A DNA stretch of 43,042 nt from a bacterium (GCA_043719295.1 JAYSUD010000004.1:1-43042), one strand, 5' to 3'. Counted from the stretch's first letter, positions 1 through 43,042 are shown. Notes: generated by a model not told the origin, from the sequence alone. Numbers and translations: made by a program.

Positions 1-44
1 CACATACACAAAAAGCACTCCTAGGAGTGCTTTTTGTGTATGTG
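1..44. terminator. Perfect 44-bp palindrome directly 3' of tRNA-Gly; probable terminator
   Basis: cacatacacaaaaagcactcct|aggagtgctttttgtgtatgtg is self-complementary; may extend beyond the window edge. Confidence 0.6.
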
Positions 45-115
45 TGCGGCTAGGGGTAATCGAAACCCCGTCTCATGCTTGGCAAGCAGGTGTTCTACCA
101 CTGAACCATAACCGC
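45..115 (-). tRNA. tRNA-Gly(GCC)
   Basis: Reverse complement GCGGTTA...CCTGC-TTGCCAA-GCATG...GGGGT-TTCGATT-ACCCC-TAGCCGC-A folds as a cloverleaf; one C-U mismatch in the anticodon stem; CCA not encoded. Confidence 0.93.
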
Positions 116-118
116 ATG

Positions 119-787
119 TTATTCCTGCAGCTCTTTTGTAGCTAATTCAATCCATCGATTGAGTTTATGCTTCAGAACAGTGTTGCCGATTATAATATTT
201 CCGACCCCAAAGTGCAATGTGCGCTTTTTGCTTCGTCCTTCAATAACTTGGTTTTTGTAGAATTGGGCTGGGCTAATGCCGATATACTTTGACCACCGCT
301 TCATACAGACTGCTTCATCTAGATCAGGATACAGCAAAAGCCAGAAGCGAATTTTTTGCTTTTCAACACCCAAATAGGCAACGATAAATTTAATAAAAAT
401 CAGATGCAAATCCATCCGTGCATTCGCCATCCGAATCAGTCTTCGGTCCTTGTTGTCTCCTTCACTTACATACAACAGCAATCCAGCAATAAACAGTGGG
501 TCTTTTTTGTAGTGTTTATATTCTGTCTCAGCAGATTGGACTGCTTGTGCATACGACACAACCCGTTCTGCTTTGCGTGCTTTATTAATAAGCCCAATAC
601 GCTTCACATTATCCTTCGCAGCACGCTTTACATTCACTTCTTTCACCTTCTTTGAGAAGGTTTTCTTCGCAAGCCAGTTACTAACCGTACTTTTTGAAAC
701 CCCTACAATTTTAGATATCTCCGAATATGTGAAGCCCCGCTTACGGAATTCGATAGCCTCCTCATACTTTTTTTCTAAACGTATCAT
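119..787 (-). CDS. N-terminal HTH protein with LAGLIDADG-like C-terminal domain
   Basis: HTH 'GFTYSEISKIVGVSKSTVSNWL'; helix 'LFIAGLLLYVSEGDNK'. Start moved to MIRLEKK because the longer ORF runs into the upstream repeat region. Confidence 0.7.
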   Translation of the reverse strand: MIRLEKKYEEAIEFRKRGFTYSEISKIVGVSKSTVSNWLAKKTFSKKVKEVNVKRAAKDNVKRIGLINKARKAERVVSYAQAVQSAETEYKHYKKDPLFIAGLLLYVSEGDNKDRRLIRMANARMDLHLIFIKFIVAYLGVEKQKIRFWLLLYPDLDEAVCMKRWSKYIGISPAQFYKNQVIEGRSKKRTLHFGVGNIIIGNTVLKHKLNRWIELATKELQE

Positions 788-863
788 AGAGTATGTATAT
801 AATATACTATGCCAGTTGTTCATTATTACAATATACACAGATTCTTTTTCAGCAAAAAAGACA

Positions 864-1210
864 GTGTTCGGTATTGAGATTGGGGAACATGGCTCCGTCT
901 TGCACAAGACGCCGAAAGCAGTTTGCGCTGGTGGTCACGAATCACTAAGTATATCTATGTGGCCGTCAGGTTCGTAATTCACTGACGCTCATAACGACCT
1001 CCAGCCCGAACTCGCTTGTTTCAGCTCTAGGAGAGAGCTGAAACATAGCCACGTCTTGCTCTGGTGGTCACGGGTTACTAACCAAAATAAATACTCCGTA
1101 TTTATTTTGCTAAGTACCCTCGACCCCGACTCACTCGTCTTTGTGTTTAGGAAAACAGAAAGACATCGTTCCGCCTTGCACAGACGCCGTACGAGACGCA
1201 GGTCTCGTAC
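864..1210 (-). repeat. Tandem modular structured repeat region (family D) 3' of tRNA-Arg
   Basis: ctggtggtcacg at 928-939 and 1061-1072; tccgYcttgcac(a)agacgccg near 894 and 1171; several internal hairpins. Confidence 0.75.
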
Positions 1211-1211
1211 T

Positions 1212-1257
1212 AAATCAAAACAACATCCTTTTTTAAGAAAGGATGTTGTTTTGATTT
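1212..1257. terminator. 20-bp-stem hairpin 3' of tRNA-Arg
   Basis: aaatcaaaacaacatccttt / aaaggatgttgttttgattt. Confidence 0.6.
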
Positions 1258-1264
1258 GCGTCTG

Positions 1265-1336
1265 TGCACCTGCCAGGACTCGAACCTGGAACGACTGATC
1301 CGAAGTCAGTTATGATATCCATTTCACTACAGGTGC
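1265..1336 (-). tRNA. tRNA-Arg(TCG)
   Basis: Reverse complement GCACCTG...ACTGA-CTTCGGA-TCAGT...CCAGG-TTCGAGT-CCTGG-CAGGTGC-A; CCA not encoded. Confidence 0.93.
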
Positions 1337-1388
1337 AGTGGTGAGCAGTGTACTACTGTTTTGAATGATATACAACCATCATATTTAT

Positions 1389-1676
1389 CTAAAATTTCTC
1401 AGGAAGAAGTCGACTTGTGTGGTACACACGAAGGATTTCAATTTTAGGAGAAACTATTCGATAGGGAATAAAGTATGGAAGTCGAGGTACGCTTAATTCC
1501 AAAGTTCCAACAACACGACCAATATGGCCAGATCGCGGAAATGTTTCAAGTTGGTTTGCGACATATAGGAAAATTGTTTGAACCACTTCACTTGCACTAA
1601 TCGCACTATCTTCAGCTATGTATTCTTCAATATCTTGTAAGTCCTTCAATGCTTCGGGCATCCAAATGATGTTCAT
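1389..1676 (-). CDS. Type II toxin, RelE/ParE family
   Basis: MNIIWMPEALKDLQDIEEYIA...FPRSG..GRV.GT.EL...PYFIPYRI...IEILRVYH; 95 aa, downstream of antitoxin. Confidence 0.88.
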   Translation of the reverse strand: MNIIWMPEALKDLQDIEEYIAEDSAISASEVVQTIFLYVANQLETFPRSGHIGRVVGTLELSVPRLPYFIPYRIVSPKIEILRVYHTSRLLPEKF

Positions 1677-1681
1677 AAATG

Positions 1682-1960
1682 CTATTTTGTAGGTAGTGCA
1701 AGCTCATGATCAGTACCGAGTGATTCTACCCAAGCTTTGACTTTACTATGAGGTATCCCCTCGCCAGCATCAGCAGAAGCAATTGCTCGTTTAATACCTG
1801 CAATTTGAGCCTCATACACATGTATATATTGTGCAATAGCTTCAGCTGCTAAGAATGATTTGCTTCGCTTTTCATGGCGAGCGATTTGTTCGAGAGCCTT
1901 CTTAGTTACACTATCTAAGCGAACAGACATAGTTGTTGATGTGGTATTATTTTGTGCCAT
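1682..1960 (-). CDS. CopG/ribbon-helix-helix antitoxin
   Basis: TMSVRLD...LEQIA...RSKSFLAAEAIAQYI RHH motif; 5 bp upstream of the toxin. Confidence 0.85.
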   Translation of the reverse strand: MAQNNTTSTTMSVRLDSVTKKALEQIARHEKRSKSFLAAEAIAQYIHVYEAQIAGIKRAIASADAGEGIPHSKVKAWVESLGTDHELALPTK

Positions 1961-1974
1961 ATTGTGTACAATAT
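1959..1974. promoter_or_regulatory. Candidate TA autoregulatory operator
   Basis: Inverted repeat ATATTGT-gt-ACAATAT overlapping the antitoxin start codon. Confidence 0.4.
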
Positions 1975-2028
1975 AGCACAGTTAAGTACGTACGTAAAAT
2001 ACACATAATGAACTATAATAAACAGAAT

Positions 2029-3501
2029 ATGATCAATCGCACTCAAATCCCTCTTGAAGTACAAAGTGTTGCAAAAGCATTGGAAGATGCTGGTTTTGAG
2101 GCGCATTTAGTTGGGGGTTGCGTAAGAGACATTCTCATTAACAAAGTTCCCAAAGACTGGGACATTACAACCAATGCGCACCCCAACCAGATTGTGGCAC
2201 TATTTCCAGAAACATACTGCAACAACGACTTTGGAACAGTTGGTGTGAAAAATGAAGAAACGGGAGATGTCACACTTAAAGTAGTTGAAGTAACTCCGTA
2301 TCGAACGGAATCAACGTACAGCGACGCACGGCGTCCTGATAGTGTTACTTTTGGTGTTTCTCTTGAAGAAGACCTTAAGCGCCGTGATTTTACCGTCAAC
2401 GCCATTGCGTATCGGATTCACGACGAGAAACTCGTAGATTTATTTGATGGAATGGGGGATATAGAGAAGAAACGACTTAAAACAGTAGGGGAGCCGGATG
2501 AACGTTTTGCTGAAGACGCACTCCGCATGATGCGTGCTGTTCGACTTTCTTGTGAACTTAACTTTGCTATTGAGAGCAATACACTTGCTTCAATACTCAA
2601 GAATAACGATAATCTAAGCCGTATTTCAATTGAGCGAATTTCTGAAGAGTTTATAAAAATAATCAATGCACAAACACCAATGCAGGGAATTGTACTCTTG
2701 GAAAAACTAGGTCTTATTGACTATATCCTCCCTGAAATCAGAGAATCTATCGGCTGTATCCAGGGTGGTGCACACGCTTATGATGTATATGAACATATTC
2801 TCCGCACCCTTCAAGCTGCAGCAGACAAAGGCTATTCTACCGAATTACGCCTTGCAGCCTTACTTCACGATATCGGAAAACCGGCAACACGACGTACGGG
2901 AGGCAAAAATAAAGAATACACCTTCTTTGGTCATGAGGTAGTAGGAGCCAGAATGGCTAAAAAGGTCCTAGAGCGACTAAAAATGCCTCGTGAAACTATT
3001 GATGTTGTTGAAAAACTGGTTCGTAACCACATGTTCTTCTCTGATCCTGACCTCATTACTCTTTCTGCGGTACGACGAACTATTGTGCGGATAGGACAAG
3101 AACACATTGTTGATCTATTAAACCTCCGTGTCTGTGACCGTATTGGCATGGGAACTGCTAAAGAACAACCATTCCGTTTCAGAAAGTACAAAGCAATGGT
3201 TGATCAAGCACTTCGTGATCCTATCTCAGTTAAAATGCTCGCCATTGACGGAACAGATATTATGAAAATAACTGGGGAAAAACCTGGGAAGAAGCTTGGG
3301 TATATCCTGCATACATTGCTTGAAGAAGCCCTGGATAACCCGTTGATAAACACAAAAGAGCACCTAACAAAAAGGGTTTTAGAGCTTACAAAGCTTACGG
3401 ATGCAGAACTCGAACAACTTTCAGAATCTGGGAAGAGGAAACAAGAGGAAGAGGAAGCTTTGGCACTTAAGGACATAGCCAAAGAACACAATATTGGCTA
3501 A
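2029..3501 (+). CDS. cca: CCA tRNA nucleotidyltransferase with HD domain
   Basis: VGGCVRD..DWDITT, RRDFTVNAIA, RFAEDALRMMRAVR, LLHDIGKP; start could also be 2008. Confidence 0.9.
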   Translation: MINRTQIPLEVQSVAKALEDAGFEAHLVGGCVRDILINKVPKDWDITTNAHPNQIVALFPETYCNNDFGTVGVKNEETGDVTLKVVEVTPYRTESTYSDARRPDSVTFGVSLEEDLKRRDFTVNAIAYRIHDEKLVDLFDGMGDIEKKRLKTVGEPDERFAEDALRMMRAVRLSCELNFAIESNTLASILKNNDNLSRISIERISEEFIKIINAQTPMQGIVLLEKLGLIDYILPEIRESIGCIQGGAHAYDVYEHILRTLQAAADKGYSTELRLAALLHDIGKPATRRTGGKNKEYTFFGHEVVGARMAKKVLERLKMPRETIDVVEKLVRNHMFFSDPDLITLSAVRRTIVRIGQEHIVDLLNLRVCDRIGMGTAKEQPFRFRKYKAMVDQALRDPISVKMLAIDGTDIMKITGEKPGKKLGYILHTLLEEALDNPLINTKEHLTKRVLELTKLTDAELEQLSESGKRKQEEEEALALKDIAKEHNIG

Positions 3502-3585
3502 GTTATAGTTAACTGACCCTTAGAATGTAAAAAGACGCAAAACCTTCAGTTTTACGTCTTTTTATGTGGATAACTTTTTTTCTAC

Positions 3586-3610
3586 ATGTGGGGTCTCGTA
3601 AACCCCACAT
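3586..3610. repeat. REP-like hairpin (family E), single copy
   Basis: atgtggggtctcgtaaaccccacat; core GGGTCTCGTAAACCCCAC also present twice at 20333-20398. Confidence 0.75.
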
Positions 3611-3664
3611 AAATTGATGATAAAGATGGTCAGGGTTTGGAAAATACAAGTTACATATGCGTTC

Positions 3665-3777
3665 GAGACGTCCAGCAGTTTTCGCTGAGCTTTACGTAGT
3701 GCACAGCAAAGCTGAGGCACTACTTCAAGCTCTATGGCAACGCGAAAACTGGGACATATGTTCGCTATTGTCGTTAC
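3665..3777 (+). repeat. Structured repeat family A, copy 1
   Basis: GAGACGTCCAGCAGTTTTCGC...GCACAGCAAAGCTGAGGC...GCGAAAACTGGGAC...GTTCGCTATTGTCG; matches 38438-38552(-) and 42991-end. Confidence 0.85.
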
Positions 3778-3866
3778 TTCTTACAGAAGCTGTTCAGGTT
3801 GTCACTATTTTATTCAAAATAGTAGTCAACCTCTTGCGAAAGCGTCCCACGCTTTCTCACTCGTTT
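3778..3866 (-). repeat. Structured repeat family B, copy 1
   Basis: Reverse complement AAACGAGTGAGAAAGCGT..ACGCTTTCGCAAGAGGTTG...CAACCTGAACAGCTTCTGTAAGAAG. Confidence 0.85.
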
Positions 3867-4537
3867 ACTTACATAAAAAAAGACCTAGGATAATCGTGAG
3901 CCAATACATTGTGTATTCGCTTGCGGTTGTCCTAGGCCTTATGGGTGAGCACTATTTTATTTGAGACTGTTGCCTCAGGAGGGTACCTTATGAAAGGTTA
4001 ACCCATAGTGTGCTCGATTGGTTTGTGCTGTGCGGCTCACTGTGATTTGATCTTGTTCTACTTTTTTTCACATAGGTTATACGAGTTGATTATGGGAACG
4101 TGAATCTTTTTTTCTTTTTAATTCTTGTCCCCATTGCAACCCATATAACGATGAGCTTGTATAGTGGGATGTTATGAACTTTAGAGTTGGAGGTAAGTAA
4201 CTCTTGAAGAGCTCACAGGCTCTTCTAATTTTATTTTGAATGATCACTTGAAGGGAAATATCCAAAGTTCTTTGCTTGATGCTTTTATGCTCAAGTCTAG
4301 AACTTTGGATACCTCTGCTTGCCCTCTCTGGGCCTACATGTATAGTATGTCCTTTATAAAAGAGTGTAAAGGACACACGTGTGCATAACTGTGTACAACT
4401 CAAAAACTTTGTCCTTTATAAAGGACAAAGTTTTTGAGAGAGTGATTATATGGCTCTGTTTAAACGTACTATTCGGACTCTGCTAGAGCAGATTGACAAA
4501 ATTGTGTTTCGTGTGATTATAAAAGTAGTCAAAGGGG

Positions 4538-4650
4538 TTTCGAAAATGAATGCAGTTAGAGTTATGAAAACAAAATAAATTGAGATGTACGTACCTGTAC
4601 ATTGAAAACAATTTTGCGAAATCCAACGAAGAAGTGCCCCGTTTTAAAGG
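4538..4650 (+). repeat. Structured repeat family C, copy 1 (degenerate)
   Basis: AATGAATGCAGTTAGAG...GAGATGTAC..GTACATTGA...CAACGAAGAAGTGCCCCGTTTT. Confidence 0.7.
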
Positions 4651-4654
4651 TACG

Positions 4655-5446
4655 TTAAATAGCAATATCAACAGAGACAGGACAGTGATCGCTACCGTAT
4701 ACCTCAGGGTGAATACGTGCACTTTTGATCATCGGCGTAAGAGTTTTTGAGACCATAACATAGTCGATTCTCCATCCAACATTTCGCTCCCGAGCTCCGC
4801 CCCAATGTGACCACCAGGTATAGTGACCTGCATCTTTGTAAAACAACCGGAGCGTATCGACAAAACCAGACTTGAGCATTGCATCAAACCCACTTCGCTC
4901 TTCTTTAGTAAAGCCCTTCTTCCCATCATTCTCCTTTGGCCTCGCTAAATCAAGTTCTGTATGTGCCACGTTGAAATCTCCGCAAAACACTACTGGTTTT
5001 TGCTTTTGAAGCGAGTCCATGAACTCTAAGTAGGCAGGATCCCAAGCCAAGCGCATAGGAATTCGCGAAAGATCGTCTTTTGCGTTTGGTGTATAGACTG
5101 TAGAGACAAAAAATTCCTCAAATTCCAGTGTTACCACACGCCCTTCCTGTGTGGTATCACCATATTTGTCAGAAAGCCCGTATTTACTAGCTATTTCTTC
5201 GGGAATTCCTAAAATAGACTGTATTGGTTCGATTTTTGTGAAGATTGCGGTACCAGAATATCCTTTTTTCTCTGCAGAATTCCAATATTCTTGGTATTCG
5301 GGTAAATCAATCTCTGCCTGTCCTTCTTGAGCCTTAGTTTCTTGCAAACAAATGATTTCAGGTTGGTGCTTTTGAATAAATGCCTGAAACTCACCTTTTT
5401 TCAAGACCGCCCGTATCCCATTAACGTTCCACGAGTATATTTTCAT
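4655..5446 (-). CDS. xth: Exodeoxyribonuclease III (AP endonuclease)
   Basis: SWNVNGIRA, LQETK, GYSGTA, CGDFNVAH, GWRIDY, SDHCPV. Confidence 0.95.
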   Translation of the reverse strand: MKIYSWNVNGIRAVLKKGEFQAFIQKHQPEIICLQETKAQEGQAEIDLPEYQEYWNSAEKKGYSGTAIFTKIEPIQSILGIPEEIASKYGLSDKYGDTTQEGRVVTLEFEEFFVSTVYTPNAKDDLSRIPMRLAWDPAYLEFMDSLQKQKPVVFCGDFNVAHTELDLARPKENDGKKGFTKEERSGFDAMLKSGFVDTLRLFYKDAGHYTWWSHWGGARERNVGWRIDYVMVSKTLTPMIKSARIHPEVYGSDHCPVSVDIAI

Positions 5447-5486
5447 TATAATAAGTATACCAAATTCAGTCTGCTATACTTTGGCT

Positions 5487-6095
5487 ATGCATAAAAATCT
5501 CGAGCACGTAATCTTTGACTTTGATGGGGTTATTGCTGATACAAGAGATACTAATTGGGCATTAAGCCAAGAGCATGACGCTACAGCAACGTACGAAGAT
5601 TTCTTGGCTCATCACGATGGAAATGTATTTGAAGAACCACGTATCAAATTTCTACCAGAAAAACGCCACATTTTTCATTCAGAATATCGCAAACGTCTTA
5701 CCCAAAGCCATCTAGAAAAAGCTATTTTACCGCTGCAGAATCTTGGTTTGCTGTATACACTCCACATTGTTTCAAGTACAAGCGAAGAATCAATTAGGAT
5801 TGCCCTTGAAAAATCGGGAATTTTAGAACTATTTTCTCGCATAATGGGTCAAGAAACACATTTTTCAAAAGTTGAGAAATTTAAGATACTCATGAGCGAA
5901 AACGGGGTTACAGCTTTAAATTCAATATTCATTACCGACACACTTGGTGACATCAAAGAGGCTCACAAAGTTGGTATCAGAACTATTGCGGAAACTTTTG
6001 GTTTTCATAATCGGAAGCGCTTAGAAGCAGGTGAACCGTACGCAATTGTTGATTCTTGGGATGAAATTGAACAAACTATAAAAAATCTTGAGTAA
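5487..6095 (+). CDS. HAD-superfamily hydrolase (phosphoglycolate phosphatase-like)
   Basis: IFDFDGVIADT motif I; C-terminal DTLGDIKEA. Confidence 0.88.
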   Translation: MHKNLEHVIFDFDGVIADTRDTNWALSQEHDATATYEDFLAHHDGNVFEEPRIKFLPEKRHIFHSEYRKRLTQSHLEKAILPLQNLGLLYTLHIVSSTSEESIRIALEKSGILELFSRIMGQETHFSKVEKFKILMSENGVTALNSIFITDTLGDIKEAHKVGIRTIAETFGFHNRKRLEAGEPYAIVDSWDEIEQTIKNLE

Positions 6096-6104
6096 AAAGA
6101 TATT

Positions 6105-6749
6105 ATGAACGATATCCAAAAAATATTTGCGTTTACTACCTATATAGGTACGTTCAAAAAAATGGAACGATTTGTAGGACAATACTTTTGGCGCGATTAT
6201 CCAAAAATTGACCGATATGATTCAAATGCAGATCATACATGGCGCATGGCAATGATTCTTACCGTTATTGAACCCAGGCTTTCATATCCAATTGATTTTA
6301 AGAAAGCTATGCAAATGCTTCTGATTCACGATATCCCTGAAATAATTGCAGGGGACGCAAGTCCATTGGGAAGTGACGGCACGGGGAATGACTCTCATGC
6401 ATATAACAAGGAAGCTGCAATACAAAAATTTGAAAGTGAGAAGTCTGCTGCTTTTAAAATATTTAACAAACTCCCCGATGTTCAAGCAGTTGATCTCTAC
6501 AATCTATGGTTAGAGTATGAAAAGCAAGATTCGTTTGAGTCTAAGGTAGTAAAAGCAATTGATAAGTTTGAAGGGAAGCTCCAAGCAAGTGAATATCGAA
6601 ACGGTAGTTGGTTTAAAGACCACTTTGCTTGGACGCTCGCCTATGGAAAAGAGGCGTTCACCGTAGATCCAGCACTCCAAGAACTTATGGATGTATTAGC
6701 ACAAGGGATGGAAGATAATTATAAAGAATTTGATTCTGGTTTGATATAA
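6105..6749 (+). CDS. HD-domain phosphohydrolase (YfbR/HD_3-like)
   Basis: DSNADHTWRMA, LIHDIPEIIAGD, LWLEYE, VKAIDKFE. Confidence 0.85.
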   Translation: MNDIQKIFAFTTYIGTFKKMERFVGQYFWRDYPKIDRYDSNADHTWRMAMILTVIEPRLSYPIDFKKAMQMLLIHDIPEIIAGDASPLGSDGTGNDSHAYNKEAAIQKFESEKSAAFKIFNKLPDVQAVDLYNLWLEYEKQDSFESKVVKAIDKFEGKLQASEYRNGSWFKDHFAWTLAYGKEAFTVDPALQELMDVLAQGMEDNYKEFDSGLI

Positions 6750-6756
6750 AAATCCA

Positions 6757-6783
6757 AAGCCGTCCCGATTTCGCGGGGCGGCT
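6757..6783 (-). terminator. Intrinsic terminator of cassette 1
   Basis: aagccgtcccgatttcgcggggcggct hairpin, identical to 7304-7330; T-rich on both sides. Confidence 0.75.
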
Positions 6784-6810
6784 TTTAAAAAGTGGATATT
6801 CTTTCCTCCC

Positions 6811-7032
6811 TCACAGTTGAGACCTTAGACTTTCTTGGCCCAACTGGGGAGTAAGCAACTTGAGCCTTCGAACCCAAGCAGCAAATTGTTCAACAGTGAA
6901 CTCGGGGGACGCAAACAGCGGTCCCTCCAATACAGAATCCTCCTTTAAAGCTTGAGGCGCAATCATCGGATACACCGGTTGATATAGCTCAGTTGCTATT
7001 GAGGCAAGTGCGTCGGCGAGCGTTCTTAACAT
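6811..7032 (-). CDS. Small hypothetical protein, 73 aa (ELYQP motif), cassette 1
   Basis: AGGAGG 7 nt before ATG; TTGACA promoter near 7120; terminator downstream. Confidence 0.7.
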   Translation of the reverse strand: MLRTLADALASIATELYQPVYPMIAPQALKEDSVLEGPLFASPEFTVEQFAAWVRRLKLLTPQLGQESLRSQL

Positions 7033-7303
7033 AACTCTTCCTCCTAATTTAGGTTAAAACTTCATAGAAGGTGCTCTGCCTTCTTAATGTCTATTACACT
7101 CTTATTTATAGTTTTGTCAACTAGAGAACGTTCGTAATTAACTATCTGAGGTATTATTTCCATACAACACCTTATTACTCCGAAGTACCTGCAAGTAAGA
7201 TACATTCATCATGTTCATGAACTTGTAAGAAGGACATGATTCTTTTCCAGATGTAATCGAAGTTATAGATCAATAAGGGAAGTGTTGATAGTATAAAAAA
7301 ACT

Positions 7304-7330
7304 AAGCCGTCCCGATTTCGCGGGGCGGCT
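7304..7330 (-). terminator. Intrinsic terminator of cassette 2
   Basis: 27-bp identical copy of 6757-6783, followed by a T-tract on the minus strand. Confidence 0.75.
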
Positions 7331-7364
7331 GGTGCGCATCGAGGACTGTACCTTTTGAGGAACT

Positions 7365-7535
7365 TCAGGTTTGGGGGATTTCTTCCAATGTACGATGTCT
7401 CATCAGGCTCGCACGATAGGAATCCTCCTGTTCGTCAGGAGAAATTTCATGATTGCCGAGAATATACGCAGGCACGAGTGGGGGTTGGTATATTTCTGCC
7501 ATCCAACCATCCAACAACTTCAAGATAAAGAGCAT
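7365..7535 (-). CDS. Small hypothetical protein, 56 aa (EIYQP motif), cassette 2; not in ORF track
   Basis: Manual translation MLFILKLLDGWMAEIYQPPLVPAYILGNHEISPDEQEDSYRASLMRHRTLEEIPQT; GGAGG 7 nt before ATG; leader similar to cassette 1. Confidence 0.65.
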   Translation of the reverse strand: MLFILKLLDGWMAEIYQPPLVPAYILGNHEISPDEQEDSYRASLMRHRTLEEIPQT

Positions 7536-7651
7536 TTTTCTTCCTCCCTTATTCTAGATTTTAGTTTTACAGAAGACAAACTGCCTCCTTATGTCTATTA
7601 GACTCCAATTTTGACTTTCGTCAATCAAACTAGGTTTGTAACTCTCTTAAA

Positions 7652-8575
7652 CTATGGAAATTTTACCTTTCCGTGGAACTTTTTATGGATGTCACGGAGG
7701 TGTTTGTCGGTGACGTGGGTGTAGATTTGAGTGGTACCGATGTTAGCGTGACCCAAGAGTGCTTGGACCGAACGAATGTCAGCACCGTTACTTAATAGGT
7801 CAGTTGCAAAGCTGTGACGGATGACATGGGGCGATACTTTACGAGTTATTCCAGCTTTAACTGCACACATTTTTAACATACGTTGAATTGCTCGGGGAGA
7901 GAGCCGTACATCTTTAGAATTCTTCGCATTTTTGCCATATTGAATAAACAACGCATCACTCATATCTTTTCTCGCTTTCAAGTAGGTATTAATTGAACTT
8001 TTAGCACTATCTGATAAAAACACCACGCGGATCTTATCGCCTTTGCCACGTACAGAAAATTCATCGCGGGTAAGGTCAACGTCATCAATAGAAAGGGCAC
8101 ATAGTTCAGAAATACGAAGTCCTGTTGAAAACAATAGCTCAAGGATTGCCGTGTCGCGCATACCTTGGAGTGTTCCTTTTTCTGGAGCTTTCATCAGTCT
8201 ATCGAGTTCGGCTGGTGAAATGAGGTCAAGTGAACGTTCGGGAACTTTTGCAAGTTCAATGACTTCGGGAGAAAGTGAAACAACACCACGCTTTCTGATG
8301 TATTTTAGGAATGCCCGCAAGGCAATGAGGTAGTAATTCTGGGTTTTCCGCTTCATTGGGTCAATACGACTACCAACTTTAGTACCCGGCTGGCGGTTAA
8401 GGTACAAACGAAAGGTCCGCATCATTTCTTCAGTTAGTGCTTTTGGGTCATCAGTTTTTGCATATTCAAAAAACTTTTCAAGGTATCGGTCGTAATTTTC
8501 AATAGTTTTCACACTCCGCCCCCGTTCTATCTCTAAATACTCAAGGAATTGCCGTTTCAGTTCACGAAGCTTCAT
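7652..8575 (-). CDS. Tyrosine recombinase, XerC/XerD family
   Basis: TGLRISEL, GKGDK, SPHVIRHSFATDLL..GAD...VQALLGH....TTQIYTHV; start at MKLRELK. Confidence 0.92.
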   Translation of the reverse strand: MKLRELKRQFLEYLEIERGRSVKTIENYDRYLEKFFEYAKTDDPKALTEEMMRTFRLYLNRQPGTKVGSRIDPMKRKTQNYYLIALRAFLKYIRKRGVVSLSPEVIELAKVPERSLDLISPAELDRLMKAPEKGTLQGMRDTAILELLFSTGLRISELCALSIDDVDLTRDEFSVRGKGDKIRVVFLSDSAKSSINTYLKARKDMSDALFIQYGKNAKNSKDVRLSPRAIQRMLKMCAVKAGITRKVSPHVIRHSFATDLLSNGADIRSVQALLGHANIGTTQIYTHVTDKHLRDIHKKFHGKVKFP

Positions 8576-8802
8576 ATATAACAAGTATAGCAGGGAAGAA
8601 GCGTCGCAAAAGTAGCAACGAAAGAACATCTCACAGCTTTTTTGCTAATTTTCATAATACTTTTGACAAATGTGCAAAAAGACGACATAACTTGCACTTA
8701 TGGTAAAGTTGTGCTATAGTTCTACAAACCTTCGCAGGTTATCCACGTACAGCATCTCTGCTATCTACAGCGACCTGTACACATTAAAACTTGCAACTCA
8801 AC

Positions 8803-9069
8803 ATGTTAAGTAAACAAAAAAAAGCAAACGCAATTAAAGATGCAAAAGTGCATGATACTGATACAGGATCAGCACACGCACAAGCAGCTTTGCTAACGCG
8901 TCAAATCGAGGAGCTTGCAAAGCATCTTAAGAAACATCAGAAAGATTTCCACTCACGTCGAGGATTGCTCCAAATGGTAGCGGACCGACGTAAGCACCTT
9001 AAGTATCTTGCTCGAAAAGATGAGAAAGGATACGAAACTTTAATCAAAAAGTTAGGTTTGAAAAAGTAG
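8803..9069 (+). CDS. rpsO: 30S ribosomal protein S15
   Basis: [34 protein letters not shown]. Confidence 0.96.
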
Positions 9070-9085
9070 AACTTTCGGTTTTTTT

Positions 9086-9120
9086 ACAAAACATGCTCCA
9101 CAAGAGCATGTTTTGTTTTA
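9086..9120 (+). terminator. Terminator after rpsO
   Basis: acaaaacatgctc-cacaa-gagcatgttttgt + tttt. Confidence 0.65.
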
Positions 9121-9206
9121 AAATGGAGTATACTTATCGAGTGTAAAGAAGCAGAGGTTTTTAATAATATAAGTCTTGCTGAGTAATCAGCAAAAAAACA
9201 CTTTTT

Positions 9207-9824
9207 ATGTCAGTAGTAAAACACGAAGACCAGCGTGTAGCGGTCTTCATTGATACACAAAATTTGTATCACAGCGCAAAAAATTTATACAAAGCAAAAG
9301 TTAATTTTGCAGGAGTTCTTGATGCAGCACTTGGAGGAAGGAAGCTCATTCGTGCATTGTCCTATGTAGTAAACACTGAAAGTGGGGAAGAGCTGCCGTT
9401 TTTTGAGGCCCTTGAAAAGATTGGTATCGAGATTAAAACAAAAGACCTACAGATTTTTTATGGAGGAGCAAAGAAAGCAGACTGGGATGTAGGGATGGCG
9501 GTAGATGCAATTAAAATCTCTTCTAAAGTTGATGCGATAGTACTCGCAACCGGTGATGGGGACTTTATTCCACTTGTTGAGTACCTAAAGTCACAAGGAT
9601 GCCAAGTAGAGGCAATTACCTTTGGGCGTTCAGCTTCTTCAAAATTCAGAGAGACCGTTGATGATTTTATTGATATGGATGAAAATCCACACGAATTCTT
9701 AATTGGATCGAGGCCAGCTCGTAACAATACAAAGAAGCGACCTAATCAAAAACAAGGAAACGGTAAAGGAGACTTACGGAAACAAATTCAAAAAGTAGTA
9801 GGAACTGATACTGATAATCTTTAG
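9207..9824 (+). CDS. NYN domain protein (LabA/DUF88 family)
   Basis: VAVFIDTQN, KKADWDVGMAVD, LATGDGDFIPLV, DDFIDM. Confidence 0.88.
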   Translation: MSVVKHEDQRVAVFIDTQNLYHSAKNLYKAKVNFAGVLDAALGGRKLIRALSYVVNTESGEELPFFEALEKIGIEIKTKDLQIFYGGAKKADWDVGMAVDAIKISSKVDAIVLATGDGDFIPLVEYLKSQGCQVEAITFGRSASSKFRETVDDFIDMDENPHEFLIGSRPARNNTKKRPNQKQGNGKGDLRKQIQKVVGTDTDNL

Positions 9825-9975
9825 AAAACTCTCAAAGTTTTCTGGCTTGAAAGCCCCTCTTCGGCAATACCTAAGAGGGGTTTTCTGTAGGTACTGACTT
9901 ATGGCTTGCCTATCTCAACTTTGCTACACTGTACCTATTAGTAAGCGAGGTCTGCAAGCAGGTAGTTTATAGATT

Positions 9976-10116
9976 AGGACTTACTCAAACGAGTGAGAAG
10001 TGATGAGAAGTCACTTCGCAAGAAGTTGACAGCTCTTTTGAAAAAAGAGCGACAACTTGCACAGTTCCTGTAAGGAACAAAAGAGGGAAGAAGTTGTGCC
10101 GTTTGTGTATGTCCTA
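9976..10116 (+). repeat. Structured repeat family B, copy 2 (full outer socket)
   Basis: TAGGAC..AAACGAGTGAGAAGTGA..TCACTTCGCAAGAAGTTG..CAACTTGCACAGTTCCTGTAAGGAAC..GAAGAAGTTGTGCCGTTT..GTCCTA. Confidence 0.85.
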
Positions 10117-10162
10117 TGCATCTCTAATCTAAAGCTTGCAGAGCTCATAACATATAATATGT

Positions 10163-12310
10163 ATGGAGGTGAAGCGATACCAAATGGACCTTGGAGGAAA
10201 AACACTCATTGCAGAATTTTCAGATCTAACCGAACAGGCAAGTGGCTCAGTACTTTTACGCCTTGGAGAAACAGCAGTACTCATCACCGCGACAATGAAT
10301 CGACACGAGGGAAACTCATCATACTTTCCGTTGTCGGTTGAATTTGAAGAACGATTTTATGCAGCAGGGCAAATTCTTGGAAGTCGTTTCATGCGACGTG
10401 AAGGAAAACCAAGTGATGAAGCGGTGTTGTCCGCACGTATTATTGATAGAACAATTCGACCATTGTTTGATCAATTGATTCGTACCGACATTCAAGTAGT
10501 TGCAACCGTCTTAGCTATGGGGGAAGAAGACCCCGATGTACTTGGAGTTATTGGTGCCTCAATTGCACTTTCGATTTCAAATATTCCTTGGAATGGACCT
10601 ATAGGAGCAATCCGCATTGGAAAGAAAAAAGATACGGGTGGAATCATCATCAATCCAACCTACATCGATCGTGTAAAAGATAACCTCTCATTTGAAGTAC
10701 TTGCCTGCGGAAAGGACGGGGCAATAAACATGATAGAAACTGCGGGGGACGAAGTGCAAGAAGATGAAGTGGTGAAGGCTTTGGAAATTGCACGTGAAGT
10801 ACATAAAACACTTGAAGATTTTCAAAAGCAAATTGTTACCGAAATTGGAAAACAAAAACGCGTACTAAAGGCTGTCGAGTATCCTGAATCTCTTATACAA
10901 CTCTTTTCAACAGAGTTTAAAGAAGTACTTTCGAAAACACTTTTTTCAAACACTGCAGGGAAAGATCATATTCATGACTTAAAAGATATCTTTATCAAAC
11001 AAGCATCCCTACTTGAAGATGTTGATGGTTCTATGGCACACAACTTTTTTGAACAGGAGGTTGATGTTGAACTTCATAGAGGTGCACTTGAAGAAGGGAA
11101 ACGTGCAGATGGACGAAAGATTGATGAGGTACGAAAACTCTATGCACAAGCAGGTAAAGTATCGGAGGTGTTACACGGCTCAGGCATCTTCTACAGAGGA
11201 TCAACACATATCTTTACTGCACTTACGCTTGGTGGCCCTGAGGCTGCCCAACTTGTTGACACTATTGAAGAAAGTGAAACAAAAAAGCGATTCATGCATC
11301 ATTATAACTTTCCTCCGTATTCAGTAGGTGAGTCAGGAAGAGTTGGGGGGTTCAATCGAAGAATGATAGGACATGGTGCGCTTGCAGAAAAAGCATTACT
11401 TCCGATGATTCCTTCACAAGAAGAGTTCCCGTACACCATCCGCCTAGTTTCTGAAACAATGTCCTCCAATGGCTCAAGTTCAATGGGGTCGGTCTGTGCT
11501 TCAACACTTGCACTCCAAGATGGAGGTGTACCTCTTAAACGAGCGGTTGCGGGGATTGCTTCGGGAGTGATGATGGGTAACAACACAGATACCTATGTAC
11601 TTCTAACTGATATCCAAGGACCTGAAGATGAACACGGAGACATGGACTTCAAGGTTGCGGGTACAACTGTTGGAATTACCGCAATTCAGATGGATGTAAA
11701 AGTTGATGGAATTCCAATTCCAGTTTTGAAAGAGGCGCTACAAAAAGCAAAAGATGCTCGCCTTCAAATTCTTGAAATGATGGCAAATGAAATTGCGGTT
11801 CCACGAGCATCCATTTCTCCACGAGCTCCTGAGATTATTGTTATCAAAATTCTTCCCGACCAAATTGGTTTAGTGATAGGAGGAGGAGGAAAGACGATTA
11901 ATGCAATAAAAGATCAAACGGGGGTTGAGGAAATCTCAATTGAAGATGATGGTACGGTGTTTATCACTGGGAAAAATGGTACCGCACAACTTGCTAAAGC
12001 AAAGATAGAGGTACTTACTAAAGTATATGTTGTTGGAGAGAGACTAACTGCAACAATAACGAGCATTGCAGACTTTGGTGCATTCGCAAAACTTGATGAA
12101 CAAAATGAAGGACTCATTCACATCTCTGAAATTGCGCCATTTAGAATCGAATCAGTTACTGGTATATTCAAGGAAGGGGAAGTACTTGAAGTAGTTGTGG
12201 CAAAAGTTGAAAATGGAAAAATTGGACTTTCAATTAAACAAGCTGATCCTGAGTTTGCCAATAAACGAGGAATCAAACAACCAACCTCAATACCTAAAAA
12301 AGAAAACTAA
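10163..12310 (+). CDS. pnp: Polyribonucleotide nucleotidyltransferase
   Basis: Two RNase PH domains (RIIDRTIRPLF, HYNFPPYSVGE, SNGSSSMGSVC, GDMDFKVAGT), then KH and S1 domains. Confidence 0.97.
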   Translation: MEVKRYQMDLGGKTLIAEFSDLTEQASGSVLLRLGETAVLITATMNRHEGNSSYFPLSVEFEERFYAAGQILGSRFMRREGKPSDEAVLSARIIDRTIRPLFDQLIRTDIQVVATVLAMGEEDPDVLGVIGASIALSISNIPWNGPIGAIRIGKKKDTGGIIINPTYIDRVKDNLSFEVLACGKDGAINMIETAGDEVQEDEVVKALEIAREVHKTLEDFQKQIVTEIGKQKRVLKAVEYPESLIQLFSTEFKEVLSKTLFSNTAGKDHIHDLKDIFIKQASLLEDVDGSMAHNFFEQEVDVELHRGALEEGKRADGRKIDEVRKLYAQAGKVSEVLHGSGIFYRGSTHIFTALTLGGPEAAQLVDTIEESETKKRFMHHYNFPPYSVGESGRVGGFNRRMIGHGALAEKALLPMIPSQEEFPYTIRLVSETMSSNGSSSMGSVCASTLALQDGGVPLKRAVAGIASGVMMGNNTDTYVLLTDIQGPEDEHGDMDFKVAGTTVGITAIQMDVKVDGIPIPVLKEALQKAKDARLQILEMMANEIAVPRASISPRAPEIIVIKILPDQIGLVIGGGGKTINAIKDQTGVEEISIEDDGTVFITGKNGTAQLAKAKIEVLTKVYVVGERLTATITSIADFGAFAKLDEQNEGLIHISEIAPFRIESVTGIFKEGEVLEVVVAKVENGKIGLSIKQADPEFANKRGIKQPTSIPKKEN

Positions 12311-12318
12311 GATACGAG

Positions 12319-12351
12319 CTAAAAAAACGAGCATCAATGCTCGTTTTTTAG
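12319..12351 (+). terminator. Terminator after pnp
   Basis: aaaaaacgagca-tcaa-tgctcgtttttt. Confidence 0.65.
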
Positions 12352-12443
12352 TACGTTCTCATTTCATGCACATAGATATGTGAACCTACTCTGGGTATAA
12401 ATAATTGGAGTAAAGAAAGATAAAACATGCGATACTACTATGC

Positions 12444-14093
12444 ATGAGTGACCAAGGCGTATCAAAAAAAATAACCCAACTTCGTACGTTTGCTACAGAC
12501 GCAAAACATGCGCGTTTGAAATTGCCTGAAAAAGAAGTTTTCGAAGAAACTTCTGTACAATCGGAAGCTCCATTGATGGCGTCAAAAAAAACAAACCTAC
12601 AAGAAAAATCAAATACACTTAAAGCCGAGATGGCGCAAGTAGGAAAAAAAGAGCGTGGTTCAATTTTATCTGATACCGGTTTGACATATGAATCGGAAGG
12701 CACAACTGACGGGGTCATCATCAGAGACAAGCGTCATAAACGATTTAAACTCTTGCCAGCAATGGTTGAAGCGAGTACTTCTTGGTTTACAAAAGTTCAA
12801 GATGATCATCAAAAGAAACTTGATAGTATCCCAAAAATTAAATCAGCAGAGTCACGTATTGAAGTTATTGAAGAAGCGGTTAAAGGAAGTGAGCAGGCAC
12901 CGAAAGAAGATTATGCATTAGTTGCAGAACACCTCAAAAAGACCGAACGCGTTCCTATTTCAACAGCAATTTCTTTCAAAGAAAAAAGTGCCGTCCCAGA
13001 ACCAACGTGGTCATCACTTGAAGATCAAGAAGAAACACAAATCATTGAAGCACCTGTTGTTGTAGAAGTTGCACCAACTTTGATACCAGAGGTGGTAGTA
13101 GAAGTAGTACCAGCAAAAGTTGAAACGAGTCCAATTCTTGAAGGTACACCACCCCACATAGAAGTAACCGACGTCCGCGAGCATGTTATTGATACTGCTC
13201 TTGATGCACTCTTCGATTCTAAAGAAGAACCACTTCCAATAGAAGTCCCTGTTATAGAAGTAGTGCAGCCTAGAGAAATTATTATTCCAGAAGTTATAAA
13301 TGAACAAGAAGTTGAAGAACCACAACAAGAAGAAGTAGTGTATGTTGCTCCAGTTGAAATAGCTGAAGTTGAAACACCTCTAGCGCCCAGAGTGCAATAC
13401 GCACCACCCAAAGATAGTCGCTCCAAAACATCTTTATATTTGTATCTATTTATAGGAGTTGTAATTGTGTCTTCACTTTGTGGAGTTCTCGTTACGTATT
13501 ATATTTTCTCATTAGCGGAAACTACTCCTTCAAGTCTAGGCGAACAAGAAATACAAACAGTCTCGCCATCCTTACTTAAAGAGCAAAGTTCAAAGACATA
13601 CATGATGCCCCCTACTTCTACCGCTCATATCCTTGAAATAGAGGAAAATATTCAATCAACCCAAGCTGTGATAAGACTCATTCCAAATCTTCAAAAAGAT
13701 GCGGGCACGCGTGAAGCAACAGCGGAAGAAGTTCTTGCTTCACTTACACTTACTGCACCGTCCTCATTTGTACGTTCAATTAAAGAAGTGAATTTTGGTG
13801 CAGTTGATGGTAACGACCTATTTATCGTACTTAGGGTATCAACATTTGATACTGCTTTTGCAGGAATGCTTGCTTGGGAAGAAACAATACAATCTGATTT
13901 CTCTCCACTATTTAACACAAACCAATCCCGAGCACTTACATTTACCGATACATTGGTCTCAAATAAAAATACTCGACTTCTTAAAGACGTAAATGGGGAA
14001 GACGTTCTCACCTACACATTTACTGATAAAAATACGATACTTATTACCTCAACACGTGTTGTACTTGAACAACTTATTCCACTTGTGAAATAA
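12444..14093 (+). CDS. Hypothetical single-pass membrane protein with P/E/V-rich linker
   Basis: 549-aa ORF; low-complexity centre; TM segment LYLYLFIGVVIVSSLCGVLVTYYIF. Confidence 0.75.
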   Translation: MSDQGVSKKITQLRTFATDAKHARLKLPEKEVFEETSVQSEAPLMASKKTNLQEKSNTLKAEMAQVGKKERGSILSDTGLTYESEGTTDGVIIRDKRHKRFKLLPAMVEASTSWFTKVQDDHQKKLDSIPKIKSAESRIEVIEEAVKGSEQAPKEDYALVAEHLKKTERVPISTAISFKEKSAVPEPTWSSLEDQEETQIIEAPVVVEVAPTLIPEVVVEVVPAKVETSPILEGTPPHIEVTDVREHVIDTALDALFDSKEEPLPIEVPVIEVVQPREIIIPEVINEQEVEEPQQEEVVYVAPVEIAEVETPLAPRVQYAPPKDSRSKTSLYLYLFIGVVIVSSLCGVLVTYYIFSLAETTPSSLGEQEIQTVSPSLLKEQSSKTYMMPPTSTAHILEIEENIQSTQAVIRLIPNLQKDAGTREATAEEVLASLTLTAPSSFVRSIKEVNFGAVDGNDLFIVLRVSTFDTAFAGMLAWEETIQSDFSPLFNTNQSRALTFTDTLVSNKNTRLLKDVNGEDVLTYTFTDKNTILITSTRVVLEQLIPLVK

Positions 14094-14134
14094 AGAAACA
14101 TCGTGTGTACGTGGGTACGGTATACTTACAACAT

Positions 14135-14518
14135 ATGCAAATCATTGACACAGAACAATACAAAGAACGACTTGATGAAGAATTATCGGTTATTACAAAA
14201 CAGCTACAAACGCTCGGCATTCACAATCCTAAAGTTCCCTCAGATTGGATTGCAATCCCCCAAGGAGGAGTTCCACAAGAAGCTGATGAAAACCTCAGTG
14301 CCGATATTGCAGAAGATTGGATGGAGACAAATGCAATACTTGCGACCTTGGAAACTGAGTACAACAACATTGTTCTCGCGCTTAAAAAAATTGATAATGA
14401 ATCGTACGGTGTGTGTGAAATATGTAAGATGGAAATTGAAGAAGAACGACTTAACGCAGACCCAAGTGCCCGAACCTGCATGGAACACTTAGGTGAAGAA
14501 GAGGATATCCTAAAATAA
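14135..14518 (+). CDS. DksA/TraR zinc-finger family protein
   Basis: ALKKID..SYGVCEIC...IEEERL.A.P.ARTCMEH (CxxC...CxxH). Confidence 0.85.
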   Translation: MQIIDTEQYKERLDEELSVITKQLQTLGIHNPKVPSDWIAIPQGGVPQEADENLSADIAEDWMETNAILATLETEYNNIVLALKKIDNESYGVCEICKMEIEEERLNADPSARTCMEHLGEEEDILK

Positions 14519-14521
14519 TGT

Positions 14522-16039
14522 ATGTCTGTTTCTTGTGTACACACAGCACAGGCGACAGTACAAGGAGGAATACCGGTTGTTATTGAAGCAGACCTCTCTA
14601 AGGGTCTCCATTCTTTTTCTATAGTAGGACTTCCGGGAAAAGCAATTGAAGAATCAAAAGACCGTGTGAGTGCAGCAATTAAAAATTCTGGATTCAAGTC
14701 GCCTAAAAGCCACAACCATAAAATCACCATCTCACTTTCTCCTGCGGATGTGAAAAAAGAAGGGCCTCTGTTTGATCTTCCTATAGCTATTGCATACTTA
14801 CTTTCCGCTGAAGAAATTAAAGAGGATGGTGTGAAACGTATATACCTTGGGGAACTAGGACTTGATGGATCACTTCGTAGCGTACACGGAGTTCTGCCGG
14901 TAATTTTAACTGCCAAAAAAGAAGGGTTCAGAGAAGTTGTTGTACCCAAAGAGAATGCAGAAGAAGCTTCACTTGTAGAAGGCATTGCAATCTATGGAGC
15001 GTCTTCACTAGAAGATGTCATCCGACATATTGATGTTACTGCTTCAAACCACAAAAAGATGGTACAACAAGAAATGACGGTTATTGAATCAACCTTTGAA
15101 GATGGACTTGTTCGACTTGAAGATATCAAAGGACAAGAAAGTGCAAAACGTGGACTACTAATTGCTGCTGCCGGAAGGCATAACGTCATTATGGTTGGGC
15201 CCCCAGGAACCGGGAAGACCATGCTTGCACGAGCGTTTCAAAGTTTACTCCCTCCATTAACACGAGAGGAGGCACTTGCGGTTACAAGTATCCATTCAGT
15301 TGCAGGAAGACTAGAATCAAAAGTCACCTCCCGCCCTCCGTTTCGCGCGCCACATCACACCGCAAGCTATACCTCACTTGTTGGAGGCGGAACACACCCA
15401 AAACCAGGAGAAGTAACCTTAGCTCACAAAGGTGTTTTATTTTGCGATGAGTTTCCAGAGTTTGATAGACGAAGTATCGATGCACTTCGTCAACCACTTG
15501 AGGACCGTGTAGTTTCTATCTCACGTGTACAAGGAACTGCACTTTTCCCCGCAGACTTTATTTTAGTTGCCGCAATGAACCCGTATCGCGGAAGCGAAGA
15601 CGGCACAACGGACTTTGCCCACGCTATGCGTGACACGTACAAAGGAAAAATATCGGGACCAATTTTAGATCGTATCGATTTATGGCTTGAAGTTTCGCAC
15701 GTAGATTATGATACCCTCGCGTTGTTACAAACAGATCAAGACCAGACAGAGCGTGCACGCGTACAAATACAAAATGCACGGGAACTTCAAAACACACGAC
15801 TTCAAAACAGGGGAGTTACGACCAATGCAGAAATGTCTGCTCGCGATCTTGAAGAGACAATTGTCATCAGTGATGAAATAAAATCGATCCTTAAACAAAG
15901 TGCCGAAAAACTTAACCTCTCTCCCCGTGGCTATCACCGGTTAATTAAAGTTTCGCGGACAATAGCAGACCTAGACGGGAAACCAACCATCGAACCCGCC
16001 CACGTCTATGAAGCTTTGCAGTATAGAGTGAAGATGTAA
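14522..16039 (+). CDS. comM: YifB/ComM Mg-chelatase-like AAA+ ATPase
   Basis: IVGLP, GELGLDG, GPPGTGKTMLA, RPPFRAPHH, LAHKGVLFCDEFPEF, ISGPILDRID. Confidence 0.9.
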   Translation: MSVSCVHTAQATVQGGIPVVIEADLSKGLHSFSIVGLPGKAIEESKDRVSAAIKNSGFKSPKSHNHKITISLSPADVKKEGPLFDLPIAIAYLLSAEEIKEDGVKRIYLGELGLDGSLRSVHGVLPVILTAKKEGFREVVVPKENAEEASLVEGIAIYGASSLEDVIRHIDVTASNHKKMVQQEMTVIESTFEDGLVRLEDIKGQESAKRGLLIAAAGRHNVIMVGPPGTGKTMLARAFQSLLPPLTREEALAVTSIHSVAGRLESKVTSRPPFRAPHHTASYTSLVGGGTHPKPGEVTLAHKGVLFCDEFPEFDRRSIDALRQPLEDRVVSISRVQGTALFPADFILVAAMNPYRGSEDGTTDFAHAMRDTYKGKISGPILDRIDLWLEVSHVDYDTLALLQTDQDQTERARVQIQNARELQNTRLQNRGVTTNAEMSARDLEETIVISDEIKSILKQSAEKLNLSPRGYHRLIKVSRTIADLDGKPTIEPAHVYEALQYRVKM

Positions 16040-16099
16040 TGTAGAGGATACTGGCTCAGCTTCTTATTCGATGGTTTATTATCTATATAATAATTTGAG

Positions 16100-16489
16100 A
16101 TGGAATTCATGAGACAAAAAATTAACTTTATTGAAACCTCTTTAATAAAAAAGGGAGTTACTTGTGATATTTACGAATTCGAGAATGATACAACAAAAGA
16201 TGTAGGAATTGTAAAAGTATTAAAGGGTTGTGAGACACCTCTTCAAAAAGTTTTGTCTGGTGACAGAACCTTCGAAAGATTTAGCAAGGGAATTGGAACA
16301 CTCACAGTAATAAGCACAGACGGTCAGGAACATATTTATTCTTTTCCTGGAAAACAACAAGAAGTTCAAGTAAAAATTGGAGAAACAATGCAGTGGAAAG
16401 CAACTGAAGATTTGGAATTTCTTGAAATTTGTCATCCTCCCTACCAAGAAGGTAGGTTCCAAAATATTAGCGAAGCGAACGAACAGTAG
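16100..16489 (+). CDS. Hypothetical cupin-like protein
   Basis: 129-aa beta-rich ORF ending EFLEICHPPYQEGRF; TATAAT 8 nt upstream. Confidence 0.6.
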   Translation: MEFMRQKINFIETSLIKKGVTCDIYEFENDTTKDVGIVKVLKGCETPLQKVLSGDRTFERFSKGIGTLTVISTDGQEHIYSFPGKQQEVQVKIGETMQWKATEDLEFLEICHPPYQEGRFQNISEANEQ

Positions 16490-16657
16490 ATATTCCTTAA
16501 TTTTGATTTACAAAAAAACCAGGGACTGACACTGGAGTTTTTTTATTCATAGTGAATTTTTAAATAGATGCATAGTAAGGTGAGTGCGCAGCAATTTAAT
16601 TTGAATACAAAAAGACCGTAAACGACGCTTACGATCTTTTTGTATTTTTCAGATATT

Positions 16658-16782
16658 GTGAAACACTTGAAAGTGAGTGCAGTTCGAGGCGGGCAAACAA
16701 AATAAAGTGAGGCGTGCGTCTGCACGTTGAACTTTATTTTGTGTAGCTCAACGAAGAAATGTGCTACTTTCAAGCGTTTCAC
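16658..16782 (+). repeat. Structured repeat family C, copy 2
   Basis: 17-bp outer stem gtgaaacacttgaaagt/actttcaagcgtttcac enclosing GAGTGCAGTTCGAGGCG...CAACGAAGAAATGTGC. Confidence 0.85.
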
Positions 16783-17862
16783 CTAGAATGGATTGGTGCC
16801 ACCTCGTACTTCGAAATGTAAATGTACCCCCGTTGATTTTCCAGTATTTCCCATCGCCCCAATTACATCACCCTGACCAACTTCGTCACCTACTACAACT
16901 CCGTTACTACTTAAGTGTGCGTAGAGTGTTTGTGTGCCATTGCTGTGTTTGATAACAATATAATTTCCATATCCACCATTCCATCCTGCACCTTTTGAAA
17001 CAATAACTGTACCCGCAGCTGCAGCCTTGATTGCAGTCCCATAAGAAGCTCCAAGGTCAACTCCGTTGTATCCATGAATACCTTGTGTCTTAAGTGCGCC
17101 TGGAGCAGGGTGTGAAAGTCCTGTACCTGTAGCTTTGGATCCTGAAGTTTTCGTAGGTGATGCTTTTGCAACAACCTTTTTTGCAGTATGGAGCTCTCCA
17201 CCAGGAATCATAATTTCTGTCCCGATAGTAATACCGCCAGCAGAGTCGAGATTGTTATACTCCAAAACCTCCTCCATGTTTGCTTCATACTTCTTCACGA
17301 TAGTTCCAAGAGTTTCTCCTTTTACTACCGTGTGTCGCACTCCAACAATAGGTAAAATAACCAGCGATTGACCTTCACGAATGTCGGTTGCTTTCGTCAT
17401 GTCATTTGCCCACAAAATAGTGTTGGTAGTAACTCCATACATTTCTGCAATCTGTGAGAGAGCATCACCTTCTCGTACTACATACACACTGATTTCACCG
17501 CTTCCCGCTTGTGCATTTTTAATTTCATCTTCTCCGATTGGACCAGTTGAAAACAAAACACCATTCTCAAAAGAGATGTCACCACCACCAATAGCTTTTT
17601 GTGCATCGGGATTCTTGGTCGCACTTAAAAGTGGGGTTGTGAGAGAAGATCGATCAATAGTGTCTTCCGTAATTTGTGCTACTACTTCATGGCTAAACAC
17701 CTGTGCAAGTGTATTAAAAAACCCAGCGTGAACTGAGAGGGGGATAACAAGTATTAATAACGTTGGTAAGAGTTCGTATACGAAAAAAGTAACCTTTCGT
17801 GAAAGGCCTATAGTTTGGTATGTATTCTCAGTATGGAAGTCGTTTGTAGGCGACTTGGGCAA
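16783..17862 (-). CDS. LysM-repeat M23 family peptidoglycan endopeptidase
   Basis: Two LysM domains (YVVREGDALSQIA, HTVVKGETLGTI); M23 motifs YAHL, GKSTGVHLHFEV. Start uncertain: in-frame TTG at 17862 chosen because the longer ORF overlaps repeat C3. Confidence 0.85.
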   Translation of the reverse strand: MPKSPTNDFHTENTYQTIGLSRKVTFFVYELLPTLLILVIPLSVHAGFFNTLAQVFSHEVVAQITEDTIDRSSLTTPLLSATKNPDAQKAIGGGDISFENGVLFSTGPIGEDEIKNAQAGSGEISVYVVREGDALSQIAEMYGVTTNTILWANDMTKATDIREGQSLVILPIVGVRHTVVKGETLGTIVKKYEANMEEVLEYNNLDSAGGITIGTEIMIPGGELHTAKKVVAKASPTKTSGSKATGTGLSHPAPGALKTQGIHGYNGVDLGASYGTAIKAAAAGTVIVSKGAGWNGGYGNYIVIKHSNGTQTLYAHLSSNGVVVGDEVGQGDVIGAMGNTGKSTGVHLHFEVRGGTNPF

Positions 17863-17948
17863 TACATCAGAATCTTGAGTACTAGGTAAAATATTTTTGT
17901 GATTATGGACTCGCCGCTTTTTTGCTTCCGTAGACAGAAATTTCTGAG

Positions 17949-18070
17949 AAAACTTCCATAAACGGCACACTTCTTCGTTGGTCTTCAGAGAAGAGCTTTC
18001 ATCATGCACGTGCATGCCTCAAACCATTTTCCTCAACCGCCTTGAATTGCACTCGTTTCTGAAAGTTTTT
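17949..18070 (-). repeat. Structured repeat family C, copy 3
   Basis: + strand AAACGGCACACTTCTTCGTTG...CATGC-ACGT-GCATG...CCTTGAATTGCACTCGTTT with outer stem. Confidence 0.82.
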
Positions 18071-18358
18071 AATTTTGATTCGTTCAAACAAAAAGAGCTC
18101 TAAGGCTCCTTGTGCTCTGCACCGCTATTGGTACTTCATCAATACTACTAGACCCAAAACTGAGGTCAATTGACGTATTCCACAAGTTTGTTCTGTTAAA
18201 AATAAGTCCCCGTATACCCCCAAAATTAGGCCTTTTTTGTTACATTGACGCAACGCTTTAATTGTTTTATAGAAAATGACCCCTTATTTACACATACAAC
18301 TGCGAGATTTTTTATATCCTTTCATATTCTGCACATATATATGTATGATGGTGACACT

Positions 18359-20317
18359 ATGACAAACACCGACCACCTGGAAGGACTCAACGAGCCACAA
18401 AAAAAAGCAGTACAAAAAACAGAAGGTCCATTACTCGTGCTTGCCGGTGCAGGATCAGGAAAGACAAGAGTTATTACCCACCGCATAGTACAGCTAATAC
18501 AAAATGGAGTAGCTCCCCACAACATCCTTGCAGTTACCTTTACCAATAAAGCAGCGACAGAAATGCGTGAACGAGTATATGCCTTAATTGAAAAATATCC
18601 TAGCGCTTCTTTCTCAAGGATTGATTCACGCCCGACGGTAACAACCTTCCACGCACTTGGCGTTCGTATCTTGCGAGAGCATCATGCGACACTCAACTTA
18701 CGCCGACACTTTATTATCTATGATCGAAGTGACAGTGTGCGTGCAATTAAAAAAGCACTTGAGATTCGTGGATACGATGCGAAACAGTTTGAGCCACGAA
18801 AAATGATTTCAATGATTTCTCGTGCGAAAGGGGACGCGATGACACGGCAACAGTTTGTTGAAAGTGCAACAAACCACCCTCAAAAAGTAGCGGGGGAAAT
18901 CTGGGAGCATTACGAAAAGATAATGCTAGAAGAACATGCACTTGATTTTGATGACCTTCTCTTAAAAACGTTACGCTTACTACAACAACATCCTGTAGTT
19001 CGTGAAGTACTTTGTGCACGATTCCAATACATTCACATTGATGAATACCAAGACACGAACAAAGTGCAATTTGAAATTGCAAAATTACTTGCCGGTGAAA
19101 AACAAAACATTTGTGTAGTAGGGGATGTTGATCAAAACATTTACTCATGGCGAGGGGCCGACATTAAAAATGTCCTTCAGTTTGAAAATAATTTCCCTGG
19201 AGCGCAGACAGTTTTTCTTGAAGAAAACTATCGTTCAACACAAACAATCATTTCTGCATCAAATGAAATTATTGCAAAGAACAAAATGCGTATTCCAAAA
19301 ACGGTATTTACCTCAAATGAGGAAGGGGAGAAAATTACTCTTCATGCTGCACACACAGGAATTGATGAAGCTGAATATATTGTATTAACAGCAAAGAAGC
19401 TTATCGCGGATGGAGCATCACCTTCATCAATTGCGCTTTTGTATCGCACAAACTTTCAGTCACGCGTGCTTGAAGAAGCATTTTTAAATTTCAATGTACC
19501 GTACCAATTACTCGGAACAAAGTTCTTTGAACGGAAGGAAATCAAAGATGTACTTTCTTATTTGCGACTTTCGCTAAATCCTTCAAGCACTGCCGACATA
19601 TCACGAATTATAAATGAACCTGCACGAGGTATCGGTAAGGTAACTATGCTCAAAGTTATTGAGGGAAAGAAAGATGAACTTAAGGGAGCTACCCGAGAAA
19701 AAGTAGAACGCTTCAACATGATGATGCAAGATATTACCGACCATGCGAAGACGCACAAAATTTCAGAAACGCTTATGTTTATTATTAAACGAAGTGGGAT
19801 TGAAGTTGACTTAAAAAAGAATGGAACAGAAGACGATTTAGAACGCCTTGAAAACTTACAAGAACTTGTGTCGTTAGCAATCGCGTACGATGAGCTTGGA
19901 CCGGAAGAGGGAGTTGAAGCACTTATTGAAAATGCAGCACTCCAAAGTGATCAAGACGAATTACAAAGTAAAGAAGAACGTGATGCGGTTCGGCTTATGA
20001 CTGTACACTCAGCTAAAGGCCTCGAGTTTCCGTATGTATTTATAAGTGGTATGGAAGAAGGTCTATTTCCACACGAACGTCTCGACGATAAAGGAATTGA
20101 CCACGAAGAAGAGCGACGTCTTTTTTATGTTGCACTTACGAGAGCTGAAAAAAAGGTATACCTAACCTACGCCCATATGCGAACAATTTTTGGCTCACAA
20201 AAAGTAAATGTTGCCTCGTCTTTCTTAAACGATATTAGCGATGAATACATTGAGATGGAAAACGGGACAGGTGGAGGAAGTTCATCAGGATTTGAAACCA
20301 CCATCTATCTCGACTAA
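18359..20317 (+). CDS. pcrA: ATP-dependent DNA helicase PcrA/UvrD
   Basis: LAGAGSGKT, VTFTNKAA, IDEYQDTN, VGDVDQNIYSWRGA, LEENYRST, MTVHSAKGLEF, EERRLFYVALTRA. Confidence 0.95.
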   Translation: MTNTDHLEGLNEPQKKAVQKTEGPLLVLAGAGSGKTRVITHRIVQLIQNGVAPHNILAVTFTNKAATEMRERVYALIEKYPSASFSRIDSRPTVTTFHALGVRILREHHATLNLRRHFIIYDRSDSVRAIKKALEIRGYDAKQFEPRKMISMISRAKGDAMTRQQFVESATNHPQKVAGEIWEHYEKIMLEEHALDFDDLLLKTLRLLQQHPVVREVLCARFQYIHIDEYQDTNKVQFEIAKLLAGEKQNICVVGDVDQNIYSWRGADIKNVLQFENNFPGAQTVFLEENYRSTQTIISASNEIIAKNKMRIPKTVFTSNEEGEKITLHAAHTGIDEAEYIVLTAKKLIADGASPSSIALLYRTNFQSRVLEEAFLNFNVPYQLLGTKFFERKEIKDVLSYLRLSLNPSSTADISRIINEPARGIGKVTMLKVIEGKKDELKGATREKVERFNMMMQDITDHAKTHKISETLMFIIKRSGIEVDLKKNGTEDDLERLENLQELVSLAIAYDELGPEEGVEALIENAALQSDQDELQSKEERDAVRLMTVHSAKGLEFPYVFISGMEEGLFPHERLDDKGIDHEEERRLFYVALTRAEKKVYLTYAHMRTIFGSQKVNVASSFLNDISDEYIEMENGTGGGSSSGFETTIYLD

Positions 20318-20332
20318 TTCAACTGTCAACTT

Positions 20333-20398
20333 ATGTTGGGTCTCGTAAACCCCACGTTGCCTTAATAAATATTGTGTGGGGTTTACGAGACCCAACAT
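20333..20398. repeat. REP-like inverted doublet (family E)
   Basis: Perfect 23-bp inverted repeat atgttgggtctcgtaaaccccac / gtggggtttacgagacccaacat with a 20-bp spacer. Confidence 0.8.
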
Positions 20399-20453
20399 TT
20401 TATTGGTTAATTGCAATTATTATATATTTACCATAGGCTACACATATATATGT

Positions 20454-21278
20454 ATGGAAACTAAAAAATTTGAAACAAAGAAATCGCTTGGGCAACACTT
20501 CCTCACAAGTCCCGCAGTTCCAAAGTGGATGTCTGACGCGGCGGATATTACAGAAGGGGATGTTGTGGTAGAAATTGGCCCAGGTACAGGGGTTCTTACC
20601 TTGGAGCTTCTTAATCGGGGAGCTACCGTAATTGCACTTGAAGCTGATGCGCGTGCACTTGAGGTTCTGGCTGAACGTTTTGCATCAGAGATACAAAATA
20701 AAAAATTGATACTCCACCACATTGATGTGCGCACCTTGGACCTTAAAACAATCAAGGGTATTAGTGATCGCTCCTTTAAAGTTGTTGCCAATATTCCTTA
20801 TTACTTATCGGGAATGCTGTTCCGCATGATGCTCGAGTCGCCTATACAACCACAAACACTGGTATACCTTGTGCAAAAAGAGGTCGCGAAGCGTATTACC
20901 GAAGACTGTAACAATGGGGGGAAGGAATCAATTCTCTCTCTTTCGGTTAAGGCTTATGGTTCCCCAAAATATGTTAAGACTGTTTCAAAGGGACATTTCA
21001 ACCCACCACCAAAAATCGATTCGGCAGTTATCTTGGTGCAGAACATCAACAGGGAGAATTTTAAAAAGCTCAATGAAAAGTTTTTCTTTGAAATGCTCCA
21101 CATTGGCTTTGGGCAAAAGCGAAAGCAACTACTTGGAAATCTCTCTAAATACTACAAGCGGGAAGTACTTACTAACATCTTCTCCACAGTAGGCGTTCCG
21201 GTGGCTTCCCGCGCAGAAGATGTTCCTCTTAAAAAATGGCTCACTCTATGTGAAGCATTAGCTGTCCACAGGCTATAG
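20454..21278 (+). CDS. rsmA: 16S rRNA adenine dimethyltransferase RsmA/KsgA
   Basis: KKSLGQHFL, VEIGPGTG, VVANIPYY, F.PPPKIDSAV. Confidence 0.95.
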   Translation: METKKFETKKSLGQHFLTSPAVPKWMSDAADITEGDVVVEIGPGTGVLTLELLNRGATVIALEADARALEVLAERFASEIQNKKLILHHIDVRTLDLKTIKGISDRSFKVVANIPYYLSGMLFRMMLESPIQPQTLVYLVQKEVAKRITEDCNNGGKESILSLSVKAYGSPKYVKTVSKGHFNPPPKIDSAVILVQNINRENFKKLNEKFFFEMLHIGFGQKRKQLLGNLSKYYKREVLTNIFSTVGVPVASRAEDVPLKKWLTLCEALAVHRL

Positions 21279-21486
21279 TCTTTGTTTCCACAAATTTTCC
21301 CTTTGTAATACAGTACGAATACACCACCTATCCACATAAAACTTAAGATAGTTACTACTTATATTTGAGCAAGGATTACCCTTGCTCAAATTTTAAGAAG
21401 TGGGGAGTTTTCGTACCTCCTAGGATATACAGTGTCAGTACATATATAAGTACAATGTGCCTGTTATACTAAATGCACATAGAGGT

Positions 21487-22353
21487 ATGGTTGATTCACA
21501 AAAAAGAATCGCAGTTGCGTTTTTAGTTGGAGCTATTTTAGTATCTGTAGCTTTTTTTATCCGTGGCAACAGTGCTTCAGGTAATTATGAAGATGCGAGC
21601 ACAATTGTCGTTGCTCCACGTACTCACATAGAAATAGAAGATGACAACAGTGATGGTATCCCTAACTGGCAAGATGAACTTGCAGGGTCAGAGTTTATTG
21701 AAATTCCAACTGCTTCATCAACATACGTTGAACCTACTACTGTTACGGGCAAATTTGCTGTTTCGTTTTTTGAGAAGTTCCTTCGTACAAAAGCGTACGG
21801 CATTTTTGGAGGCTCTAAAGAAGAGCTTATCGCAAACGCTTCACAAGAGTTAGTCAAAGAATCTGAAGACATTCTCTTTACCAAAGACGACCTTACGGTT
21901 TTTTCCTCAAATAACGCACAGGCGTTACTAACCTACAGTAATCATGTTGCAAATATTATTCTCGCGCACCCAACCAAAAGCCAAAACGAGGCACTCATTT
22001 TGCAGGACTCACTAAAGTACGATAAGCCAGAAAAGCTTCAAGAACTTAAACCAATTGCACAAGCCTATACCGATATGGTTAAAGCAATGCTTGAAACACC
22101 AGTACCAAGTTCCTATGTGGACGAACATCTCAACCTAACAAACGCAATGAATGCGGTGCGAGAAGACATTAACGGTATGCAGAAAGTAAACGATGACGCA
22201 CTCTATACACTTGTACGAATGAAACGCTATAAAGACGATGTGCTCGGACTTTCAAATGCACTTACTACACTTTTTAATACGCTATACTTAACTGATGCAA
22301 TTAGGTGGAATCAAGGGGACGCGGTTTTAGAGCTTATGGTGTTTCCTTCGTAA
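21487..22353 (+). CDS. Membrane-anchored hypothetical protein with DxxxDG Ca-binding-like motif
   Basis: N-terminal TM; DDNSDGIPNWQDE; first gene of a tightly coupled cluster. Confidence 0.7.
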   Translation: MVDSQKRIAVAFLVGAILVSVAFFIRGNSASGNYEDASTIVVAPRTHIEIEDDNSDGIPNWQDELAGSEFIEIPTASSTYVEPTTVTGKFAVSFFEKFLRTKAYGIFGGSKEELIANASQELVKESEDILFTKDDLTVFSSNNAQALLTYSNHVANIILAHPTKSQNEALILQDSLKYDKPEKLQELKPIAQAYTDMVKAMLETPVPSSYVDEHLNLTNAMNAVREDINGMQKVNDDALYTLVRMKRYKDDVLGLSNALTTLFNTLYLTDAIRWNQGDAVLELMVFPS

Positions 22354-22354
22354 T

Positions 22355-23806
22355 ATGTTTTCTTTGAGACTTAAACCAAATACAAAAAAAGCTTTTGGAG
22401 CTTTACTTTTAGTTGTAGTGCTTTGTGCACCTGTTTCAAACACCTTTACGGCTAAAAAAGCTGATGCACAGCTATTCGGTGGGGGAGGGAGAATTGTACA
22501 AGACATCCAAAACACACTCACAAACACTCTTCAAACAATTGCCGCTGAATCACTTGCACAAAAGGACTTAGTTCTTGATGGTATTTTCTATAACATTGCA
22601 CAAAAAGCACTCCAGCAGTTAACAGGAAGTATTTTGTCATTTATTAATACAGGAGGGCAAAATGTCAGAGGTGAAAGTGATGGTCGACCGACGTTTCTTT
22701 CAGACTATTCAGACCTTATGGATGAAATTGCCTTCGAAACAGGTTCAGAACTTATTTACGGCGAAGCACTCGATTCAATGTGTACTTCGTTTCAACTGGA
22801 CGTACGCATTGCACTTGCAGCACAGTTACAAGCAGATTTGGAAGGCCCTAAAGCTAAAATACAGAAACAAGTAGCTTGTACCCTTGATGAATCTGTTGTT
22901 GATGTGGGTGCATTCTTCACAGGAACATTTAGTGCAGGAGGTCTTGCAGCACTATGGGAGACGGTACTTAACCCACAAAACGCACCACTAGTTGGAAAAC
23001 CTATTGCTAAAGCAGCAATATACAAAGCTATAGCAGAAGAGCAAGAGGAAAAGAAAAAAGATCTTGACTACAACAATGGCTTTTCTTCCCTAAAGACGTG
23101 TACAAACATAACTACCCCTACTGGTTCAGAGCGGAAATGTGTAAATACTACTCCTGGGATTGTACTTCAAGGAAGAATGTCGTCTGCTCTAGATGCACCG
23201 ATGGAATCACTCCTAAATGCTGATGAATTTGATGAGGTTATCGGATCATTATTTGGAAACCTAGCAACAGAAGCAATTACAGGAATCAACGGTCTTCTTG
23301 GTCTTAGCGATCGCACTCATGGAGCAGGAGGAAATCAAACCTACTTTGATGCAATACGAAATGACCCTACAAATGGCGCAACGAACAGTCAAACAAGTGA
23401 CAACCCAATTGGCCGTGCACTCGCAACAGAAACACGGGTAGGGACAGCTGAAATCGGTATTGTGAACGCCATTTCAAATCTCACCCGCTGTTCACCTGAT
23501 GTTGTCTTACCTCCAGAACTACGAGGTGTCTTAACTGAATTTACTCCAAAGGTCATTGCAACAGGAGAAGTGGTTGTACAACTCTCTGATATGGCACTTG
23601 CATACGCTAACTCAACTTCTGCAGCAGACAAGGGTAGACTTCTGAGTCGACTTGAAGCGATGCGTACTGACGGCAAGCTTTCAGGACTTCCAATTGCCCT
23701 AGAATACGAACAGTTTTTGAACGTTGACTTGAAGAACTATATTACTGCTTTCAAAGCCGATACTAACTATGTTGAAGTAAGCTGTACCGCACCCCTCACA
23801 TCATGA
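22355..23806 (+). CDS. Exported hypothetical protein (T4SS-like cluster)
   Basis: Signal peptide ending ADA; several Cys; 4-bp overlap with the next gene. Confidence 0.72.
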   Translation: MFSLRLKPNTKKAFGALLLVVVLCAPVSNTFTAKKADAQLFGGGGRIVQDIQNTLTNTLQTIAAESLAQKDLVLDGIFYNIAQKALQQLTGSILSFINTGGQNVRGESDGRPTFLSDYSDLMDEIAFETGSELIYGEALDSMCTSFQLDVRIALAAQLQADLEGPKAKIQKQVACTLDESVVDVGAFFTGTFSAGGLAALWETVLNPQNAPLVGKPIAKAAIYKAIAEEQEEKKKDLDYNNGFSSLKTCTNITTPTGSERKCVNTTPGIVLQGRMSSALDAPMESLLNADEFDEVIGSLFGNLATEAITGINGLLGLSDRTHGAGGNQTYFDAIRNDPTNGATNSQTSDNPIGRALATETRVGTAEIGIVNAISNLTRCSPDVVLPPELRGVLTEFTPKVIATGEVVVQLSDMALAYANSTSAADKGRLLSRLEAMRTDGKLSGLPIALEYEQFLNVDLKNYITAFKADTNYVEVSCTAPLTS

Positions 23807-26106
23807 AATCAATTACTTCATTTTTCTATACTCACCGAATTCTCATTATAGTACTTATACTGTGTATAAGTATTTTTACAATAACTGCATCATATAGTTT
23901 TGCTCAAGGTAGTATCGATGGTGGAGACAGTGCCGCTGATATTGCAGGAGCGAAGGCTGCTACTGCAACTGACGATGGATGGGGACTAGGAGAGACTCTT
24001 GCGAATATAGTACTTTCTGTCTGTATGGCGATTGGTGGAATATTCCTGACTTTAGGAGGAGCACTACTTAATGGTGCAATTACAGAAACGATCCTCAAAG
24101 CAGGATGGTGGCTTGGCGATGGCTCATCTGTAGGTACCGGCATTCGAGAGATGTGGACTGTAGTGCGAGATATTTTTAATATCGTATTTATATTTGGATT
24201 TATTTGGATTGGTCTAAAAACAATTCTCAATGCCGACGACTCAGGAGCAAAAAAAACACTTGGTTACCTAATTGTCGGTGCACTTTTAATCAATTTTAGT
24301 TTGTACTTTGCTCAAGTGGTTATAGACTTTTCAAACATTGCTGCAGTTCAAGTGCATAATCAAATACTTAAAACAGAAGGAATACAAAGTGGAGGGACGA
24401 CAACCGGTGACGGGGAATATGTGGCACCACAACATGGAGGTGTAATTGGAGCATTTTTTGATACCATAAATATCACTAGTTGGTGGGGAGGAGATGGAAA
24501 TATCGCTGGTGGCACACAGATATTCATTTATGCGTTAATGATGTTGGTCTTCCTAATTATTGCAGGAATTGTATGTGGGATGGGGGCCATACTTCTCATC
24601 CGCCGTTTTATATCTCTTATAATTTATCTCATACTTTCCCCAATAATGTTTGCTGGATGGATTTTTCCTGCATTTGAGGGATATCAAAAAAAATGGCGTA
24701 AAGGGTTTCTTGAACAGGCATTTTTCGCACCTGCATTTTTATTCATGCTCTACTTATCTCTGTTTGTACTCGGCAGAATGAAAGCTGGACTAGGCATTGA
24801 AAGTGACACACAGTATGGAACAGCATTTAATGGATCGAGTTTTACAATCTTTCTCTTCTTTTGTATGGGAATCGGATTTTTATATGCTTCTATTAAAGTA
24901 GGGGAGATGATGAGTATCGCAGGAGCTTCTGGGATGGCGAGTAGTCTAAAAGCGGGTGGGAAATACTTTAGCGGAGCGGCACAGTCTCTTGTATACAGGA
25001 ATACTGCAGGCCGTGGTCTTAACTGGGGAGTTAAACAACTTGATAAGCTTGATCAAGCCGCAGACAAACAAACCGCAGCTAAAAAGTTTGGAGCTGCCCG
25101 TTTCTTGCGAGCGGTTGGAGTTGATGAATCAGTTCGTCGAAGTGTTGAAGGCGCTTCAAATAAAGGAATTAATGGTGCCCGAGGCCGAGAAGCTGTTGAA
25201 AAAGATCAGAAAACTGCAAAGGCTCGCACTGCTCGATCTAATCAAATTGACGATATTAGAGCTAAAATTAAAGCTGGCATTGCCGATCCAAATGATACAG
25301 ATAAGGTAAGTGCTATGCAGCGTGCAATTAAAGATGCGTCATCTGCACAAATCCTTGAAATGATGAAAGATAAAGATGACAAAGAACAGATTATGCATAT
25401 GGCAGTAGCAGGAGAACTTTCAGACAGTCAAGTTAAAGCAATAATGGACGAAAAGGATGGAGGTATCGATGATGCTACAAAGGCAACACTTGGTGCTACA
25501 CGAGGTGCTGCCATTGCAACTCGACTAGCAGCGAACAAAGGTAAGGTTGATGCTACAGATGCTCTTGGAAATGTTATCCTAGATGCAAATGGTAATGTTG
25601 AAAAACGAGATGCAACAATAGCTGATGCTATCGATAAAGCTGATGCATCTGAACTTGGTTCAATTGGATTTGAAAAAGTACTCCCATATGCTGGTAAACT
25701 AACTGCAAAACAAATTGAAGATTGGAAAGATCTCACTCCAACAGAAAAGACTCAACTTAAAGCTGCACGAAAAACTGCTCTTGAAACTGCCTTTGGCGGA
25801 ATTGACCCAGCAACTGGCGGAACAAATGCTGCTAACTTCCTCAAAGGAATCAGGAGTGCTGAGGAACGTTCTAAATTACCTGATTCAATTCTTTTGCACC
25901 CTCTAACTGCGCCACACTTAGATACAAATACACTTACTAAAATTGTTGATAATCCTGGACTTGGACCTACTGAGCTTGCAGATATCAAAGCAAAAGTAAT
26001 GGGTGCACATCCACAACCTCTTCCCGGTGCAATAAACGCAGCAGCACGTGCAGAGTATACAAAATACAATAATTTCTTTAAAACTGGAGCAGGACAAAGA
26101 TATTAA
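23803..26106 (+). CDS. Polytopic membrane protein, VirB6/TrbL-like
   Basis: W.VVRDIFNIVFIF, LLINFSLYFAQVVID.SN, about 8 TMs, long soluble C-terminal tail. Confidence 0.65.
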   Translation: MKSITSFFYTHRILIIVLILCISIFTITASYSFAQGSIDGGDSAADIAGAKAATATDDGWGLGETLANIVLSVCMAIGGIFLTLGGALLNGAITETILKAGWWLGDGSSVGTGIREMWTVVRDIFNIVFIFGFIWIGLKTILNADDSGAKKTLGYLIVGALLINFSLYFAQVVIDFSNIAAVQVHNQILKTEGIQSGGTTTGDGEYVAPQHGGVIGAFFDTINITSWWGGDGNIAGGTQIFIYALMMLVFLIIAGIVCGMGAILLIRRFISLIIYLILSPIMFAGWIFPAFEGYQKKWRKGFLEQAFFAPAFLFMLYLSLFVLGRMKAGLGIESDTQYGTAFNGSSFTIFLFFCMGIGFLYASIKVGEMMSIAGASGMASSLKAGGKYFSGAAQSLVYRNTAGRGLNWGVKQLDKLDQAADKQTAAKKFGAARFLRAVGVDESVRRSVEGASNKGINGARGREAVEKDQKTAKARTARSNQIDDIRAKIKAGIADPNDTDKVSAMQRAIKDASSAQILEMMKDKDDKEQIMHMAVAGELSDSQVKAIMDEKDGGIDDATKATLGATRGAAIATRLAANKGKVDATDALGNVILDANGNVEKRDATIADAIDKADASELGSIGFEKVLPYAGKLTAKQIEDWKDLTPTEKTQLKAARKTALETAFGGIDPATGGTNAANFLKGIRSAEERSKLPDSILLHPLTAPHLDTNTLTKIVDNPGLGPTELADIKAKVMGAHPQPLPGAINAAARAEYTKYNNFFKTGAGQRY

Positions 26107-26111
26107 AGAAT

Positions 26112-26621
26112 ATGAAACCTATTACGGAACAACAGAGGCTGGAAACCTATCGAAACTCATCTGAAGATATTCGTGAGATATTTATTAGTGAAAATTTGGT
26201 GGAACAAATCGAAAAACTCATGCTCCTATTTGAGATAAATGTAACTTACAAAGAAGTGAGTGAAGTCATTTACGATACTATCCTTGGCTTCTACAAAATT
26301 TCTGATATGCCGAGACTCTTTCAGCAAAAGCTTGGAGTAACCCCAGATATTGGACAAAAAATGACAGCACAACTCATTGAGTTTTTGTCTCCAGTTGTAC
26401 AACGTGAAGAAGTAGCTTCCAAAGAAGTAGCAGAAAGTAAAGTAACCCTCATGCAAACATTTGCAAACCCACAACCCACAGCAGAGCGAGCAGCATCTAC
26501 AGTTCCACATACATATGTAACACCACTTCGTACTATGGAAGGGGACATGACTCGTATTCATGGGTATGGTGCACGGCAAGAAGCACAAGATACAGAAGTT
26601 AAAAATTCCGATGAAGTCTAA
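26112..26621 (+). CDS. Hypothetical protein
   Basis: 169-aa ORF 5 bp after the previous stop. Confidence 0.65.
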   Translation: MKPITEQQRLETYRNSSEDIREIFISENLVEQIEKLMLLFEINVTYKEVSEVIYDTILGFYKISDMPRLFQQKLGVTPDIGQKMTAQLIEFLSPVVQREEVASKEVAESKVTLMQTFANPQPTAERAASTVPHTYVTPLRTMEGDMTRIHGYGARQEAQDTEVKNSDEV

Positions 26622-26710
26622 AGTGAAAATAACTTTAGATTAAAAACCTAAACGGGGATAAGTACTCATTAGTGTCGATACAAGAACGTTTGATACCGTA
26701 TAATAACCCT

Positions 26711-27115
26711 ATGCGTTTTGAAGTACCTCAATTTATTGAAATCGAAGATAAAATCTTCGGTCCATTTACCTGGAAACAGTTTGTATACCTCGCCGGAGGT
26801 GTTGGGCTTGCAACCGTACTTTTCTTTACCACTCCGTTTTTTGTGTTTGTAATTTTTGGTGTTCCTGTTGGTGGACTTGCAGTACTTCTTGCCTTTTACC
26901 CAGTGAATAACCGACCGTTTTCCGCGTTCTTAGAAGCAGGAGTCTATTTCTATAAAAACAATCGCGTGTACTACTGGCGAAAAAAAGCCACTATCGTCTA
27001 TCGTGACAAAAGAGTTGCTGAGGAATCACCCTTAATCCCAAGTTTTAAACGAGGCGGGGGTGACATCGCTTCACTTTCACGTAAACTTGAACTAAACGCA
27101 CTTCAAAAAAAATAA
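26711..27115 (+). CDS. PrgI family (VirB3-like) membrane protein
   Basis: MRFEVPQFIEIEDKIFGPFTWKQF plus two TMs. Confidence 0.85.
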   Translation: MRFEVPQFIEIEDKIFGPFTWKQFVYLAGGVGLATVLFFTTPFFVFVIFGVPVGGLAVLLAFYPVNNRPFSAFLEAGVYFYKNNRVYYWRKKATIVYRDKRVAEESPLIPSFKRGGGDIASLSRKLELNALQKK

Positions 27116-27118
27116 AGT

Positions 27119-27751
27119 ATGGCAACTAAAGAACAAGCAGCTACTCAAGATTTTGTACCAATTAAAGATATTCGCGATAATGTCGTGATTCTTAAAAATG
27201 GTCAGATGTGCATTATCTTACTTGCGTCTTCAATCAACTTTGCCCTGAAGTCATCTGACGAACAGCAGGCAATTTTGCAGCAATTTCAATCATTCTTAAA
27301 CACTATCGACTTTTCACTCCAGTTCTACATTCAATCTCGCCGACTTAACATTGAGCCATACCTAGCACAACTCCAAGAACGAGAAGGTACGCAAGACAAT
27401 GACCTTATGCGTATTCAGCTTCGCGAATACATGGAATTTATTCGAACGTTTACAAGGGAAGTAGACGTTATGTCAAAAAACTTCTTTATTGTTATTCCGT
27501 ACTCTCCGATACAACTTGATTTCTCATCAAACATAGGTGCTATGTTTGGAAAAAAGAAAGACGTAAGTGGAGAAGAAACAAAATTTGAAGAACATAGACT
27601 CCAGCTTGAACAACGAGCGTCGTTAGTTGAACAAGGTCTCACTCGAATTGGAGTACGCACTATTGCACTTCAAAATGAAGAGCTAGTTGAGCTTTACTAT
27701 CATATCTTCAACCCCGGTGACCCAAGCGGTAAAGCACCTCCTCCAAATTAA
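27119..27751 (+). CDS. Protein between PrgI and VirB4 (VirB4 N-terminal-like)
   Basis: SSINFALKS.DEQ.AI...FQ.FLN..DF.LQ.YIQSR; position in cluster. Confidence 0.7.
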   Translation: MATKEQAATQDFVPIKDIRDNVVILKNGQMCIILLASSINFALKSSDEQQAILQQFQSFLNTIDFSLQFYIQSRRLNIEPYLAQLQEREGTQDNDLMRIQLREYMEFIRTFTREVDVMSKNFFIVIPYSPIQLDFSSNIGAMFGKKKDVSGEETKFEEHRLQLEQRASLVEQGLTRIGVRTIALQNEELVELYYHIFNPGDPSGKAPPPN

Positions 27752-27760
27752 TAAGACTAT

Positions 27761-29572
27761 ATGGGATTTCTAGATTTTACAAAACAGAAAAAAGAGGAGG
27801 ATTCAACACAGCAAGAAGATGTGCAGGCAATTTCTGATGCACTGTTAACACTTGAAGATGTTATTGCTCCATCAGGAATTGAGATTGGTTCACGAAGCAT
27901 CAACATTAGTGGCACCTATGCCCGAACTTTTTTTGCAGTCTCGTATCCACGCTACTTAAACGATGGTTGGCTTGAACCTATTTTAAATCTTGAAAAAGAA
28001 CTTGATGTTTCTATTGTGATTCACCCTATCAATACTGCAGATACACTTAAGAAGTTTCAAAAAAAAGTGGCTGAGGTTCAAAGTCAGATTAACATTCGTG
28101 CTGAAAAGGGGATGGTGCGAGATCCACAACTTGAAGCGGCGTACCGTAACCTTGAAGACCTACGTGACCGACTACAACAAGCAGAGGAGAAACTTTTTAA
28201 CGTAGGTTTGTATGTCACGTTGTACGCAAGTGATGATGTGACCTTAAACAAAACAGAGTCTGAGATAAAAGGAATTCTAGATTCACGGTTAATTTATCTA
28301 AAACCAGCACTCTTTCAGCAAGAACAAGGACTTAAAAGTGTTCTCCCGTTTATGCAGGACGAACTCCTTATCCATAGCAAGTTTAACTCTTCACCACTTT
28401 CAAGTTTTTTTCCGTTTACATCTTTTGATCTCACCTCAGACAGTGGAATTCTCTATGGTATCAATCGTCACAACTCGTCTTTGGTACTCTTTGATCGCTT
28501 TGCGCTCACCAATTACAACTCAGTTACGTTTGCTACCTCAGGAGCAGGGAAGTCATACATGTGCAAACTGGAGATTTTGCGATCACTTATGTTTGGTACT
28601 GAAGTTATTGTTATTGACCCTGAACGAGAGTATGAGTACTTAGCTGAGGCAACAGGAGGTCGCTTTTTCAACATCTCACTTTCGTCAACTCACCACATTA
28701 ACCCGTTTGACTTACCGGTACCACAAGAAGACGAGAACCCAGAAGACGTTCTTCGGTCACACATTATTGAGCTCATTGGGCTTTTTAGACTTATGCTTGG
28801 AGGTCTTTCCCCTGAAGAAGAAACGATTGTTGATCAGGCAATTAATGAAACATATGCACTTAAAGATATTGCAGGTAATGTTGATTTTGGAGACCTTGAA
28901 CCACCACTACTTTCAGACTTCGAAATGGTACTTGCAGGAATGGAAGGGAGTTCGTCTCTTATCTCACGATTGCAAAAATACACAGGAGGTACGTGGTCTG
29001 GTTTTATGAACAAGGCAACAAACGTCGACATTAACCAAAAGTTTGTTGTATTTTCGCTTCGTGACATGGAAGACGAACTTAAGACAATCGCCATGTACAT
29101 CATCACAAACCACATCTGGAGTGCGATTAGACGACGTTTGGTTAAGCGTTTAATGGTTATTGACGAAGCATGGTGGATGATGAAAAGTGAAGACACTGCT
29201 TCGTTCTTGTTTATGCTCGCTAAGCGTGGAAGAAAATACTATCTTGGACTTTCTACCATCACCCAAGACGTAGACGACTTCTTGCGTTCACCCTATGGAG
29301 TACCAATGATCACTAACTCGTCATTACAGATGCTTATGAAGCAGTCACCTACAGCAATTGATAATATCCAAAATACGTTTAACTTAACTGACGAAGAGAA
29401 ATTCTTGTTACTTGAATCGGGAGTAGGAGAGGGGATTTTCTTTGCAGGACTAAAACATGTCGCTATTAAAGTTATTGCTTCATACACTGAAGACCAAATT
29501 ATCACTTCAGACCCATCACAGATTTTACAAATCAAAAAAGCAAAAGAAGAACTTCGTAATTCTACAAGTTAG
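27761..29572 (+). CDS. virB4: VirB4-like secretion ATPase
   Basis: Walker A ATSGAGKS, VIDPEREY, HHINPFD, Walker B MVIDEAW, KRGRKY. Confidence 0.88.
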   Translation: MGFLDFTKQKKEEDSTQQEDVQAISDALLTLEDVIAPSGIEIGSRSINISGTYARTFFAVSYPRYLNDGWLEPILNLEKELDVSIVIHPINTADTLKKFQKKVAEVQSQINIRAEKGMVRDPQLEAAYRNLEDLRDRLQQAEEKLFNVGLYVTLYASDDVTLNKTESEIKGILDSRLIYLKPALFQQEQGLKSVLPFMQDELLIHSKFNSSPLSSFFPFTSFDLTSDSGILYGINRHNSSLVLFDRFALTNYNSVTFATSGAGKSYMCKLEILRSLMFGTEVIVIDPEREYEYLAEATGGRFFNISLSSTHHINPFDLPVPQEDENPEDVLRSHIIELIGLFRLMLGGLSPEEETIVDQAINETYALKDIAGNVDFGDLEPPLLSDFEMVLAGMEGSSSLISRLQKYTGGTWSGFMNKATNVDINQKFVVFSLRDMEDELKTIAMYIITNHIWSAIRRRLVKRLMVIDEAWWMMKSEDTASFLFMLAKRGRKYYLGLSTITQDVDDFLRSPYGVPMITNSSLQMLMKQSPTAIDNIQNTFNLTDEEKFLLLESGVGEGIFFAGLKHVAIKVIASYTEDQIITSDPSQILQIKKAKEELRNSTS

Positions 29573-29574
29573 CT

Positions 29575-30318
29575 ATGTCAAAGACTTCTCTTGCAACTTC
29601 GCCTTCTACAACCATCTATGGGAAGGAGAAACGAACAAAAGAGCAGATGGCCAAGGCAACAGCCTGGCAAGCAGGTGAATATAGGGGGAGAAATTCAATA
29701 CCTGGATTACAGTCTAAAAAAAATCCAAGGTCAGACAAGCTTCAAACTAAAGCACAAATTACACAAAGTGTTATCGCTCAAGCTAAATTGGATCTGATTG
29801 AAGATATGATACAAATGTCCGAAAAAGAGGAGGAGGACTTTTTGCGGTACATGGAAGAGAATCTGTATTCGATACAAGATTCATATTTACGAGGAGGGGA
29901 GAGAGGAAATATTTTAGGCTCAGCATTAAAAGCCTATAAAACATTTAAGGCAGCTCGAGCTAGTTGGTTTATTTTTTATACTGCTATTGGATTTTCAGTC
30001 CCGCAATTAGCTTTTTGGGTGTTTTCTCTTATTGGTTTAGGGGTGGAGTCGATACCATTTGCAAGCTGGGTACTACCAGGGGAAGAACTATTTATACTTT
30101 CACATATTATTGTCATAGCAATTGGTATTACTACCATGATTTATGCATTATTGGTCTACCAAATGAGTCTCGTTAATTGGTTTGGCGGTTCTAAGTTTTT
30201 ATGGTTTGCTCTCTGTGTTGCCTTTTACTGTGCACCAGTTTTAAATGGCCCTCCTTGGTTTGTCGTATGGTTGTGGGTAGTAACAAAGAATCAGTGCAAG
30301 AAAGACGTACCCCAGTAG
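29575..30318 (+). CDS. Hypothetical membrane protein
   Basis: 3-4 C-terminal TMs; 2 bp after the virB4 stop. Confidence 0.65.
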   Translation: MSKTSLATSPSTTIYGKEKRTKEQMAKATAWQAGEYRGRNSIPGLQSKKNPRSDKLQTKAQITQSVIAQAKLDLIEDMIQMSEKEEEDFLRYMEENLYSIQDSYLRGGERGNILGSALKAYKTFKAARASWFIFYTAIGFSVPQLAFWVFSLIGLGVESIPFASWVLPGEELFILSHIIVIAIGITTMIYALLVYQMSLVNWFGGSKFLWFALCVAFYCAPVLNGPPWFVVWLWVVTKNQCKKDVPQ

Positions 30319-30382
30319 CCTTGAACTACCCACTGTACTAGCAATAATCCTGGTACCCTCATGGTATTCTTAATCTATAGCT

Positions 30383-31348
30383 ATGCAAAAAAAACTGTAT
30401 CCATATTTCATGGTGGCACTACTCTACATGCTTCCTTTTTTGACCTTTGCACAAACACAAGCAGAAATTCTAAGTGAGGCACTCCGAATATCAATTTCAC
30501 CTTCGTATCCAATATCAAATGAAGAGTACACAGTGACACTCCAAAGTTTTGCGGTACAAAAATCAACAGTTACTTGGTTTGTAAATGGAAAGGAGGTGAC
30601 TGCAAATAAAAATAAGGACACACTTACACAAAATGCAGGCAATCCAGGATCGAAAACAGTAGTCACTGCAGCAGTAACTACAAACGATGGCACACGTGTA
30701 GAAAAACGAGTAACTATAACTCCCTCGCGTATTGATTTGCATATTGATGGCAATTCAATAGTTCCCGCATTTTACCAAGGACGAGAACTTCCAAGCAGTG
30801 GTAACCAAATAGATGTACATGCGATTGCATTTACCGGACTAAATACCCCTCCTTCAAACTATCTTTATTTGTGGAAGCTTAATGGCGTAGTCCAAAACGG
30901 TGGGGCAGTGCGTGGAAATAATTTACTTTCTTTTACCCCTTCACTTCAAAAAGAAGTGGTAGTTTCAATTGAAGTACAAAATTCTGCTGGTCAAGTACTT
31001 GCACAGAAATCACAAAGTATTTCAATTTCACAACCAGAGCTTTACTTTTACGAACAAAACCCACTTCGTGGACTATCTCCACATGCTTTATCTAACCTCT
31101 ATACCTTTATTGCTGATGAAATGACTATTCGTGCTGAGGGCTACTTTATGAGTCCCGAACTTCAAGGTCAGAATATTCTCCGTGAGTGGAAGATCAACAA
31201 CAAAGTGGTTACAAATGCACAAACTGATCCTCAAGAAATTACAATTCAAAAAGAAGGTAATCGCGGATCTTCAAAACTTTCGTTTCACATTCGTAATTTA
31301 CAGCAACTGCTTCAGGGAGTTGAAAAAAGTATAACGTTAAGCTTTTAA
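30383..31348 (+). CDS. Exported Ig-like/beta-sandwich protein
   Basis: Signal peptide; three repeats of W.[VLI]N[GN] (TWFVNG, LWKLNG, EWKINN). Confidence 0.7.
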   Translation: MQKKLYPYFMVALLYMLPFLTFAQTQAEILSEALRISISPSYPISNEEYTVTLQSFAVQKSTVTWFVNGKEVTANKNKDTLTQNAGNPGSKTVVTAAVTTNDGTRVEKRVTITPSRIDLHIDGNSIVPAFYQGRELPSSGNQIDVHAIAFTGLNTPPSNYLYLWKLNGVVQNGGAVRGNNLLSFTPSLQKEVVVSIEVQNSAGQVLAQKSQSISISQPELYFYEQNPLRGLSPHALSNLYTFIADEMTIRAEGYFMSPELQGQNILREWKINNKVVTNAQTDPQEITIQKEGNRGSSKLSFHIRNLQQLLQGVEKSITLSF

Positions 31349-31349
31349 T

Positions 31350-32120
31350 ATGAAAAAAACTCTTTTAATTGGTATCGCTACGTTCGCACCACTTTGTGTA
31401 GTTACGCTAGCAAGTGCCCAAGGGTACACCCCGATTGCAGGTGTTCCCGGGATTGATGTAAATGCATTAAGCACCGAGGGATACGTTACTGCTCTTTATA
31501 AACTCTCAATCACGGTTGCGTGTTTACTTGCACTTTACAAGATAATTTTTGGGGGAGTAAAATGGGCACTGTCTGATGTGGTTACGGATAAAGGAGAAGC
31601 AAAAAAGGACATCAAAGGAGCTCTACTTGGTCTCCTTATTGTACTTTCTGCTGTATTGATACTTAACACTATCAATCCAAATCTAACACAACTCAACATT
31701 TTCGGCGAAGGAGCCCCGAGTATAGATGCTATTGAAAGAGCACAAAATGAATTAAATGTTTCTTTTGGTGATGCAATCAACTCTGCTTTAGCAACTCCAG
31801 CAGAAGTTGCTCGTTTTGGAGAACGTTGTCTTGGTGGCGGAGGAGTAATCTCAAGAAGTGAAATTGTCATGAATAGAGCAGGAGGTACATCGACTCTATC
31901 TAAGTGCCTTACAAATCCAGCAAATATTAACGCTAATATAGGTGATACGTTTGATGCTTCAAAATATCCACCTGGAACAGGTGAATCTAGATTTAAGGAA
32001 ACATGTGAAGGTAATGGTGGAAGAGTCGGTGATAATCTGTTTGGTATTGATGATGAGTGTGTATCAAGGAATCCGAGTGATGGTCCAGGTGACGATGGTG
32101 TAATTCCTCCAATTATTTAA
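31350..32120 (+). CDS. VirB2-like T4SS pilin with Cys-containing C-terminal extension
   Basis: Signal peptide; TM-GG.KW....AKK.I..ALLGL-TM-LILNTINPNL. Confidence 0.75.
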   Translation: MKKTLLIGIATFAPLCVVTLASAQGYTPIAGVPGIDVNALSTEGYVTALYKLSITVACLLALYKIIFGGVKWALSDVVTDKGEAKKDIKGALLGLLIVLSAVLILNTINPNLTQLNIFGEGAPSIDAIERAQNELNVSFGDAINSALATPAEVARFGERCLGGGGVISRSEIVMNRAGGTSTLSKCLTNPANINANIGDTFDASKYPPGTGESRFKETCEGNGGRVGDNLFGIDDECVSRNPSDGPGDDGVIPPII

Positions 32121-32165
32121 AATAGAATAGAATAATCTTTTACATCAGTACAGTATACTTACACT

Positions 32166-33344
32166 ATGAAACGATCACTTATCATCACTATTGGCATACT
32201 CATTATTCTCCTTATTATTGGTTTGTGGGTATACCTGATGCTTTACGGGGCACCGAAAGAAACACGCGAAGTGTTTACAAACTTAGGTTTTAGTTCAAAC
32301 GGGAACGTGCCAACAAAAGTGATTGATGTTGAAAATATACAAAATCAAGGTACTAATCTTTCCCTTACTGGTTTAGCTTTGCAACAAATAACTACACGCG
32401 CTGTAGCAGGCTTTGGATTTGTTGAAGATACTAATACAAAGATACGATATGTAGAGAAGGGGACAGGACACGTCTACGAGATAGATACGAAAGAAAGCAT
32501 TGAAAATCAAATTTCACTCACTACCATTCCAAAAATTGCAGAAGCTGTTTTTTCTCCTTCAGGGGACATTGTTGTGATGACTTCATACGATGGATATGAT
32601 AAAAAAGTTATTCTTGGTACTGTAGATAGAAAGAAGCAGTCGCTGTCACTTATTACGCTGCCTCAAAATGCCGAAAACATTTCATTTCTAAATGACAAAG
32701 TTCTTTACTTTAGTGTTGAAAACGATGATGGAACCAAAGGATACTCATACGTCATTTCAAGTTTGGCCCAAACAGAAATTTTTTCACTTAAACTTAGTGA
32801 TCTTATAGTTACGTGGGGGAATGGACATAATGGTATAACAATTGAAACAAAGCCAACCGCTTCACAAGAAGGGTACACTTATACCATTTCAAAAAATATT
32901 CTTACACCAAAAAAAGCAAAGGGGTATGGTCTCTCAATACTGAGTAATCAAACACATACAATCGCTTCAACTATAGAAGGTTCTACATACGTATCGACTC
33001 TACACGGCACAGCATCAGAAATCAAACAACCGATGCTTATGCTTAAAGAAAAATGTGTGTTCGATAACAATAAAAAAGATGTGGTTTGGTGTGCGTCTCC
33101 TTTAACACCTCCTTCAGCCAACTATCTTGAAAACTGGTATAAGGGGATTTTGACTTCTGAAGACTACCTCTGGCAAGTTGATCTTACTTCACAAAGTGCA
33201 CAATTGATTGGAGACTTTCAAAAATTAAGTGGAAAAGTCATTGATGTTGAACACATGGAAAGTACACAAGACGGTAGAACACTTATTTTCACCAACAAAA
33301 TCGACCAGACATTGTGGTTATACAAAATCACAGAGGATAATTAA
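32166..33344 (+). CDS. Membrane-anchored beta-propeller-like protein
   Basis: N-terminal TM; YVEKGTGHVY, FSPSGD, LIFTNKIDQTLW. Confidence 0.7.
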   Translation: MKRSLIITIGILIILLIIGLWVYLMLYGAPKETREVFTNLGFSSNGNVPTKVIDVENIQNQGTNLSLTGLALQQITTRAVAGFGFVEDTNTKIRYVEKGTGHVYEIDTKESIENQISLTTIPKIAEAVFSPSGDIVVMTSYDGYDKKVILGTVDRKKQSLSLITLPQNAENISFLNDKVLYFSVENDDGTKGYSYVISSLAQTEIFSLKLSDLIVTWGNGHNGITIETKPTASQEGYTYTISKNILTPKKAKGYGLSILSNQTHTIASTIEGSTYVSTLHGTASEIKQPMLMLKEKCVFDNNKKDVVWCASPLTPPSANYLENWYKGILTSEDYLWQVDLTSQSAQLIGDFQKLSGKVIDVEHMESTQDGRTLIFTNKIDQTLWLYKITEDN

Positions 33345-33398
33345 GAAGGTCAATTGTAGCAATAACTACCCTTGCTCCAATTGAGAAAGCAAAGCGCC

Positions 33399-33440
33399 GA
33401 TAAAACCCCCATAGCTCAATTGAGCTATGGGGGTTTTATC
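33399..33440. terminator. Perfect 42-bp palindrome between convergent genes
   Basis: gataaaacccccatagctcaa|ttgagctatgggggttttatc. Confidence 0.65.
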
Positions 33441-33457
33441 TAGCATTAATATAGAAT

Positions 33458-33597
33458 TTGGACCTTCACAAACGAGTGAGAAGTGATACAAAATCACTTC
33501 GCAAGAGGTTGCCTGCTCTTTTGGAAAAAGAGTGACAACCTGAACAGTTTCTGTAAGAAACAGATAACGAAGAAATGTGACGTTTTTGTAGGTTCAA
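33458..33597 (+). repeat. Structured repeat family B, copy 3 (full outer socket)
   Basis: AAACGAGTGAGAAGTGA..TCACTTCGCAAGAGGTTG..CAACCTGAACAGTTTCTGTAAGAAAC..AACGAAGAAATGTGACGTTT. Confidence 0.87.
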
Positions 33598-34326
33598 TTA
33601 CACTTTATGTTTTCGAATCAGTAGCTCCTGAATGATTGCGGTAATACTACTTACTACAAAGTACAAACCGATAATTGCTGAGAGTGTGTACGCTGCAAAA
33701 GTAATAATAATAGGCATGACGTATTTCATTTGTACTTGTAGACTTCGTGCAAAATCGTCTTTCATGTTTGCTTTTTCACCTTCTACACGGGGTTTAAGGG
33801 GAGGGAAAGCAAGATACCCATGACCGAATTGGAATAATCCTGCAAGAAGTGCCAGAGGCAAACTTTTTTGTGTGATATCGATAAGACCTAAAAAGAGCAC
33901 TGATACTGTTTCTGGTTTTGGAATAAAAGAATACAAGAGGTCTATGTTCGTTTCTGGTAGTGCAACACCACCTCCTGATGCAACGGCAAAATAAAGAGCG
34001 ATAACAATCGGGATTTGGATAAACATAAGCAAGATGCTTGCAAATGGATTTATTCCTGAGGTTTTATAGAGCAACATGATTGCTCGAGCTTGTTCTTGTT
34101 TATCAGTAAGATTTATTTTTATCTCTTTGATCTGTGGATCAATTTCTTTAATTATCTTTTGTGTCTTTGCTGCCTTAATAGAAAGAGGGAAGAGAATAGC
34201 TTTTACCGTAATTGTTATCAAAATCACTGCGATACCTACGTCTCCCCCTGGAACCGCGTCTACAAAAAAGATTAAGCCGTTATATACCGGATCAAAGAAA
34301 AATAAATGCCAAATTAAACTCCACAT
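33598..34326 (-). CDS. yidC: Membrane protein insertase YidC (short form)
   Basis: GIAVILITITVKAILFPL, LYK..GINPF, IQIPI, MKYVMP; downstream of rnpA. Confidence 0.92.
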   Translation of the reverse strand: MWSLIWHLFFFDPVYNGLIFFVDAVPGGDVGIAVILITITVKAILFPLSIKAAKTQKIIKEIDPQIKEIKINLTDKQEQARAIMLLYKTSGINPFASILLMFIQIPIVIALYFAVASGGGVALPETNIDLLYSFIPKPETVSVLFLGLIDITQKSLPLALLAGLFQFGHGYLAFPPLKPRVEGEKANMKDDFARSLQVQMKYVMPIIITFAAYTLSAIIGLYFVVSSITAIIQELLIRKHKV

Positions 34327-34384
34327 AAAACAACGTTAAAATTAATAGCGACATTGTAACGTATATTGAGCCTCGCGTCGAAAA

Positions 34385-34717
34385 TCAGTTCCTTTGGGTT
34401 TTTTCAAGAAGCTCCTTAAGTTCTTCCCTAAACTTAAAAGGGAGGATAGTCTTAATAGTTGGTTTGGTGATGATGATGTAAATTGAAGTATTTTTTGTAT
34501 TTTTATGGAATGTTGAAAGAACGGAATATAGTTGACGTCGTAACCTGTTTCTCTCAACTGCTTTTTTATACACTTTTTTTGAAACTACTATTGATCCGTG
34601 AAAGGATTCTGAGGTAGTATCGACGATAAGTTGTAGATAGGGGAGGTTCATTCGCTTCCCAACAGAAAAAGAACGATTAAACTGATCTCGTGTTAATCGT
34701 TCTTTTTGAGGAAGCAT
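34385..34717 (-). CDS. rnpA: Ribonuclease P protein component
   Basis: MLPQKERL, VVSKKVYKKAVERNRLRR (RNR motif). Confidence 0.92.
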   Translation of the reverse strand: MLPQKERLTRDQFNRSFSVGKRMNLPYLQLIVDTTSESFHGSIVVSKKVYKKAVERNRLRRQLYSVLSTFHKNTKNTSIYIIITKPTIKTILPFKFREELKELLEKTQRN

Positions 34718-34891
34718 ATATACGTATATAGTGTTTATTAAGCCTACCAGCCTATTTGAACGCATGTTTCTAAGTCATTTTATTCCTAAGAACATGCTGT
34801 CCCAACTCGCTTGTTTTGCATTTGTAATAGCAAAACATAGCTCCGTTTCATATAACTGAAAAACTGTGCGCAGGCACAGTTTTTCTTAACG

Positions 34892-35041
34892 TTATATGCT
34901 TTTCTTTACAGAAAGCTGTGCCCGTCCTTTGCGTCGTCGTGCTTGGATCACTTTGTTACCCCCTGGAGTTGCGGTACGTACCAAAAACCCGTGAGTTGTC
35001 ATACGCTTTTGCTTACTTGGTTGATATGTTCGTTTTGTCAT
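34892..35041 (-). CDS. rpmH: 50S ribosomal protein L34 (not in ORF track)
   Basis: Manual translation [49 protein letters not shown]. Confidence 0.96.
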
Positions 35042-35086
35042 ATTTTTGAGTCTCTAATGTTTGTGGACAGAACTGTACACTATTTA

Positions 35087-35210
35087 CAGAACTTACGCAA
35101 ACGGCACACTTCTTTGTTGTACTGCATAAAATGCTCCTCACCGTACTATGCGTACGGCTCGTCGTATTTTGTTTGTACGCCTCGAATTGCACTCGTCTAC
35201 CTAAGTTCTG
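35087..35210 (-). repeat. Structured repeat family C, copy 4
   Basis: + strand cagaactta..AAACGGCACACTTCTTTGTTG..CTCACCGTAC-tatgc-GTACG..CCTCGAATTGCACTCGT..taagttctg. Confidence 0.85.
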
Positions 35211-35336
35211 GTACTAAATATTTATTAGATTTATAGCTACACTCTTAATAGGCATAGTAAGGTAAATCTAAAAAGTAAGATAATGCCCGAGATACGCGAA
35301 GTACAAGAAATTTTTTATGAGCCCTACTTGTTGTAG

Positions 35337-35412
35337 GGTGGGAAGCGAATACTTGGAGCTTCGCAAGACCTTGAGCATTTTTATGCAAAAGGTGTACAGC
35401 TTCTGTAAGAAG
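35337..35412 (+). repeat. Structured repeat family B, copy 4 (core only)
   Basis: GGTGGGAAGC..GCTTCGCAAGACCTT..AAGGTGTACAGCTTCTGTAAGAAG. Confidence 0.8.
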
Positions 35413-35602
35413 AGTGAAAGTTTCGTAGTACGACAAAGTAGATGGGGTATTATATTGCTTTTTGTGTTGTGCACAGGTTATGCACAGATGAATGGACTTG
35501 CCAAAAAAATCATCCCTCCTGGCACAGGAAAATCAAAAAGTGTTTACAGTTTTTCATACGCACGTATAATGTTTTCTACATCTAATTTCAGTAAAAATTC
35601 CT

Positions 35603-36985
35603 ATGAATCCACTTACTCATCCCACAATCAACACCATTGTCCACACAGAACAAGTTGATGTAAAAAAACTCTGGGATGACGCATTAGTGACGATAGAACT
35701 CTCTATTACTCCTGCGAACTTTAAGACTTGGTTTCGAGATACACACATTGTCTCACTTGAAGATGGAACAATCACGCTTGGCGTACCAAGTGTCTTTGTT
35801 CGTGATTGGTTGGCTGATAAGTTTCAGTCAATGATGCTCAAGACGCTTCGTGAACTCACCAACCACGTACGAAGTATTGAGTACGCAGTTATCCAACGAA
35901 GTGACCGTAAGCAAGAAACATCACGCCCACAAACGGTAAACGCAGCACTTCCTCTTGAGGAGTACTACATCAACAAAAGTGACAACCTCAATCCAAAATA
36001 CCTCTTTGAAACCTTTGTTATTGGCCCTTTTAACGCACTGGCACACGCTGCAGCAAAGACCGTAAGTGAGAAGCCAGGTATTGCATACAATCCACTATTC
36101 ATCTATGGAAAGACTGGGCATGGAAAGACCCACCTTATACAAGCAGTAGGGAACCAACTTAAGAAGTCAGGGCGAAAGGTTTTCTATGTAACTAGCGAAC
36201 GATTCACTGTTGACTACTTCAATAGCCTTCAAAATGGTACAGCTAATAATTTCAAAGATAAGTACCGACAATACGATGTGCTTATTATGGATGATGTTCA
36301 GTTCCTAGCTAATAAAGAGAAGACTCAGGAAGAATTGTTCCATCTTTTTAATGCACTTCATGACAACAATAAACAAATTGTTTTCTCAAGTGACGTACAC
36401 CCAGCATTATTACCAGGTCTTGAAGAACGACTTCAGTCGCGTTTTGCACAAGGGATGATTGTTGATATCCCTGCACCTGATATGGAGTCACGTGCTGCAA
36501 TTTTGCGTGCAAAAACAGCACAACAAGGATTAATGCTCATTGATGAGGTTATTGACCACCTTGCACACACTATTGAAGGTAACATTCGTGAGCTTGAAGG
36601 GGCACTAAACACTATTATGTGCCAATCACAGCTACTTGGACGAACACTTTCATTAGAAGAAGTGAAACAAATCATCAAAAATAGCACCAGGCCACGTAAA
36701 ACGCTTGCAGTAGCGGATGTGGTTGATAAAATCGCTCGTTATTTTGATGTAGAACCTGCATCAATTTACGAAAAAACAAGACGAAAGGAAATTGTGAAGC
36801 CGCGACAGCTTATTATGTATATTCTCCGTGAAGATTTCCAAGTTTCATATCCAGCAATTGGCCTCAAACTAGGTGGCCGAGACCACACAACAGTCATTCA
36901 CTCTTGTGAAAAAATTAAAAACGACTTAAAAGGGAACTCAGACCTCGAAGAAGAAATTACACAGATACGATTATTACTGAAGTAA
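35603..36985 (+). CDS. dnaA: Chromosomal replication initiator DnaA
   Basis: YNPLFIYGKTGHGKTHL, DDVQFL, TQEELFHLFN, GNIRELEGAL, GGRDHTTVIH. Confidence 0.98.
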   Translation: MNPLTHPTINTIVHTEQVDVKKLWDDALVTIELSITPANFKTWFRDTHIVSLEDGTITLGVPSVFVRDWLADKFQSMMLKTLRELTNHVRSIEYAVIQRSDRKQETSRPQTVNAALPLEEYYINKSDNLNPKYLFETFVIGPFNALAHAAAKTVSEKPGIAYNPLFIYGKTGHGKTHLIQAVGNQLKKSGRKVFYVTSERFTVDYFNSLQNGTANNFKDKYRQYDVLIMDDVQFLANKEKTQEELFHLFNALHDNNKQIVFSSDVHPALLPGLEERLQSRFAQGMIVDIPAPDMESRAAILRAKTAQQGLMLIDEVIDHLAHTIEGNIRELEGALNTIMCQSQLLGRTLSLEEVKQIIKNSTRPRKTLAVADVVDKIARYFDVEPASIYEKTRRKEIVKPRQLIMYILREDFQVSYPAIGLKLGGRDHTTVIHSCEKIKNDLKGNSDLEEEITQIRLLLK

Positions 36986-37019
36986 CAACAATGACGGCTT
37001 ACGCCGTCATTGTTGTTAC
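36982..37019 (+). terminator. 17-bp-stem hairpin at the dnaA stop
   Basis: gtaacaacaatgacggc-ttac-gccgtcattgttgttac. Confidence 0.55.
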
Positions 37020-37024
37020 ATAAG

Positions 37025-37325
37025 TAAAGGTGTGGAGAATAGGTGTGTAAGTTAGGATACGAACCATTGGTAAAGTTGGATAAGAATGTATAAAATAGAA
37101 AAAGTTAAGTAAATAGTTGGATAAGGGTGTGTATAAAAATGAGTTAATCCACAACTAAAACATACATCAACACTTATCCTCAGTTACACACACATCAAAT
37201 CATCATGTTAACCACAGCTCTACGCAAAAACAACCTCAAAATAAACCATACGATAAGCCATGAAAGTGACTTTCCCACAAATCCACAGGGCTAATAAAGA
37301 AGAGTAAAATTGTTTAATAAAAAAT
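37025..37325. other. Replication origin oriC (dnaA-dnaN spacer)
   Basis: About ten DnaA-box-like 9-mers (tgtggagaa, gttggataa x2, tgtgtataa, then taatccaca, ttatcctca, ttacacaca, ttaaccaca, aaatccaca) switching orientation mid-region; last box followed by GGGC and an A-rich tract. Confidence 0.85.
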
Positions 37326-37329
37326 ATAT

Positions 37330-38424
37330 ATGCACATCACAATAAATCGAGAAGAACTTTTAAATCGGCTTGAGCTTATGGGGAGAGTGAGTACAAAACA
37401 TATTACACTTCCAGTTTTACAATGTGTCCTTCTTGAAGCAGTAGATGGAATCTTTACTATTAGAGCAACAAATCTGGAAATTGGTATTGAATCAAAAAAC
37501 ACCGTTACATGTATCGAAAATGGAACAATTGCAATTCCTACTACAATTTTGACTCAGACTGTTGCATGTATGAATACTAAAGAGGTTACATTAAAAACAG
37601 AAGAAAACACCTTAATTATTGAAGGAAGCGGGTCTGAAACCAATATCAAATCTATTCCCTTTGAAGAGTTCCCTACTATTTCACGTATTACTGCAAAAGG
37701 TCAAAAAATACAGAGAAATTTGTTTTCACTTGGAATTAAAACAGCATCTTTTGCAGCAAGTGTCTCTTCAATAAAACCAGAACTTGGAAGTGTATATATT
37801 TTACAAAAAAGAGAACATGCACTTACGTTTGTTTCAACCGACTCATTTAGATTGATGGAAAAAACAGTACCACAAAAAGGATTTATTCTCGAAGAACCAA
37901 TTTTAATCCCCTATAAAAACGCTCTTGAATTTGCACGGGTGTGTGATATTCAAAACAGTGAACCTGAATTTAAAATTAGTGATAATCAGTGTGCTTTAGA
38001 GTTTGAAGATGGTGTTTATATAACTTCTCGTCTAACTTCAGGATCTTTTCCTGATTACGAACAGATTATTCCAAAAGAATACAGTACACACACAACGTTA
38101 CTTAAAAATGAATTAGCACAAGCATTTAAGAAATCAAACATTTTTCTTAATAAATTTCTTCAAGTAGGGTTACATGTAACAAAAGATTCACTTACTGTTT
38201 CAGCTAATAGTGGTGAGATTGGTACAACAACTGATTCAGTTAAAGCTCAAACTGAAGGTGATGATCTTACATTAAACTTTAACCAGCGGTACATATCTGA
38301 ACCACTTGGACATATTGTAGACGATAGTATTATTCTCCATTTTGCAGGTATTGGACGTCCGTTGGTTATTGAAGGGGTTAATGATAAGTCACTACGGTAC
38401 TTGGTGATGCCTATGAATAAATAG
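37330..38424 (+). CDS. dnaN: DNA polymerase III beta sliding clamp
   Basis: ATNLEIGI, STDSFRL, GSFPDYEQIIP, YLVMPM. Confidence 0.96.
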   Translation: MHITINREELLNRLELMGRVSTKHITLPVLQCVLLEAVDGIFTIRATNLEIGIESKNTVTCIENGTIAIPTTILTQTVACMNTKEVTLKTEENTLIIEGSGSETNIKSIPFEEFPTISRITAKGQKIQRNLFSLGIKTASFAASVSSIKPELGSVYILQKREHALTFVSTDSFRLMEKTVPQKGFILEEPILIPYKNALEFARVCDIQNSEPEFKISDNQCALEFEDGVYITSRLTSGSFPDYEQIIPKEYSTHTTLLKNELAQAFKKSNIFLNKFLQVGLHVTKDSLTVSANSGEIGTTTDSVKAQTEGDDLTLNFNQRYISEPLGHIVDDSIILHFAGIGRPLVIEGVNDKSLRYLVMPMNK

Positions 38425-38437
38425 TGAGCTACAGAGC

Positions 38438-38552
38438 GTAGCGACAATAGCGAACTTTCGTCCCGGTTTCCGATGTTGACCTAGAGTGTAACTTTTTGCC
38501 TCAGCTCTGCTGTGCGAAAAGTTATACTCATCGGAAACTGCTGGACGTCTCC
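38438..38552 (-). repeat. Structured repeat family A, copy 2
   Basis: Reverse complement GGAGACGTCCAGCAGTTTCCGATG..GCACAGCAGAGCTGAGGC..CATCGGAAACCGGGACGAAAGTTCGCTATTGTCGCTAC. Confidence 0.85.
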
Positions 38553-38634
38553 AGAGTACCTGTGTGCGTTAATAGCTGATAGAAACACCCTAATCTCTAT
38601 TCTACAAAATTAACTTTTAATTCAAACATATTAT

Positions 38635-38925
38635 ATGCGCAAGGGTCGTGGTGAGATAGTAAAACTCAGTTCTCTTTTTGAGAAGTATACAAAAACACTA
38701 AAAGCGCCTCAAGGTGTGGTGACTTCATGCTTTATAGAGGTCGTTTTTGAGCTCCTGAAGCTTGAAATAACAAAAGAGAAGCTTACCTACTCAGTTACTA
38801 CTAAAGTCCTATCTGTGAGGGTTTCAGGTCCTTTAAAAAGTGAAATTATGCTCCGAAAAAAAGAAATCTTAAATCATATGAAAGGTCGTATAGGAGAACA
38901 AGGTGCACCAAGAGACATTATGTAA
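38635..38925 (+). CDS. DUF721/DciA-like protein
   Basis: KVLSVRVSGPLKSEIMLRKKEILNHM pattern; position after dnaN. Confidence 0.6.
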   Translation: MRKGRGEIVKLSSLFEKYTKTLKAPQGVVTSCFIEVVFELLKLEITKEKLTYSVTTKVLSVRVSGPLKSEIMLRKKEILNHMKGRIGEQGAPRDIM

Positions 38926-38926
38926 T

Positions 38927-39052
38927 GCAAGACCATCGCAGACGGCACATTTCTTCGTTGCATTGCATAAAATAACACTCACCGTACTCAATGTACGTCT
39001 CGCATTATTTCATTTGTGTGTCTCGAACTGCACTCGTCTGCGATGGTCTTGC
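38927..39052 (-). repeat. Structured repeat family C, copy 5
   Basis: Perfect 18-bp outer stem gcaagaccatcgcagacg/cgtctgcgatggtcttgc enclosing GCACATTTCTTCGTTG..CTCACCGTAC-tcaat-GTACG..CTCGAACTGCACT. Confidence 0.88.
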
Positions 39053-39117
39053 TTGTAAAAGTAAAAAATCACACAATATAGATTTCTTGTGTGGTTTTTT
39101 ATAGATCAATTTCTCAA

Positions 39118-41343
39118 TTAATTTTCTTCGTCCTCCTCTTGATTTGGTCTGTCGCCTTCTTCAGTATCCTCTTCAACAACGGCGTTTGTATACGTACCTT
39201 CTGCCCATTTCTGTACAGCGTATTCCCAATTCTGATATTGCGAATCCGCAGTTGGATTTGATGGGTATGGCCCTAGTGGATTTCGTTTATCTACAAAGTG
39301 CAGTATCGTGTGGATGTTTGACGCAACACCTGCCAAGTCAGGGGTGGTACTTCCAGATTGCATACTTTGAATTAATGTCGCGGTATCAAATATCTCTCCT
39401 CTAAGTACGGGTTTAATGTTGGGGTTAATTGCCTGTGGTTCAGAAAAGTACTTTGTCTCACGTTTTGCAAGTGCAATATCCATAAACTCACGCCATTGCG
39501 GGGTTGCAATAAGTCCCGAGAGTCCGTTCATTGGGGAGTTATCGTTGTTGCCTACCCAAATACCTACTGCAAGGTTTGGCGCATATCCCATAATCCATGC
39601 ATCACGAGAGTTGTTGGTACTTCCTGACTTTGCTGCTACATCGCGATCTTTAAAATTAATAAGTGAGTTACCTCCCCAGAGTGGTGTACGAGCTGCATTG
39701 TCTGAAAGAATGTCTGAAATTTGCAAGGCAACATTTTTATCAAGTACTCGACTCTCACTCACTGGAGTTTCCTCGAGGGTATTTCCACTCATGTCTTCAA
39801 TACGAAGAATTGCTCTTTGTTGCGCCTTTATGCCCTCATTTGCGAACACACCATAGGCACCGGTATGCTCAAGGAGCTTCACTTCTCCACCTCCAAGCAC
39901 CAACGTAAGTCCAAGTCTATCAGGATCATTAAGTGTTGAGATTCCCATGTCCCCCGCAAGTTTAATTGCGTCTTTAATTCCTGTTAGATACAGAACTTTC
40001 ACTGCAGGAATATTAAGTGACTGTGCAAGTGCGTTACGCAAACTAATAGGTCCAACAAATTTATTGTTGTAATTATTTGGTGAGTAACAAGGGTCTGTGC
40101 CACTTAGATCCCAAGGTTCACATACAGAACTAAATTGAGTTTTTATATCAAATACTTTTGTTTCAGGAGTGTATCCTTTTGCAAAAGCAGAAGCATAGAC
40201 AATAGGTTTGATAGAAGACCCTGGTTGTCGTGGAGAAACAGTAATGTTGAAGTTTCCATCAATGGTGGTGTCAAAATAATCACGTGAACCTACCATAACC
40301 AATACGTCTCCTGATTGAGGGTCAACAGCAACCATTCCACTATTATCAGCTTTGAATCGTGTTTGCACATCCTCTGCGTGTTCTTTCAAAATGCGTTCTG
40401 CTTCCTGTTGTAGTTCCCAATCAAGTGTTGTAATAACTTTCATTCCTTTTTCAGAAAGTGCCTCTTCACCAAATTTTTCTACAAGTTGTTCACGAATATA
40501 CATCACAAAGTGGGGTGCACGTATTCCTGTTATTGCCTGTGGTTGAAATGTAACTACAGTTGCTAGAGCACTATCATGTTCTTCTTGGGTTATAAATTCA
40601 TTGATAAGCATACGTTTAAGCACAAGTTTCTGTCGAGCATCAAGCGCATCTTTATGTGTTCCATACGGTGAAAGGTACGTGGGTGCTTGTGGCAATGCTG
40701 CAAGGTAGGCAGCTTCAGGAAGAGTAATATCTGAAGCTGATTTACCAAAAAACGACTGGCTTGCTTCTTCAACTCCATAAATAGTCCCTCCATACGGTGA
40801 CTCATTGAGATAGTGTCCCAAGATCTCATCTTTTGAAAGTACACGCTCAATTTTTATTGCAAGAATTGCCTCCTTAACTTTTCGCGTGAGTTTTTTTTCT
40901 TTTTCAAGAATAGAGTTTTTGATTACTTGTTGAGTAATCGTAGAACCTCCTTGCCCTCCAAGCAAATCCCCACTAAAGAAATTTGCAAGCGCTGCACGTA
41001 AAATTGCGAGAGGGTCAATACCAATATGTTTATAAAATTCATCATCTTCTATAGCAACACTTGCATTTTTAATGTGATAGGAAATATTTTCAAACGGTAC
41101 AATTGTACGTCTGACATCTTGGTGTAAGTCGTAGAGAAGCACCTCACCTGTTTTGTCATAAATCTTTGTTGATTGTTCAATTCTTCTCTGGTCAAAAGAG
41201 GACAAATCTGGGATCTCAAGTGTTGAAACCCAAATAAAAAGACCCCCAATGAGTATCATCAGAATCACAAAAGTAGCTATTCCGGTATCAATAAGAACGT
41301 CTTTATAGTGCTTCTTAATCCATATTTTTATGTTCTTTTTCAT
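39118..41343 (-). CDS. Class A penicillin-binding protein (PBP1A family)
   Basis: EDDEFY.H.GID, GGSTITQQVIKN, RKVKEA, RQPGSSIKP (SxxK), SLN, KSG; start may be 41361. Confidence 0.93.
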   Translation of the reverse strand: MKKNIKIWIKKHYKDVLIDTGIATFVILMILIGGLFIWVSTLEIPDLSSFDQRRIEQSTKIYDKTGEVLLYDLHQDVRRTIVPFENISYHIKNASVAIEDDEFYKHIGIDPLAILRAALANFFSGDLLGGQGGSTITQQVIKNSILEKEKKLTRKVKEAILAIKIERVLSKDEILGHYLNESPYGGTIYGVEEASQSFFGKSASDITLPEAAYLAALPQAPTYLSPYGTHKDALDARQKLVLKRMLINEFITQEEHDSALATVVTFQPQAITGIRAPHFVMYIREQLVEKFGEEALSEKGMKVITTLDWELQQEAERILKEHAEDVQTRFKADNSGMVAVDPQSGDVLVMVGSRDYFDTTIDGNFNITVSPRQPGSSIKPIVYASAFAKGYTPETKVFDIKTQFSSVCEPWDLSGTDPCYSPNNYNNKFVGPISLRNALAQSLNIPAVKVLYLTGIKDAIKLAGDMGISTLNDPDRLGLTLVLGGGEVKLLEHTGAYGVFANEGIKAQQRAILRIEDMSGNTLEETPVSESRVLDKNVALQISDILSDNAARTPLWGGNSLINFKDRDVAAKSGSTNNSRDAWIMGYAPNLAVGIWVGNNDNSPMNGLSGLIATPQWREFMDIALAKRETKYFSEPQAINPNIKPVLRGEIFDTATLIQSMQSGSTTPDLAGVASNIHTILHFVDKRNPLGPYPSNPTADSQYQNWEYAVQKWAEGTYTNAVVEEDTEEGDRPNQEEDEEN

Positions 41344-41416
41344 GATGTGTACTAAGGCCATATTACCATGTTCTGTCTATCTATTGATACGTCAAGCAGT
41401 GTGCTAAAGTTATTCT

Positions 41417-42658
41417 ATGAAATTGTCAGAAGAGTTAACAGAACGTGGGTTTATTAATCAAATTTCCTCAGAATCACTGAGTGAAATACTCGATGGTGAA
41501 AAACGAATTATTTATCATGGCATAGACCCAAGCGCAGATTCAGCACATGCGGGTAACTTTGTAATCTGGATGTTGCTCCGACATCTTGCACAAGCGGGTC
41601 ACACAGTTTTTTTCCTTGTTGGAGGAGGTACGGGCATGATCGGAGATCCAAAACCTGATGCAGAACGAACTCTTTCGTTGCCTGAAGTTGTTGCTTCAAA
41701 TGTAGCAAAACTTAAGATTCAAGCGGCAAGTTTACTAGAAGGGCACAAGCTCCAGTTTGTTAATAATTATGATTGGCTTTCAAAAATTAACTTGATTACA
41801 TTCCTTCGAGATATTGGTAAACACTTCACAATTAATGAACTTATTAAAAAAGATGCAATTGCAACTCGTCTAAATAGCGAAGTTGGACTCTCGTACACAG
41901 AATTTGCCTATCCTTTACTGCAAGCGTTTGACTATCTGACCCTTCATAAGGAATATGGATGTGACCTCCAGGTTGGAGGTTCAGATCAGTGGGGTAATAT
42001 TATTGCAGGAGTAGACTTAATTCGCCGTGTTGAGCAAAAAAAAGTACACGCACTTACCGTGCCCCTTATTATAGATAAAGCTACCGGGAAAAAATTTGGA
42101 AAAAGTGAAGGTAATGCGGTCTGGTTAGATGCTACAAAAACATCCCCGTATGCGTTCTATCAATTTTGGCTTAATGCATCAGACGAAAGTGTTATCGACT
42201 ATCTTAAACTATTTACACTTTTGTCACTTGAAGAAATTAGTCAAATTGAACTTGAATCTAAAACTAATCCTTCTCTACGTACTGCACAAAAGAAGCTTGC
42301 GTATGAAGTAACTTCCTTTGTACATACTCGTGATGCAGCAACTGCGGTCACTCGAGCCTCTCAATCGTTATTTGGGGAAATAGAATTCAAAAGTTTAACT
42401 GAAAATGAGGTGGCAATTCTGAAAGAAAATGCTCCACATGTAGATTGTCAGGAAAACGAGGAAATTATTGAAGTACTTATTAAGGCAGGTCTTGCAACAA
42501 GTAAACGTGAAGCACGAACCTTTATTGAGGAGGGTGCAGTCTCAATAAATGGACTAAAAGTTACTGGTGCACTTGAAATCCTTACCTCAGACAAGTATGG
42601 AAAAATAGTTTTGTTAAAGCGAGGTAAGAAGCAACTGTCCCTTATTTCGTTTACGTAG
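41417..42658 (+). CDS. tyrS: Tyrosine--tRNA ligase
   Basis: GIDPSADSAHAGN (HIGH-like), QVGGSDQWGNI, KFGKSEGN, C-terminal S4 domain. Confidence 0.96.
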   Translation: MKLSEELTERGFINQISSESLSEILDGEKRIIYHGIDPSADSAHAGNFVIWMLLRHLAQAGHTVFFLVGGGTGMIGDPKPDAERTLSLPEVVASNVAKLKIQAASLLEGHKLQFVNNYDWLSKINLITFLRDIGKHFTINELIKKDAIATRLNSEVGLSYTEFAYPLLQAFDYLTLHKEYGCDLQVGGSDQWGNIIAGVDLIRRVEQKKVHALTVPLIIDKATGKKFGKSEGNAVWLDATKTSPYAFYQFWLNASDESVIDYLKLFTLLSLEEISQIELESKTNPSLRTAQKKLAYEVTSFVHTRDAATAVTRASQSLFGEIEFKSLTENEVAILKENAPHVDCQENEEIIEVLIKAGLATSKREARTFIEEGAVSINGLKVTGALEILTSDKYGKIVLLKRGKKQLSLISFT

Positions 42659-42670
42659 GAAATTAGTAAT

Positions 42671-42704
42671 CAAAAAGCCACCATATTGTCATGGTGGCTT
42701 TTTG
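42671..42704 (+). terminator. Terminator after tyrS
   Basis: caaaaagccaccat-attgtc-atggtggctttttg. Confidence 0.7.
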
Positions 42705-42844
42705 CTTACTTTAAGGGGGGCAAAATGTAGTGGGGTGCGGACTTAACTAAGCGTTGGAGAGTTCCTATTTTCTGCTAAATATACTGTAGAACAGGGCTAA
42801 CGCCGAGGTTCTACAGTATATATTGAGTCAGCAGCAGAAAATTA

Positions 42845-42945
42845 GGTGAGAAGCGAACACTTGGAGCTTCGCAAGACTTTGGCTAGTATTTTGTGAGTGA
42901 AGCGAAACAAAAGGGTGACAAAGTGGACAGCTTCTGTAAGAAGAG
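42845..42945 (+). repeat. Structured repeat family B, copy 5 (core only)
   Basis: GGTGAGAAGC..GCTTCGCAAGACTTTG..CAAAGTGGACAGCTTCTGTAAGAAG. Confidence 0.82.
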
Positions 42946-42990
42946 AAGTTCGCCATTGTCGCTATTACTAACAGAGTTAACTGGAACTTT

Positions 42991-43042
42991 GGAGACGTCC
43001 AGCAGTTTTCGCTGAAAAAAATACAGAGCACAGCAAAGCTGA
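42991..43042 (+). repeat. Structured repeat family A, copy 3 (truncated by window end)
   Basis: GGAGACGTCCAGCAGTTTTCGCTGA..GCACAGCAAAGCTGA. Confidence 0.8.

Follow-up and report, generated by a model that had tools for sequence, protein, structure and literature searches.

Three nested families of small structured repeats in the genome of an ultra-small bacterium

Three new families of small repeats, A, B and C, are dispersed through the genome of a member of the Patescibacteria (candidate phyla radiation, CPR; 971,491 bases, 90% complete). Their single-strand folds are supported by compensatory stem changes, they are inserted into one another and into copies of genes, and each has its own patchy distribution among relatives. 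The window, the whole stretch of DNA that was analysed, is 43,042 nt long (GCA_043719295.1 JAYSUD010000004.1:1-43042), and coordinates are counted from its start. Here a first-pass annotation had seen one mix-and-match family, with interchangeable cores held in a shared socket. Its structured, fold-selected elements stand, but the single system is not supported in that form: what look like “interchangeable cores” are independent families inserted within each other. The best reading is that A, B and C resemble BOX, REP or MITE repeats, as non-autonomous, structure-dependent mobile elements. Probably they are three independent, small, non-coding families whose single-strand fold is recognised by a mobilising machinery. 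They would then travel as single-stranded, folded DNA or RNA, acted on by a moving enzyme for which several candidates are weighed below.

The repeats in the window and in the genome

Three rounds of nhmmer over all 971,491 bases (cut-off E<=1e-3) gave 49 copies of A, 72 of B and 93 of C on 11-12 contigs, so the families are genome-wide and not limited to the window. Together they make up 2.07% of the genome. In the window, where their share is 3.3%, there are 4 A, 5 B and 6 C matches:

3659..3777, + strand: A1, a full A, long imperfect hairpin with apical CACAGC..GCTGAGG and 3' part GTTCGCTATTGTCG (nhmmer E=3.3e-28, model 1-121; fold z=-4.1)
3777..3862, - strand: B1, three hairpins, abutting the 3' end of A1 in the outer arm of A (CM R1, 94.3 bits)
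4539..4645, + strand: C1, a degenerate C (nhmmer E=8.7e-16; fold z=-0.9)
9976..10112, + strand: B2 (core 9991-10076) within C-type ends (the “socket”), upstream of pnp (R1, 100 bits)
16651..16787, + strand: C2, a full long hairpin (R2, 128.2 bits; z=-8.9)
17942..18078, - strand: C3, full (nhmmer E=4.5e-19; z=-3.5)
33458..33592, + strand: B3 (core 33474-33559) within C-type ends (R1, 100.5 bits)
35081..35218, - strand: C4, full (R2, 133 bits; z=-5.9)
~35270..35455, + strand: a sixth C, of a divergent subfamily, new here (C model 8-71 at 35282-35345; the outer limits are a reading of the flanks, not program output)
35336-35412, + strand: B4, interrupting the sixth C just past its apical hairpin (nhmmer)
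38438..38553, - strand: A2, full (nhmmer E=4.5e-28; z=-3.8)
38922..39059, - strand: C5, full (R2, 126.9 bits; z=-9.3)
42751..42964, + strand: a fourth A, new here, split by B5 (A model 1-120 over 214 nt)
42845-42943, + strand: B5, between the A body and the GTTCGCCATTGTCG part of A
42987..43042, + strand: an A copy ending at the contig end (A model 2-58, E=5.9e-10)

At all thirteen positions first annotated the sequences are as described, but the true number is fifteen, the extra copies being the A split by B5 and the C split by B4. The copies had all been called intergenic; by crude ORF calls this holds for 42/49 A, 58/72 B and 82/93 C genome-wide. The GTTCGCYATTGTCG “tail”, listed as a separate module, is A's own 3' part.

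Chance is ruled out by the shuffle counts. With at most one mismatch, GAAGAARTGTGCC occurs five times where 0.07 are expected, and ACAGYTYCTGTAAGRA five times where 0.01 are expected; for each, five occurrences were reached in 0/100 shuffles. A repeat search of the window pairs copies in both direct and inverted orientation. A CRISPR or other tandem array was rejected: the copies are dispersed on both strands and are not regularly spaced with unique spacers. Short tandem clusters are formed only by A, and these lack spacers. Being small (85-160 nt), non-coding, multi-copy and dispersed, all three families have the size and copy number of MITEs, and none has coding capacity. Rfam 15 matched no A, B or C copy, either in the window (gathering threshold and E<=5) or at four repeat-rich loci (E<=1), in keeping with the initial impression that these are unlike any described riboswitch or ribozyme.

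Folds, distribution and gene context

C (~138 nt) and A (~160 nt with the outer arms counted) both form long, imperfect palindromes whose ends are inverted repeats; in the main C subfamily these ends read TAGGACTT...AAGTCCTA. The architecture of B (85-105 nt) is unusual. It is asymmetric, lacks terminal inverted repeats, and consists of three consecutive hairpins with conserved unpaired joints, in the order (G)GUGA, P1, GCAAGA, P2, UGNACAG, P3 with loop UGUAAG; P1 and P3 share neither length, loop nor sequence. RNA-fold z-scores were obtained for 12 window copies: those of A (-4.1, -3.8) and C (-8.9, -3.5, -5.9, -9.3, and -0.9 for the degenerate C1) are listed above, and B gave -3.8, -2.7, -3.0, -1.9 and -0.7.

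The stems originally quoted (GGTTG/CAACC, CTTTG/CAAAG, CGTAC/GTACG and others) are found in the copies, and the compensatory changes claimed for them extend well beyond the window. Across the 97 B copies taken from other genomes, pairing holds in 93.5% of the cells of the stems, against 67.4% after shuffling; 0/500 shuffles reach the observed value, and sliding by 1-3 columns gives 41-49%. In C and A, internal bulges are conserved while whole stem sequences are swapped, and old C copies have outer stems that are perfectly complementary yet quite different in sequence, which simple decay of inverted-repeat ends would not yield. A strand bias among stem mismatches, also pointed out at first pass, recurs: G.U exceeds A.C by 50 to 9 in the 97 B copies elsewhere and by 240 to 55 in the full-length C copies of this genome. 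Four C positions with G.U as the majority state hold 122 G.U and 4 A.C, and the remainder stand at 118 vs 51. Full-length copies in this genome give 31 vs 19 for B and 33 vs 35 for A.

Within the genus, 95 of 100 other genomes carry B, with from 1 to at least 39 copies each, and 92 of 100 carry C; among relatives, copy numbers of B and C range from 0 to at least 39. An order sample of 120 other genomes, covering about 119 genera, has B in 65 and C in 31, and the fold and joints of B are kept in more than half of the order's sampled families. In a phylum sample, B was found in 1/150 genomes. A occurs in 4/5 genus genomes and in 0/5 B- or C-rich genomes from other families. One genome (G037) carries 16 B and no C, another (G290) at least 27 C and no B. 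B and C are thus independent families with different distributions, which does not support one socket system. A literature search found no paper describing family B.

The strand of C that bears G.U is mostly antisense to neighbouring genes in this genome (44 vs 9), and A is also oriented non-randomly (23 vs 4). Taken with the strong stem covariation, the conserved unpaired joints of B, the excess of G.U over A.C on one strand and the presence of B in 65/120 genomes across the order, this orientation would suit a role as RNA for the host, in which the repeats serve as cis-acting or small RNAs (stabilisers, attenuators, antisense or protein-binding RNAs) under host selection and their spread is secondary. 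Such a role is unlikely. The orientation of B to neighbouring genes is unbiased, both here (22 vs 22) and elsewhere (26 vs 23; among the 97 copies, ++ 26, -- 23, +- 16, -+ 9). Neither B nor C has a conserved gene neighbour, the commonest protein family next to B being found at 7/80 loci. The B upstream of pnp (polynucleotide phosphorylase) is present at 1/30 orthologous loci, in this genome alone; in 29/29 relatives, no B lies closer than 1.5 kb to the start of pnp. Sites resembling promoters or terminators occur in the window about as often as expected by chance, and their positions show no relation to A, B or C. The range of copy numbers among relatives and the copies inserted within gene copies also argue against it.

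Nesting and insertion sites

Matches to A and C are split by B (nhmmer). Genome-wide, six B copies lie within A, three within C and 17 beside A or C, and a C-type 3' motif follows 14/72 copies. B is found at four or more distinct points within C. One copy sits exactly between gcgtg and caagt of C, with zero bases duplicated or lost; elsewhere, B junctions show small replacements (GCA, ACGG) and long duplications. The junction of A body, B and A part at 42751-42964 recurs, giving nine A+B composites in the genome, and the abutment seen at A1/B1 is found again in this genome and, by coordinates, in three others (G062, G018, G001). Insertion of B at various positions in A and C, with later spread of some of the resulting chimeras, accounts for the composites. 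B would insert beside G-rich sites, some of which lie inside A and C, and certain chimeras (a B core held in C ends, A body-B-A tail, B against the outer arm of A) would then multiply, producing what looks like sockets with interchangeable cores.

The bases just 5' of B are constrained: G stands at -2 in 74% of cases, while at -1 the shares of G and A are 61% and 25%. B adjoins G-rich sites with G then G/A directly before GTGAGA. Eight of the 97 copies directly follow GGTAGA/GGTGGA, at one fixed D-arm position, in truncated tRNA gene copies (those that could be named are His, Tyr, Asn, Val and Thr), with the intact tRNA gene 40-150 nt downstream. Duplicated gene 5' ends also contain B: in two species those of a GH1-like (glycoside hydrolase family 1) gene, and in this genome those of an MsrA-like (methionine sulfoxide reductase A) gene, where two tandem units carry two different B subfamilies at an identical TTTCTGGG site. 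Other sites of B are a fragment of 5S rRNA and the 3' end of a tRNA. The fixed D-arm position and the duplicated gene 5' ends indicate insertion at G-rich sites.

The stretches duplicated beside B are long and variable (about 25 to about 72 nt). In 4/8 of the tRNA cases the intact gene has an intron of 250-370 nt after the anticodon loop, and at the two loci compared in detail (L121, L129) the B-bearing truncated copy is intron-less while its intact neighbour bears an intron. These features, the 50 to 9 excess of G.U on the B strand and a group-II-like reverse transcriptase encoded in the genome are what an RNA intermediate would predict, with B, and possibly A and C, copied by reverse transcription like a SINE or a retrozyme, perhaps with template switching. 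This route also seems improbable. The reverse transcriptase, which is not surrounded by intron RNA, occurs in 17/100 genus genomes, including two without B (G042, G056), against 95/100 for B. Moreover, B lies within C without duplication, its 3' end shows no tail or priming signature, and the intron-less tRNA copies may just be older than the intron invasion.

No fixed-length target duplication of the MITE type was found, and B within C has none at all. Around C, 49 full-length copies gave no clear duplication, and a possible TA may belong to the ends. No empty site was recovered: the nearest relatives are too distant (62-75% identity over the N-terminal 200 residues of polynucleotide phosphorylase), and metagenome contigs gave no joint across an element. 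B shows no replication-strand bias, its strands counting 33 and 24 in one GC-skew class and 8 and 7 in the other.

Candidate enzymes and related elements

The genome encodes four RAYT-like Y1_Tnp genes, whose best NCBIfam match is REP_Tyr_transpos although all four proteins score below the NCBIfam cut-off. If these HUH (Y1) proteins were the movers, the repeats would be single-stranded DNA elements of the REPIN/PATE type, a sub-case of the mobile-element reading that names the enzyme. It would fit the missing inverted ends of B and its insertion into C without duplication, as well as the higher B copy number of genus genomes with Y1_Tnp (median 14 vs 5; present in 28/30 genomes with at least 16 B and in 9/28 with at most 5), in a comparison of kin that are not independent. 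We consider it quite unlikely. Three of the genes are flanked by REPs of their own (REP1-3; 17-21 nt, 3-10 copies each) and the fourth by nothing, but never by A, B or C. Twelve RAYT1 loci (that of G000 and 11 orthologues) show one weak B-like match (24.5 bits) and no A, and at the G000 locus a C lies some 1.2 kb away from the gene. Across the order, Y1_Tnp is found in 42/65 B-positive and 32/55 B-negative genomes (p=0.57), which is no association, and B-rich genomes exist without any Y1_Tnp match (G048, 31 copies; G298, 15; G305, 14). The dissimilarity of P1 and P3 and the absence of replication-strand bias also count against it. The genome also contains a classical small REP system, in which REP1 has 10 copies, 3 of these within the window. 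Two rve-type (integrase-core-domain) insertion sequences were rejected as movers, their ends being unrelated to A, B or C. DDE_3 and TnpB signatures are absent from the genome, and no autonomous partner with matching ends was found in this 90% complete assembly.

Pneumococcal BOX, RUP and SPRITE are described as co-resident families of less than 200 nt with tightly folded predicted structures, BOX being modular, in linear A-B(n)-C blocks, and the repeats being inserted within one another (PMC3049150, which also mentions BIMEs). A, B and C are similar in forming several small, folded, co-resident and mutually inserted families. They differ in having no sequence relation, another host phylum, order-wide persistence and, in B, no inverted ends; their composites are formed where B has landed at various sites inside A and C, not from linear blocks. 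REP/REPIN sequences with RAYT are short, palindromic, high-copy, vertically persistent and non-autonomous (PMC3116915, PMC3337134). A, B and C are like them in these respects, in a genome encoding RAYT-like Y1 proteins, but they are 85-160 nt long with complex folds, are absent from the flanks of the RAYT-like genes and, order-wide, show no co-variation with Y1_Tnp.

The PATEs of IS200/IS605 lack inverted ends and target duplications, insert 3' of a short fixed target, are biased towards the lagging-strand template, and have similar left and right hairpins. B resembles them in its ends without inverted repeats, its hairpins near both ends, the short sequence it prefers immediately 5' of its left end and the lack of duplication inside C. 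Unlike them, its left and right hairpins are dissimilar, it has no replication-strand bias, TnpB is absent, and it occurs in genomes without a Y1_Tnp match. MITEs with terminal inverted repeats include the Correia elements of Neisseria, and the BIMEs of E. coli are mosaic. C and A are likewise small palindromes with conserved ends in mosaic arrangements, at about 2% of the genome for the three families, but they show no demonstrable target duplication and no insertion sequence with shared ends, and internal bulges are conserved while stems swap whole sequences.

That A, B and C are mobile elements is thus supported by their abundance, copy number and distribution, the absence of a fixed context, nesting, gene insertions, fold selection on one strand, and the lack of coding capacity and of Rfam matches. 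Against this we count the missing empty site, clear C target duplication and autonomous partner, RAYT-like genes never flanked by the repeats, the complementary outer stems of old C copies, the antisense bias of C, and the order-wide persistence of B joints, which is more than is usual for a purely selfish element. A bolder proposal, doubtful as a whole, is that B represents a new class of small structured mobile element in one order of ultra-small Patescibacteria: a three-hairpin strand of ~90 nt inserted at G-rich sites, including the tRNA D-arm, outside the rules of DDE, HUH or known retro-elements. Its mechanism may be RNA-based or template-switching, leaving long variable target duplications, and A and C would be both elements and preferred landing pads.

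The genomes of ultra-small host-dependent bacteria are regarded as streamlined, yet about 2% of this one, or some one-seventh of the DNA outside crudely called ORFs, consists of three nested families of structured repeats. One of them, B, has a fold kept order-wide that is unannotated in Rfam. The family models are ready markers for the lineage, and the repeats explain contig breaks in metagenome assemblies and flag a source of gene-start duplications and tRNA pseudo-copies. If a mobilising enzyme or an RNA-based mechanism were found, it would be a new way of moving DNA in bacteria.

Anatomy and folding of the repeats

The C repeat is a single hairpin, long and imperfect, that measures about 138 nt. 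In its main subfamily the outer stem reads TAGGACTT...AAGTCCTA, and leads to a conserved and asymmetric internal region in which (A/T)(C/T)GAGTGCAATTCGAGG faces CAACGAAGAAGTGTGCCGT, then to an A/T-rich stem, and finally to a covarying apical stem of 5-6 bp (CGTAC/GTACG, CCTAC/GTAGG, CGTGC/GCACG). Family A likewise forms a long hairpin: its apical CACAGCTAACGCTGAGG is conserved, it contains a GTTCGCYATTGTCGCTAC segment, and its outer arms are weakly inverted. Copies of A often stand in short tandem clusters. Unlike A and C, B consists of three consecutive hairpins (P1, P2 and P3) without inverted ends. Its stems differ wholesale by subfamily, P2 being GGTTG/CAACC, CCTTG/CAAGG, CTTTG/CAAAG or CTCATTG/CAATGAG and P3 being CTTC/GAAG, TTTC/GAAA, CTCC/GGAG and others, while its joints (GTGA, GCAAGA, TGNACAG) and its TGTAAG loop hardly vary. 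A closing helix joining the flanks of B into a four-way junction is rejected as a general feature (flank duplex -7.8 versus -7.4 kcal/mol for mismatched pairs, p=0.54), and no B split by an ORF in P2 is found in the source genome, where the loose search patterns returned many spurious 5' halves.

The compensatory stem changes reported in the first-pass annotation are borne out for B. A covariance model (R1) trained on 25 copies from the source genome retrieves 97 B copies in 80 loci of other genomes. In the resulting alignment, which is fitted to the model and drawn from loci pre-selected by a joint-containing pattern, standard pairs occupy 93.5% of pair cells, a level that 0/500 shuffles reach (67.4% after shuffling) and that drops to 41-49% if pairing partners are displaced by 1-3 columns. 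Both sides change in 24 of the 25 pairs. The same 97 copies contain 50 G.U against 9 A.C mismatches, and C in the source genome contains 240 against 55, or 118 against 51 once four positions with G.U as the founder state are removed. This excess argues that one particular strand is kept foldable, at least in B and C. In A the two mismatch types are not skewed (33 versus 35). The proposed comparison with Rfam 15 yields no match on any repeat, whether in the window at the gathering threshold and E<=5 or in four repeat-rich loci at E<=1; A, B and C are families new to Rfam.

Copies in the genome and among relatives

The source genome has 971,491 bases in 12 contigs, with 40% G+C (relatives range from 0.5 to 1.7 Mb), and the window is its complete contig C6. 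The species occurs in sediment samples, matched there at 98% of words. The gene content of the window is ordinary housekeeping: CCA-adding enzyme, exonuclease III, a Xer-like recombinase, polynucleotide phosphorylase (pnp), a UvrD-family helicase, the membrane insertase YidC and a class A penicillin-binding protein (PBP1). All 13 copies listed in the first-pass annotation are found there, with a motif frequency far above chance, but two more had been overlooked:

42751-42964: A copy split by the copy B5
about 35270-35455: C copy split by the copy B4

The repeats extend well beyond the window, as a scan of the whole genome by iterated nhmmer gives 49 copies of A, 72 of B and 93 of C, which together cover 20,128 bases (2.07% of the genome; 3.3% of the window). 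By crude ORF calls, 42/49, 58/72 and 82/93 of these, respectively, are intergenic.

Other structures were noted as well. Strong extra hairpins belonging to neither A, B nor C occur at 3870-3945 and 4340-4445 of the window, in an unusually long 1.15-kb gap between convergent genes that also holds the copies A1, B1 and C1 and one copy of the short palindrome REP1. The gene for the Xer-like recombinase (7652-8629, minus strand) is closely followed downstream by two direct-repeat pairs (6745-6783 / 7292-7330 and 7082-7137 / 7586-7641), spaced by about 500-550 nt, one of them a G+C-rich hairpin with copies 92% identical; the arrangement suggests a local tandem duplication. Copies of A and B are densely clustered on contig C1 (66000-72500, locus L099) around a 381-aa ORF with a 51% identical paralogue at 32026-33093 of that contig. 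This ORF, between two B copies, was considered as a transposase and rejected, since Pfam gives no hit and the NCBIfam match, to the CPR Pam-pilin C-terminal family, is weak.

Among other genomes, B and C are widespread in the genus and extend to the order, represented here by a sample of 120 other genomes from about 119 genera.

Occurrence of the three families in other genomes
B: genus, 95/100 other genomes, with 1 to at least 39 copies; order sample, 65/120; phylum-wide sample, 1/150 (only 26 candidates per genome scored)
C: genus, 92/100 other genomes; order sample, 31/120
A: genus, 4/5 tested; B- or C-rich genomes of other families, 0/5

B and C co-occur above chance in the order sample (odds ratio 3.2, p=0.012), and they are also found separately, one genome (G290) having at least 27 C and zero B and another (G037) 16 B and zero C. 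A BLAST census of C, which gave 11/24 in the genus and none in 16 other families, is an underestimate according to the covariance model. An exact-pattern scan for B, with one genome per species, returned at least 115 stretches against a roughly estimated chance expectation of <1, nearly all titled Patescibacteria, and five of the genomes found in this way carry 33-85 B copies each; the corresponding scan of IMG/VR returned 0 stretches. A spread of B across the whole candidate phyla radiation, as read from record titles, was discarded because many differently titled records belong to one genus or order. Genomes of the same genus (loci L114-L193) are titled mostly as Kaiserbacteria, some otherwise, and one as an actinobacterial order. 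Public organism names are an unsafe guide to the spread of the repeats.

Nesting and insertion into genes

The composites that gave the repeats their modular look are real. Single A matches of 208-214 nt each enclose a B (e.g. 42751-42964), and C matches are halved around a B at 11839-12040 of contig C9 and 1470-1668 of contig C11. Compared with uninterrupted copies, C has received B at no fewer than four different points: after GAGTG, after GGCGTG, within the apical stem and after the apical hairpin. One B sits exactly between gcgtg and caagt of C, with zero nucleotides duplicated or lost. Nine A+B composites have B in place of 4 nt between the A body and its GTTCGC part, and because this junction is common to all of them they look like the product of one event, after which the composite spread. 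In the window, B2 and B3 form a small subfamily in which only the ends of C are left around a B core, and a C-type 3' motif lies downstream of 14/72 B copies in the source genome. B1 abuts the 3' end of A1, and by coordinates such B-A abutment recurs in other genomes of the genus. The first-pass annotation took these arrangements for a mix-and-match system, with interchangeable cores in a shared outer socket. They are explained here by B inserting into A and C and by the later propagation of the chimeras, which leaves "sockets" behind; the mix-and-match appearance thus comes from nested insertion among independent families. A, B and C are probably structure-dependent, non-autonomous mobile elements, in three independent families.

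B also enters genes. Its 5' flank is conserved over two bases only (G in 74% at -2; G in 61% or A in 25% at -1), and in 8/97 copies this flank is the GGTAGA or GGTGGA of a tRNA D-arm. There B replaces nucleotides 24-26 of a truncated tRNA copy, the tRNA sequence continues for 12-22 nt, and an intact tRNA gene follows 40-150 nt downstream. The tRNAs concerned are Asn, Val and Thr by ARAGORN, and His and Tyr as read from sequence. Four of the intact genes (L121, L127, L129 and L186), read as His and Tyr and not called by ARAGORN, have an intron of 250-370 nt after the anticodon loop, which is read as group I-like from its conserved core; at L121 and L129, the two loci compared in detail, the intron is missing from the B-bearing tRNA copy, which reads straight across the exon junction. 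In two species a GH1-like gene shows this X-B-X'-gene layout at its start. On contig C10 of the source genome (36463-36711) an MsrA-like gene has had its start duplicated twice in tandem; each duplicate ends at TTTCTGGG, and B elements of different subfamilies follow this same site. B is also present in a 5S rRNA fragment and, on the other strand, in a tRNA 3' end. The B copies in tRNA copies and gene starts are insertions into essential genes, surviving beside a restored gene start. The duplication may be made by the insertion mechanism, or it may have been filtered by selection; B inside C has no such duplication. Shortened B-like units without P1 occur at L127:2709-2790, L186:1926-2043 and L116:5427-5517, inside reverse-strand copies of the tRNA T-arm/acceptor downstream of the same tRNA genes.

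Candidate agents of movement and known systems

It is improbable that the elements are primarily functional for the host as RNA. The orientation of B is unbiased with respect to the genes around it (22 versus 22 in the source genome, 26 versus 23 elsewhere), no protein family recurs beside it, the maximum being EF-Tu at 7/80 loci, and its position upstream of pnp is peculiar to the source genome (1/30 orthologous loci). In favour of such a role, C and A lie mostly antisense to co-directional neighbours (44 versus 9 and 23 versus 4); C orientation also tracks GC skew. Promoter-like and terminator-like sites occur at chance-level counts and do not track the elements. In-frame C within pnp of two relatives was rejected, as no frame is open across the matches, which, given the contig orientation of these loci, lie upstream of the gene. 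Counting against the mobile-element reading, no contig bridges an empty site in four metagenome runs, whose uncovered parts are uninformative; in these runs the element-containing depth bins are among the highest, and many loose ends fall at element borders.

Movement through RNA is equally improbable. The source genome has one copy of a stand-alone, group-II-like reverse transcriptase of 366 aa (contig C7, 76922-78022), around which no intron RNA is detected, but homologues are present in only 17/100 genomes of the genus, including two without B.

Slightly less probable again, as a sub-case of the mobile-element reading, is movement by the RAYT-like enzymes. The four Y1 (HUH) genes of the source genome encode proteins of 196-223 aa, all above the Pfam Y1_Tnp cut-off and below that of NCBIfam REP_Tyr_transpos. 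Three of these genes have short palindromes of their own on their flanks (REP1, with 10 genomic copies; REP2, 3; REP3, 3), and none of the four is flanked by A, B or C. REP1, a 21-nt palindrome flanking a RAYT-like gene on contig C1 (29590-30420), represents a classical small REP system; the window contains it once at 3588 (3586-3612) and as an inverted, REPIN-like doublet at 20335 and 20376 (20333-20398). Orthologues of RAYT1 are patchy, sometimes multi-copy or broken, and the 12 RAYT1 loci (that of the source genome and 11 orthologues) contain one weak B-like match (24.5 bits) and no A; at the source locus a C copy lies about 1.2 kb from the gene. Y1_Tnp is present in 63/100 genus, 74/120 order and 70/150 phylum genomes. 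Within the genus, B copies are more numerous where it is present (median 14 versus 5, p=4e-6, among kin that are not independent), which speaks for these enzymes. However, across the order B is unrelated to Y1_Tnp (42/65 B-positive versus 32/55 B-negative genomes, p=0.57), and no match to Y1_Tnp is found in several genomes rich in B.

The rve-type insertion sequences (two copies) have ends unrelated to the repeats, and no DDE_3 or TnpB signature is found in the source genome. Among these candidates for the co-occurring enzyme envisaged in the first-pass annotation, none is clearly linked to the repeats.

Among the closest known systems to these mobile elements we would place IS200/IS605-derived palindromic elements, Correia-type MITEs and E. 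coli BIMEs. Published accounts add the REP/REPIN-RAYT systems (PMC3116915, PMC3337134) and the pneumococcal BOX, RUP and SPRITE repeats, which are modular, folded and mutually inserted (PMC3049150). Our literature search found no paper describing repeats of this kind in these bacteria. It is unlikely that B stands for a new mechanism of movement. B is unusual in its architecture, in its order-wide persistence and in its position in duplicated gene starts.
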